Notes: a model not told the origin generated them from the letters alone. Positions 1-62,521 are shown, counted from the first letter of the whole stretch. The stretch is DNA of 62,521 bases, filler included, from Globobulimina sp. (GCA_003354225.1; 29 parts of 29 records of this genome joined end to end with filler, not necessarily neighbours in it); one strand, 5' to 3'. Program-made: numbers and translations.

Positions 1-1835
1 AATTTTTGAAAAATTTAAAATAATTGAAAATTTTTTTGGTCAAATTGAAAAAAACGACAAAAATGGTTAGCACCGCTACTTGCTCGATTGCTGCATGCAC
101 TAAAACGATTACAATAACAAAATATAAGATTATAATATTTTAAAATTAACTAACCTTCATCCATATCGACTTGATTGACCAACTGTCACTATTTCGGATT
201 CCACTCTGACAAAAACTTTGTTAGTTTAAAAAATTAGTTTGCTCCCAAAAACCAAAATAAAGTAATCTTTGCGACAGCAGACCAACAAAATATTCCTCAA
301 ATCAAATAGCACAAATTTTTCTTTTGGTTGAATACAGCAGTAGGTTCAATTCTTTGCTGAGAATTCTTCTATTGTTCAAGAACAAATAATTCGTTTTCCA
401 GCCATTTCTTCTTGTAATAACTGACACATCGACCAGCCAAGCCTAAAATTATAAAAAAAACATTTTTTTCAACTATTTGATTTGATACTAAAGAAAGGGT
501 TCCGATTTATTACAGTTGAGAAATAATAAAAAGTCTAAGAAACCAAGTTCACATATTCTAACTAAGTATACATACTATTGATATAAATACATACCTTCAA
601 GAAAACAAGACTGAATAGTCCTTTATATAAGAATATTTAATAAAGGGCAAGGAGTATTTTTATTGGGTGCGGTTTGGACACAAGGTAACATAATAATCAA
701 ATGAAGGGAGAGAGTGAACCAGAACTGAACAAACAAAGCGATCGGCAATAACAACAGCTGCATAGCCGTTTAGCAAATAAACGGACCAGCACCCTGCCGT
801 TTAACGCGCCAATTTGGTAACTGGCCAGCAAGTTGATTAAAGGCGTTTATGTATACCTGCGGTCCAGTTGAGTAATGGCTCCAGTCGAGTAATGGCCCAG
901 TCGCCGTTCCCGTTTTGACTGGTGTTTTGTGTCTGTTACCTGTCTTGTATTCATCCATTTGAAAATACATTACTAACCTCTACTAAACTGTCAGTATACG
1001 AAATTTTTGGTATTTAGTTTTTATGAAGGTATGTATTATACTTCTTTATAGAAGTTATGCTAATTTTGACACTTTTTACACTTCCAAATTGAAGGTACTT
1101 TTAAATAAAAAGGGAATTGTCTCTAAAATCTAAGGCTAAAGCCGACCATACTTTCAAATACTCTTAGTATAGTACTGTTATAAAGTATAAGTATTTTTAA
1201 AATACCTACAAAATACTAAAAATGGCAAAAATCGGCGCATCCTCGAACCACCTGCATGCATGATTTATTGGACGAGTAAAGTAGTGTGAAAGCTTAGCGA
1301 CAATGTTCTTTTTATACAGTACAGAGAAAAGTACTTTACTAATCTTTCCTTTTTCAGTCCCATCTCCAATTAGAAGATTTTGGTCAACAATTGTTGGTGA
1401 AAGAGTATAGTTGTCAATCATCAAGTTCAGAAATTTACATCAGATGACGGACCAGATGGTTCAGGTGAGGTTTGAATCAAAAATTGAAAAATTTTCAAAA
1501 ATTGATCAAGTTTTTATGTCCGATAACAAAATCAATCGATATTGAAATATCGATTTTATGCAAATTTTCCCTAAACCATAGCTATTATCGATTAATTGAT
1601 TGATCAGATATCCGAATTAAATAGTGGCATTGGCTTTCCGAATAGTAGAATGGATAACGAAACGCATTTTTCGTCAAAAATACACGAAAATGTCATAATG
1701 ATATGCCATGATTTGAAACTGGCAAAAAAAGCAAAGTTTCTGACGAAAATTTGGAAAAATCTTAATTTGAAGCTTTATTTTTCTGAATATTTAATTTGCA
1801 AAGATGGTTTTAGACTAATATAAGGGCGAATATTC

Positions 1836-2061
1836 CATCTGCAGATTCGAGAGTTACTGTTGACTACTGGTTGAATGTTGACATCTGCAGATTCGACAGT
1901 TGCTTTTGACTACTGTATGAATGTCGACATATGAAGATTCGACCGTTACTGTTGACTACTGCATGTATGTCGACATCGACAAATTCAACAGTTACTGTTG
2001 AGAACTGGCGGAATGTCGACATATGCAGATTCGACAGTCACTTTTGACTACTGACTGAACA
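1836..2061 (+). repeat. 46-bp tandem minisatellite, about 5 units, cut by contig end
   Basis: Units start at 1836, 1882, 1928, 1974, 2020; consensus close to CATCTGCAGATTCGACAGTTACTGTTGACTACTGNNTGAATGTCGA. Confidence 0.95.
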
Positions 2062-2161
2062 NNNNNNNNNNNNNNNNNNNNNNNNNNNNNNNNNNNNNNN
2101 NNNNNTTAATTAATTAANNNNNNNNNNNNNNNNNNNNNNNNNNNNNNNNNNNNNNNNNNNN
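2062..2161. other. Artificial scaffold linker (first of 28 identical linkers)
   Basis: N44-TTAATTAATTAA-N44 recurs every ~2160 bp; the palindromic core gives stops in all six frames; flanking contigs are length-sorted 2061 to 2058 bp. Confidence 0.99.
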
Positions 2162-2861
2162 AATATTTTTCTTCGTCATCATCAACATTGGGCAAAGTAA
2201 TATCGTCAGGTGACTCAGGTTTTGTTTCTTCGGAATTCGAAGCTAAATTGTTTGCGTCATCGATATGTTGACAATTGGTCAATTGCAGTTGTTGAGGTTT
2301 CGTTTCTTTATTAATGTTAAAGGTTTCATAATTTTTAAATATTTTATGGTCACTGCACAGAGCATTTCTATATTTAATGAATGGTGAAAGAGGCTCAATA
2401 TTCAATATTGTGCATTTACTATAGTCCCAAATTACTGCGATATTCTCGGGTAATCGAAATATAATATCTTGTTGTAATTTTTCTATATGTCTTGGTAGTT
2501 GATTTTGGTCATAATAGAATTCTCCAGAGATAATTGATACCAATATCACTATCAAACCACCATACTTGTGATAGTCAAATCTTTCCTTGATTATATTTGT
2601 AACACCAATTTTAATGTCCGCATGTGTTGTGTAACAAAGTAAACAAACATCTTGTTTTACTCCACACAATGCATCACTGCTTGGTGTTATTATTATGGTC
2701 AACGGTTTGGATACCTGTTGATTTTCAGCAAGTACTTTGTCAATGTAATGTTGATTAATTTGTGTTTGATTTAATGAATTTATCAGTTGTGATGGAATGA
2801 AACATTTGATGTTCTCTGTGTGCTTTGGTTTTTGTTTCTTTGCGTTGGGTGTCGACCCCAT
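2162..2861 (-). CDS. Hypothetical protein, 3'-truncated
   Basis: Open frame of more than 230 codons from ATG 2861 to contig edge; no motif recognised. Confidence 0.55.
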
Positions 2862-3049
2862 ATTTATACTGTTGTCATATCGGCTTCAATGTTGGAAGTG
2901 GCCGATTTGATGACACAATTAAAGATTGACAAAAAAACTTTTTTGAAAAAAAAACAGAATTAAAAATAAAAACAAATATAATCCGTCAATACAAACGGCT
3001 TGTCGGGCTGGAACTCTTTTTTGATAACATCATTTCTATATGGATGGCA

Positions 3050-4054
3050 TCACAACTTTGATTTTTTATCCATAATACTTTTTAAATTTTGTCGATATTT
3101 ATTAAAGAGTTTTTTGGTGGCATCATATTGATTAAATTTCTGTGTATAAATTGAATAAAATCTATCGATCGCTGTACATTTACTCCAATCTTCATGTGTA
3201 TTGATCCAAAAATATTTTTTCTGAATTCCTTGTTCAAATACAACATCAGCAACAATTTGTGGATCGATACCATTCGCTTCCCACAGCTCAGGATGTGGCC
3301 GACCAGAATTATATGTCTTTGTTTTCTCCAATTCATTCCATACGTTTTTAATATTATGAACTCGTCCAACTGTCTCAAAAAATGATGATTTCACATATGA
3401 TGGAATTAAACACGACACGTTAATAACACCTCTGTCGTTCCTTTCTTTCTTACATTTTTTATTATAACTCCTTAATTCTGAGACAAATGTTTCTGTCAAT
3501 GCACATACGCCATGTTTTGTGACTGCATAAAAAGAGTCAGCAGTGCCTATGCCTGCAACTGAGGCTGTATTAATAATAAATCTTTCATCATCATTTATTT
3601 CCTGTGATACGGATATGGTCTGCAAAAATGGCAGAAATGACTGTGTGATGTAAATAATACCCCACAAATTTATATCCATTGTTTTATGCATCCGTTTTAA
3701 ATCTCCATTCAATACATTTGTAAATGATGAAACTCCCGCATTGTTAAATAGAAAATGGATAATTATTGGTTTAGCAACTTTACTTTTGGCGGAATAAAAT
3801 AAATTATAATCATTTTTGAATTTATTTATCATTTGTTTCACTTGTCGTGGATTAGATATGTCACATTTATATGGCAGTGCACAAACTGAAGGATATTGTG
3901 ATGAAAATTGTGATGTTATTTCAAACAATGATTTTTCATCAATATCGATTAAGATGACGTTTATGCCTAAACTCACACATTTGTTTGCCAAAGATTTACC
4001 GATTCCATTTGCTGCACCAGTTATTGCTGCCCATTTGCCTTTGTATTTTGCCAT
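3050..4054 (-). CDS. Short-chain dehydrogenase/reductase, probably peroxisomal
   Basis: TGAANGIG Rossmann motif, NNAG, catalytic S and YAVTK, C-terminal SKL (PTS1). Confidence 0.93.
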   Translation of the reverse strand: MAKYKGKWAAITGAANGIGKSLANKCVSLGINVILIDIDEKSLFEITSQFSSQYPSVCALPYKCDISNPRQVKQMINKFKNDYNLFYSAKSKVAKPIIIHFLFNNAGVSSFTNVLNGDLKRMHKTMDINLWGIIYITQSFLPFLQTISVSQEINDDERFIINTASVAGIGTADSFYAVTKHGVCALTETFVSELRSYNKKCKKERNDRGVINVSCLIPSYVKSSFFETVGRVHNIKNVWNELEKTKTYNSGRPHPELWEANGIDPQIVADVVFEQGIQKKYFWINTHEDWSKCTAIDRFYSIYTQKFNQYDATKKLFNKYRQNLKSIMDKKSKL

Positions 4055-4322
4055 TATACAATAAATCTATTTTTTTGGAGTTCGTTAACGCAAGATCGCA
4101 AAAAACAACTTGACAGATCCTTGCACTTGATAACTAAAACTAGTTTAGTGACTAATTTAGATCAATCAGTTATGCAATTGCAAAGAATCAAACTGATTAA
4201 TGGCAATAAATTCAAATTCTTTNNNNNNNNNNNNNNNNNNNNNNNNNNNNNNNNNNNNNNNNNNNNTTAATTAATTAANNNNNNNNNNNNNNNNNNNNNN
4301 NNNNNNNNNNNNNNNNNNNNNN

Positions 4323-4682
4323 TACAAAATTGAATGAACATATTTGTTTTTTGTCAAACCTTGCTCCTAAACATAAGTCAACTGCATTTAGATACAGTTT
4401 GTTATCATCATCATAGCCATTTGGATACAGTTTATAATCAAAGACAAAATCATTATTGTACTTAAATGATCCTTTAATAAATTCACCTGGTTTCATATCA
4501 AGCATTTTTTCTAATGGTTTGCTACGAAATGTCATATAAATCATTTCATCAAAAAACAATAAACATAATTTTATAATTGCAATTGGGAAACAATATCTTG
4601 AACTTGGAAGCTTTGAATGTTCTCCAATAAATCCAAATGTTACCATCTCCTTCTGTGATTTGCTTAATTTTTTATGTGACAT
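4323..4682 (-). CDS. Protein with recurrent N-terminal helical module followed by a MATH-like beta region, 3'-truncated
   Basis: VTFGFIGE...FPIAIIKLCLLFF module, then FDYKLYPNG resembling the MATH W.L..YPNG motif. Confidence 0.6.
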
Positions 4683-4734
4683 GTTAAGTATAAGGAATAC
4701 TAAGGATAATTAACGTATTTTATTAATTTCTATC

Positions 4735-6383
4735 ATGTCAACTGATAGCACATTATCAAACTCAATTCCTATCCCCAAAACAATAAACCTGAAGGTAAAC
4801 ACATCGATTGAGGCAGCCTCAACCTCAATATCGCTTTCCAAATCATCATCAGCCGTTCCATCATCAGCCTCCTCCACCACATCATCATCATCGCTGTCAT
4901 CAATACTTAACCTCGGAGAGAATTCACCAGTATCACCCTTTCGATTGTCCCCACATTCAACACCCAATTTTGCATTTAAGCTCGACACAAAATTACACAA
5001 TTCCAACAACGCAGATTCAGATGATATCAAAATCAAAGCAAGAAGTGCCTCGCAGGTTTTGTTATCATTACATCGTATTTACATTGCTTTATTTTATGTT
5101 TATAGCCGCCACCAATTCACCAACACTCTGAGGACGAACCAGTTTGTGAGTTCGGGCAAGAACAACAGGACGAAGACCATGCCAATAATCATTCGAATTC
5201 ATTTTCAATATTTACTTTTCTCCGCAATGAGATTGAATATATTGACGTTGCTATAACGCCCATTATAAATCATTCAAAAACCAATGATGCTCCGAACAAC
5301 AGCGCTGAAGAACGCATTTATAACTTCTTTTGGTTATTTTTTCGAATGGAAAAACTTTTGTTTTTCGGGTTTTGGATTTGTTGCGATTCGTTTTTTTTAA
5401 TTATTACTATATTACCAACACGTGTTTTGTATCGAATTTACAAGAAATTATCGTATTTATTAAACAATGAATGGATATTATTGTATAATAACTTCATTCG
5501 ATATTATTTCTTATATTGTTATTTTACATTAAAATATTCATTTTTGTACAAAACAGTTAGTAAAATATATCATTTTATGAGATACATTGTCTGCTTACAC
5601 TTTATTAAAGATTTTATATTATTTATCTGTTGCAATTGTTGTAAATCGTTTATTAACCGGAATAATAATAATATTTTAAATGGATATAATATGTTTAACA
5701 ATGACAATGAATATAGAGAGTATTTTGAGAATGCCTCTGGTTTTTGTTGCAAATGTGTATGTCTTATAAGTTGTTGTTGTGTCTGTAACCGACATATTCA
5801 TTACAATAAAAAATATGAAAAAGACAGAGGTAAAGTGACAAACAAACAATACAGTGATATTCCAGTATGGTTAATAAAACTGCAAAAAGAGACATTTTCG
5901 AAACGAATGCATTTTTTAGATAGTCACCAATATAAATATATGTACACAGGAAGGGATTATTTGGACATAATACGTCTGCTGACTTTATTATTATGTGTTT
6001 ACATATTGGCACAATTCAATTTATCCCAAATCTATCACTTTATTCGAGCGCAGGAAAACTTTAAACTCTATGTTTTATTTAAAATTATTGTCATTATTCA
6101 ACATTTGATGGCCTCCTTTGGAGAGGATAGCATCGAGGCTTTATTTAATTCATTGAATAGTAAATTACTGCAAAGGAAGAAAATATGTGTAAATTTATGC
6201 ATTTATATCTTTTATAATATAATTCATTCATTGCTGTTATATGGACATTTAATAACTTTGAATGCGGCCATGAACAGCCCCAATAATACACTGATAACCA
6301 TATTGGTGGCGGATAATTTCTACGAATTAAAATCACCTGTTTTCAAAAGATATTATGTTGCAAATGTGTTTGAAAGGTTATGC
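4735..6383 (+). CDS. TAPT1: TAPT1/Emp65 (DUF747) ER membrane protein; join(4735..5055,5106..>6383)
   Basis: 50-nt GT-AG intron 5056-5105 joins two ORFs in frame; ERIYNF...EKLLFFGFWICCDSF...LP.R, SQIYHFIRAQENFKLYVLF, TLNAAMNS, NFYELKSPVFK are TAPT1 hallmarks. Confidence 0.9.
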
Positions 6384-6828
6384 NNNNNNNNNNNNNNNNN
6401 NNNNNNNNNNNNNNNNNNNNNNNNNNNTTAATTAATTAANNNNNNNNNNNNNNNNNNNNNNNNNNNNNNNNNNNNNNNNNNNNCAGTTTATATTAATAAT
6501 TATGATGATGGGCTTGCACTCGCTCATCATCAACACCAATTCTTTCCTTCCTTTTTTCCAATTTTTTCATTATTTTCATTCAGATCGTGGTCATCACAGA
6601 CAACCACATGTTTTGATCCATTTTTTAGCGGCGATAGCCACTAAAATTCATCTTTCCCAATACATTTTTTCATCCTTTTTTTGTTGTAATTGTGGCTGTG
6701 GATTGCCACTAAATATCACATAATATCCACATCGCACTTCATTATCGATTTGAATGTCAATTTATGGATTCCCTCTTGTTCCAAACCAATAAAATTCTGT
6801 TTAAATAAAAAATAACAATCAACTTTTC

Positions 6829-7130
6829 ATTCTCGCCTCCTTAATATATGACGGCATTTATTCTCTCATTCTCGCCGCCTTAATACGTGGCGGCATTGGA
6901 TCCAATTCTCACCGCCTTAATACGTGACGGGATTCCTTCTTTTAATCTCACCGCCTTAATATATGGCGGATTCTTTCTCATTATCGCCGTCTTAATATAT
7001 GACGGCATTCCTTCTCTCATTCTCAATGCCTTAATATATGACGATTCCTTTCTCATTCTCGCCGCCTTAATACGTGACAGCATTGCATCCAATTCACACC
7101 GCCTTAATATATGACGGCATTTATTCTCTC
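6829..7130 (+). repeat. 36-39 bp tandem minisatellite, 8 units, each with a small hairpin
   Basis: Core ATTCTCRCCGCCTTAATAYRTGRCGGCATT; unit lengths 39,37,39,36,39,36,37,39. Confidence 0.95.
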
Positions 7131-7251
7131 ATTTGTGTTCAAATAATTAGTTCTGGGGATTTCGTCCATTCCATTCCTCTCACCGTAGGATTAAGGATGG
7201 ATTTTATTTCAGACTGTTACTGTTGAGAGTACTTTTAAAAATCTGAAAATC

Positions 7252-8007
7252 TCAAAACTGAACCCTCTGAACCAATCTACAGGGAAAGTACTTAAATTTA
7301 CTGCCGCCATTATTTGGTTCAAATACAACGTCATTAATTTCCATATCATATTCTGTTAAAATTAAAACTTGATCAGTTGATTTATCATTTTTCATATCTC
7401 GTTGGGCGTTTTCTAATATTTGTTGAAAATTCATCAATTTTCTGCTGAATTTTGCTTTAGGAAAATGTTTTTGCAGTCAGTCGAATACCTGCAGTCGAAA
7501 CGGATAATGTGTTTTCTATCTTTAGTTGACTAGCTTCGAAGTAGCTTTCATCAGACTTTGAAAATCTTCTTCTTCCTTCCTCTACATACCATAATGCCTT
7601 CACGAAGGAAAGAGCAAACCGAAACTAATCATATTTATATCCCTATAAATTATATACTTTAAAATTTTCATATTCATTTTCATCCAAACTTGACATTATT
7701 GTATAATTATAGCCTTTGCCTAATACATTTTTGTATCTTTCAACATCGTCTTTTACGTCGGGGAGTGATGGACGAGCGGTATTTTTCATCTGTTTCTGTC
7801 TGTATTTGTCTAATATGTTTAAGAATATGTCTCCGATGTCCTGGTAATTCAGTTTCATCCATATCTTGGATACCAGCCATTGTATCAAATCCGGCAGAAA
7901 TGAAATTTTTTATATATTGTGATTTTAAAACTGTTTTTTTAAAGAAATCCACTGCTGCTTTCCTCTGTTTTCTTGAGAGATACTGATATTGATTCTGTTT
8001 GATTTCC
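7252..8007 (-). pseudogene. Degraded SAM-domain gene
   Basis: FFKKTVLKSQYIKNFISAGFDT...PGHRRHILKHI is SAM-like; followed by a frameshift and several in-frame stops. Confidence 0.5.
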
Positions 8008-8644
8008 TTTTTTTTTTTAAGATAAAATAAAATTTAAAAATTATACGCAAAATCGCAAAAACAAAAAAAAATACCTGTTCTTCCTTTTCTTTTCATCACT
8101 GATTTTTTTAAATGATAAAATTGAGAAACTATCGTTTTTATGATAAGAATGAATCGCTAAACAAAATCCAATTTTAGATTTTTTAATATCAAATGCTTTT
8201 TTAATTTTGATGAATTTTTTCCAAATTTTGATGTTTTTGCAAATGAGAGCCAATTTTTATTTAAATTTAATTCCATAGTTATTACATCTCAACTATTCAC
8301 TTCCTTTACCATTTGAATCACATTTAGTACCAAATGCAGAATATCCATAATGAATGATTGAATCCATAATGAATGGCCGATTACCACTTCTGATTTTAAT
8401 TTGCCATTCCTTTCGCTTCCTTTCGGGACTTGCGCACCGTAAACAGTTTTATTGGGTCGATAGACCCTCATACCAGTGATTTCAAAATTTTGAGTTTTTT
8501 TTTAGTACTACTAGTACTACTACTACTACTTTTTTTTAACATTTNNNNNNNNNNNNNNNNNNNNNNNNNNNNNNNNNNNNNNNNNNNNTTAATTAATTAA
8601 NNNNNNNNNNNNNNNNNNNNNNNNNNNNNNNNNNNNNNNNNNNN

Positions 8645-9157
8645 CCGCCACCGATGGATTGCGTCAATTGAAAGCCTTGCGGACAATCACAGCCTTCAGT
8701 TTCGCGACGGATAATGTCTACGGCTTCATCGATTAATTCAGCCCCTTCGGTATAATGCCCTTTAGCCCTGTGAGTGAGTGGCGGTGTGTTAGTGTGTTGG
8801 GGTATGTGTGGATGCGATTTTGCGTCATATGACATACCAATTATTACCAGCACCGGAAGCACCAAAGCACATATTATCGGGTTTGAACAATGCGCCCATT
8901 GGTGAGGCTTTAATAACGTCCATGATACCGGGCTCTAAATCGACTAAACATGCACGAGGCACAAATCGTAAGGTACCGGCTTCTTGGTAATATACATCGA
9001 TTTTGTCCAATCGTAAGGCATCCTCTTTGTTCTCTGGTTTGCCTTTGAATTTGCCATCTTCTGCTAATTTATGTTCTTTTCCCATTGTGTTCCAAAAGGC
9101 GTTACCAATTTGGTTGCCACACTGTCCAACTTGGACGTGAATAATTTCTCTTACCAT
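8645..9157 (-). CDS. TUBB: Beta-tubulin, divergent Retaria/foraminiferan beta2 type; exons 9157..8838 and 8767..<8645
   Basis: [48 protein letters not shown]; 70-nt intron 8768-8837 splits the Trp codon. Confidence 0.97.
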
Positions 9158-9468
9158 GATGCGTTATATATAAACGGGAATTGGTGCAAAGAAGTTTGTT
9201 TTTTTCGGAGAGAATGAAGAAAAGTTAGTGGGAAGTTGTTTGTTGTTTTGATGAAAAAGACTTACAAGCAAAGAAGTATTAAAAACAATGTTGTGTTTAT
9301 CAATCAAAGATATGACAGTATGATTTTGCAGATCTTGCAGACCTTTGGGATCAGTTATTTTCTAAACAATATAAATGGAATCAAAGGAAGCATAAAAAGA
9401 AATACAAACAACTTAAGATTCATTGCACACATTCAAATCAAAGTATTCCTCAATTATATAGTTCTCAT

Positions 9469-10676
9469 ATGATTGAATCATTTAATTTTACTCACTATAC
9501 CATCTCATTCGAATTGAGTAACAGTTACAATCATTTCGCTGCAAATTTGACGCCAAATTGCAATGAAAACATTCAAGAAAACATCCAATATCTGTCTAAT
9601 TATAATAACGTTAAGAATCCATTATCTCAAAAACAAATGTTACATTATAAATTACTCTCATCCTCCAAATCTATGAAACAATTATTATATAACGCACACT
9701 ATATCTCTCATGAGGATACAAAGAGTATTCTTCGTAAACTAAAACATAAAACAATTAACAGCAGAATCTTTGAAGAACTTAGTGGTACGTCCGCATATTA
9801 TGAGAGGAATAATGTATTCCCACAAGAAACGTTACTGTTAATGCAGGGATTTGCATCTGATATATTTATACCTGACGATATTTGTAGTATGATCAAACAT
9901 TATTATTGTCCATCTATGAATGAATTAGGAAATAATATTGTTATATTTAAGTATTGGTATTCGAGTCGTTATTATGATAATTCACCATCGCAACAAACAT
10001 AGGTATAGGGATCTAGGATTTTCCCAGTTGAAATAGCCAAATGAGTGCTGATGAGGGTCTGAGGGGGGCTGGGAGGTGGTGGGTGGCAAAATGGGGGCTG
10101 TGGCTGCCTGTCTGGCTGTCTGACTGTCTGACGACATCATGGATGCCAATTACTTTTTAAAGTGTCTATTTCTTGCAAATCTACACTTATGGGATATTTT
10201 CTCAGCCGTATTTCAGAATACGCAGATTAGATCCCTATACCTATGTTTGTTGCGATGCACGTTATTTTGGTCATGTAGTCGGATGGGACACTAAATATAT
10301 TCACAAGAATTATGTTGCACATGTCTGTAATTATGGAATGACACAAAATAATGTACACGTATTCAAATTGCGTTTAATTGAGAATATAACGGATTCATTA
10401 ACTGTTGATATATTAATTGGTGTAACTCATGAAAAAACATTTACTTTTTATTCTGAGTTGAAATATGAAAAATGTTCAGTTAAATTGTTATCTTTAAATA
10501 ACTGTCGCAATGGAGATATAATTGAGATGATAGTTGATTTGAGAAATAAGGAGCTTAACAAATCAGCAGTATATATATACATAAATGATATACACATTGG
10601 TTCCAAGGGTTCAGAGGCATTTAATGCGTTGGATATGGATATTTATTATCCATTCATTTCTTTTACTAGTAAATAG
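9469..10676 (+). pseudogene. Helical-module plus SPRY-like gene interrupted at about 10000-10172
   Basis: ORF 9469-10002 carries LMQGF...IPDDICSMIKHYY; ORF 10173-10676 has SPRY-like ILIGV, GDIIEMIVDL, YYPFISF; a TAG and a G-rich segment lie between them. Confidence 0.5.
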
Positions 10677-11053
10677 AGCACAAACTTTTCTCATGAAATT
10701 TTGAGNNNNNNNNNNNNNNNNNNNNNNNNNNNNNNNNNNNNNNNNNNNNTTAATTAATTAANNNNNNNNNNNNNNNNNNNNNNNNNNNNNNNNNNNNNNN
10801 NNNNNTAAACATAGGAAGAATAAAGGAAATGATTGGTATGATTCAATCCGATCGCGAGCTAACAAAAAACATTAAATTTAAATTAACAGGCTCTGAAAGT
10901 CTGAATGTTAAATCTTTAATTACCTAATTAAATTAATTGAACTCCTTTTTTGTATTTGTTTCTTGCTAACGCATGTCAATGTGGTTAGAAATTTGTCGTT
11001 TGCGAAGTGTTAACAATGATTTTAAGATTTTCACCAAGTGACTCACTAAACTC

Positions 11054-11894
11054 ATGCAACTGAACATGCCAACTGAACCGTCCATCCTTTGTCTGTTATC
11101 AACCCTTCTTTTATTAGTGATTGATGCACAAAATTGCAAATGGAACAAGGTGGATCTTTCACCTTTAGCCTTCTCTGAAATATCATGCGTCTGGGGAGGA
11201 TTTTGGGAGATGTACGGTTTTGTTTTTATCTTTTTTTTGTACATGTTTTTCGATTAGAATATCTGTTTAAATATGCAATAGCATATATACGCCATGTGGT
11301 GATCGCGTTTCATGCAAAGATAATGCTCACATGGCTGGACAATATAACACGAGATCAAATTCATGCGAAACAATATTAGCATCATGGGATAATTCTGTGT
11401 CGCCTAAACATTCAACGTATAATGGCATGGACCGATGGACATTTTCCTATTCAAACGGAGAAACATCGTGGGGCTGCGACCAAGGAAGATGGTTAGATCT
11501 CGAATATATTTGTGATCCGTCAGAAAAAGCCAATCCTTTCGATGGGGATAAAACAGACTGCGGCGAGGAACATCCAGAGCATGATGATTGCCATTATTTT
11601 GTACGGATATATTCAAACATTGCATGTGTTTCTGATACACAGTCAGCAGCATTGAGTGGTGGATGGATATTTGTAATATCGGTAATTGCTTTGTTGTTTG
11701 GTTATTGTTTATTTGGATATTTGTGGAATGCGTATTATAATAAAGACTGGAATGTGCGACATAATTTGCCTAATGTTGCATTTTGGTATGCATTGCCAAG
11801 ATTAGTTATTGTCGGTTGTATAGTAACCAAACAATCATTGTTTGGATTCGCTGGAAAGGATAATGTTGAGACAAAAGAAGTTTTTAAATTGTAA
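11054..11894 (+). CDS. Mannose-6-phosphate receptor/ATG27-like type I membrane protein; join(11054..11211,11282..11894)
   Basis: Signal peptide, MRH-like cysteines (YTPC, YICD, CHY...AC), TM LSGGWIFVI..., tail LPNVAFWYALP...GC; 70-nt intron restores frame. Confidence 0.85.
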
Positions 11895-11966
11895 AACTGA
11901 ATTAAGCAGAAGTCACCAAAGTTATAAATCAAGTAATACTCGTGTTATATAATCGCATTGCTTTAG

Positions 11967-12100
11967 CACTGCAGACTTGTTTGGTGGGACAACTATTGGC
12001 CAAATGTTCATTGTGGCGATGGATCAACTGCAAAAGTTGAAATCCGACCACCGCAATGAAAAGTTGGTCAATAGTTGTCCTGCAGTGTGTGTCTACAGTG
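11967..12100 (+). mobile_element. Dispersed palindromic hairpin element (MITE-like), copy 1
   Basis: Ends CACTGCAGAC / GTCTACAGTG; nested stems around TCAACT-GCAAA-AGTTGA; homologous to 19310-19345, 39267-39358 and 39491-39590. Confidence 0.8.
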
Positions 12101-12261
12101 TTTGCATGCGAAATATTAAATATTATCAGTTATTTATCACATTAGAAAAATATCAAAAGAAAAGAGGAGCACCATGTACACGAATAAAAGTTTTTCAGTC
12201 TGTTAGCCTCACTCAATAACAATGAGCAACCTATAATTGTGCTATTGGGCACAAAAAGAGA

Positions 12262-12567
12262 ATGTTTGCATATCCACTGCTTCGTCGGTCAACGACTACA
12301 CTCTCAAAACTGAACCTAAAATATTCAATAGCATACCTCCAATCTGCACCGTTCACAGAAAAAACATCATTCGGTAATTTATCAGATTCAGATAGAATAT
12401 TTACTAATTTATATGCAGATGAATCTCCATGGTTAGAGGCGCGTATAAGAGACATCCATCCGGAATTGGCATTTGATTGGTGGTTTAAGCCACGAGTACC
12501 GGAATCTGCCAAACAATATCTTCAGAAACAACATGAAAAGAACCCAGAATCTGCTGATTATTATTAG
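12262..12567 (+). CDS. 101-aa protein: mitochondrial-type presequence plus NDUFV1 (complex I 51-kDa) N-terminal motif only
   Basis: R/S/T/L-rich leader, then KTSFGNLSDSDRIFTNLY; ends TAG TGA. Confidence 0.65.
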   Translation: MFAYPLLRRSTTTLSKLNLKYSIAYLQSAPFTEKTSFGNLSDSDRIFTNLYADESPWLEARIRDIHPELAFDWWFKPRVPESAKQYLQKQHEKNPESADYY

Positions 12568-12965
12568 TGATTGATATTGATAGATTTTTTGTGGTTTTTT
12601 TTTTGTGACATATATGACTTTTATTGTACTAGCTTGTCGTTTAAACATAAATAGGTATATATGAGCACACTAACTCTTTCGTCATTTTGCTTGCTTTTTG
12701 AGTTGTTCTATTGTGTCTGTATTGTATCAATCAGATAGGATCTAAAAGGAAAGACTTCAATTCTTCGATTTGACAAAATTAGAAATTGCCAAATTTTTAC
12801 TTTTTGAAAAGGTTGATCGTAAGATTCTATTTTGTTGTTATGTGTAATTTAGACAGCTCTACAAANNNNNNNNNNNNNNNNNNNNNNNNNNNNNNNNNNN
12901 NNNNNNNNNTTAATTAATTAANNNNNNNNNNNNNNNNNNNNNNNNNNNNNNNNNNNNNNNNNNNN

Positions 12966-13316
12966 TTTGATGGAGTTATTCGAATCTAATTCTGATAATA
13001 ATTTATGTTTTAATACTTTCAATAACAACTGATACAGTATGATTTCATCATATTTGTTCCATTCTGATTGAAATTTACAATGTTTATTTTCTGTTAGTTT
13101 TTGTGAGATTGATTTAATTGCTTTCCCGCTATATTTATAAGCGTTTAGATCCATTAAAATTTCGTTAGTTCCTTTAAATTCTTTTTTTAAAACCTCTGCG
13201 ACGCATTGTCCAATTTGTGCGTTGTTGAACACATCAATCACGAGTAATTTTATGGTTTGCAGTTGTTTTATTGCTTCCAACGACCAAACAGAAAACATGC
13301 TGTGACTAAAAAACAC
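12966..13316 (-). CDS. Hypothetical protein, 3'-truncated
   Basis: Open frame to contig edge; start uncertain. Confidence 0.4.
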
Positions 13317-13366
13317 GGAAGTTATATTTATGATTCTGAAGCACCCCTGGATGAGGTCTAAAGATC

Positions 13367-14014
13367 ATGGCCTCCGAACAAAGGACAACAGTCTACGGAT
13401 ACGTAAGAGACATAAGACGTGGATTGATTCAAATGGAGGGTGAATTATGTAGTGGTGATGAATTATCAAAAATTGCGAACCTGATATTTTGTTGGTACTT
13501 TGGAAAACAAGACATCAAACTACTTTTTTTAGATGTTGATGGTGTATTAAACACAACATATGATAACAACTTAAGAACTGATTTAATAAACAATTTAGCA
13601 AAGATTATAGATTGTACTGGTTGTAAAATTGTATTGAGCAGCGCTTGGAGATTAATACAGAAATATAAAGATCATTTATTTGACGCATTAAGGAAAAGGG
13701 GAAATATTGACATCGGTAATGTGTATATTGGTGATACTCCACTTATTTCAGCTGGGGTTATTCGTACATTTGAAATTGAATCATCGTTGAATGATATAAG
13801 CGTTGTACATAACATTACAGCGTGGTGTGCTGTCGATGATATTGATTTAGCAGACCATCCATTATTATTAGTTAACGATGAACGGTGGTATACCCAAAAT
13901 AAATGCAAAAAAATTATGCAAAATCATTTCGTGAAAACAAACGAAAATGTTGGCTTGAATGAATTTAAAATGGATCAAGTGATCCACATTTTGAATGGTG
14001 GTGCTAAACTATAA
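13367..14014 (+). CDS. HAD-superfamily protein (Swiss-Army-knife RNA-repair HAD type) with N-terminal helical module
   Basis: LFLDVDGVLN, KIVLSSAWR, IGDTP, WCAVDD; N-terminal VYGYVR...IANLIFCWY; ends AKL. Confidence 0.85.
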   Translation: MASEQRTTVYGYVRDIRRGLIQMEGELCSGDELSKIANLIFCWYFGKQDIKLLFLDVDGVLNTTYDNNLRTDLINNLAKIIDCTGCKIVLSSAWRLIQKYKDHLFDALRKRGNIDIGNVYIGDTPLISAGVIRTFEIESSLNDISVVHNITAWCAVDDIDLADHPLLLVNDERWYTQNKCKKIMQNHFVKTNENVGLNEFKMDQVIHILNGGAKL

Positions 14015-14205
14015 ACGACTTTCACCGCTAGACTTTAACAACTAACTATACGATTGATGCACTGACTATAACAATATAGAACTTAAAGACTCTATGAGTG
14101 ATGCATTTGCGTCAAATTGATTTCTTAGTATTTTGAAGCATTCTTTTGTTTTGAGCTAAACTGTCTAATGACTGCCAGCAAACTGAGCAAAAAACCTTAA
14201 CTGTA

Positions 14206-14952
14206 CTAGCGATGCAGCTGTGAGCTATTTTGTTTGATATAGTGCATCAATATTTTCCTTGGGCCTAACTTAAATCCTAAATGCACCAAATCTGATTCAT
14301 TCAATAAATTTCTCGAGTTTTGATCCACTTCCTCTTGTTTCAATATATTCGCATATTTATTCATATTTGGCACATTCAATTGTTTCAACAAATGTGCAAT
14401 AAAATCATCGCATTCTTCTTTCTTTTCAGAGATATCATTATCCAACGCCACCAATTTGATACTCTCATCTTTCTTTGCAACATTGATATTGTTTCTATAA
14501 TAATCACCTTTCCACAATATACGAACATCAGTTACATCTCCATTAAACGCAGTGGCTCCTCTTCCTCCTCCATTATACAAATTGGTTTTCAAACATATAT
14601 TCTTTGATAATTTCACGTTTAAATCTCCACAATAATGACTGCTGCCATTGCATACATTATCAATGAAGAGCTTTCCGCCTTCTTTTGCACTGTAAATCCA
14701 TTTAATATGGTACATTTTATTTGCGCTCAGTGTCTTTGATCGCGGAGATAATATAGCCGATGGTTTATTATTTACACATCCATAGACTTGCAATGAATCA
14801 TTTAAATTATCTGAATTGTTACCAAACAAATAAAAAGCAAAAACCCATAATTTCCCACCTGATGCATCCCCAAACGTTATAGGGAAAGAGCTGTAATTAG
14901 CAGCCAAACTGGTGTATCTCATTTTAAATTCCACACAAAAATAACTTGCCAT
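14206..14952 (-). CDS. LamG/ConA-like beta-sandwich plus C-terminal SAM domain protein
   Basis: YHIKW...KLFIDN...FNGDVTDVRI LamG-like pattern; KYANILKQEEVD...LLNESDLVHLGFKLGPRKIL SAM. Confidence 0.7.
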   Translation of the reverse strand: MASYFCVEFKMRYTSLAANYSSFPITFGDASGGKLWVFAFYLFGNNSDNLNDSLQVYGCVNNKPSAILSPRSKTLSANKMYHIKWIYSAKEGGKLFIDNVCNGSSHYCGDLNVKLSKNICLKTNLYNGGGRGATAFNGDVTDVRILWKGDYYRNNINVAKKDESIKLVALDNDISEKKEECDDFIAHLLKQLNVPNMNKYANILKQEEVDQNSRNLLNESDLVHLGFKLGPRKILMHYIKQNSSQLHR

Positions 14953-15125
14953 GTTTGTGTAGACAGTAACGAAAACACTTCACTGTTTTTATATATTAAT
15001 AGTATATTATTCAAATTTTTCACACNNNNNNNNNNNNNNNNNNNNNNNNNNNNNNNNNNNNNNNNNNNNTTAATTAATTAANNNNNNNNNNNNNNNNNNN
15101 NNNNNNNNNNNNNNNNNNNNNNNNN

Positions 15126-15482
15126 TGCAACTAGCACTTCATCGTCAGAACTTGGGTCAATATTTGAGTCATCATCGTTAACTGCTGGTATATAATCTTG
15201 GTCATTTGAATTAATGTCTGCATATTCAGGATCAGAAAGATCATCATCTTGAGTGAAAAATGTATCTATTCGTTCTGCCAATGTGGAACGGCGCCGTGTA
15301 ACAATAGGTGGATTTTTTGGTTCTATCATTTCTCCTGCGGAACTCGCTGATTCTTTGCTGTTAATTGTTTCCATTTCTTCCATTATGTCTTGGCTATGTT
15401 TAGGTTTGGTGATATTCGGTGAAAGTATGTTGATGGACTTTGATGGTGGCGTTGAACCATGCAACAAAGATTTTCGAAGCAT
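15126..15482 (-). CDS. Hypothetical low-complexity acidic protein, fragment
   Basis: Open frame to contig edge. Confidence 0.45.
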
Positions 15483-15662
15483 AAATTGATCTGAAGTACA
15501 AGTTTACTCATTTCGTGCACCTTTTCAAACTTTTCAATTGCATACTATCAGTCGATCTATCAGACAAATCCAGACTATCACACAAAGAAAAATCAAGAAA
15601 AACGTTTCTAACGGAGATTTCGCTTTGCTTAATCTTTTTTTTTACTGAAAAGCTTCCTCAGC

Positions 15663-17185
15663 ATGTCTGCTTCGTCGTTTTTATATGGGTTGATGATAGC
15701 TATATTAATATCAAAAGTATCATCACAAAAAGTAGCCAATCCAACTGCCAGTCCAACTGCCAATCCAACTCTCACACCAACACCACAAACAAAAAATCCA
15801 AGCTCATATCCAACTGACAGTCCAACAATACCAAGTGAGTCACCAACTGCCGCACCTAGTGCAGCACCAACAGTTATACCAACTATTAAAGAAACGTTCT
15901 GTAATTTATTCAACGGGCAAGAGATTAGTAATATAATCTCAACTCAACAAAGTGCAGTAATATCAAATATCTACATAGAAGATCCATTGATAATCAGTTT
16001 CGATTTTATTATTGGAGAAAATGAGTGTACCACAGTACACGGCACAATATGCAATTTAATTCAGTTTGGAGCAACCACCGAAGATATATTTTTCCCACGC
16101 ATTTCAACCCGAAATGATAATGGAAAATTATACTGGAAAATCCAAATGTCAGTGGGCGAGGAAACAACAGAAAATATTTTATACAATTTAGATCAAACAG
16201 GTGTTAATAGCGAGTCATTTGCAATTACAGACAATACAAAATCCAATTTTCATATCACATTCAATGGTTTTCAACGTCAATTTTATACACAGAATCGGGA
16301 GCTATTTGTTACACATTCAATGGTTTTCAACGTCAATTTTATACATCTGATGGTATTTGTTATGTCAATTATAATACACAGAATCGGGAGCTAACAAACT
16401 CGATACAACCCACTGCGCGTTGTTGTGACTTTAAGCAACAATATAATGATGATTTCAAATGTAGATATTTCAAGTCAGAGGATCGTCAATTGGGCACTGA
16501 TCAGGTATATATCTACAGGACGTTCATCAAAATCACCAAACATGCTTTGATTTTTGCATGGACCCTACTCTCCAGTCTCCACATACATTTCGAATTCATC
16601 CCTTGTTTTGAAACATTTGTTACGCTAAGTCTGCATCAGAATCTTCGGCAACAAAATCAAAAGAATTTACATATACCACCTGTCCTAAAGAGTTTCCTTT
16701 ATTATTATCATGCACAACCCGCGTAGATGAAGATGACAAAGTAACGAATGTCGCAGAAACTAATAATGATATTCAATTTTATGGCTCATTTTATGCATCA
16801 AGTGGCAGTGCACAATTTAACCCCGCTAATAATCTATTTTTTGAATTAAACACTGGAAGCTCGAATAACTTTATCCCGTTTGCTCCAACCACATCGACAA
16901 CATCCACATCACAAGTTTTTACACCAACAAAAGCACCGACAAATACACCGACTTCCTCCGCTGATGTATTACAATTAAATATCTCACAGACAACAAAATG
17001 TGTGTCACAATATGGAACAACCACTAGTAATTATACAGTCACTGCCATCGCAACCTGCTGTACTGAAAGCTATTCAACATCAACACCCACAATAGTACAA
17101 ACAACAGCAGGGCCAACATCACCCCCAACCGTACAAAATCCATTATCAACTGCATTCTTTGGGACGAATGGGACAAATACCGGTG
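15663..17185 (+). pseudogene. Secreted PT-repeat (PT.SPT) Cys-containing protein, frameshifted
   Basis: Signal peptide and PT repeats; a 56-nt templated duplication at 16256-16311 shifts the frame; coding-like frame resumes at about 16610-17185. Confidence 0.65.
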
Positions 17186-17319
17186 NNNNNNNNNNNNNNN
17201 NNNNNNNNNNNNNNNNNNNNNNNNNNNNNTTAATTAATTAANNNNNNNNNNNNNNNNNNNNNNNNNNNNNNNNNNNNNNNNNNNNTACAAATCACCATAA
17301 CGTTTTCACAAAAAAAAAG

Positions 17320-19148
17320 CTTTATATTCGGATCAATTCAGACATTCAGTCGCTGAAAATTACAAAAAAAGCATAACTGTCAATGGCCAATACAACCACA
17401 ACAACGCAACGCCAAATAAACTGGATATTATATCTTTTTACCATGACAACTACATCGGGCAAAATGAAGCATTCCTGTCACCGTTCGGTATTCGCCCCGT
17501 AATCTACGCAGATTGGACCGCCAGCGGCAAAGCCGTGCACTGCGTAGAAAGTTACATTCAAACACAAATATTGCCCTTCTACGCCAACACACATACAACT
17601 ACGTCCATAACCGGTGCACAAACAAGCAAATTCCGCTCGGAATCTCGCTCCATTATCCTCGAATCGATCGGTGGTTCGCATACGAAGGATGTGGTTATAT
17701 TCACCGGTTCCGGCGCCACCGCCGCAATCTATAAACTATCGCGCATATTACATACGAATCTCTCGCCTCACCGCACCATTGTATTTATAAGCATTTATGA
17801 GCATAATTCCAACATATTTATCTGGAAAGAGTTAGGTTGTAAAATCATTGTCATCCCCGAAGCTGATAAAGGCGGCTTAGATCTGAGTATATTAGAAAAA
17901 CATTTGCGATTTTATACCTGTTTACGTAGTGGCATGAGACATAAATATAATTTACTGATTGGTTCCTTTTCCGCCGCCTCCAACGTGTCGGGCATCATTG
18001 CGCCCATTGACCAAACTACATTGTTGTTACATAAATATTCGGCGCTGTCCTTTTGGGACTATGCCGCGGCCGGTCCCTATTTAGATATTAATATGACAAA
18101 TGGCAATAATTTGCTATCCAAAGATGCAGTGTTTGTATCTGCGCATAAATATTTAGGCGGACCCGGTTGTTGCGGTATTTTGTGTGCAAAGAAGAGCTTA
18201 TTTCAGAATTATATCCCGGTGGTACCTGGCGGAGGCACTGTGTTTGTGGCGTATGGTATATGTGATGGAGAGTGGCAATATTTGGACAATATTCATAATA
18301 TTGAAGAAAGAGAGGAAGGCGGCACGCCAGATATCATTGGCAGTATACGAGCTTCGTTTGTGTTTATGATAAGGGACCATTTGACGACGCAATTTATCGC
18401 CGAGCGGGAAGAGGAATATTGGACATATTTCAGGCAGCAATGTGGGAGTATATCAAATTTGGTTATTATGGGCAATACGCAGTGTAGGCGGTTGCCAATT
18501 ATTTCTTTTTTGGTTAGGTATAAAGAGAAATATTTGCATTATAATTTTGTTGCTGCTCTGATGAATGATTTGTTTGGTATCCAAGGACGTGGCGGGTGTG
18601 CTTGTGCCGGTATGTACGGCCGATATGTGTTGGATTTGTGTGATGAGGAAATAAATGATGTCGTGCTGCAATTGCGAGAGAATAAGAATGAGCTGGCGAG
18701 GCCTGGTTATTTTAGAATAAATTTACATTTTACTCTGAATGAAGAAGAGCTGAAATATATTATTGCTGCGGTGCAGTTTGTCTGTAAATATGGATGGCTA
18801 TTTTTGCCGGTCTATGACGTTGATATTGAGTCTGGGAACTTTTTTCATCGCGATTTTAAGGAGAATACACAATTAAAATCGTTGTTAGATTTATCATTTA
18901 GTAAAAATGGAATAGAGACTGATGGTTATAATAAAGTGGAGGGTGGTGATGATGGATGTGATTTGAATAAATATTTGGAGATTGCGGAGAATCATATTTT
19001 AAAGAATTTAAATCAATATTTACCGGCTGTTGCAGATGTGGATAAGTTTAAGAATGAAAATAAAATTTGTCATAAAAATGCATGGTATTGGTTACCAAGT
19101 GAATTGTATCAAGTTGTTAGGAATAAAATAAATGGTATTTGTAATTGA
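17320..19148 (+). CDS. PLP-dependent class-V aminotransferase/cysteine desulfurase-like protein, 5' exon missing
   Basis: Frame extends upstream of the ORF call through SPFGIRPVIYADWTASG; EHNSN, WDYAAAGPY, SAHKYLGGPG (PLP Lys), EEGGTP, GGCACAG. Confidence 0.92.
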
Positions 19149-19309
19149 TTTACTTTTACCCTTTTTTTCTTTTTTTTTAGTATTATAGTGTTATTATATT
19201 TTAGCTTATATAAGTTTGTTTTTCTGTAATTTTTTATATATTTTTTTTATCATAAATTATCGTATGAATCCGACAAGGATTCCGTCTAAAATGTAAATAC
19301 ACACTTTAG

Positions 19310-19345
19310 CACTGCAGACTCAACTACTGAGCTAATGTATTGTGG
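19310..19345 (+). mobile_element. Hairpin element copy 2 (left end, cut by contig edge)
   Basis: CTTTAG-CACTGCAGACTCAACTACTGAGCTAATGTATTGTGG matches copies 1 and 3. Confidence 0.75.
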
Positions 19346-19445
19346 NNNNNNNNNNNNNNNNNNNNNNNNNNNNNNNNNNNNNNNNNNNNTTAATTAATTA
19401 ANNNNNNNNNNNNNNNNNNNNNNNNNNNNNNNNNNNNNNNNNNNN

Positions 19446-21364
19446 TTCCGTTTTCTCTTTTTCTTCTTTGGTTTTTTGAATAAGCCTTCGAGTTTGGTCG
19501 AATCCAACAATACGCCGCGATCGTCAATGCTGTTCCAGACGGAATCTTTGTTTTTGGTGAGGTCGCGATCGCGGATTTTGGTCCAATGTAACGGCTTCAT
19601 TTCGACTTTGGGCTTCCAGCGCTTTGCGGTGACCGCTTTCTTTCTGCCCAGCCCAGGTAATCCGGGCAGACCTGGCAAACCAGGGAAGCCGGGGAGGCCC
19701 GGTGGTAGACCCATGCCAGGTAAAGGTGGCGGTGCGCCTAATAATATATATCAGTGTCAAATGTCTGGATGTTATGTTGTATGCACATACCAAATCCAGG
19801 TAAGGGTGGTGGAGCTCCCATGCCTGGTAAGGGCGGAGGTGCTGCCATGCCGGGTAATGGTGGGGGTGCGCCCATTCCAGGTAACGGTGGTGGTGCTCCT
19901 ATATGATTTTTTTAAATACAGATAAATGGTTGTTATGTACAAATAAAACATACCCATTCCGGGTAATGGTGCGGGTGCGCCTATTGTTGGGGTTATGGTT
20001 GTTATATGGATGGCAAAATTATGTGAAATTTGTATTTAACCTGGTAATGGTGCGGGAGCGCCTATAGTTTACAGGATTAACAAATAAGAATACAAATATA
20101 CGGCAGTGGATGCTTAACCTGGTAATGGTGCTGCCATCGGTAATGGTGCTGCCATCGGTAATGGTGCTGGTGCTAATCCACTAAATCCCGGTAATGGGGC
20201 AGCCATTGGTGCTCCAGGTAAGGGCGCTGCTGTAAGTGCTCCTATATATTATGTACATCGGTATATTGAATGGAATCTGTATATGTTTGCTATACTTAAC
20301 CTGGTACAGGAGCAGCCATAGGCGCAGAACTTGGCAGTGGAGCAGCCATCGGTGCTGAACCAGGTAAAGGGGCTGTGGTTGGTATCAAATGTTGCAATGT
20401 GCCGCCACTGTCCGCTCTGCCCATCTTCGACATGTTTGCGCCGACATTGTTAAACTTAATCGGTGCCATCTTATGTTTGTTCTTATGCTTGTTCTTATTA
20501 TTATTATTATTGTTATTGTGCCCGTTGATGGTGATATTCATCCCGATGCCGCCCGCCTTGCGTATCTCCAGAATGTCCTCGCAATCGTATATTATTGCAT
20601 CGGTGTCGTACTCTTCATCTTCAGTCAAACGGTAAAAATTAATGACGTCTTTAGCATTCATACCGTTCTTTGCAACCTTAGCCATCATTGTGTCGACAAA
20701 CGTTTCTATATTTAAATAATTAAAAAAAGAGAACCGAGATTCAAAAACACATACAAATACCTCCTGTATTAGAATTTATATCGATATCGACAGTTTGAAT
20801 GACATTGATATTAAATTTATTGTTTCTGTCATCTGCCGCTGGATCATGTTTTGGTGCTTGTTTCTCTTCAATTTGTTGTTGATTTGCATCTCTTCGAAAT
20901 CCAAGTTGATGTAAATGGAAAATAAAGAAATGTATCGCATCAAATATCTCGCAATAAAACTGATACTCTGAATCTCCAGACGCCATTTGGGGCTCATCCA
21001 CTTTTCCTCTTTGCCTTCTTCTTCCGAAATAACGATGGGTTTGCTCACAAATTGGGGCTTGGCATGCAATAAAATTGTATCTTTTGATAAACGCTGCTTT
21101 GATTTGGATTAAATGTGTTGAATGAGTGGATATTAAATGAGAATAATCATCCAATAAATCATGATAAATATTTAAACAAAATTGAGTGAATTTATTTTGT
21201 AACGATACATTTTGTGCTGGTTTTAATTGATGAAAATAATGCAATGCTTCAAATAATCTTTCCAAAATGGTACAGTCTGAACAACCTTTATTGTCACAAC
21301 GTGTTTCACGCCGTTGAAACAAAATTAAAAGTGAATTAATTGGCACTTTGGTTAACTCTGCCAT
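19446..21364 (-). CDS. Formin (FH1 plus start of FH2); exons 21364-20761, 20705-20301, 20241-20119, 20061-20041, 19980-19954, 19898-19791, 19737-<19446
   Basis: APPPLPG repeats then KPKVEMKPLHWTKI...SVW...LEGLF; six GT-AG introns of 53-60 nt keep the frame. Confidence 0.9.
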
Positions 21365-21882
21365 ATAAAAGGAAAACTCTTTTCACTTTACTTCGATTTG
21401 AATCTGGTTCAACAACACCGTTTCCAAGCATTCCATCTCAATTTCCCCAAATATGGCGTTTCCATTTAAAAACATTGGAAAAAGAATTAACGGTATTTTC
21501 CCATCNNNNNNNNNNNNNNNNNNNNNNNNNNNNNNNNNNNNNNNNNNNNTTAATTAATTAANNNNNNNNNNNNNNNNNNNNNNNNNNNNNNNNNNNNNNN
21601 NNNNNACATTACCAAATACAATTGTGTTAAATAAAAGAATGTTTAAATTGTTTTGATATATATATATTTTTTTCCTTTCTTTATATTTTATATATAGTTT
21701 TTTTGTGTTTTATATAGTTTTTTGTGTTTTACATTTAATGTAATTGTTATATAGCTTACATTTTAAATTGTAAAAAAAATGCAATCAAATGTTGAAAAAA
21801 AGACTACTACGCAAATTCGCAACTACTCACCAAGAAATCGAAAGCATTCTACATTCTTTTAAATTCTTTTTTGTAATCAAAA

Positions 21883-22809
21883 ATGGTACCTCATCGAATT
21901 ATTACGGCAACGTTGTTCATTACATGGACATTAGCAACAAATCACATGGACAATGGCACACATACATCATATCCGCCACAGTTTGATCACTTTACTGGTC
22001 CTCAACATACTCCACCAAGAATACATCCATCAAAGATTCATGGCGACACAGATGTAAACAAACATATCGTCGGCCCAAGTATACAAACACAAACAACAAC
22101 AAACAACTCTCATTCAAGGCCTCTTTTATTTTCTGGTGTGGCTGTTTTATCATCGCCGCAACATCGTGTTAGAAATACTCGAATTGCTCGTGTATTATTT
22201 GGCGGCGATTCAAAATCTGATACGTCATCGAAAAAAAGAAGACCATTAAGCCCACCTCGCGCTGGTGGTGCTATGCTGCCAATGCAGTTACATGATATTG
22301 GTGATGATGATGGCGACGGTGAGGGATCAACAGGGGTACAATCTGGATATGAAACACCTAGATATGACGATATGGTTGGTGGAGGAGTGTCTGCTTTGGA
22401 TACAACACCGCCTCAACAAATCCACAATGCAGACTTTTATGTTGGATTCCATGGACCAGGAGCACCATCACGGCGAGATACTGGAACAAATGAAGCAAGT
22501 CCGTTGCGACTGTTTGGATTTGTAGAGGATGATGGAATAACGATACAAAACGCAATTCATAGATTAAAAACACAAAATACAAGTAATGCGGAAGAGGTGA
22601 TATTGCCACATGGCTGTGTATGCACTATTTGTCAAGAACTGGTAAATACGGGAGATATTGTACGCAGAGTATGCAGTGTAACAATAGGCAATCATTGGAT
22701 TTGTCAAACCTGTTGTGAACATGCTCAATTTCCTCATCATGCCTGTCCAACATGCAGAGGAGTTAAACCTGGAGAAATATTTATCGCTAGAAAAGCTAGA
22801 ATATCTTAA
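21883..22809 (+). CDS. RING-finger protein with disordered N-terminal region
   Basis: CTIC...C...NHWICQTC...CPTCR RING pattern at C-terminus; hydrophobic N-terminus. Confidence 0.8.
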   Translation: MVPHRIITATLFITWTLATNHMDNGTHTSYPPQFDHFTGPQHTPPRIHPSKIHGDTDVNKHIVGPSIQTQTTTNNSHSRPLLFSGVAVLSSPQHRVRNTRIARVLFGGDSKSDTSSKKRRPLSPPRAGGAMLPMQLHDIGDDDGDGEGSTGVQSGYETPRYDDMVGGGVSALDTTPPQQIHNADFYVGFHGPGAPSRRDTGTNEASPLRLFGFVEDDGITIQNAIHRLKTQNTSNAEEVILPHGCVCTICQELVNTGDIVRRVCSVTIGNHWICQTCCEHAQFPHHACPTCRGVKPGEIFIARKARIS

Positions 22810-22947
22810 TTCAATCATCAAAATAAAATAAAAGGAGATGTGTACTTTTTTCTAAAACTTGTGTCTATTCGCAACAACAATTTGTCTCTAGCTTCTGTTC
22901 ATACTTTCCATTTTTCTTCGTCAACCCCACCCCATTTTGCTTCGTCA

Positions 22948-23665
22948 ATGTCTCCACAATTCGTATATTTATCCCTCTTTGTTGTTGCAATAATTGCAGC
23001 ATATTTAATGGAAGAAGAATTGGAGGATGTTAATCTTCGGAAAAAAATGGAATTAGGTCGACAACAATTTCAAATGCTGACAAATGAGAAAAACCCAGAT
23101 CCTAAGTGCTGGAAAGAGAGCATATTGACACTGATGAATGAACAATGTAGTTCATTGAATTATGAATCGAGATCAAGCACAGCATTAAAATTAGCAATAT
23201 GCCATTTAAAACAATCTGGAATAAATATAGATGATAACATTGAATGTATGTCAAATGTGAAAGAATGCGTAAAACAAAAAATATCCACAAATACTATAGC
23301 ATTTTCAACCTATAATCATTTCTTTACAAGCATTGACAACATATGCATTTATATACAAATGAAAGAAAATGAGAAAAATATGAAAAAATCCATTTATGAT
23401 TTATACAGCGCAACTATTGAGAACACAGAATATTTAATTGACACAAATAAAAAACACAAACAATTCCAAAATGAAATATTAGTCAAACAATCGGAAATAA
23501 AGCAAACCAGTGATGCAATAATTAAATTCCATGATAAACACGAAGAGAATATAAATAATTTGCAATCCATTGCATCAAATATTGAACACCAACAAAATGA
23601 TATATTTAATAAACAAAAAGAATTTGCAAATAAACAAAATGAAATGTTTTCGACAGTCAAAAATA
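22948..23665 (+). CDS. GEX1: GEX1/KAR5/Brambleberry nuclear-fusion protein, 3'-truncated
   Basis: Signal peptide; Cys-rich domain CW...C..L...ALKLAICHLKQSG...C...C...AFSTYNHFFTSIDNICIY; then coiled coil. Confidence 0.85.
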
Positions 23666-23765
23666 NNNNNNNNNNNNNNNNNNNNNNNNNNNNNNNNNNN
23701 NNNNNNNNNTTAATTAATTAANNNNNNNNNNNNNNNNNNNNNNNNNNNNNNNNNNNNNNNNNNNN

Positions 23766-23982
23766 TATTGCATTTTTTTGGATTTTTGTCAAAAATAGTA
23801 ATTCCGTCAAAATAATTATTTCCGAAATAACTGTTCAAATTATTATTTTGGTGAATATTCAAAATATCAGAGAGGTGCTGGTATACCTATTTTAATTTTT
23901 TTTACGGAAATAATTATTTTAACGAAGATAATTATTTCCACGAAATTGAGAATTGTGACAAAACTCTAAAAAAATGCAGTAA
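23766..23982. repeat. Imperfect ~215-bp foldback (inverted repeat)
   Basis: Left TGCATTTTTTGGATTTTTGTCA...CCGTCAAAATAATTATTT pairs with right GGAAATAATTATTT...TGACAAAACTCTAAAAAAATGCA. Confidence 0.65.
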
Positions 23983-24144
23983 AACGCGGCAAGGATAAAA
24001 TTAAAAGTTTTCACGTTTTGAAAAAAAACACATTTAAAAAAACCAAACAGTTTCGAAAATAGTAATATTGTAAATTATGCAATTTGTAATTTTTTGTTTA
24101 TCTGTCTTGATTTCTTAGTGTTTTGAAGAAAACTATTTTGCACA

Positions 24145-25821
24145 ATGACCTGTATCAAGAGCAACAACAACAGCAACTGTAACAATGGTGACAACACCAT
24201 CGTTCTCAGCAACAACAAGAATAATCATAACAGTCATAACAACAACAACCACCATAACAGTCATAACAACAACAATCAGCATTTCCATTTCCACCTTCAC
24301 CCACAACACACTGTTAGCGATATACGTGAATTAGTAAATAGATTTAAAAGCGATGACTATGAGAGTGTTGATGATGATGATGAGAATGAGAGCGATGATG
24401 GATACCAACCGGGTATTGATTTAAGTGTGGCGCCTTTAGCTATAACTGATCATGACCGTATCAGGCGATGTTTTAATGAATGGTTTGCTGCAGAATTTTT
24501 GACTGAAACACGCGCGATGATGGATACCCAATGTCCACTCTGTGATAAATCAATGGAAATAAAAGAGCCGTATCAAGTGTACGATGTAAATTTAGAATGT
24601 TTTTATTGCGATGGATGCGATAAGAAAATAAAAACTTGTTCCGATGATATGGTATATCATTGTGAGTGTAATGATGGTTATGATTTATGTGAACAATGCG
24701 TGATTGAAGTCTGTGATTTGGCGAATTTCCCGGCATGCAACAAATTATTATTACAAAATAAATATAAAACAATTCATACATTAAAGGAAAGGATAATACA
24801 AAGAACTAGCGATGATGAAAATATTTATGATATATCCATTAATAAACCAAAAAAGCAATACAAATGGATCAAAGCCTCATCGCTGGTAAAACCCAGTAAA
24901 GCGAAAGGATATAAATGTTTGATTACTAATAAAGATCTTGACTCTAGCACTGCAAAAAGGGAAATTGAACGTGTGATTTACAAAGAATTGGGGTTAAATA
25001 AGCGTACCGCAAAGGTAAAATGCGTCGGTTTGGAAGGCACGCAATTTAATGTTATTAGCTATGAGAGTGGTGATGGATCGCCAGGATGGCTTGTCTTAGA
25101 TCCCGCAGTGCCATCCGGTATTGATTGGGGTGTAGGCGTAGCGCCTTTCGCTATGAGTGAGGATACGCCAATGATGGATACCCAACGCCATTTTGATTCA
25201 GGTGTAGCGCCTTTAGGTGTAACGGAAAGAATATATAAAAGTAACCGGCGATGTTTTGTTTTTCCAGAATATATAAAAGTAATCGGTCGTACCCAATGCC
25301 CACTGTGTGATAAATTCATGGAAATACAAAAAGCATTTCAAGTGTATGGTGACGGTGTATTCGATTGTGTTTATTGCGATGGATGCGATAACAAAATAGA
25401 AACTTTTTCTTTTTCCGATGATGATATATATCATTGTGAATGTAATGGTGGTTATGATTTGTGTGAAAAATGCGTGATTGAAGTCTGTGATTTGGCGAAT
25501 TTCCCGGCATGCCGCAAAATATTAACACAAAATAAATATAAAACCATTCATGCATTAAAACAGAGAGTAATGCAAAAAACCAGCGATGATGAAAAGATTT
25601 ATGAGATCTCAATTGATCCGCCACTAAATATCACGGGACAACGGGGACGTTTTTGGATCAAGGCGGCATCTCTGGTAACAACCACAAAATCCAACAAATA
25701 TAAATATAAATGTTTGATTAATAATGCATTTCTTGCAGCTGACACCGCAAAAATGCAAATTCAACATATGATTTACAGGGAATTGCGGTTAGATCCCCTG
25801 ATGCAACAACAATGGCAATGA
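24145..25821 (+). CDS. Intronless protein with two duplicated ZZ-like Cys/His zinc-binding units
   Basis: Two copies of TQCPLCDK...CxxCxxC...YHCEC..GYDLCExC...DLANFPAC; Asn/His-rich N-terminus. Confidence 0.75.
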   Translation: MTCIKSNNNSNCNNGDNTIVLSNNKNNHNSHNNNNHHNSHNNNNQHFHFHLHPQHTVSDIRELVNRFKSDDYESVDDDDENESDDGYQPGIDLSVAPLAITDHDRIRRCFNEWFAAEFLTETRAMMDTQCPLCDKSMEIKEPYQVYDVNLECFYCDGCDKKIKTCSDDMVYHCECNDGYDLCEQCVIEVCDLANFPACNKLLLQNKYKTIHTLKERIIQRTSDDENIYDISINKPKKQYKWIKASSLVKPSKAKGYKCLITNKDLDSSTAKREIERVIYKELGLNKRTAKVKCVGLEGTQFNVISYESGDGSPGWLVLDPAVPSGIDWGVGVAPFAMSEDTPMMDTQRHFDSGVAPLGVTERIYKSNRRCFVFPEYIKVIGRTQCPLCDKFMEIQKAFQVYGDGVFDCVYCDGCDNKIETFSFSDDDIYHCECNGGYDLCEKCVIEVCDLANFPACRKILTQNKYKTIHALKQRVMQKTSDDEKIYEISIDPPLNITGQRGRFWIKAASLVTTTKSNKYKYKCLINNAFLAADTAKMQIQHMIYRELRLDPLMQQQWQ

Positions 25822-25925
25822 CATANNNNNNNNNNNNNNNNNNNNNNNNNNNNNNNNNNNNNNNNNNNNTTAATTAATTAANNNNNNNNNNNNNNNNNNN
25901 NNNNNNNNNNNNNNNNNNNNNNNNN

Positions 25926-26389
25926 TTGAAAAACGCCACCAAAACTACATATTCCTCTGTCTCTGTTCTTGGATCTATAGCAGTGCCTTTAACAGATAAA
26001 TAATAGTGCCGTGCAATGCATTCGCCTCCAACAATAAGCGTTTCATTGTCGATAATGTTTTTATAACATTTAGAAAATAACTGGTCATTTAGAAAGAATG
26101 AAGTTATTTCATCACAACGTTTGAAGTTATTTGCAACATCCATTACTGAAATTTGTTTTGATTGGAATAAGCCTTTGTACATTTTTTGAATTGATGCAAA
26201 TTGACTGAAATCATGGATAATTTGTAAATCATTCATTCTTGTTTGATTGGTAATTTGTGCATTTCTTTGGTGTACTGCTAACATCGGACTTGTAAAACGT
26301 GTTTGTTCCATAAATGATGAATAAATTGCATGTGGTTGAAAAATACATTGTATTGTTAATACCAATTGCAATGGGAATAAAGAGTGCAT
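25926..26389 (-). CDS. Hypothetical, probably secreted protein, 3'-truncated
   Basis: Hydrophobic N-terminus; open frame to contig edge. Confidence 0.45.
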
Positions 26390-26572
26390 GCAAGTTTCAG
26401 GAAATAGTTTGGTCCAAAGTCCAACAAAATGAGTTGCTAATTTGCGCAGACAGCTGGGCCAATTATGATGGGCTACCGCTAAATATTATAGACAGAAACG
26501 CTATTTTTGTGAAGAATTCATCCTTTTTTAAAAAAACTCTTTAACTTAACGTGACAACCGCAATCAGTAATA

Positions 26573-27985
26573 ATGTGTCTCGACGCACGTTATTTCACCA
26601 AGCTTTCAGATACCATCCAACGATTATTCAAACAATTCTTTTATAGTTTCGGATTGAAACTTGAATCACATCCATGTATGTTTATTGTAATTGGAGTCTT
26701 AATTACATTGGCTTGTGGCACTGGATTAATTGTAAATTTCTTCATGGAAACCAGGTTTTTATATTTAATGATTCCTCGGGACAGTGAGATTTGGAGGCAA
26801 TATACAAACACAATTGATGTATTTGGTGAGCCATCAGCAGTAATGTCATTATTGATATCTGTTGCGAATGACAACGACAATATTTTAACCCCACAAAATA
26901 TGAACACAGTTTTCGAGATTCACAAATCTATTTACACCGAAAATAACAAAACTCGCGGCACAGCATTCAATGATATCGAATACGGAGATATATGTTTAAC
27001 ACCATATGCTTCATCGTATGATTGCATATCTGATATGTCCAATATATTCAGTTCCATATTCCATTCAAATCAAACCCTATGGAACGATCAAACATTACTA
27101 TTAGATGCAATCAATAATAATCCATTGACTGATTTGTTTATTGGTGGCATTCGCTCAGAAACCGCAGCTAATACACAACTAATTTCCGGTGCCACAATGA
27201 TAAATTTTGTATATGAGTTAGAATCATATGGTGGAGACACTGATGATACGGTCTATGAATACATGAAGTATTGGAATGATTACTGGCTGGACCATTCGCA
27301 AGATTACGTGGCACCAAATGGATTAAATATATATTATGTCAATGATCGCTCGTTAGATGATGAAATATGGAGAGTTGTATTTGGCGATCTTGAATTGTTT
27401 GCAATTGCATTTGGTTTAATGATCACATATTTTATATTTGCATTGGGTAAATTAGATTGTATAAATACACGAATGTGGCTAGCATTCAGTGTCGGTGCTG
27501 TGTTAATTTGTGCGTTGGTCTGTGGCTTTGGCATTGGATTATTAATTGGTGGCGAATTATCACTGATTGTAATGTTAATACCTTATGTGATCCTGGGCGT
27601 CGGTTTGTTTTTTTCGATCTGTATAAACATATTAAAAACGCAAAAACAATAAACACAAAAACAAAAAACAGGTGTGGATAATATGATAATTATTGTGCAT
27701 AGTTATGATGAATCAAAAAAGATACACAAAGAGCATATATTGGCACATTCATTGCAGGCATCTGGGATTACAATTACATTGACGTCAATGTGTTCCTGTG
27801 TTGCTTTGTTAACCGCTGCCATCTTACCCGGGATACCTCCGCTAATACAAACGTTTGGTTTGATGGGATGTTTATCGATTTTTGCCAATTATTGCATGCA
27901 GTTTTTATTGTTTGTCCCATTGTTGTTATTTGATGAGAAGCGAAAAGAAAAAAAAGGTAATTTTTGCTGTTGCTGTCTAACGTAT
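26573..27985 (+). CDS. Patched/NPC1-like sterol-sensing-domain (RND) protein; join(26573..27602,27672..>27985)
   Basis: TM1, luminal loop, SLDDEI, SSD helices; 69-nt intron yields P...LGVGVDNM motif. Confidence 0.9.
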
Positions 27986-28085
27986 NNNNNNNNNNNNNNN
28001 NNNNNNNNNNNNNNNNNNNNNNNNNNNNNTTAATTAATTAANNNNNNNNNNNNNNNNNNNNNNNNNNNNNNNNNNNNNNNNNNNN

Positions 28086-28442
28086 TCCAATGAATGGTGG
28101 GAGAAACTAGTCTATGAAACGGTGAATGATCCAATGTACCATTTCATATATTTCTTCTCTGATTTTGTTCTTTTCCCTGATCGTATTATTAAACAAATGA
28201 TTGATTTTATTGGTTTTTATCAAATAAAGCAACTATTAGTCGGTGATGATGCTATTGCTAACATTATAGATCTAATTGGCGATGGTTTCCATCGGACACT
28301 AAGACAAAATAGAACGAAATTCTGTGATTTTGGAAATTATTTAGGAATGGAAAATGCAAGGAATTTGACTAAAAACATGAATAAATATTTATTGCCGCAG
28401 TTAAAAGACGAGTATAATCGAACGTGTTCAGTTCCATTGTAA
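28086..28442 (+). CDS. C-terminal fragment, possibly sulfotransferase-like
   Basis: WW...FIYFFSDFVLFPDRIIKQMIDFIG resembles the sulfotransferase YEDL..P....I..FLG segment. Confidence 0.35.
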   Translation, partial: SNEWWEKLVYETVNDPMYHFIYFFSDFVLFPDRIIKQMIDFIGFYQIKQLLVGDDAIANIIDLIGDGFHRTLRQNRTKFCDFGNYLGMENARNLTKNMNKYLLPQLKDEYNRTCSVPL

Positions 28443-29001
28443 TTTAATTTAATTTGAATGATTGCTCCGCATTTCTTTTTTGAATGTAATACAACGCCGC
28501 ATTTCTTTTATTATGTAGCATTCTATAATTATGCTCATTTAGTTCCAATTCATTTATAATATTTACATTATTACCTTTTTTTTGTTGAATTTGCAAAAAA
28601 TGTATATATTGCAAGAAACGCGTAATACGGACGGCAAACCAAATAGAAACAATATACGGTGATAGGAACATTATGTTATTCCCCATAGACTTAGGCGAGA
28701 TTCGTGTGAAGCCGCAATATTGGATATGATATCCAAATGCGCACTATCAGACCCATTCAATCTATGCTTTAATCTGGATTCCATCTCAACGCTTTGCATT
28801 GCGCTTTGGACAAACCGTTGCAGGCAATTACTGCTATATGCCAACTAACTTCAAAGGTTTCTCATTTTACTTGAGAATGGGAAGACGGTACAAACATAAC
28901 TTGAATGGTGGTAAAAAAGTTAAAACTATTTTTATTTGGATCTGACATGAATTAGTTTCAATAATGTTACATTACTTGCATATACTTAGTACCTTCGCAC
29001 A

Positions 29002-29955
29002 TTGATAAAAATTATTGCACTGAATGCAACCATATTTTTTGTGTACTATACATTTTATTTAACACAAAAACAAGCTTATTTAGATTACTATTATCCGATT
29101 ATTCCGATTCAAAAACAAAAGGCAATGCCAGTAACACCAAAAATAATAAATACTGACATCGACGCCGATGATGACAGTTCGAACTCGAACTCGAACTCGA
29201 ACTCATTGAGTTGCGATGATTATTTATTAAGTAATTCAAAATATAATGTTGATTTACATAACGATCCATCAAAATATTTATTATTATCATCTTTATTCAA
29301 AACATTAAATAATACTCAAATATGCAAATTTTTTGAACCAAAACCATGGTCACATATTAATTGGTTATCACATTCGAATATATATTGTTTAATTTATAAT
29401 GATGGTGGTTACAGTTATCATTTTCTAGAAAAAATATTATCAAATGTATTTGAAGTGCCTTACAAAATAATTGATGTAAAGCATATTAATAACAATCAAT
29501 GTTTACATATTGGACCAAAAGATAAATTGATTTTATTTTTACGCGATCCTTTTGAAGCAATATCAATGCATTTATGGATATATCGATTGATGAAAAATAA
29601 TGAGAACTTACCTATTTTATCCAATTATTGGTGTGATTCTAATATGTTTATTCCGTTTAATATAAGAAATGAAGCGAATAAATGGAATAATATGGTACAA
29701 TATGTATTGAATGATTATTTAATTAATTTCGGGAATGAAAATATATTAATGCTGCAAATGGAAAATTTATTATATGATGAATATGATGAATATGAATTAT
29801 TGTCTGTGTTAGAGCAATACTTTAAAATTGCAAATTTCTTATTTGATTCCGATGAAAAGAAAATTAATGATAATAAATTTTCATGGATTACAAAAATAAT
29901 TTGTCAATTGGATAATTTGGATTCAACAAAGGAAATGGCAGTCTGTACTTTGTGA
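29002..29955 (+). CDS. Type II membrane sulfotransferase-like protein
   Basis: N-terminal TM; ILFLRDPFEA (3'-PAPS-binding-like); ILMLQMENL. Confidence 0.55.
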   Translation: MIKIIALNATIFFVYYTFYLTQKQAYLDYYYPIIPIQKQKAMPVTPKIINTDIDADDDSSNSNSNSNSLSCDDYLLSNSKYNVDLHNDPSKYLLLSSLFKTLNNTQICKFFEPKPWSHINWLSHSNIYCLIYNDGGYSYHFLEKILSNVFEVPYKIIDVKHINNNQCLHIGPKDKLILFLRDPFEAISMHLWIYRLMKNNENLPILSNYWCDSNMFIPFNIRNEANKWNNMVQYVLNDYLINFGNENILMLQMENLLYDEYDEYELLSVLEQYFKIANFLFDSDEKKINDNKFSWITKIICQLDNLDSTKEMAVCTL

Positions 29956-30554
29956 TGCTGCTGGTCGTTTATTTTGCATTTTAATGAGCAATATCTATAT
30001 AACAGGCAGACACAAACAATAAACAAACAGAAACATAACAATACTGCACCAAGCACAATATATAAAATGTCATTATCATCAATTTGCAATAATGATAATA
30101 TATTAATGTTGTTATTATCTATATCCATATCCATATCAGACTCANNNNNNNNNNNNNNNNNNNNNNNNNNNNNNNNNNNNNNNNNNNNTTAATTAATTAA
30201 NNNNNNNNNNNNNNNNNNNNNNNNNNNNNNNNNNNNNNNNNNNNGCTACTCCTATTATTCTGACCAGTCATATTTAGACAGATCCGATTTGATGCATTTA
30301 ATTAAGGTAATCGTAACCTGATCAGATCAGATCAGATCAGTCAGCTATATATCGCAGTGACCGTACGTACCTGATTTTTGTTCCGTTTTTCATTTTTGTT
30401 TCCAAATATATGACAAATGAATGAATCACTTTTTGACAACAAGTGATTTATTTCATTTGCCATATTTGGACAAAACATCAGTAATATTTCAACAAAAACC
30501 AGTCATATTTCATTTGCGCATATTTCGAATTCTTCATCAATCTCTTGGTCAAAA

Positions 30555-32087
30555 TTGGATAATTTATGGTTGCAATTGTTTGAATGTACCAAAATGAACA
30601 AATACATTGATCCATTCACAAATTGTATTCAAAATGAAAATGAAAATGAAAATGAAATTGAAATGAATCAACTATTAATTCAAACTAATTTATATTTTAA
30701 TCAATTGCAAAACAACATTTATAAAAATGTATCATATCATTCAATTCTATCATTACGACGGAAAATTATGATTTTACATTTAATAAATACTAGTATAAAT
30801 GTGGAGATATACAATGATTTGTTAATTCATTTCAAAAAATATGAAGCTTTGCATAACATTGCAAGAGAAAATAGGAAATACAAACCATTTCATATTCATT
30901 TAAGCAAATGTGGAGGAAAGGCGATCGGAGAGACAATGCGTGATATAACTCACGAAAAGACACTGCAGAGAGAGCTAGAGATAAAATTGTGGCCAAAATA
31001 CAATGAATGGATTTCAAATTGCAGCTTGTTATATGATTTGAGTCAGAACAAATATTGGATTGAAAGAGAAGATACAATGTACAATTTTGGTTTATGTGAT
31101 GAATTTATATATTTTATGCCAATCCGCGAACCCATCGAAAGAATTTGCTCTCAAACTGCTCAATATTCGCATGTTGAGGAAGTACTCGACGGACAACATT
31201 TGTTAAGAAGCTATAAATCATTGCATAGAATTGGAAAAAATATGGATTTGGATGCAGATAAATGTCATTCACAAAATATTACCATCAATGGAACTGTTTA
31301 TAGAATTGTATCGGAAGCAGTTGATTTTGAGAATTATTTTGTTGAATTATTAAATTCAGAAAGATATGAAATGAATGAAATGGATTCAAATTCTACATTG
31401 GATGATGTGATTCATCGCAGAAACAGTTCTTTAATTTCGATGAATATGTTGAATTTTCCAAAATGTTATCATTTTAATGCTACCAAAATGTTATCAAAAG
31501 GGAATCGTTTGTTCATGGTACCATTTTTCGATCGCGAATTTATTTTTGAATTTACAAAGACTGATTATGTGGTTGATTTGTCCTGGCTAAGAACCAAAGG
31601 ATTGTCAAATATGTATTGTTCATGGCTCGGATACAATGAATCACGCCGCAATTTTATCACTTTGGCAAACTATGTGAAAAGATCAAGTATTAAAGATATT
31701 CATTTTAGAAATGCAATTCAATTTATTCTCAAAATAGATTATGTTATTCCGATGAAAATATTTGACAAAAACCAATCTCAAATGCTATCTCCAAAAAATG
31801 AAATGAGTCAAATTACATTTGATGTAATCAAGAAACAGTTACAATTACAATTGCAATTAAATAAAGAATTGCAAAATCAAAATGTGTCAGATGTCAAAAC
31901 ATGGAAAGTAGCTCATATGTCCGGACCAGGCACTGCGAGGATATCTCCTTCAGCCATTTGTGATGCGATTACAAAGGATGACAAACGGATATTGCGCAAA
32001 TATAATCAATATGACGTTGGATTGTATTCTGCGTCCAAACTAGTTGCAAAAGCTGATGTTGATTTTTTCCATTTCCAACCTAACTAA
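30555..32087 (+). CDS. Sulfotransferase family 2-like protein
   Basis: FHIHLSKCGGKAI (5'-PSB), IREPIERICS (3'-PB), C-terminal NQYDVGLY. Confidence 0.75.
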   Translation: MDNLWLQLFECTKMNKYIDPFTNCIQNENENENEIEMNQLLIQTNLYFNQLQNNIYKNVSYHSILSLRRKIMILHLINTSINVEIYNDLLIHFKKYEALHNIARENRKYKPFHIHLSKCGGKAIGETMRDITHEKTLQRELEIKLWPKYNEWISNCSLLYDLSQNKYWIEREDTMYNFGLCDEFIYFMPIREPIERICSQTAQYSHVEEVLDGQHLLRSYKSLHRIGKNMDLDADKCHSQNITINGTVYRIVSEAVDFENYFVELLNSERYEMNEMDSNSTLDDVIHRRNSSLISMNMLNFPKCYHFNATKMLSKGNRLFMVPFFDREFIFEFTKTDYVVDLSWLRTKGLSNMYCSWLGYNESRRNFITLANYVKRSSIKDIHFRNAIQFILKIDYVIPMKIFDKNQSQMLSPKNEMSQITFDVIKKQLQLQLQLNKELQNQNVSDVKTWKVAHMSGPGTARISPSAICDAITKDDKRILRKYNQYDVGLYSASKLVAKADVDFFHFQPN

Positions 32088-32169
32088 CTATTATATTAAT
32101 AATCAAGAAAAATGGCAAGATAACAATATACAAAAACAACAACACAATATTAATATTAATACATGCAAA

Positions 32170-32303
32170 TTAAAGGTCATCCTTTTCATAATTATACAAT
32201 TCAGAATCTTGTAATTTTAAATCTCTATCCATACTGACCGCATTGTTAAAGGCGTATAAAAATCTTTCTTTCATAACTTTTAATGAAGAATATGGTGGCA
32301 ATT
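32170..32303 (-). CDS. C-terminal end of a HECT E3 ubiquitin ligase (not in the ORF track)
   Basis: Translates LPPYSSLKVMKERFLYAFNNAVSMDRD..., the canonical HECT C-terminal motif. Confidence 0.7.
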
Positions 32304-32403
32304 NNNNNNNNNNNNNNNNNNNNNNNNNNNNNNNNNNNNNNNNNNNNTTAATTAATTAANNNNNNNNNNNNNNNNNNNNNNNNNNNNNNNNNNNNNNNNN
32401 NNN

Positions 32404-33413
32404 CTCCAAATCAAGCACGTATCGCAAAACTTGCTGCCATCGCTCCGAATCATCGCATCGCTGTCGGTGGGGATCACCAATTTGTCCCTCGGTATAAATC
32501 CGGGATCGATTAAGGATGCACGACATAAAAAAACAAGCACCAAAAATAATAAGAATACGCCAATCAACGTGGTGATAATGTCATACTGCAACGATATTTT
32601 GCTGACCCATATGCTCGAACTAATGACTAAGGCTAATATGGTGAATACAAAAAACGTGATGTCTGTGCCAATCATAATCTTACCGCCGCATAAAAATGAA
32701 TTCCTACCCATTTTACGCCATATCTTGTACGAAATACTCGGGAAGTTATACTCGAATATCTCGATGATGGGTAGCAAGGTCATTAATTGCGACACGATGT
32801 ACGAGGCCTGTTGCTCCACACTGCGATCTAAACGTATGTTGAACTCCAAATCATTGATCTCGTTTAGTATAAATTGAGAGGAATACTGTTGGTTCGAGTC
32901 TTGATTGATGCAATGGAGCGAGATATAATTGGCGATTCGCAATTTCATGTCGCGGGTACGCTGCCGTTTAGATCTTCGATGTGTGGCACTTTGCGTTGAT
33001 TCTGTCTCTGTCGAGTCGTCGTCGGAGGAGGAGGTCATTGAGACACCTCCGATATCGATGAGTGGCGTATGGAGCGAGTTGGGGTCCACGTTTGCGGCGA
33101 AAAGAGAGAAGATTTCGTCATCGTCGTTATGGACTATGGGCACATTACAGGAGGAGGCTAAGATATGTATTATTTCGGTGGCTGCGTCGTAGGTTGGTAA
33201 TGCTGTATCGATTTCAATGTCATTTGAGATTATCGAGTCGGTGATTTCTTGTTTGGTAAATGCGCGATTTGTTTCACTATTTTTGCATCGATCGATTATA
33301 TTTAATGTTATAGAATTACGTTTTTTCTCTATTTTCTGTTTTTCATCTTCGACACCTTCTTCTTCAGCTCCTCCAGACGCAGAAGATAATAAAGGACTGG
33401 TTTCCTCTGCCAT
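32404..33413 (-). CDS. DHHC palmitoyltransferase (Erf2/ZDHHC9-like), 3'-truncated
   Basis: GRNSFLCGGK, two TMs, DPGFIPR, KFCDTCLIW. Confidence 0.88.
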
Positions 33414-33550
33414 GATAATACACGTTTTCTTAAGAACCTTGGAAGTTACTGCTATTACTTAGATGTGAATATGGCATTTGCTTATTACTTATCTTTTGAC
33501 ATAAATGGTTTAGTTTCATTCGTAACACGAAAGGACAATATTAAACATCT

Positions 33551-34462
33551 ATGAATTTTCATTTTCATACCTATACATTTGATGAGCCGCTATGGCCACA
33601 ACAATTTGTTCTTGTAGATAATGACCAATTGTACAGATTTTCCTATTCTTTTGATTTACCATTCAACGCTCGACTATTCATAAAAGGTCATAGTTTGGAA
33701 AAAACAAATCAAGTCCAGAAGTATACCGATATGGTATGGCTGTATATTGAAGCATTAAATCATAGAAAAAAATATGAAATTGGCATTGTATCATTGGTTT
33801 GGTATAAACAGTGCAAATGCAATATTCCATTGGATAAAAACATAATAAATGTCATCAAAAATCATTCCGATTCTATACAATTAACTCAATATCAACTCTT
33901 CTCTTCATTGGCTGATTATTGTCAGAAACCAGAATCAGTGATGAAAGCAGAACATTTAAAACGTTGTATTGAGAAAATCAAAAGTCAACGATTGAAATAT
34001 TCACGCGATCGCCGGAAGAGAGCCGCCGAGTTAGAAATGAAATTACAACACAATGATTGTGACGGCGATGACAAGCGAGCACTACAAATCCAACATTTTT
34101 TAGATGAAAGTCACAGTTTAAGAGAACAACGTGCCGCCAAACAAAAAACCAAAGCCTCTGATTTTAAAATCATTAAAGTCATTGTCGAGGGAGACTTTGG
34201 TGGCGAAGTACGCATGGTTCGTCATAAAGGTAATGGCCATGTTTATGCCATGAAAACTATGTTAAAAAGAAAGTGTATTGCTAAAGGTGTATTTAGTTCA
34301 GCGGGATATTACCATTTAAGGTCAGATGACTCAGATCCATGGGTTGTTACTTTAATTCATGCCTTTCAGGTATACAATGTACGCACATGCAACATGATAA
34401 CATAACCTTTGTACCTGGGCATACTACATAGGATGCTTCGACTATTTATTTGGTGATGGAAT
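33551..34462 (+). CDS. Degenerate NDR/LATS-type AGC kinase; join(33551..34369,34432..>34462)
   Basis: NDR N-terminal regulatory segment (R..R..ELE...ES..LR.QR), DFKIIKVI...GEVR, YAMK, WVV.L..AFQ-D...YLVME; 62-nt intron. Confidence 0.75.
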
Positions 34463-34562
34463 NNNNNNNNNNNNNNNNNNNNNNNNNNNNNNNNNNNNNN
34501 NNNNNNTTAATTAATTAANNNNNNNNNNNNNNNNNNNNNNNNNNNNNNNNNNNNNNNNNNNN

Positions 34563-36621
34563 AATATCACAATCAATAACAGTGCAATGTTATCACAAAC
34601 ATATGGAACATTTCGATGCATCGTACTTTCAATTTGCTAAATTTGTTACGTGAACAGTATAGGTACCTATAAAAATCAGTTACTCTCTCTAATGAAATGT
34701 GTATATTGTATACAGATTTATGGCACAACAACAGAATATGACCAATTCTTTAATCAGCGACAGTTATGGGCACCAATACTAAATCATATCATCGAAGGAG
34801 GAAATACCAATGATATTTCATATGAATCACTTCAAATATTACAATCAACAACAAACAATAATAGCAGATCACAACCATCATTAACAAAGCAAAAACCTAC
34901 AACATTTAGTTAAGAATATCCATTCATATAAAATGATTTAAAACTATATTAGCTACACTACAAAATCGAGTAAAGACATTGAAAAGATCAACGTGACCGG
35001 ACAAATATATCAACCATCAAATTATTTATTATTTAAAAAGAATGACTATTATTGGTCATTAAACCACGATTATATTCTAAGGGTTACTTATTCTGAACCT
35101 TTAATTTTATCCCATTTATCGCCATATAAAGTAAACATTGCCTTAATATTTTATTGTCAAAATAATAATGCTTTAATACACCGCTCAGCAATGGATATGT
35201 TTGAACCTCTCACTAAAGTTCAATTACTTGGCATGAAAGATGTTTGGGAACCATTTGATATCATAGTTGATGGTAATATTCTTAAATGGTACGCATTTTC
35301 TACTGATATGAACAAAATATGGCACAAAATATCTTATCAATGTTATAACAGTTAAATATGCATTCCATTGCAAACACAAATAATTAATCATATTGTTTTG
35401 CAGATAAACATATTGCATGTATTTCTAATTTGGATTATAACGCATTTGGAACAGATGGAACCGCCGCAAGGTTTGATTTATATGACATGGATGCAACTTT
35501 ATGCAACGAATTATGCCAATTTTATTCTCATTTTGCTGTTTCTGGATCAAAATGTTACTGTGATAATGGTGATGGGTTGAATATCAATCAAAATGATGTG
35601 ATTCCAAACTCATTTTGTCGGACTTGTCCTGATTTGAATGGGGTTGATTTTTGTGGTGATGGATTAAGAAATTATTGGAATATTTACAATGTAACAAGTT
35701 TGGTGTTATGTTTAGTTCAAATTATTAAATAAAAATGTACGTTTTTTAATTTATAGAGTTGAATTTAAGGTTTCCTGCATCGTTCACCATCACAAAAACA
35801 GATCATAATGTAAATAAAGGACAATATAAAGTGCCATTGGGTTATCAATGGAAATCAAAGCAAAGTGCAAATGAAACAGATATAAATTGTTGGAAATTTG
35901 AATGGGATGGATTTATTGGATACACATTACATTACCAAACCTTTGGATTATTAGATACTAAAATTGGTGAAAGAGCAGCAATTTATCATAAAAGCACTGG
36001 TGTTTTATTGAGAGTGAGTCCGTTGTCACAAAAGGATGATGAACAAATTAGCAACATCATAGATTCAACGCTTCCTTCATTCATTACCATTCAATATACA
36101 ATGGACAACAATACAGATACACCATATACATTTTCTGATGCATTCAGTATTCCATCTGACTACATTCAAACAATAAGTTGAGTTTTTATAGTTTTATTTT
36201 ACTTAATCCGTATACGTATAAACAACCTGCACAGTGAACAACTATTTGGGTTGTTTTGTGGATCGAGAAGATAATGGCGACATGTTTCTGAAACTCAAAG
36301 AGTCGAACATGCTGTCATATGAAGATTGCAATTTGCAATGTGCTACAAAGTCATTTCCATATTTAGGATTGCGATACGATGCAAATACTAAAGTACAACA
36401 ATGTTTTTGTGGGTTTAATTATGGCAGTTTCGGTTCTTTAGTATTAGATTCATGCAATTATTTTTGTAGAGTATCACCGCAATACAGATGTGGCAGTAAA
36501 TTGAATCAATATCAATCACAAAAGATATTATCTGTGTATTCAACAATATTACCATCAGATTCAGCGAATACACCATCCTCAAGTATAATGTCTCGAAATC
36601 ATATATTTGGAGGATATTGGA
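34563..36621 (+). pseudogene. Multi-exon WSC-domain protein fragment with stops in the upstream part
   Basis: YLGCFVD...CNLQC...YLGL...CFCG and CNELC...CYCD WSC patterns; stops near 34880-34940 not explained by introns. Confidence 0.55.
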
Positions 36622-36842
36622 NNNNNNNNNNNNNNNNNNNNNNNNNNNNNNNNNNNNNNNNNNNNTTAATTAATTAANNNNNNNNNNNNNNNNNNNNNNN
36701 NNNNNNNNNNNNNNNNNNNNNTATACTGCTTGATTTAATGACGTGCATTATTTTGTTGGTTATTTTTTTAAACATGAGTTAACATTACTAATAATTCTGT
36801 CAACCCTCACTGTTTTCCGCTTTAATGATTTAGATTTAAAGC

Positions 36843-37616
36843 ATGAAGACAAATCAAAACAAGCCGACGACAAATCCGATACAAATACAAAATGTAAAAT
36901 TGGTAGTAATGGGTGATTCTGGTGTTGGTAAGACGGCTGTGATTGTATCATATCATGAGGATGGATTACCAAATCAGCATTTACCTCATGTTTATGATAA
37001 TGTTGTTGCTCAAATACGGAAAAATAACATTGATATTCATTTGGGACTATGGGATGTATCTGGACATGCCGAGTATGACCGACTGAGACCATTATCATAC
37101 CCAAGAACTGATGTGTTTTTATTAATGTATGATATTGCAAACAAGGAATCATTTTTAAATTTACGCAATAAATGGTGTGTGGAGAAGCAGCATCATGTTC
37201 CAGATGCGGCATTTGGTATTGTTGGATGTAAAAAGGATCTGAGAAAGCTAATGGAAACAGCACCAGTCAATGATGAGATGAATGAAAACATATTATTGCT
37301 TGTTATTTGTCATTGGTTGCATGAATGCAATATAAATATGCAGAAAATGGACAAAAGTGTATTGGATATGATTGTGAGTTATAGTCAGTGTCTGAGATCA
37401 AGAAAAGATTATGTCCGATATGAAGATGGTGAACATATGGCAATGCAATTGGGTGCTTGTGGCTATATGGAATGCTCTGCGTTATCAAGAGAAGGATTGG
37501 AAGAATTATTTGAAGCAGCATGCGAATGGGCAATGCGTAAATAGGATTCAGCCACGATTTTGCGGAAACAATATGACAAAAAATACAAAAATAAAAAGGA
37601 TTGTGTCATTTTGTAG
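36843..37616 (+). CDS. Atypical Rho GTPase with helical-module insert; in-frame TAG at 37542-37544 precedes the CAAX tail
   Basis: GDSGVGKT, WDVSGH, YDRLRPLSYP, GCKKDLR, YMECSA; downstream frame DSATILRKQYDKKYKNKKDCVIL-TAG. Confidence 0.9.
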
Positions 37617-37656
37617 ATATATGCTGAGCCGGCTGAAAAATAACACTTTGCCGAAC

Positions 37657-38780
37657 ATGACGTCTTCTTTTCAAGCAATGTTTTTATTTTCGTGGTCATT
37701 CCTGATTATTATTGTGATCTCGACATGCAATCGAACCGATACTAAACTCGATTTCAATTACTATCCCAAATTAAAAATCCCAGTCATTGCGTTATCTGAC
37801 ACCAACAACGTAAACGACATGATATTAAATGCTATGTTGTTCGACGAAAGCATCAAAAACTATGGTATCGCTTTATTACAACTCGATAGCACAGAATCAC
37901 AAAAAACATTTGATTTAACATATGACGCAGTCACAAATTTTTTCAAAAATACAAGTTATGGCTATAGAAACAATTTCGTTCTTTCTGGTTCATATTATCC
38001 CTTTGGCCGCGAACAATATACTTTAAAACGACAAATGATGGAACAATTAATATCATCCGTTGCTAAAACTGATAAAGATTTTTTTAACACCACTCAAAAA
38101 GCAGAACCCTTAGATTCTTATTACGTATTTCAACAACAACATAAATTTAAATTTGATTTTAATGACAAATTTGTTGCCAAAATACCAGTCGATTTTCGTC
38201 AAGAAACTGTAGAAACATTTTACGAATTTCATGCCATATTTAAGAAAATAATGCATTTGGCATCAATAGCTCTTGGGTTTAATGGTAATGTCTTGATGAA
38301 TGATGAGGAATTATTATTTGATGAATACGCGCATAATTTGAAATATGCGCATTATTTAAGATTACATACAAAGAATCAAACGGATATACAGTATGATAAA
38401 AGAATGGATATTTGCCATTTTCCATATAGATATGGCATACATTTTGATGTCGGCGTGGTAACATTACAGAGAATGGATCCCAACATGCAGGGATTTCAAA
38501 TATTTGTCAATGATCAATGGTATTCTATCGATGCCAACCATTATCCAACAAATTCAATTTTAGTGTTGAATGGTAAGCATATGGAATATTGGACCAATGG
38601 GTATTGGAAAGCGAGTATTCATCGTGTTTTAAGCGATTATCAACATAGGATTCCTTTGTTATTTTTTACGCAACCTTCAGCAAATCTTGTTATTCAACCT
38701 ATAAATGGTTGCAAGGTCTGTAAAAATCATGACTCACAAGCTCAATATGATGACATTTATGGGAAAACTACCAATCAATT
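37657..38780 (+). CDS. 2-oxoglutarate/Fe(II) dioxygenase (IPNS-like), signal peptide, 3'-truncated
   Basis: IPVIAL, YGI..L, HFD, SIHRV, RIPLLFF; probable start MTSSFQ. Confidence 0.85.
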
Positions 38781-38880
38781 NNNNNNNNNNNNNNNNNNNN
38801 NNNNNNNNNNNNNNNNNNNNNNNNTTAATTAATTAANNNNNNNNNNNNNNNNNNNNNNNNNNNNNNNNNNNNNNNNNNNN

Positions 38881-39239
38881 GTATTATGAACGGATGGCAA
38901 GCCAACTTCATTGTTTGCACGAGATATGAGGAATGCAGTGGTTTCCATGTTCTTCAGAAATGTAAACCACTGCAGCAACAAACGCGGTGGAAAAAACAAC
39001 GAGATAAGCCATGATTGTGTGGTCCATGAATATGTTTTGTTGTGCAAAGATGTCATATTTATGCCCACGTCCACTGCCAATGGGAAATACACATCAATGA
39101 ATACATTGTATGCGTACCCTTTATATCCTCGTACTGGATCGTTGTAACCGCAGTCAAAATGATTCATCAAAACCATACGAACATCGGTAATCTCGTCGCT
39201 TGATTGGCTCTTACTTGTCTTCAGCAACAACGCAAACAT
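38881..39239 (-). CDS. GH38-like/DUF5054-type secreted protein, N-terminal fragment
   Basis: VLMNHFDCGY, YFPLA, WTTQSWLISL. Confidence 0.6.
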
Positions 39240-39266
39240 AAATACGCAACAAACCGAAGCAGTGCC

Positions 39267-39358
39267 ACTGAGCTAATTTATTGTGGAGAGCGATCAACTC
39301 CAAAAGTTGAAGTCCGATCACGGTGATGGAAATTAGCTCAATAGTTGTGACTGCAGTG
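39267..39358 (+). mobile_element. Hairpin element copy 3
   Basis: TGAGCTAATT...TCAACTCCAAAAGTTGA...AATTAGCTCAATAGTTGTGACTGCAGTG. Confidence 0.85.
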
Positions 39359-39490
39359 GATGTGATGTAATCCTTTATATTTTAATCTCATAATATCATA
39401 TATATTATATATATATATATTTATTATATTCCCATAATTGAAGATTTGTTGTACATTTTGATATTTGTTTGTTACTTTTGAGTTCACAAC

Positions 39491-39590
39491 CACTACAGAC
39501 ACATACTGCAGTCACAACTGTTGAGCGAATTTTCATTATGGTACTTCAACTTTTGGAGTTAATCGCTCACCACAATAAATTAGCTCAATA
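39491..39590 (-). mobile_element. Hairpin element copy 4, inverted relative to copy 3
   Basis: Reverse complement reads TTGAGCTAATTTATTGTGGTGAGCGATTAACTCCAAAAGTTGAAG...GTGACTGCAGTATGTGTCTGTAGTG. Confidence 0.85.
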
Positions 39591-39940
39591 ACGGTGTAGA
39601 GGTATCCAAAAAACACATCAAAAATATGGCCAAGTCTGTATTAACTCTCACAAGCAACGAACAAATATCAATACTCCCAAAAAAACTAAATTTATGGGAA
39701 TACATTATTAATTGATTGGCAATGCAAACAATTCATTCTTTACGACATTATTTAAAATTTATTATTATTTGCAATAGAACATGAAACATTTCCTGTTGTT
39801 GCCATAAAATGCAAGGCTCCATCTAATTTATCTGCAGTCAAATCCGCGGTGTTTCCAAAAGGTAGTATTCTAATTCTGAGTCATTTACATCAACACACAA
39901 AAACCTTTACCAACTCCCTTTTCCGGCCTTTGTTTCAACC

Positions 39941-40939
39941 ATGAATTATAGCCACTTGCTAACGCTAATAATAATATTAGCATATTTATCACAGACTTCA
40001 GTTTGTCAGACACATCAAGAAGAAGCAAATGCGCGCGCAAACCGAGGCTCCTTATCAGCCATTGGTAATATTCCTCGATATGGCGGCGATGCAACATTAG
40101 ATAGAGACGATTTTTCCGATCCAATGCCGTATCTAACTGGTATTATATCCATTGTAGCAATTCCGATATTATTTGTCGCATTTAGTGTGTTATTATGTCC
40201 CTTCTGGACATTGTGTAGATGCTGCAAATGTTGTTGTTGCCGAAAGAAAAGACCAAAAGATCCGATTACAAAATGCCAAATCTACACACCATATTTCATT
40301 GTGTTTAGTTGTGTCGTTGCAATCGTGGCCATGGTAGCAATCGCTTACGGAGCAAATGTAGATTTTAGTGGAGCATTGTTGTACAACGAAGGAGAAGGTG
40401 TAGATGGTAATTTATTTGGTGTGGCAGAAGAGTTTATGTCTGATGGTGTAAATAAAACGTATACCATCAAATTGATAACAATGTCAATCAAAGAAAATGT
40501 GATTTCCGCCATTGATGGGGTCCAAGATATATTGAATGATACCTCGATATTGACAGTTGGTTCCACCACATTAATAAATATGTTATACAGCATTTCCAAT
40601 CTATGGAATGGGTACAACGTAACAACGACGTATGACTCTCAAACTTATTCCTTTGAGTGCACATTTTGCACCACATTCAGCCAAACAATCAATAACATTA
40701 CGAATCAAATTGATGACCAAACTGGCCCAATATTTGAATCCTTAAATTCCACAGTTTCAGCCATTGGGTCCACGCTATTAAACGTCGAAGGCGACATTAT
40801 TGAGCAAATAGATGGCTTTATTGAGCAAATTGGTGATGTGCATGATGAGGTGATGTCGGCTGAGGACACGGTGCTTTCCGCTCGGCCAGCCATCGAAGAT
40901 TATAATAATAAGCGCGAGATTGGCTATAATATCATATTT
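39941..40939 (+). CDS. Tweety/prominin-like multi-pass membrane protein, 3'-truncated
   Basis: Signal peptide, TM, poly-Cys juxtamembrane stretch, TM2, long helical ectodomain. Confidence 0.55.
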
Positions 40940-41039
40940 NNNNNNNNNNNNNNNNNNNNNNNNNNNNNNNNNNNNNNNNNNNNTTAATTAATTAANNNNN
41001 NNNNNNNNNNNNNNNNNNNNNNNNNNNNNNNNNNNNNNN

Positions 41040-43098
41040 GCACATTGTACGCCGATGACATCATATTAACAGCGAACAAAATCTCGCACCTACATAAACT
41101 CCTAAAAATATGCGAAACTCACAGTAATAAATGGCAATATCGATTCAATCAAAAAAAGTGTAAAACAATAATATATAATGATAACAGCATAAATAACAAC
41201 AACTTAAACACATATAATATTAATGATATATTCCTAATCAATCATGAATACCACAGCCATCCGCACATTGACAATAATAAACCAGCCCCAATGATACTTC
41301 TTCAAAAACCCATAAACAATCAAATAATGGCAATAAATATCCATAACCAAATGCAGAACTATAATAAAAACGAAATACCCCAAAAACACCTAAATCGATT
41401 CATTGACCATATCAAATTCTATAATAACATTAATGATAAGCCATTCCCAATCATGTGGGATAACATTCGCTATGATCGCCATTATTCTCCTTCAGTAATG
41501 CATCTAAAATTGCAACTGAACGGAACAAGTCTACACTGCACAACATTCATCAGATACCTTGGAGCAATGTTGTGCAGCTACGACATGACGAACCTGGTCT
41601 CAACGCAGTATACGAATGCGGTTTTTTTAAAAAAGCTTGACTGTAAAGCGAATATTCTCTCCACGTTGGATTTCAATCATATTTATATCCCCCTCAACGA
41701 TAAGATTAGAATCCTGAAGACATTCTATTTAGTATATACGGAGATATTCGCACAGGTTCTTGATTGTGACCAAATAAACTTGCAGGAAGCCACAAAAAAA
41801 CAACTGCAAACAATCAGCATACAAACAGGAATCAAAAAATTTGTCCCGGCGCAACTATATCTTTGGGCAGGTATCCCAACCCCATACGAACGGTGGATTT
41901 CCCTCAAACTTGCATTTTATTGGAAGCTCCTAAAAGGAGACAAGATCTCATTGATGCATAAGTGGGCCCATCTGCCACACATTCGTCACCATAAACTATA
42001 TAAGCAATACATTGACTTAAAAAGCAAGTGGCTACCCCCTCAAAAGCAGATAATCCATAATGAAATCCATTGGGTGGACCCGTATGACACCGTTACGCAC
42101 GCACATGAGCTAAAACCATTGATAGTCCTCCACCAACACAAACAAATTATAAAACAACTCAATAGATTCCATCCAATAAAAACATTAAACCATATAACCG
42201 ATAATTATAAATCAATGAACATATATGAGTCCGATGAATTAGCAGAATATATCAACAATGATATGATACTCACTTACCGAGAATTATTCTATAATTTTAA
42301 TAAAATGAGTAATCACTGCAATCTATGCCATACAAACACCAATGTCCCCATTGAATACCATTTAGTTATTCAGTGCCCACATTTAAACGCATTGAGACAT
42401 GAATATTGGAATCATGCCACATTCACATTCTCTAAAAGTGGAGCTGCCATCAACCACATCCATCATCACCTATATATGCAGAGATTGATTGAAATATGCA
42501 ATAATGTCAATTTACATAAAACCATATTCTGGAACATCATCTGTGGTGCCAACTATTATGACAGCGACACCAACAAATTTGCATACAAACACAGAGCAAT
42601 AAACATCAACACAACCAAAAACACCCTATATAGAGATGTCATCTCCCAGTCCCACAGATGGCTGCACCACGTCCTACAAATCAACAAAGACAGAAATAAC
42701 ATATGTAAGATACAATGCAAACATAATTTGGTACCATCTGAAAAAATAATCTTCCACATACGGAACGATAACATCAGTGAATGGCACCAATATAAACATA
42801 AATTGAACCCCAATGATATCGTAATTGCCACAGATTCCTCACATGACCCGCACACAAACACCACTGGAATAGGCATATGCATCATAGACAGAGGAAATGT
42901 ACATTGTTTTGCCCAACCAATAGGATCCCAGAGCAACCATTATGGCGAATTATATGCCATCCTTAAATCCAAATTCTTACTAAATTATTGCCGAATACAA
43001 ACAACAAACAGACGCATCTTAATCTTCACTGATTCATTATACAATTTCCTCCCTCTGATAATTACACCAAAACGAAAAGAAAAAAATCCAAACTCAGT
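41040..43098 (+). mobile_element. Non-LTR retrotransposon ORF2 fragment: RT C-terminal half, zinc finger, RNase H
   Basis: YADD, FNQKKC, RYLG; CNLC...H...QCP; RNase H TDSS...G.G...SNHYGELYAI...IFTDS; frame open over the whole contig. Confidence 0.93.
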
Positions 43099-43257
43099 NN
43101 NNNNNNNNNNNNNNNNNNNNNNNNNNNNNNNNNNNNNNNNNNTTAATTAATTAANNNNNNNNNNNNNNNNNNNNNNNNNNNNNNNNNNNNNNNNNNNNGA
43201 CGGCATGGTCAGTAATTTAAAAAAAAAATCAAAATAGAAACACTCCGATACATAATA

Positions 43258-44077
43258 TCATTTGAATATATATTCATTATCAATGTTAATTCCATATAAT
43301 TCTGTTGGTATACTAGCGACTCTTAGCTGTGTTTCCTTGTCATGTATGTTTATGTGAGGTACCCACCCTCTTTTCCTTCTGGGTAATTTGAATAGTTTCG
43401 GTTCCTCGTGATTTGAATCAGTGTCACCGACAATGCACCATTTTATTTCAAATTTGTCCAAATCCAAAAACATATCAATTTGACATTCTTTTTGCTTACA
43501 AAAATACCACGATGATGCATCATTATGTTCCTTGTAATCAATTCCATTTAAAAGCGGAAACCATTGATCACAATTTGCCATTCCGTACACTGAATAGGTT
43601 CCATTTTCAGTTGAATAAAATAAGCAATATAAAATTATAAATATACCGAGTTCATATGAGTCATCCATATGTTTCTTTTTTTGACTCAATCCATACAAAA
43701 TCCATCCCTTCGAGGGATTCTTTGTCTGTTTTTAATTAAGATATTAATTATAGAATATATTTAATATAATATGTGATATCTTAACGTACATGAAACCGCC
43801 AGCAATGTTTGCCTTTTTTAACAGCTCCAACATCACAAATTGCATAACAGTGCTGATTTTTTTTGCCTTTGATGCATTTATTATTGTCTTTTAATAACAC
43901 ATTCTTTGATTTATATTTGGCGCTAAATCTCAATATTTTGAATGTTTCCAAATAAAATGAGAGACATAAACGTATTATTTCAGTAGGCATTAACATTGAT
44001 GATGTTAATGATACTGCGTATTGTTTCCGTATGTAACCAAATACAAACAGTTCATTCTTCAATATATACGATTCCAT
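43258..44077 (-). CDS. Helical-module plus SPRY-like protein; exons 44077..43790 and 43725..43258
   Basis: LFVFGYIR...MPTEIIRLCLSFY; GKHCWRF, IDMFLDLD, WVPHINI; 64-nt intron. Confidence 0.8.
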
Positions 44078-44135
44078 GCTCAGAAGTTTTGTTTTGCAAA
44101 GTTTTTTAAAGAACGGATTTTTTAAATTACTGACC

Positions 44136-45143
44136 ATGTCTTCTTTCTCAGCCAGTGTTTTTGTGGACAAACACCATCCACACGTCTTGAAACGGTATAA
44201 AATATATATATGACTGCCTACTGTATATAGATAATAAAATTGAATCTATATAGAGTGATAACAGAATACCATGGAAAAGACGATGAGTGGAAAGCACAAG
44301 ATACAATACGCGTAGTTTGTCGTTTCCGGCCAGCAAATCGCAGCGAAAAGGCCTATTCGCGACAGAATAGGATATCTGACAAACCACCCCGTTATGAGAC
44401 GGCACATAGAATAGTTTTGTCGCGGAGTGACGGCAGAGATAAACAAAAAGCATCGACATCGACCTCAAAACAGAAGGCATTTATATGCACATTGGACCAC
44501 ATATTAAACCCTCAAACAACGCAAAAAGAAGTGTTTTATTTGGTGGGGCAACCGATGATTTTGTCGTGTTTACAGGGCTTCAATTCCACCATTTTTGCGT
44601 ATGGACAAAGTGGGTCTGGCAAAACGTGGACAATGTTCGGTCCCGAAGACAGCGGCGATGTTAACACCATCCATCAATTTGGTTTAATCCCTCGTTGTTT
44701 CATATATTTATTTCAAAAGTTGCAGCAAAACAACAACCAAAACAACAAAGTGACTATGCAGTTGCTTCAAATCTACAAACGCGATTTATTGGATTTACTG
44801 AACCCGAAATCCCGCGCAAAGTTAGTGATAAAAACGGATTTTCGAAACGACTCCGTTTTTGTGCAGAATCTGACCTCAATCCAAGTGTCGTCGGTCGAGG
44901 AAGCTTTTGCGTGTTTAACGGAGGCGCAGTCGAACAGAATCGTGGCATCCCACGCTTTGAACGCTGTGTCGTCGCGGTCTCACATGTTGGTGATGGTGAA
45001 TATTGTGCAGATATTCAAGGATGGCTCCCTCAAACGCTCTAAGCTGAACTTTGGAGACTTGGCCGGCTCCGAGGACTTAACCAAAGCATTGGGCAGAAAC
45101 CCGGAGCAAGAACGGAGAGAGGAAGCCATTGCGATCAACTCTT
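44136..45143 (+). CDS. Kinesin motor domain, interrupted after AINSS; join(44136..44194,44254..~45143)
   Basis: IRVVCRFRP, AYGQSGSGKT, NAVSSRSH, DLAGSE; 59-nt intron. Confidence 0.93.
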
Positions 45144-45491
45144 CCGATGGTTCTGCAGGTTTGAAAAGATCTGGTTATCAAACCTTTCAATCTTTTCAAT
45201 CTTTACATAGATCCTTTCAAACAAATCAAACTCAGATCCTTTCAAACTTTTCAATGANNNNNNNNNNNNNNNNNNNNNNNNNNNNNNNNNNNNNNNNNNN
45301 NTTAATTAATTAANNNNNNNNNNNNNNNNNNNNNNNNNNNNNNNNNNNNNNNNNNNNAATAAAAATTGAGGAAATATTGCGGCATAACAAGATTTATTTC
45401 GCATGAAACTCCGATACAAAAACGATTTATTTTGATATAACATTACCGATCGAGTGCAAGGATGAATAGCTGCCCAACAAACAAAATACAA

Positions 45492-46379
45492 TCAAAACCC
45501 AAAAACATTTTCAAATGAAAATTTTTTATTCGAATCATCAACATATCCGTCGGATCGATCTTCTTTATTCTTTTTCAATTTTTTTCCTTTTTTCTGTTTT
45601 TTCTGTTTTTTGGCTTTTGTTTTTCTTTTTTTTTTGGGCGAATTATTATCGTTTCCATAATCATTTATTTCACTGAATTTTCGCTTTTTTTTCCGATTAT
45701 TTTTTTGTTCCAATTCCTTATTTTTTCTCGCTTTTTTTTCTTTCATTTTTTCATCCATTTGTGAGAAATGTTTGGTTATGATATTATCAATGAATAATAA
45801 TCGATTATCATTGTTAATGGCTGTGTGTAATACATCGGTTGTGATTAAATTGTCTACATTCTTTATATTTTTTCTTTTGGATTTTTTGGTATCCAATGCA
45901 ACCACATTTAAATTTGACGGTGGATCTGAACCGTGACTTTTATTTGCATTTTTTCCAATGACAACATCATTACATTTGTTTAATAAATCATTTGTCAGTA
46001 ACTCCATGAATTTGATAACAGTTTGTGATGCGTTTGCTTTTACTTTACCGATTTGCTCATTCTTTTGCAGACATTTTTTAATACAATTTGTTGTATATGT
46101 TACTTTATGCTTTTTTGATGATGATTTAGCTGTATTGAGGCTTGATTGTTTTTTCTTGTTAGTGTTGTTTGTTGACAACGCTTTACATTCCTTTAGCTTT
46201 ATATGTAAACCATTGTTAAAATTATCGCTTTGTTTCAATGAGGACCATATCTCAGCGATCATGGCTATTTTTTCTTCTCTAGTCGATGATTCCATTTTTT
46301 CTGATGCAAACACAGCTTTTTGTAAAGCGTTGTATGCTGCAGATGACGGTTTATTGTACGAAGTCTGTGATTCTGCCAT
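45492..46379 (-). CDS. Histone-fold protein (NC2-alpha/NF-YC-like) with Lys-rich tail
   Basis: IKKCLQKNEQIGKV...ELLTNDLL...ITTDVLHTAI...LLFIDNII. Confidence 0.7.
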   Translation of the reverse strand: MAESQTSYNKPSSAAYNALQKAVFASEKMESSTREEKIAMIAEIWSSLKQSDNFNNGLHIKLKECKALSTNNTNKKKQSSLNTAKSSSKKHKVTYTTNCIKKCLQKNEQIGKVKANASQTVIKFMELLTNDLLNKCNDVVIGKNANKSHGSDPPSNLNVVALDTKKSKRKNIKNVDNLITTDVLHTAINNDNRLLFIDNIITKHFSQMDEKMKEKKARKNKELEQKNNRKKKRKFSEINDYGNDNNSPKKKRKTKAKKQKKQKKGKKLKKNKEDRSDGYVDDSNKKFSFENVFGF

Positions 46380-46494
46380 GATGCTAAGTAGTCAACTAAT
46401 TCTTTGATTTATTCAACTTTTTTTACAATCATTTTCTTGATCACGTCAATAAGCAACAATTCGGTCAATGAAAACATACACAAAATTCTTAATT

Positions 46495-47193
46495 TTATAA
46501 TGGAATCTGAAATATTTCCATTTCAGATATGGAGAAAGTATATTGCGTCTTTGTTCCAACCAATGTTTGGTGCTCCGGAATTTTATACCACAAATTTTTT
46601 TGAAGCGCACGATTACGACAACAGATATGCGTATTCTCACTCCACATCGGATAAATTACAATATCTGCGCCTGACGGTCCAAAAATAAAAAAATAGCCAT
46701 ATCCATTGTAAAATACTGCATTTTTGCCATTTGTGTTTTTAGTATCATAAATTTCCCTTTTTTTGTCAGGCGTTCCTTTGAATACATAGGTAAATGCATT
46801 GGCATCAGATAAATATTTGCAACTATCACCAGCCACAATATCAATAGTACAGTAACCACCAAATATGTAATTATCACATGATTTGATAACAAATAAATAA
46901 GGTCCATTACTGGTTAATAGTTTAAACATCGTCTTTTCATCACCACTGTCTCTGCTACATCTCATCAATAATTTTATAGTTGACAGTCTTTCAGCTGATA
47001 TCCGTGTGGATAATAAATCGAAGAAATCATTCAATTCTTGATCATTGTCATTGAAAATTAGTGAGTCCAATGGGATAAAATAAAAATGGAAACAAAGAGT
47101 AATAATATCATCTGGTACTACCAACTTTATATCATGCATAAGAATATATCCTTGCACTAAGATTTGGCTTCGTTGCTTTCGAGTATTAGACAT
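46495..47193 (-). CDS. Helical-module plus TLDc-domain protein
   Basis: LVQGYI...VPDDIITLCFHFY; LLMRCSRD, IFGGY, DANAF, FGPSGAD, F.ISEMEIF. Confidence 0.85.
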   Translation of the reverse strand: MSNTRKQRSQILVQGYILMHDIKLVVPDDIITLCFHFYFIPLDSLIFNDNDQELNDFFDLLSTRISAERLSTIKLLMRCSRDSGDEKTMFKLLTSNGPYLFVIKSCDNYIFGGYCTIDIVAGDSCKYLSDANAFTYVFKGTPDKKREIYDTKNTNGKNAVFYNGYGYFFIFGPSGADIVIYPMWSENTHICCRNRALQKNLWYKIPEHQTLVGTKTQYTFSISEMEIFQIPL

Positions 47194-47515
47194 TGTTCTT
47201 TTTTTACACGATGCTATTAAAAAGCTAGGTTCTCGTTTGTTGGAAAAAGTGGGAAAGGTTATCTATCTGAATATATCGATGAGTGGTCAGAGTGGAGAAA
47301 GCAAACAAAGATTAAAACTACACGTCATCATACCAAATCTATAAAGAAAATGATTTGTTCTCTGTTCAGTATACAACGTGATTTTTCATATATAAATGTT
47401 TTTAAATTTATTTTTNNNNNNNNNNNNNNNNNNNNNNNNNNNNNNNNNNNNNNNNNNNNTTAATTAATTAANNNNNNNNNNNNNNNNNNNNNNNNNNNNN
47501 NNNNNNNNNNNNNNN

Positions 47516-48452
47516 AACAACTCATCGATTATATCAACTGTCAATGGAATGTTTCAAACAATATGAATGTTTCATAGCGTTTGAGATATTACACTGTTTA
47601 TCGCTATTTGACAAAGACGATTATAGTTACCACAATGCATTAGGTCTTGTATTGGATAAATGGGAAAGCAATGAAAGAGCAGAAACGGAATTTAAACTTG
47701 CAATTGAATTAAAACCCAAATCACATATTTTCAAATGGAATTATGGCTTATTATTAAGCAAACAGAGAAAATATGATTTAGCGGTAAAACAATTTCTCGA
47801 ATCAAGTGAATTGGACCCGACTGAACCGGAATATTTCTCAAAAACCGCAGATTGTTATTTCGAATTAAAAGATAATGACAATGCAGAAATAAATTATTTG
47901 CAATCTATCCAGGTCGCTCCGGGAAAGTCGATGTGTTATATGGAATATGCAAAATTCCTCAGTAAAACGCAAAATTGTACAAAAGCACAAGAATATTTCG
48001 AAAAAGCAATGCAAATCGAACCAGAGAATTGGAAACAAATATATCAGGTTGCAAAATATTTACGTGATTATTCAACAGATTATAAACGATCGGAAATTTA
48101 TTATCAGAAATGTTTAGAGGTAAATAATATTTCATACGTTCATTCATCGTATGGATATTTATTATATTTAATGAAAAGATATGAAGACGCAGCTAAACAA
48201 TTGAATATTGCCATCAATTGGGATGATACCAAAAATAATGGCTATTCTTGGCCTTTTTATTATTATGGATTGTTACAATATCAATTAGGAAATATGAGGC
48301 AAGCCAATGAATTCCTAAAATTATCGGTCTCGCGTGTTGATCATATTTCTTTTGTTTTATCTCATTTAGAAATCATGAAAGAACAGGATCCGACAGTTAT
48401 TGAATATCATTTGCGATATGAACGAGCTTTGAAACAAAAATTTAAAATGTAA
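47516..48452 (+). CDS. TPR-repeat protein, 5'-truncated
   Basis: Repeated 34-aa A...F..AI.L.P units. Confidence 0.9.
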
Positions 48453-48473
48453 CTAATTATTTCTTCTCTCAGG

Positions 48474-48688
48474 TTAACTCAAGCTTTGCCACCCAAGTTT
48501 AGGTAAGGCCGTGGTTAAACCTTTGGTTGGATCTTGTAATTTCATTCGATGCTGTCCTGTTTTAGCTCCTTTCGTTATGTCACCAGATTTATTACGGATT
48601 TTGAAACGATGCTCCCTTTTTATGTCCAAAAGCCGTAAATGTGTTAGAAACACTACGTAAAAAAACTATCTTCGTAACTTTCAGCCAT
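48474..48688 (-). CDS. Candidate 57-aa microprotein; exons 48688..48657 and 48615..48474
   Basis: A 41-nt GT-AG intron joins MAESYEDSFFT to EHRFKIRNKSG...LPKLGWQSLS. Confidence 0.4.
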
Positions 48689-48750
48689 ATTCGTCTCAAT
48701 CGCTGACAACAAGGCGCAACAGAAACAAACAAAAATCTGCATTACAATTA

Positions 48751-49573
48751 TCAAATATAAACAGTCTCTTGGGCTCCTTCATCATCATTGCCTGAAACTG
48801 CTCTATTATTTCTTGTATGGGCATCAATTTCTTGTTTCAATTTAGTATTTGGAAATAATATTTTAGTGAATGCTTTTGCATTTGTTATTGGCGATTTTCC
48901 ATTAATATATAAATACTGTTCAATTGCTTTTCTTTCATATGTATTTTTATCAAATGCAATCACTGGATCTTTCATTATATTTTCAGTTATTGGACAAAAA
49001 TATTCTTTTGGAATTTCACTCTCATTCTCATTATAATTCATATTTTCATTTTGTTGATCCGGTATTGGATATTTCTCAATTAATTCATGTATCTCATCCA
49101 ATAAAAGTTTCCTTAAAAAATAATCAAAAATTCCAACTAAATATAACGTGTTTTCATCCATTGTAACAAATGCTTTTGCCCTAATTTTTTGTTTTATTAA
49201 TTCAGTTAACACCGCATTCCAATCCGTATTTTGTAATTCTTTTTCATTCATTTTATTGTTTTTACACACTTGTTTTTTGAAAATGTTATATTTAAACCAA
49301 ACCACAATATCTTGTGCTTTATTCCATTCATACCATTTACTTTCAAATGTTTGCCATTCATTTAATAAATTTTGTTTAACTTTGACAATCAATGATGTGT
49401 TATCCTCTATAAATGCATTATATTTATCCATTAAATTTAAACATTTTCTTGACTGTGATTCATATTTTAATAACCTGCAGTTGCTGCTATCAATTTGTTT
49501 CTCATTTTCTTTAATTTTGATAAATAATCCATTCTCTTTACTAATTAATTGATTACATTGTTTTATTTTATTT
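48751..49573 (-). CDS. U-box E3 ligase with SAM-like region, 5'-truncated
   Basis: IPKEYFCPITENIMKDPV...TYERKAI...SPIT...PNTKLK. Confidence 0.92.
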
Positions 49574-49756
49574 NNNNNNNNNNNNNNNNNNNNNNNNNNN
49601 NNNNNNNNNNNNNNNNNTTAATTAATTAANNNNNNNNNNNNNNNNNNNNNNNNNNNNNNNNNNNNNNNNNNNNGTTGTGTTGGTTCGTCAGTTTAGTCAA
49701 ACAAATTCTGCTCAAAATCAGATCTGGTGAGAATAATTTAATATAATATTCAGATC

Positions 49757-51231
49757 TTGTTTGAAATTGGAAAATGGAAATATAAAATTTATAAACAATC
49801 TGCAACCACTGCTTCTCAACAAAATGTATCAACAAATAATGTTCGATCAGTGAAGAGAATTAATACTAAAATTAATGGTGACGTTGAACGTAAACAGAAT
49901 GATGCAGTCATTAAGCAATTGACATTAAAGAAAATTTTGCATTTTGGAGGGTTTGGTGTTCCAAATTGGTGGAATAAAACAGAAATGAATAATAATCATT
50001 TGGTTGAATGGTCAATGCATTCCAGTGTTTGTAACCAGATAAGGGATGCATTTAGATGCGGATTAAATAATGCCAATCAGTTTAAAGTTGTATCCATTTC
50101 CTCAGTGCAGAACAAATCATTATGGAAATTGTATCAGTCCCATCGCAGTGTTTACAAAGAGACCATTGGTTAAGTACTAACTGTATTATTTGTTACTGTG
50201 ATATTATAATGCATTGTTGCTCTATGACAGGTTTCAAGCAATTAAATGAAACGTTTTTGTGGCATGGCACTAATTTTGCAGCAGCAAACAGTATTTGTAC
50301 ACAGGGATTTTTGCGAGATTATGGAAAAAAAAGGAAATATGGGAAAGGTGTTTATTATGCAAAATATTCTCAATATTCAGCAAATACAGCATACTCAGCA
50401 CCGGATGCAGATGGATATCAATATATGTTTTTATGTCGTGTATTGTTGGGAGAATCGTGTGTCGGTAAAAGCACATACATTGTTCCTCCAACAAAAGCTA
50501 ATTCCGCTGTTCATTATGAATCGATGGTGGATAATTTAGCACAGCCATCAATTTTTGTGATTTGTAAAGACAATCAGGTTTATCCCGCCTTTTTAATTAA
50601 GTTTGCATCACAGAAACAAATATTAATGCTGCAACACAAAAAGCAGCAACAGTTAAATGTAGAAAGACAGCAAAAAGCATTGGTGGAAAGAAAGCAGCAA
50701 AAAGCATTGAGAGAAGCTCAAAAAGCAAAGATATATGAACAGCAGCTGAGAGAGAGAAAAAGCATGGAACAAAAACGAAAACAACAACGATTAATTGAAG
50801 CGACAATAAGACAGCAACGAGAGCAGCAAGAAAGAGAGAAGCAAAAGGCATTGATGCAAATAAGAAATGAACAAAACCGACAACGATTAATTGACGAGAA
50901 AGTAAGACGGCAACGAGAGGCAGTACAAAGACTAAGGAATCTGTATCATGATAATATGTTTATGCATGAACAGCAACTGAGAGTGGAAGTGATTATGGAA
51001 CCAAAGCAACAACGAATTTCAGAGAAAATAAGACAGGAACAAGAGGATAAAAAAGAAGCACAAAGACAACAACGATTATTTGACGAGGAAGCACAAAGAC
51101 AACATCAAGAGTTGCAATATTATGCTCTTCAACGAGAAATGAGAAAGCAACGAGAAGAGGATAATAAACGAGAAGATGATAATAAAAGTAAAGAATCCAT
51201 AAAATCTGGGAAGGATTGTATCATTCAATAA
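49757..51231 (+). CDS. WWE-PARP mono-ADP-ribosyltransferase-like protein with coiled coil and CAAX; intron 50169-50230
   Basis: Q.N..T...R.V.R (WWE end), VQN..LW, WHGT, YGKGVYYA, MFLCRVLLG, IFVI, YPAFLI; ends CIIQ. Confidence 0.9.
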
Positions 51232-51333
51232 ATAATATGTAGTTGCATTTTTTATTTCTTTTTTTGGATATAATTCTATCTGAAATTTTCGAAACCGAAA
51301 ATGTTTAAAGTTTTCAAAAACTTGAAGTGTGTC

Positions 51334-51731
51334 ATGTCAACTCGACAATTGAGCACAGGAAACATGAATGAATTTCAGGTTTTATTTACACCACATAACG
51401 CTGGATACGTTTCTATATATAAACAATATAACAGTGGAATGATTGTCCATTATTTGAATATAGTGCATTGCCTCATCGATCAAAATGGAAATGGCACAAT
51501 AAATATAATATTGCTTTTTATATCGCAATAAATTTAGAGCATTTCAGTTGGGGCAATGGTTTGGGTGCAACAATTGGCAAATCATCCTCTGATAATACAT
51601 CCATCCAAACACCAGATATTTTAAATTGGTCTTGGCGAGAATATGGTAATCGATGTGGTATTTGGCGAATAATTGATATGTTGAATGATTTAGATTTGCC
51701 CAGCTGTGTTTTAACCAATTCATTCATTTAT
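51334..51731 (+). CDS. Polysaccharide deacetylase/PuuE-like protein; join(51334..51378,51435..>51731)
   Basis: YSALPHR..WKW...IAFYIAINLEHF...PD.LNWSWREYGNRCGIWR; 56-nt intron. Confidence 0.8.
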
Positions 51732-51923
51732 NNNNNNNNNNNNNNNNNNNNNNNNNNNNNNNNNNNNNNNNNNNNTTAATTAATTAANNNNNNNNNNNNN
51801 NNNNNNNNNNNNNNNNNNNNNNNNNNNNNNNGATTGGGATTTGAACCCAAATCTTCTTTAATTAGATGCTTTTGTTAAGCTATCATCACATTAAATTCAT
51901 CACATTCATCACAACAAATTAGA

Positions 51924-53889
51924 TCACACTCCATTAATATTGTCATTATATAATCTCTCAAAATGGTGGTACATATTTTCAATGCCCACTGCTTGGTTAT
52001 TGGTGGGCGGACACTCTCCGATCTTCCAATTGATGCCAGAAATGGGTCCGGGCAAAATTCCAATCCAGCAGCGATTGGATATTTTCTCCACATAAATCTC
52101 CCAATAAAAGACGCCGTCTCTTTTACAGATTTCTATGTCGGCGATGACGCAAACTGAGCCAGTGATGGTGGCCGAATTTGCATCGATTTGCACGCGGCCG
52201 CCTCTCCACAAATCCTTAGTGTCCAACCATTCATATTTGTTGCGACGCGGACTCAGCAAAAGCGGATTGCTCGCCACGTCATTCGCCTTTATATCGTCGT
52301 CAGCCACACTCAGAATATTAATGGCGCCGTGATTGCTGTTCGAATTCCTCTGCGTCATGTTTTGCTGCAGCATCGCTTGTTGTTGCTGCAGATGCTGTAA
52401 TTGCTGCTGTTGCAATAAAACGTGTTGCTGCGCCGCCATCGGATTCATATTATTCATCATAAACTGGTTATTCATCAACATTTGCTGCTGTGCCAATTGC
52501 GCGGCTTGCAACGGGCTGTATGCATTCAATATGTTTGGATTGCAGTTGAACGCATTGTTGATGTACGATGGTCGCCGCGTTAATGGCGAGACCACGGCCA
52601 CTGTGGCGGCTTTTTGCTGCGCTTCATTCGGATCGAAGTCGCCCAAAACAATGCTGTTGCGCCGAATGAGTGGTTTCTTGATCAGGCCGCTTTGCTGTGT
52701 GCTTAGGATCGGTGTCGGCGCTGCAAATTTACTTAGAAATCATATTAAAAAAGAAAAAAGAATACCTTTCAATCTGGCCTGGCGATTTTAAATTGTTTTC
52801 AATCACTTCGTGCAACGAATTGACGCTGGATTGGCTGTTGTTGCTTTTATGACTGCCCGTTTTGCCTAACAATGGCTGGAAATGTGGAATGTCATCGGGT
52901 TGCAAGACTGGCGGGAAAATGTCCAATTTCTCCACATATTCCACATCAAATCGCCACGATGATACACTGAAATCCGATGGCAATTTCATTGCACGCATCG
53001 TATCCTGGATAATTTGCGAGATTTTATCCTGATTCCCGGCTTTGTATTGCTTACAACATTGCTCCTCGCACTTTTTCATCGTATTCACGCTCATTTTCAT
53101 GCATTTCTGCAGTGACACAATTTTATCGCGTTTCTCTGCCACAAACAAAGCGGTCAAATGAAAACAGAGGGAATTTAAATCTAATAAATGTACGCAAGTC
53201 TTAACTGGTCACAAATGACTGCAAAATGGCCTTTGCCGTAGCCTGAGCGGCGTCGATTTGCCTTTTATAATCGGCATAAACCGAATCCATTTCTATTTGT
53301 GCGGCCTCGTAGGTACTCCCCAATTTATGCAAAGTCAGCGCGCATTGCTCGGATATTTTGCTGAATTGCCTCAGTTTCTGCGTCAGCTCAATCAATGCCA
53401 TTTTGCTGATTCCCGCCTCCATGCTCTCCAAAAACGAGCCATTTTCAGGGTTGCAGCCGCTTAATGGACTGAAGCTGCCACGGCCATCTAATTCCAATTC
53501 GAATGCCGCCTCTTTCACTTTTAGGCCACACGCCATTTTGGCGCAATTTATCACTTTTCGAAATTGCTTCTCGTCTTTGAATAACATTTGTAATTTCTGC
53601 ACCAAATCATTTAAATCTTCCTCGCTCAAATCCAAAAATTCTGCGCTCGAAACAAAGCCCAATTTCACCATTTTCTTGTAATACTTTGTTAAATTCTCGT
53701 TGCTGCAGAATTCTTTCAGCGAATCACTTTTCTTTTTGTGCTTTCTTTTTTTAGCAGCCTCAGTTTCGTCGCTCTCTGACTCCGAATCTGTGCATTCCTC
53801 CTCATCGCTTTCTGTGTCGTTCGAACTCGAATCGGTGTCACTTCAAAATCTCTCACAATTTTTGATAAAATGCTCCTTTGTTTCTGCGC
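51924..53889 (-). CDS. Multi-exon SAM, coiled-coil, Gln-rich and SPRY-like protein with lesions
   Basis: SAM (GF....FLDLSEEDL), poly-Q, GVFYWEI...CWIGI; in-frame TGA at 53843-53845. Confidence 0.65.
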
Positions 53890-53989
53890 NNNNNNNNNNN
53901 NNNNNNNNNNNNNNNNNNNNNNNNNNNNNNNNNTTAATTAATTAANNNNNNNNNNNNNNNNNNNNNNNNNNNNNNNNNNNNNNNNNNNN

Positions 53990-54107
53990 ATTAAGATGGT
54001 GACAAATGACAATATGGATAAGCCAATGATGGATACCAAACCATTTAAGGATACTATCCATGCGATATCGGCATAATGATTGGCTTCGTAAAAGTTGTAA
54101 TCAAAAA
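53990..54107 (-). repeat. Inverted near-identical copy of about 54293-54412
   Basis: About 118 bp with 3 mismatches. Confidence 0.95.
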
Positions 54108-54122
54108 AGAAACAAAAACTAG

Positions 54123-55595
54123 ATGAACTTTTCAGTGTCATGGTCTGAGGAACCCAGCGGAATCCGACTTCCTCACTCAAGTCCTTTCTGGCCGCATAAA
54201 ATCTACAGTTGTTATGATCTCAAACAACAACCACGGCAATGCTTCTTCTACATCTCCGTTATATGCATGCTATACTGCGTCATTTATCGTTTATTTTTTT
54301 ATTACAACTTATACGAAGCCAATCATTATGCCGATATCGCATGGATAGTATCCTTAAATGGTTTGGTATCCATCATTTGCTTATCCATATTGTCATTTGT
54401 CACCATCTTAATAACACTCATTCGCATTCACAATCAATGCACGCCTGAAAACGTTCAAATTTTATTATTCAGCGTCTTTCGTTTGTGTGTAATATTTATA
54501 TTGAACATTATCATTGTTTTATTCGTCGATTCCTTCATATTATTCACGTTCATATCGTACGTATTTAACCCCTCCTCCTCCTCCAATAGCAACCATGTCG
54601 ATATCTTTTGGCAGTCCATTCGCAAATATTTGCACGATGCGCAGTCCAACGCTGACGATAAAATCAAGCGATTAATAACCATCCATTATTACTGCATGTC
54701 GTTATATATCGGACAAACGAACCGGTTCAGCAATACCAAAAAATATGGCGCCGGCATATTTGGTCGGAAACAGCAACAAAAAGCCATTCAAAGGTTGCGG
54801 CCCATCATTTTGAATGAATACAATCAGCGATATCATGAATATAATAACAACAAGAATCGGTTTGGAATAAGCACTCCGCAGTCGTTGTCATCGCATCATC
54901 GCAGGAATCTGATGAATTTTATGGAGCTGGATATGAATAATCTGAGTCAGTTGAACTTGAACAATGCTTTGAAACTGAAACACGACGACTTGCAAATATG
55001 GTTTAGCGTCATTTTGTGGATGCCCATTTTCTTAAATGATGAGCGGTATCAATGGTATTGGATTATGGAGAAGAGATTGCTGCGGATCTCATTGATCGCA
55101 TTGTTGATTGTTATTATTTATACAGAAACCAAAGCTGCTGTCAATATGGCACAGAATGCGAAAAATGTTCTGATTCCAACTGTGATTCGCTGTGTGTTGG
55201 AAGTTATCAATTTGGTGAACTTGGTGCCTTTTGTGGTTTATGATGATCCGGATTTTGATAATGTGGCCGAGTTATATTCATCGAGGGAATTATCCACCGG
55301 CATTACCAAGAAAAAAAGAAATGACATTGTCAAGGAAATTAATAAAACGTATCATAATTATTGTCACAATTTATTAGGAAAACAGCAGCAGCAACAAACG
55401 TCACAGCAAGGTCAAGGTGTCAATAATAAGAATATTGTAATTTTGGCGAGTCATTCATTTGAACCACAGCAACTTAGGCAACATATTGCGGCAATTACGC
55501 CGGTTGTTTCTCCACTGCTGCAGGCGAATAATATAAAGAAGTATGAGGAGGAGGATTCTACTGAGTATGAAGAGGAGGATGATTCAAATATGTAA
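54123..55595 (+). CDS. Hypothetical multi-pass membrane protein
   Basis: 490-codon ORF with several hydrophobic helices; start uncertain. Confidence 0.6.
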   Translation: MNFSVSWSEEPSGIRLPHSSPFWPHKIYSCYDLKQQPRQCFFYISVICMLYCVIYRLFFYYNLYEANHYADIAWIVSLNGLVSIICLSILSFVTILITLIRIHNQCTPENVQILLFSVFRLCVIFILNIIIVLFVDSFILFTFISYVFNPSSSSNSNHVDIFWQSIRKYLHDAQSNADDKIKRLITIHYYCMSLYIGQTNRFSNTKKYGAGIFGRKQQQKAIQRLRPIILNEYNQRYHEYNNNKNRFGISTPQSLSSHHRRNLMNFMELDMNNLSQLNLNNALKLKHDDLQIWFSVILWMPIFLNDERYQWYWIMEKRLLRISLIALLIVIIYTETKAAVNMAQNAKNVLIPTVIRCVLEVINLVNLVPFVVYDDPDFDNVAELYSSRELSTGITKKKRNDIVKEINKTYHNYCHNLLGKQQQQQTSQQGQGVNNKNIVILASHSFEPQQLRQHIAAITPVVSPLLQANNIKKYEEEDSTEYEEEDDSNM

Positions 55596-56147
55596 CTGAT
55601 TGTAACATGTCGTTTCACCCGCTTGCTTGTAGTGTGTCATATTATATAATACTCTCTCACAGATTTTTTCTTTATTTTATCGCGAGATCAAACTGTTTTT
55701 ATTTTAGATTTTCAACCAGTTACTAGTAGCATGGAAATAATTATCTGTTAAATTGTTTTTTTGTATTCGGAATTTAGTGGGTGGTATTCGGATTTTTTAA
55801 TCCTGTGCAACTTAATTATTATGATAATGATAACAAAAATATTCGAGTTGTGTCATTTTTATCCAATATCACATCACTAAATATTAAATTTGTATTATTA
55901 TTTTGCAATGAAGTGGTAAAGGAAACAACATTGAAAGAAATGCATTAAAGTCAGAGGTTTGAGAGGTTGAGAGGTTCGGAAGTTTAGGCGTTGAGAAGTT
56001 GAGAGGTTCAGAAGTTGAATTATTAATGAAACAAGAATCCAATTCTANNNNNNNNNNNNNNNNNNNNNNNNNNNNNNNNNNNNNNNNNNNNTTAATTAAT
56101 TAANNNNNNNNNNNNNNNNNNNNNNNNNNNNNNNNNNNNNNNNNNNN

Positions 56148-57969
56148 AACCAACAAAAAAGAGAAAGAAGAAAAAATGGCCAAGTTTTGTTATTAAAGGA
56201 TTTTGCATTCTGATTTCTTGAGTATTACACAATTGCATATGTATACAGCTCCGTGTCCAACAACAGAACAAAAATGGCCTACTCCAGAACCAACAGAATG
56301 GCCCACTCCGGAACCGACGACTGAATGGTGGCCAACACCCGAACCGACTGAGTGGCCAACAGAATGGACAAAAACATGGACAACACCGCAACCAACAACC
56401 CCATGGCCAAGTTATGCAATATGAGTTTTATGCAGTTACACAAAATTATTTGTTTTTAAATATGTTAAACCAGCTACAGACCCAACCGAGCACTCAATTA
56501 ATTGGAGCAAATCGCCAGTGATAAGCCCATGTACCGACGAGATGCGCAATAATCAACAAATTGATTATGTCATATTCATCGATAATTCTTGTAAACTGAG
56601 TGATGACTCATGCGATGCGTTACTATCTGGTGTGGGCAGAATAATATTATCTTTATTGGATTACCCATCCACACGAGTCGCCACTATGGATTTTGGCAAA
56701 GATAAGAAAGATGTACAAGTCGTTGTATCTCTAGATGATAATTTACAAAAACAGCCATCAAAATATATTGAATATGTGGCGCAAAAAGGCGAATGCACCG
56801 ATAACGGCAATGATGAAACGGATTTAATCTCCGTACTAAAAAAAGGTATACACTTATTTGAGAATGCAGACGATAGCAAGTCACATACATTTATTTTAAT
56901 ATCCGCCTGCATTGATAATAATGGGCAGATTGATATTTATGTAATTAATTTGATTGGTGCTTCAGATGCAAAGAACTCGATTGTTAATAATGAAAACGGA
57001 TTGGATTATTTATCCTGTTTGACAGATAATGTATGTATTGGTCATCATGATATTGTAAGCATGCATGGATTGGAGGAAATTATCGATTCCTGCTTGTTTC
57101 CTTACGTTTGTATACCGCAGAATGACGATGATTCAACAATGCCAACACCTGAGCCAACACGACGACCAACTCCAACACCAACGAAATATGGTCACAGTAA
57201 GGTTATGGGTGAAATAACACACATTGATGATGATGATGATGGTTATTATGGATTACATGGATGTGGCAATGATGATGATACAGAACTTGATTATGTTTTA
57301 TTTTTGGATAATTCGTGTGGTTTAAATGATGCTGATTGTGATAATTTATTAGAAGGAACTGCCCGAATAATCGATAAGTTATTGGACTATCCACAGACTC
57401 GAATATCGGTGTTGCAATTTGGTGCGCATCGCAATGATGTGGATGTATTGGTGAAATATGACAATATTGAATTACAAGAATCATCCGAAAAATATCAGAA
57501 ATATATAGAACAATATGGGCAGTGCACACAGGGTGGGAATGGTGAGACAAATTTATATCAAGCGATTAAACGAGCACAGCAACTGATTGATTATAATAAA
57601 ATTACAGCATTTGTGATTATTTCGGCATGTAAAGATACCACAAAAGTATGTAAAATCTCAAATGAAATACATCGATATGGGATTGATTCGTATGTTGTTA
57701 ATTTATTATCATCATCTTCGTCACATAATGTTTTTCAAAATAATAAAGATGCAAATTATTATTTATTATGTTTTACGCAAACTAAAGAAACAAAAGACGT
57801 CTGTTTTGGTGATAATAATAAATATATTTCGGTCAACGAATTTGATCAAATAATTTATAATTGTTTGTTACCTCAATTATGTGAGTCATCCATGAAGAAT
57901 CCGACCCCATTACCTACGCCTGATCCTACACCAAAGCCTACAAAAAAAAAGGGAAAAAATATAAAATGA
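56148..57969 (+). CDS. PT-repeat protein with two vWA-like domains, fragment
   Basis: WPTPEPT repeats; duplicated DYV.F.DNSC (MIDAS-like DxS) units. Confidence 0.75.
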
Positions 57970-58856
57970 TAGATAGCTGTTATTATAATTATACAATTTT
58001 ATCTTGTTTTTTTTTGTGTTTTTCTGAATGTTATCGTATGTATTTATTTTTGTCTGTATTTATTTTTTTTGTATTGTGTATGAATTATTTTTAGAACAAT
58101 TCCATTTTTTTTTATGTATTTTTTTCTTATACTTCTTTTTTATTATTTTTTAGTGATATTGTGGTATATTATAGATATCGCATTTTTTATTTAGTAATAG
58201 TTTAANNNNNNNNNNNNNNNNNNNNNNNNNNNNNNNNNNNNNNNNNNNNTTAATTAATTAANNNNNNNNNNNNNNNNNNNNNNNNNNNNNNNNNNNNNNN
58301 NNNNNGGAAATGATGATCAAATGTATATGGAAATGGTGATTTGTCATCACACAACATCATAGAACATTATTATATGCTTTATTTTGCGTTTTGAGCGCAT
58401 TTTAATCAAACTTAATATCCAAACTTAATTCCAAGACTTAATATCCAAACTTAATATCAAGGATAGTTATTAACTCTGTCAATGAGATAACCAATAAAAT
58501 GATTGGACACCAATCACAATAAAAAACATTGTTGAGCCAATAATCATATACATATTCTCCTGATGCCATGCTTTTGATGCATGTCGATCATCCATATGCA
58601 GGTTTTGAGTCGAAAGTAACCCGATCAATAAACAACATCTAATAAAAACCCGATAAACTAAACCTATGACGTAAGACCGTTCCAATGTTAATTTTTTGTT
58701 GTTAAATTTTCAAATGCAGAACTGTTACGTTTAAGGTGTTCAGATCGGAGATTATCGTTTCTGTGCCCCAACTGCTGTACTGTGTATTAAGGTTTCTATG
58801 GTAGTATTGTACCGCAGATTTTGTGTTTTATTTAAAGCCAGGTTTTTGTTTTTTCA

Positions 58857-59801
58857 ATGACAGAGTATTGGACATCATCTAATTGGACTGCAAAATTGCC
58901 AGGATTTTGTGAGTCTGAATTGCCTCTCGGATATGAAATAGTCAATATTATAACCTCAATATTTGTGTTGTTTTGGGGTGTTTATGGATTATATCAATTA
59001 CCATCCCCATTACATCAAACATCAAGCATATGGCAAATGGTATATAGTTTATTAATTTGTGTTGGCATCGGAACGACTGCATTTCATTGGTCATTAAATG
59101 TCGGATGGGGTTTAATGGATTCTTTACCAATGGTTTTAACCGGATGTGTTGTTTTATTTCATTTAATTCCTTTAGTGTTACGAGTTAAATTAATCAATGA
59201 TAATAATGAACCGCAGTCAATTGCAAATCATAAATGTTTCCAATTTGTATCAAATTTATCTGGAATAATTATTTTGTTATATGCTTTGGTATCGATTGTA
59301 AATACCTCATTATATGGCCAGCATAGTGCTCTATTCCTAATACATTTGAGTGCCGCTCCTATTTTAACTGTAGCTATTTTTATTTGGTTAACGTTTGATC
59401 CGTCACTGTGTAGAAATAAAATTAAAACCTGTGACGAATATAAATTAATATTTCGTCATTTATTGGCTGGATTTGGTGTAGCAGTGATTTCTAGCATAAT
59501 ATGGACGATGACGGAAAATTTCTGTCAAACTGTGCCATTCGTAAAATGGATTCCAGGCCATGGCATATGGCATTTTGGAATCTCGTACGGAATGTATAAT
59601 ATGATACAAGCTCTTATCTTTATTGATTTTGATATTTGTAACAAACATTTTGAGGTTAAAATTATGAAAAAGCAAAATGGAACAAATAAATTCCAGGGAA
59701 TATGGTTTTTTCTTGTTCCCGTATTAGTAATCATTGATTATAAAAGTAATGTTGATGACGAAAATGAGGATCCTGAATCCCAACAAGAGTTGTTGAGTTG
59801 A
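58857..59801 (+). CDS. Alkaline ceramidase (CREST superfamily)
   Basis: FCE, EIVNIITS, GIGT.AFH, DSLPM, HGIWH; 7 TM. Confidence 0.92.
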   Translation: MTEYWTSSNWTAKLPGFCESELPLGYEIVNIITSIFVLFWGVYGLYQLPSPLHQTSSIWQMVYSLLICVGIGTTAFHWSLNVGWGLMDSLPMVLTGCVVLFHLIPLVLRVKLINDNNEPQSIANHKCFQFVSNLSGIIILLYALVSIVNTSLYGQHSALFLIHLSAAPILTVAIFIWLTFDPSLCRNKIKTCDEYKLIFRHLLAGFGVAVISSIIWTMTENFCQTVPFVKWIPGHGIWHFGISYGMYNMIQALIFIDFDICNKHFEVKIMKKQNGTNKFQGIWFFLVPVLVIIDYKSNVDDENEDPESQQELLS

Positions 59802-60521
59802 AACAAAATTACATCCATAATCTAATAATCTCATATTGTATATGGCAAGAATTTTCAGAGCCATGCAATAAATCTAAAACAAGGTTGTATGTACAACTGT
59901 TTCCATTTGACATTATATTGTTTCTGACATTATATTGTTTCTATTTGTCCACATTGTTTTTGCAAATTAATGGTATTTGCAGCACAATTGGTACAAAGAC
60001 GGACGCTCTACTTTAAGGTTTACCGTACGTATTTCTGGTTTCTTGCCATATAATAGATATAAATAAGTGACTAATTTTTTTTTTTAATGGCACAAACAGT
60101 TTTTCGTTCGTCTATTGGATAGGGGGATGACCAACCACATTGCTCACCGATGCTTTGCAATCATTTGAATGTTTGACACAGCCGAAACTGATTGGAAGGA
60201 AAATAGGTTAATAATAAAATGTTAATGGTTCCCGACGAAACACTACCTTTAACAATTCAATTTTGACTTTCAATGTTTTTATTTTGAATAATCTGTAAAA
60301 AACTGTAAATTCAAAGAGTTTACAGTAAAAAACAGTAATTTCAAACTGAAAAGCAAAAAGTTANNNNNNNNNNNNNNNNNNNNNNNNNNNNNNNNNNNNN
60401 NNNNNNNTTAATTAATTAANNNNNNNNNNNNNNNNNNNNNNNNNNNNNNNNNNNNNNNNNNNNTAATTTGTATTAACAATACGCACCAACAATATAAATA
60501 ACATTTTGTAGCAATAACCCT

Positions 60522-61844
60522 TTACAATAAAGACAAATCCCAGTTCGAATTTGGTTCATAACAACATCCCTCAACACATAAAACAAAATTTTTTGTCGGT
60601 TCAATTTTTTTAACATATATCTGATTCAATCTATCCACTCCATCACTTGTAATCCCTTCATTATTCTTTAAATCTATCCACATTCTACTAAATGAGATTT
60701 TCATTGAACTCATATCTACCGCAGGCCTCAAAGCATCACTATTATCTATATTCTCCGTATCATTTTTATTTTCATCAATACGCATTTCTTTATCATCATC
60801 ATTCAATTTTGGAGTGTTGCTACTCACATCATCCTCATTCCGATCCGCCACCAATTTTCTCTCCACAACTTAGTCATTTTCGTACATATTTATCATTGCA
60901 TAAAATATCAACAAACTTAACTTGAATCAAACTCATCGTCAGTGCAAAAATCCAAACTTTCTTCTTCACGATCACTGTCCCCATCTTCTGATGACATATA
61001 AATAACTTCTTGGAAATTATCATTTGGGCATGACTGTGATTGTGATTCTTTGTCAATCGATATGTCATTATCATCGATATCAGAACTATCGCTGCCATAC
61101 ATTCCATTATTAATTTTATAAACACTTTGACAAAAATCGTAAATAACATCACATGTTTTGTTTGTAATGGATGTATTGCTAAGATCTAACACTTCTAAAT
61201 GGTGAGTATTTGCTGCAATGCAAAGAAATAAATCTTGAATACATTGGTCATTTATCAATGGATTATCCGCTAAGTATAAATATCGAATGTTGTGGGTGTA
61301 AATTAATAATTTGTTGCTTAGTGCATATAAATGATTCGAGGAATTCAATCCAATATTATCTAAATGCAAATTATGGAGTATCGGACCAATGCCACTGATT
61401 TCATGAACGAGAATATCATATAGAAATTTTATAATAGAGTCGACCTGCGAAGAATCGTTGGAACTAAAAGTTAATTTCAAGGAAGTGTCTAAAAAATTTT
61501 GAAACGAATTTTCAGGGAAATATTCAGGTAATTCTGATGCATAATCTTTCATGACACGTTAATGCGGAATATTTTCTATTTGATAAATCAATGCAGTTTG
61601 ATGAATGTCGGTAGGCTTTCTTATTTCGAAAATATTTGTCAATAATTGCGTTTTTTAAGACGCAGAAATCTGATTTTGAATGTAAACTGAAATCAAATGA
61701 TGATATATTGAATATAGCGTTCATCCATCGGCATGTGGCTGGTAATAAAAATCGTTCATAGGGCAGCAAATATTTAACAATTTCATACTCAAATATATAT
61801 CTCCCGATCATCTGCAACATCCCGTTGCTACATTCTGTGCTCAT
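60522..61844 (-). pseudogene. F-box-like plus LRR protein with a 1-nt frameshift near 61553; intron 60869-60921
   Basis: IVKYLLPYERFLLPATCRWM; LRRs LHLDNIGL, LYLADNPLIND, LDLSNTSIT. Confidence 0.65.
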
Positions 61845-61917
61845 ATTTAAAATTGAGTTACTTACTTAAAGTTTTCTGTTTTTACAGAATCAAGAAATGA
61901 GTTAAGATTGCAAACCG

Positions 61918-62521
61918 TCACAACTTACCAAATGATTGAAACGATCCGTGTTTACCAATCCCACTCACAAACTTTTTCGGTCCGACAGCAATTTCTTTAA
62001 AGGCATCGCTGTTAATTGCTCTCTCCGTTTCATATTTTAACGCATTTAGTATATTATCACCATATAAATTTTTATACACATTCATCCGATCCAATTTCAT
62101 ACAATTCTGCGGAAAGGAAGCTATCAATCTGGCCACATCCATTGTTTTGCACAATAATTGATTCTCATCATCGGTATCAATTAATCGTGAAATTAGACCA
62201 ATTTGCTTTGCTCTCTTTGCATTTACTTCGCATCCCGTTAATATCATATCCATTGCATTGGAAACACCGATCAACTGCGGCAACCGTACAGTTCCACCAT
62301 CCATCAACGGCACACCAAATCTTCTGCAAAACACTCCGAATTTTGCCGTATTATCCGCAATTATGATATCACACCACAATGCTAACTCCAATCCGCCAGC
62401 AACTGCATAGCCAGAGACACAAGCAATAGTCGGTTTTGTTAACAATAACCTTGAAACTCCCATAAATCCCATACTGTCAATATACGGTGTGATTGTGTTT
62501 GATTTATTTGAATGGATTGGT
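61918..62521 (-). CDS. Enoyl-CoA hydratase/crotonase, 5'-truncated
   Basis: KPTIACVSGYAVAGGLELALWCD, FGVPLMDGGTVRLP; ends GKL. Confidence 0.93.
   Translation of the reverse strand, partial: PIHSNKSNTITPYIDSMGFMGVSRLLLTKPTIACVSGYAVAGGLELALWCDIIIADNTAKFGVFCRRFGVPLMDGGTVRLPQLIGVSNAMDMILTGCEVNAKRAKQIGLISRLIDTDDENQLLCKTMDVARLIASFPQNCMKLDRMNVYKNLYGDNILNALKYETERAINSDAFKEIAVGPKKFVSGIGKHGSFQSFGKL

Follow-up and report, generated by a model that had tools for sequence, protein, structure and literature searches.

A previously undescribed, mostly N-terminal module shuffled onto many unrelated foraminiferal proteins, with a probable role as a docking tag

The window is a stretch of 62,521 nucleotides from the foraminifer Globobulimina sp. 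(GCA_003354225.1), composed of 29 unrelated contigs of approximately 2 kb (2,058–2,061 bp) that are joined via N44-TTAATTAATTAA-N44 spacers. The initial annotation had described a short motif at seven sites, including two variants, and all seven peptides are present at their positions, with the five main sites located on five different contigs. The sites were scored against the 1,310 six-frame ORFs of at least 25 amino acids in the window with an HMM built from 114 database proteins only, which is not fully independent because the profile it came from contained four window copies; a leave-one-out test used a profile from the window copies and P0001 only. With the database-only HMM, three sites are strong (E 1e-14 to 2e-12), one is a shortened copy (9e-4), one is borderline (0.07), and the two variants do not score, while the best unrelated ORF among the 1,310 lies below the module sites at E 0.25. 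Three of the five main sites were recovered at rank 1 in the leave-one-out test (E 3e-7, 6e-7, and 1.6e-4). The module is carried by three to five of the 29 length-sorted contigs of 2 kb.

The strongest copy (ELFVFGYIRKQ...MPTEIIRLCLSFY; E 1.1e-14, rank 1 in leave-one-out) lies at 43952..44053 on the minus strand and begins 8 residues past a start Met at 44077. Its gene (43261..44077, minus strand) was delineated by homology and splice sites and encodes the module together with an SPRY-like domain in approximately 251 amino acids. It is composed of two exons, 43790-44077 and 43261-43725, separated by a GT..AG intron of 64 nt (43726-43789) and followed by a stop codon at 43258-43260. Both ORFs align to contiguous stretches of P0109, P0100, and P0105, and the splice sites, as read from the sequence, preserve the family spacing HCWRxxxxNP. 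The SPRY-like assignment of the initial annotation is weakly supported here, through homology to a class whose profile has a butyrophilin (BTN3A3) chain, presumably its B30.2/SPRY part, as its best PDB match at E 0.9.

The second copy (QILVQGYILMH...VPDDIITLCFHFY; E 2.6e-13, rank 1 in leave-one-out) is located at 47080..47166 on the minus strand, 9 residues past a start Met at 47193, in a single-exon gene of 232 amino acids (46498..47193, minus strand). The TLDc partner proposed for it is confirmed by Pfam (TLD, E 6.5e-11, residues 57-230), and P0003, P0004, P0005, and P0072 are homologues with an identical architecture. The third copy (EMVTFGFIGEH...FPIAIIKLCLLFF; E 2.3e-12, rank 1 in leave-one-out with E 1.6e-4) occupies 4551..4649 on the minus strand, beginning 11 residues past a start Met at 4682. 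The corresponding gene (4323..4682, minus strand) contains the module and the start of a MATH-like region before it is truncated by the contig end. The MATH-like character suggested earlier holds only by way of P0153, to which residues 6-89 align by BLASTP with the YPNG/YPTG stretch included (E 2e-5, two-sequence comparison), and which itself has a MATH_2 score of 26.7 bits, under the cut-off of 32; the gene fragment in the window has no direct Pfam match.

The shortened copy (LLLMQGF-ASD-IFIPDDICSMIKHYY; 9826..9906, plus strand) scores E 9.3e-4 and is internal to a 228-codon ORF. Its HMM match covers the C-terminal half only, since the middle of helix 1 is absent, and it fell to rank 57 in the leave-one-out test. 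An SPRY-like domain had been placed downstream of it, for which support was looked for, Pfam included, and none was found. The borderline divergent copy (RTTVYGYVRD...SKIANLIFCWY; 13382..13498, plus strand) reached E 0.072 at rank 5 of 1,310 and rank 376 in the leave-one-out test; its HMM alignment consists of two fragments in the correct order, with Leu at the position where Pro is 99% conserved. It stands at the N-terminus of a protein at 13367-14011 (plus strand) whose predicted HAD domain proved sound (HAD_SAK_2, E 1.8e-18), and none of the 154 proteins collected is a HAD relative bearing the module.

The two variant sites, placed by the initial annotation inside a Rho GTPase and before an NDR-like kinase, are not module copies. 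Neither 37281..37400 (plus strand) nor 33770..33880 (plus strand, upstream of a kinase fragment) gave an HMM alignment even at E<=1000. The former is an enlarged insert in a Ras/Rho-type GTPase, whose Ras domain extends over residues 20-229 for 158 model positions.

The motif proved to be a genuine protein module, conserved, placed at N-termini, shuffled among proteins, and expanded into a family. A seven-sequence profile retrieved 276 cluster representatives (50%-identity clusters) at E<=0.001 among 1.84 billion proteins, and a re-scan found the module in 148 of the 150 proteins listed of the 276, with E-values down to 3.8e-17 in the whole protein library. The very large family that had been predicted from the window is borne out by these 276 representatives and by partner regions that fall into 59 unrelated BLAST groups among 116 proteins. 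The species-named sources looked up, 12 of 29, were all foraminiferal (Bolivina, Nonionella, and Ammonia), and the module has so far been seen in Foraminifera only. These entries are presumably transcriptome-derived (MMETSP/EukProt), in which case the module would be expressed. No Pfam family covers the module, and no mention of it was found in the literature searched.

The consensus, ELLVxGYIRxIQxLLSxxxIIPxDIIxLCLLFY, belongs to a module of about 40 residues (approximately 40–50 profile positions) with Gly at 100%, Pro at 99%, Cys at 87%, and Ile, Phe, and Tyr at 71–85% conservation. The invariant positions are kept in copies that are otherwise 30% identical. No DNA similarity was found among the module copies of the window, so that selection acts on the protein. 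The Gly falls inside the first 25 residues in 83 of 163 modules, and another 40 have a Met 8–25 residues upstream, so that about three quarters (123 of 163) are N-terminal or Met-preceded. Two to four modules occur in 11 of the 150 proteins listed, for instance in P0129 and P0007, with adjacent copies in P0019 and P0049.

The largest partner groups are Kelch propellers, SPRY-like domains, and TLDc, with the Kelch propeller the biggest at 33 proteins. The closest solved structures of the Kelch class are KLHL2/3/7/20 and KLHDC10, with KEAP1 lower in the list; the best E-values in the PDB are 2e-13 for a designed Kelch protein and 1.5e-12 for KLHL3. KLHL2/3/7/20, KLHDC10, and KEAP1 are cullin substrate receptors. 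The Kelch-class module proteins are approximately 370–420 amino acids long, too short to hold a BTB-BACK unit as well. Single-case partners include MATH (MATH_2), RCC1, Ras, RasGEF, RING, and Vps4, and UBA and ZZ are also found. Some partners are enzymes or housekeeping proteins (HAD, FKBP, a Vps4 linker insertion, and a tubulin-like protein), and others belong to the cytoskeleton or trafficking (the tubulin-like protein, a dynein stalk fragment, FH2, Vps4, Ras, and RasGEF). The partner spectrum is known only in part, since at E<=1e-3 a Pfam family is missing for 119 of the 150 listed proteins.

The AlphaFold2 model of the module is a helical hairpin with helices at 3-23 and 32-48 (pLDDT 76), and the module is predicted to be a hairpin of two amphipathic helices, ELLVxGYIRxIQxLL and xDIIxLCLLFY, connected by a loop ending in IIP. 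Together with the profile search and the partner groups, this bears out the initial description of a helical, shuffled, mostly N-terminal module on many unrelated proteins. Each turn of both helices carries two conserved hydrophobic residues, a larger surface than a single hairpin would be expected to bury, and alignment columns 44-50, past helix 2, are weakly conserved.

The module probably docks its carrier proteins onto one shared partner. It would act as a docking tag without an activity of its own: the broad hydrophobic faces of both helices would contact a common partner and so deliver to it whichever domain is attached, be it for target binding or as an effector (Kelch, SPRY-like, TLDc, MATH, RCC1, small GTPase, and others). 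Among candidate partners, the likeliest is a cullin-RING ubiquitin ligase, through one of its adaptors or scaffolds; the module proteins would then be substrate receptors, and the module would be functionally analogous to the F-box, BC-box, or BTB, with no homology that can be detected. This role, guessed from the partner domains and the behaviour of the family, is put forward tentatively, at somewhat short of an even chance. It is favoured because the closest relatives of the Kelch class are cullin receptors and the other partners include SPRY, MATH_2, RCC1, Ras, RING, UBA, and ZZ. F-box, BTB, and SOCS-box receptors carry a spectrum similar to the Kelch, SPRY-like, MATH, RCC1, and Ras partners seen here, and F-box and BTB receptor families typically expand to the extent implied by three to five copies on 29 contigs. 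Counting against a receptor role are the enzyme and housekeeping partners, the partly known spectrum, the two predicted helices, the lack of a sequence match to ligase adaptors (F-box, SOCS_box, BTB, and VHL) in the Pfam and PDB searches given below, and the 11 of 150 proteins with two to four modules, which fit self-association better.

Comparison with BTB proteins (BTB-Kelch, MATH-BTB, RhoBTB, and RCBTB) shows the same partners, namely Kelch, MATH, small GTPase, and RCC1, together with the same N-terminal position, and the Kelch class of the module is closest to KLHL and KEAP1 propellers; the BTB is, however, a mixed alpha/beta domain of approximately 120 residues, whereas the module has about 40 residues in two helices and no BTB Pfam match. 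Similar to the SOCS box and its BC-box, which bind Elongin C, the module is short and helical, has a conserved Cys in I-x-x-x-C-x-x-x-aromatic spacing, and is found grafted onto SPRY and small-GTPase domains, but the SOCS box is C-terminal, while the module is N-terminal or Met-preceded in 123 of 163 cases and is followed by no Cul-box-like element.

The main rival is a homotypic docking or dimerisation module whose hairpins would associate in twos as a four-helix bundle, like the X-type homodimer that RIIa/DPY-30 domains form and that binds an amphipathic helix. No ubiquitin ligase would be involved; the module would either dimerise the attached domains or draw proteins with one module to scaffolds with several, such as P0129 and P0007. 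The predicted two-helix hairpin of approximately 45 residues, mostly N-terminal and with wide hydrophobic stripes on both helices, is consistent with it, and adjacent copies, as in P0019 and P0049 among the 11 multi-module proteins, could form an intramolecular bundle. RIIa/DPY-30 is likewise a helix-turn-helix of approximately 40 residues, often N-terminal, with varied effector domains attached, and LLVxGY and IPxDIIxLCxxFY resemble its motifs, LLQG[YL] (more loosely LLxG[YL]) in helix 1 and PxxPxxFxxxY[FL] in a Pro-capped helix 2 with a terminal aromatic pair. However, the first helix and the loop of the module are longer, and known RIIa/DPY-30 proteins carry a different spectrum of partners. 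Neither of the two Pfam families, RIIa (PF02197) and Dpy-30 (PF05186), occurs in the 150 proteins at E<=1e-3, and two profiles run against the PDB found no PKA regulatory-subunit or DPY-30 chain at E<=10. Hundreds of paralogues with a near-identical interface would also be expected to cross-pair unless all of them target one hub. Homotypic pairing is unlikely, though it is the most serious of the alternatives.

A lower probability is given to a tag for some other common partner, such as a cytoskeletal or motor scaffold of reticulopodial transport, or a membrane surface reached via the conserved Cys, which would make the module a localisation signal instead of a degradation adaptor. The fold, conservation, and position apply to it equally, the Cys inside a hydrophobic helix is 87% conserved, and a tubulin-like protein, a dynein stalk fragment, FH2, Vps4, Ras, and RasGEF are among the partners; the cytoskeletal partners are, however, single cases among 150 proteins in which Kelch, SPRY-like, and TLDc domains dominate.

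It is quite improbable that the module is an extremely diverged true F-box or SOCS-box homologue. Similar to the F-box, it has approximately 45 helical residues at the N-terminus, directly followed by Kelch, SPRY, MATH, or RCC1-type domains, in a family massively expanded within one lineage. Its helix 2 (IPxDIIxLCxxFY) opens with Pro and then [DE]-I-I, recalling F-box helix 1 (LPxEIL..I) as well as the BC-box (SLxxxCxxxI); Pro/Ser-capped amphipathic helices are common, which makes this likeness weak. F-box and SOCS-box domains have three helices, in the F-box within 40–50 residues that bind Skp1 and with the LPxE helix first, whereas the predicted module has two, with the Pro-led helix last, a conserved LLVxGYIR helix before it, and no conserved helices after it (columns 44-50). 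Proteins with several copies exist for the module, and adjacent or multiple copies are not known from F-box or SOCS-box proteins. The sequence-level kinship to F-box or SOCS box raised earlier also did not appear in the searches: F-box, SOCS_box, BTB, VHL, RIIa, and Dpy-30 Pfam families were found neither in the 150 listed proteins at E<=1e-3 nor in nine window ORFs at E<=1, the F-box (PF00646, PF12937, and related) is absent from the 25 most frequent of 91 Pfam families at E<=10 (119 members), and two profiles retrieved no F-box, SOCS, BTB, VHL, or Elongin-complex chain from the PDB at E<=10. An origin by chance, from a mobile element or translated repeat, or as an artefact of gene prediction, which the looseness of the original pattern and its two non-member sites among seven might suggest, is already contradicted by the E-values in window and library, by copies that lack DNA similarity and keep the invariant positions at 30% identity, and by the presumed transcriptome-derived entries from three named species, and is given almost no weight.

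Almost nothing in the large, fragmented genomes of Foraminifera is annotated, and the module would define a new domain family and offer an entry point to hundreds or thousands of 'hypothetical' proteins. If the module serves docking and dimerisation, no expansion of that principle known so far would be larger. A wider reading of the docking tag, held with slightly more reserve than the cullin-RING role itself, is that Foraminifera may have evolved their own cullin-RING substrate-receptor tag, two-helical, N-terminal, and unrelated in sequence to F-box, BC-box, or BTB, on Kelch, SPRY, TLDc, MATH, RCC1, and GTPase domains, maybe in thousands of genes per genome and possibly as their largest gene family. 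Should the module be such a ligase-receptor tag, it would have arisen independently and would parallel the expansions of F-box, BTB, and SOCS-box families seen in plants, nematodes, and vertebrates; it would also indicate that a major group of marine protists possesses an extensive and rapidly evolving system for protein turnover or defence.

The module has the consensus ELLVxGYIRxIQxLLSxxxIIPxDIIxLCLLFY, in which Gly is conserved in 100%, Pro in 99%, and Cys in 87% of 114 aligned sequences, and Ile in 84-85% at three positions. Conservation is lower for Phe (82%), Leu (78%), Arg (72%), and Tyr (71% at two positions). The initial annotation described a short helical unit preceding other domains, and this is upheld by 123 of 163 modules that are N-terminal or have a Met 8-25 residues upstream. 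The invariant Gly lies in the first 25 residues in 83 of the 163 (150 proteins; median 14 from Met1); 40 further modules have the Met 8-25 residues upstream and are probably also N-terminal, with an over-extended ORF call, while 40 are internal. From a 119-row alignment, AlphaFold2 predicted a helical hairpin composed of one helix at residues 3-23, a loop at 24-31, and a second helix at 32-48, with a mean pLDDT of 75.9. The conserved hydrophobic residues recur two per turn on both helices, so a lone hairpin presumably cannot bury them and must pack elsewhere. A full-length model of the 232-aa TLDc protein, made from nine alignment rows, is uninformative on packing against TLDc, as its module has a pLDDT below 50.

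The window of 62.5 kb consists of 29 contigs, sorted by length from 2061 down to 2058 bp and separated by N44-TTAATTAATTAA-N44 spacers; genes on either side of a spacer are unlinked, since the contigs are separate. It is AT-rich (GC 27-42%), with ORFs for commonplace eukaryotic proteins such as a kinesin motor, a Ras-type GTPase, U-box, PARP, SBDS, ceramidase, and a reverse-transcriptase fragment. For one of its proteins, the closest named relative is from the foraminifer Globobulimina turgida (85% identity). In effect, therefore, the contigs sample a fragmented foraminiferal assembly at random. The U-box protein (48754-49572(-), E 3.6e-15), the PARP catalytic domain protein (50086-51228(+), E 5e-16), and the reverse-transcriptase fragment (41042-43096(+)) each lie on their own contig and lack the module.

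All seven peptides reported earlier were found at their positions, and the five main sites lie on five separate contigs. Their treatment as one motif was examined with an HMM of database proteins only (n = 114), itself derived from a profile that held four window copies, run against 1310 six-frame window ORFs. Three sites were strong, at 43952-44053(-) (E 1.1e-14), 47080-47166(-) (E 2.6e-13), and 4551-4649(-) (E 2.3e-12). The site at 9826-9906(+) was weaker, with the second helix alone aligned (E 9.3e-4), and the N-terminus of the HAD protein at 13382-13498(+) was borderline (E 0.072, rank 5; top unrelated ORF, E 0.25). In the 119-row alignment, the second helix of the HAD copy is ungapped and has Leu at the position of the 99% Pro. 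The two "variants" proposed in the Rho-type GTPase (37281-37400(+)) and before the kinase fragment (33770-33880(+)) do not belong to the module, as the HMM aligns neither even at E ≤ 1000. A leave-one-out test against the 1310 ORFs, based on the window copies and one database protein, recovered three of the five copies at top rank (E 3e-7, 6e-7, and 1.6e-4); the other two were not recovered, the HAD copy coming at rank 376 and the 9826 copy at rank 57. No DNA similarity was found among the window copies, so the conservation is at the protein level and a repeated DNA element is ruled out as their source.

Among the partners assigned to the window copies, TLDc and HAD were confirmed. The HAD copy belongs to a eukaryotic HAD_SAK_2 protein (13367-14011(+), Pfam E 1.8e-18), a family named after the bacterial "Swiss Army Knife" RNA-repair proteins. 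The partner at 4551-4649(-) is taken as MATH-like from a match to the database protein P0153 (E 2e-5). The partner of the copy at 43952-44053(-) is SPRY-like only weakly, the profile of its class having a butyrophilin chain as its best PDB match (E 0.9). This gene is a single gene split by a 64-nt GT..AG intron at 43726-43789(-) (GTACGT...AACAG), inferred from contiguous matches to the database protein P0109. On the same contig it stands head to head (44077, -) with a kinesin-motor ORF (44231, +; Pfam Kinesin E 9.4e-59), with approximately 150 bp between them. The shortened copy at 9826-9906(+) lies approximately 175 codons into an ORF of 228 codons (9316-9999(+), 31% GC); either the module is internal there, or the upstream coding part belongs to another exon or gene. 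No family was recognised in the downstream ORF 10161-10673. The domain of the Ras/Rho-type GTPase (36840-37541(+), Pfam Ras E 2.1e-34) covers 210 residues for 158 model positions and has an unusually long insert of approximately 50 residues between an NKxD-type motif and the SAL motif, which is the "variant" site.

The suggestion of a very large family was borne out by a search of 1.84 billion cluster representatives with A6, a seven-row, module-only profile of 49 positions, which returned 276 proteins at E ≤ 0.001 (top E 3.8e-17). A6 replaced A5, an alignment of module pieces and whole proteins that gave a 253-position model including TLDc columns. Word-indexed searches with the module gave one match (P0001, E 3.3) or the query alone, as the index relies on common 5-mers and the query is too short. 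A TLDc search retrieved P0003 to P0005, which have this motif at their N-termini. For the first 45 residues of the database protein P0008, the ESM Atlas yielded no usable match. The detailed family figures describe the 150 listed of the 276 matches, among which a re-scan found a clear module in 148 and rejected P0027 and P0047 as repeat-rich false matches.

Sources were checked for 29 module-bearing proteins, together with the truncated P0002. Species are named for 12, all of them foraminiferal: Bolivina argentea (9), Nonionella stella (2), and Ammonia sp. (1), the genera named being rotaliid. The other 17 comprise one MMETSP transcript and 16 ENA, Logan, or NCBI records without a species. The EukProt and MMETSP entries of these foraminifera are presumably transcriptome-derived, and the module would therefore be expressed. 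Contigs approximately 95% alike, from sequencing runs only guessed to be RNA, span 46688-47183 of the TLDc gene, module included, and do not count here as a sign of expression.

The module is shuffled onto unrelated proteins, as had been proposed. When it was masked, 116 proteins with at least 80 other residues clustered into 59 BLAST groups, of which 50 were singletons. The largest group is a Kelch propeller of 33 proteins, whose 20-member profile matches KLHL2/3/7/20 and KLHDC10 in their Kelch domains, with KEAP1 lower in the list; in the PDB, its best match was a designed Kelch protein (E 2e-13), and KLHL3 was matched at E 1.5e-12. These proteins, of approximately 370-420 aa, are too short to hold a BTB-BACK unit as well. 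Nine proteins of the weakly SPRY-like class make up the second group, and the TLDc group has six. A Pfam family was found at E ≤ 1e-3 in 31 of the 150 proteins, leaving 119 without one, and none covers the module itself, which is absent from Pfam (2025 copy). The families include Kelch types in eight proteins, TLD in four, SPRY in three, and single cases of MATH_2, Ras, RCC1, tubulin, Vps4 (MIT-AAA), RasGEF, RING, UBA, ZZ, CCCH, Agenet, FH2, a kinase fragment, a dynein stalk, and FKBP; the remaining protein with a family is P0047, a false match. For instance, P0132 of B. argentea (469 aa) is a Vps4 orthologue (MIT, AAA, Vps4_C) with the module in-frame in the MIT-AAA linker at approximately 102-147. 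P0111 (209 aa, ENA contig) has it immediately ahead of a GTPase domain of the tubulin family (Pfam E 1.1e-20), and in P0097 and P0106 it precedes a Ras-family GTPase and an RCC1 propeller, respectively.

The likeness to F-box and SOCS-box adaptors raised in the initial annotation was not supported at the sequence level, with no Pfam family of either kind in 150 members (E ≤ 1e-3) and no such PDB chain (E ≤ 10). The F-box, SOCS_box, BTB, RIIa, and Dpy-30 families were absent from the ORFs of the window (E ≤ 1), from the 150 members (E ≤ 1e-3), and from the matches listed (25 families) at E ≤ 10. When every PDB sequence was searched with two profiles, no related chain emerged at E ≤ 10. The module's second helix is similar to the first helix of the F-box, to the BC-box, and to helix 2 of RIIa/DPY-30, and its first helix is similar to the LLxG[YL] of RIIa/DPY-30. 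These likenesses serve as a lead only, because all are Pro- or Ser-capped amphipathic helices. The F-box differs from the predicted fold of the module in helix number and order, and the SOCS box differs from the module in position. The module matches the profile of none of these families and is thus not a demonstrable member of any. The LisH, IQ, and zinc-binding patterns also misfit, and only one Cys is conserved. Foldseek found nothing in the PDB at E ≤ 0.001 (best E 3.8), and none of its 15 chains reached Z ≥ 2 on re-comparison. VIA-align against 48,161 chains gave a best Z of 5.9, and the best 50 matches listed were all generic helical hairpins, with F-box, SOCS-box, RIIa, and DPY-30 structures absent; structure searches with a 49-residue hairpin discriminate nothing. 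Literature searches on the foraminiferal motif, partner domains, and ligase parts yielded nothing relevant to the module in the portions of the sources seen.

The module is most safely regarded as a docking tag, because it is conserved on dozens of unrelated backbones, is mostly N-terminal, and has excess exposed hydrophobic surface. The leading, though tentative, candidate for its shared partner is, by analogy, a cullin-RING ligase. A homotypic four-helix-bundle docking-dimerisation unit is a somewhat less likely alternative, and the two-helix predicted fold, the enzymes among the partners, and the 11 proteins with two to four modules, adjacent in the family members P0019 and P0049, are in its favour; a complex prediction for two 49-aa copies, with the alignment unused, scored 0.00 with an uncertain fold and is evidence for neither side. 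P0129 (1608 aa) has four modules and two FKBP domains, and P0007 of N. stella (1430 aa) has two modules and a UBA domain; both could possibly be scaffolds if the module self-pairs. Docking to some other shared partner is possible but less likely still. A role as an intramolecular cap over the adjoining domain is rejected, as the downstream domains are unrelated to one another. The cullin-RING reading is suggested by the partner spectrum of Kelch, SPRY-like, MATH, RCC1, and small GTPase domains, with the RING, UBA, and ZZ cases, and by the large expansion, three to five of 29 random contigs carrying a copy. Spectrum and scale match the behaviour of the F-box, BTB, and SOCS-box receptor families, and the module proteins of foraminifera would then act as receptors of this type for a cullin-RING ligase.
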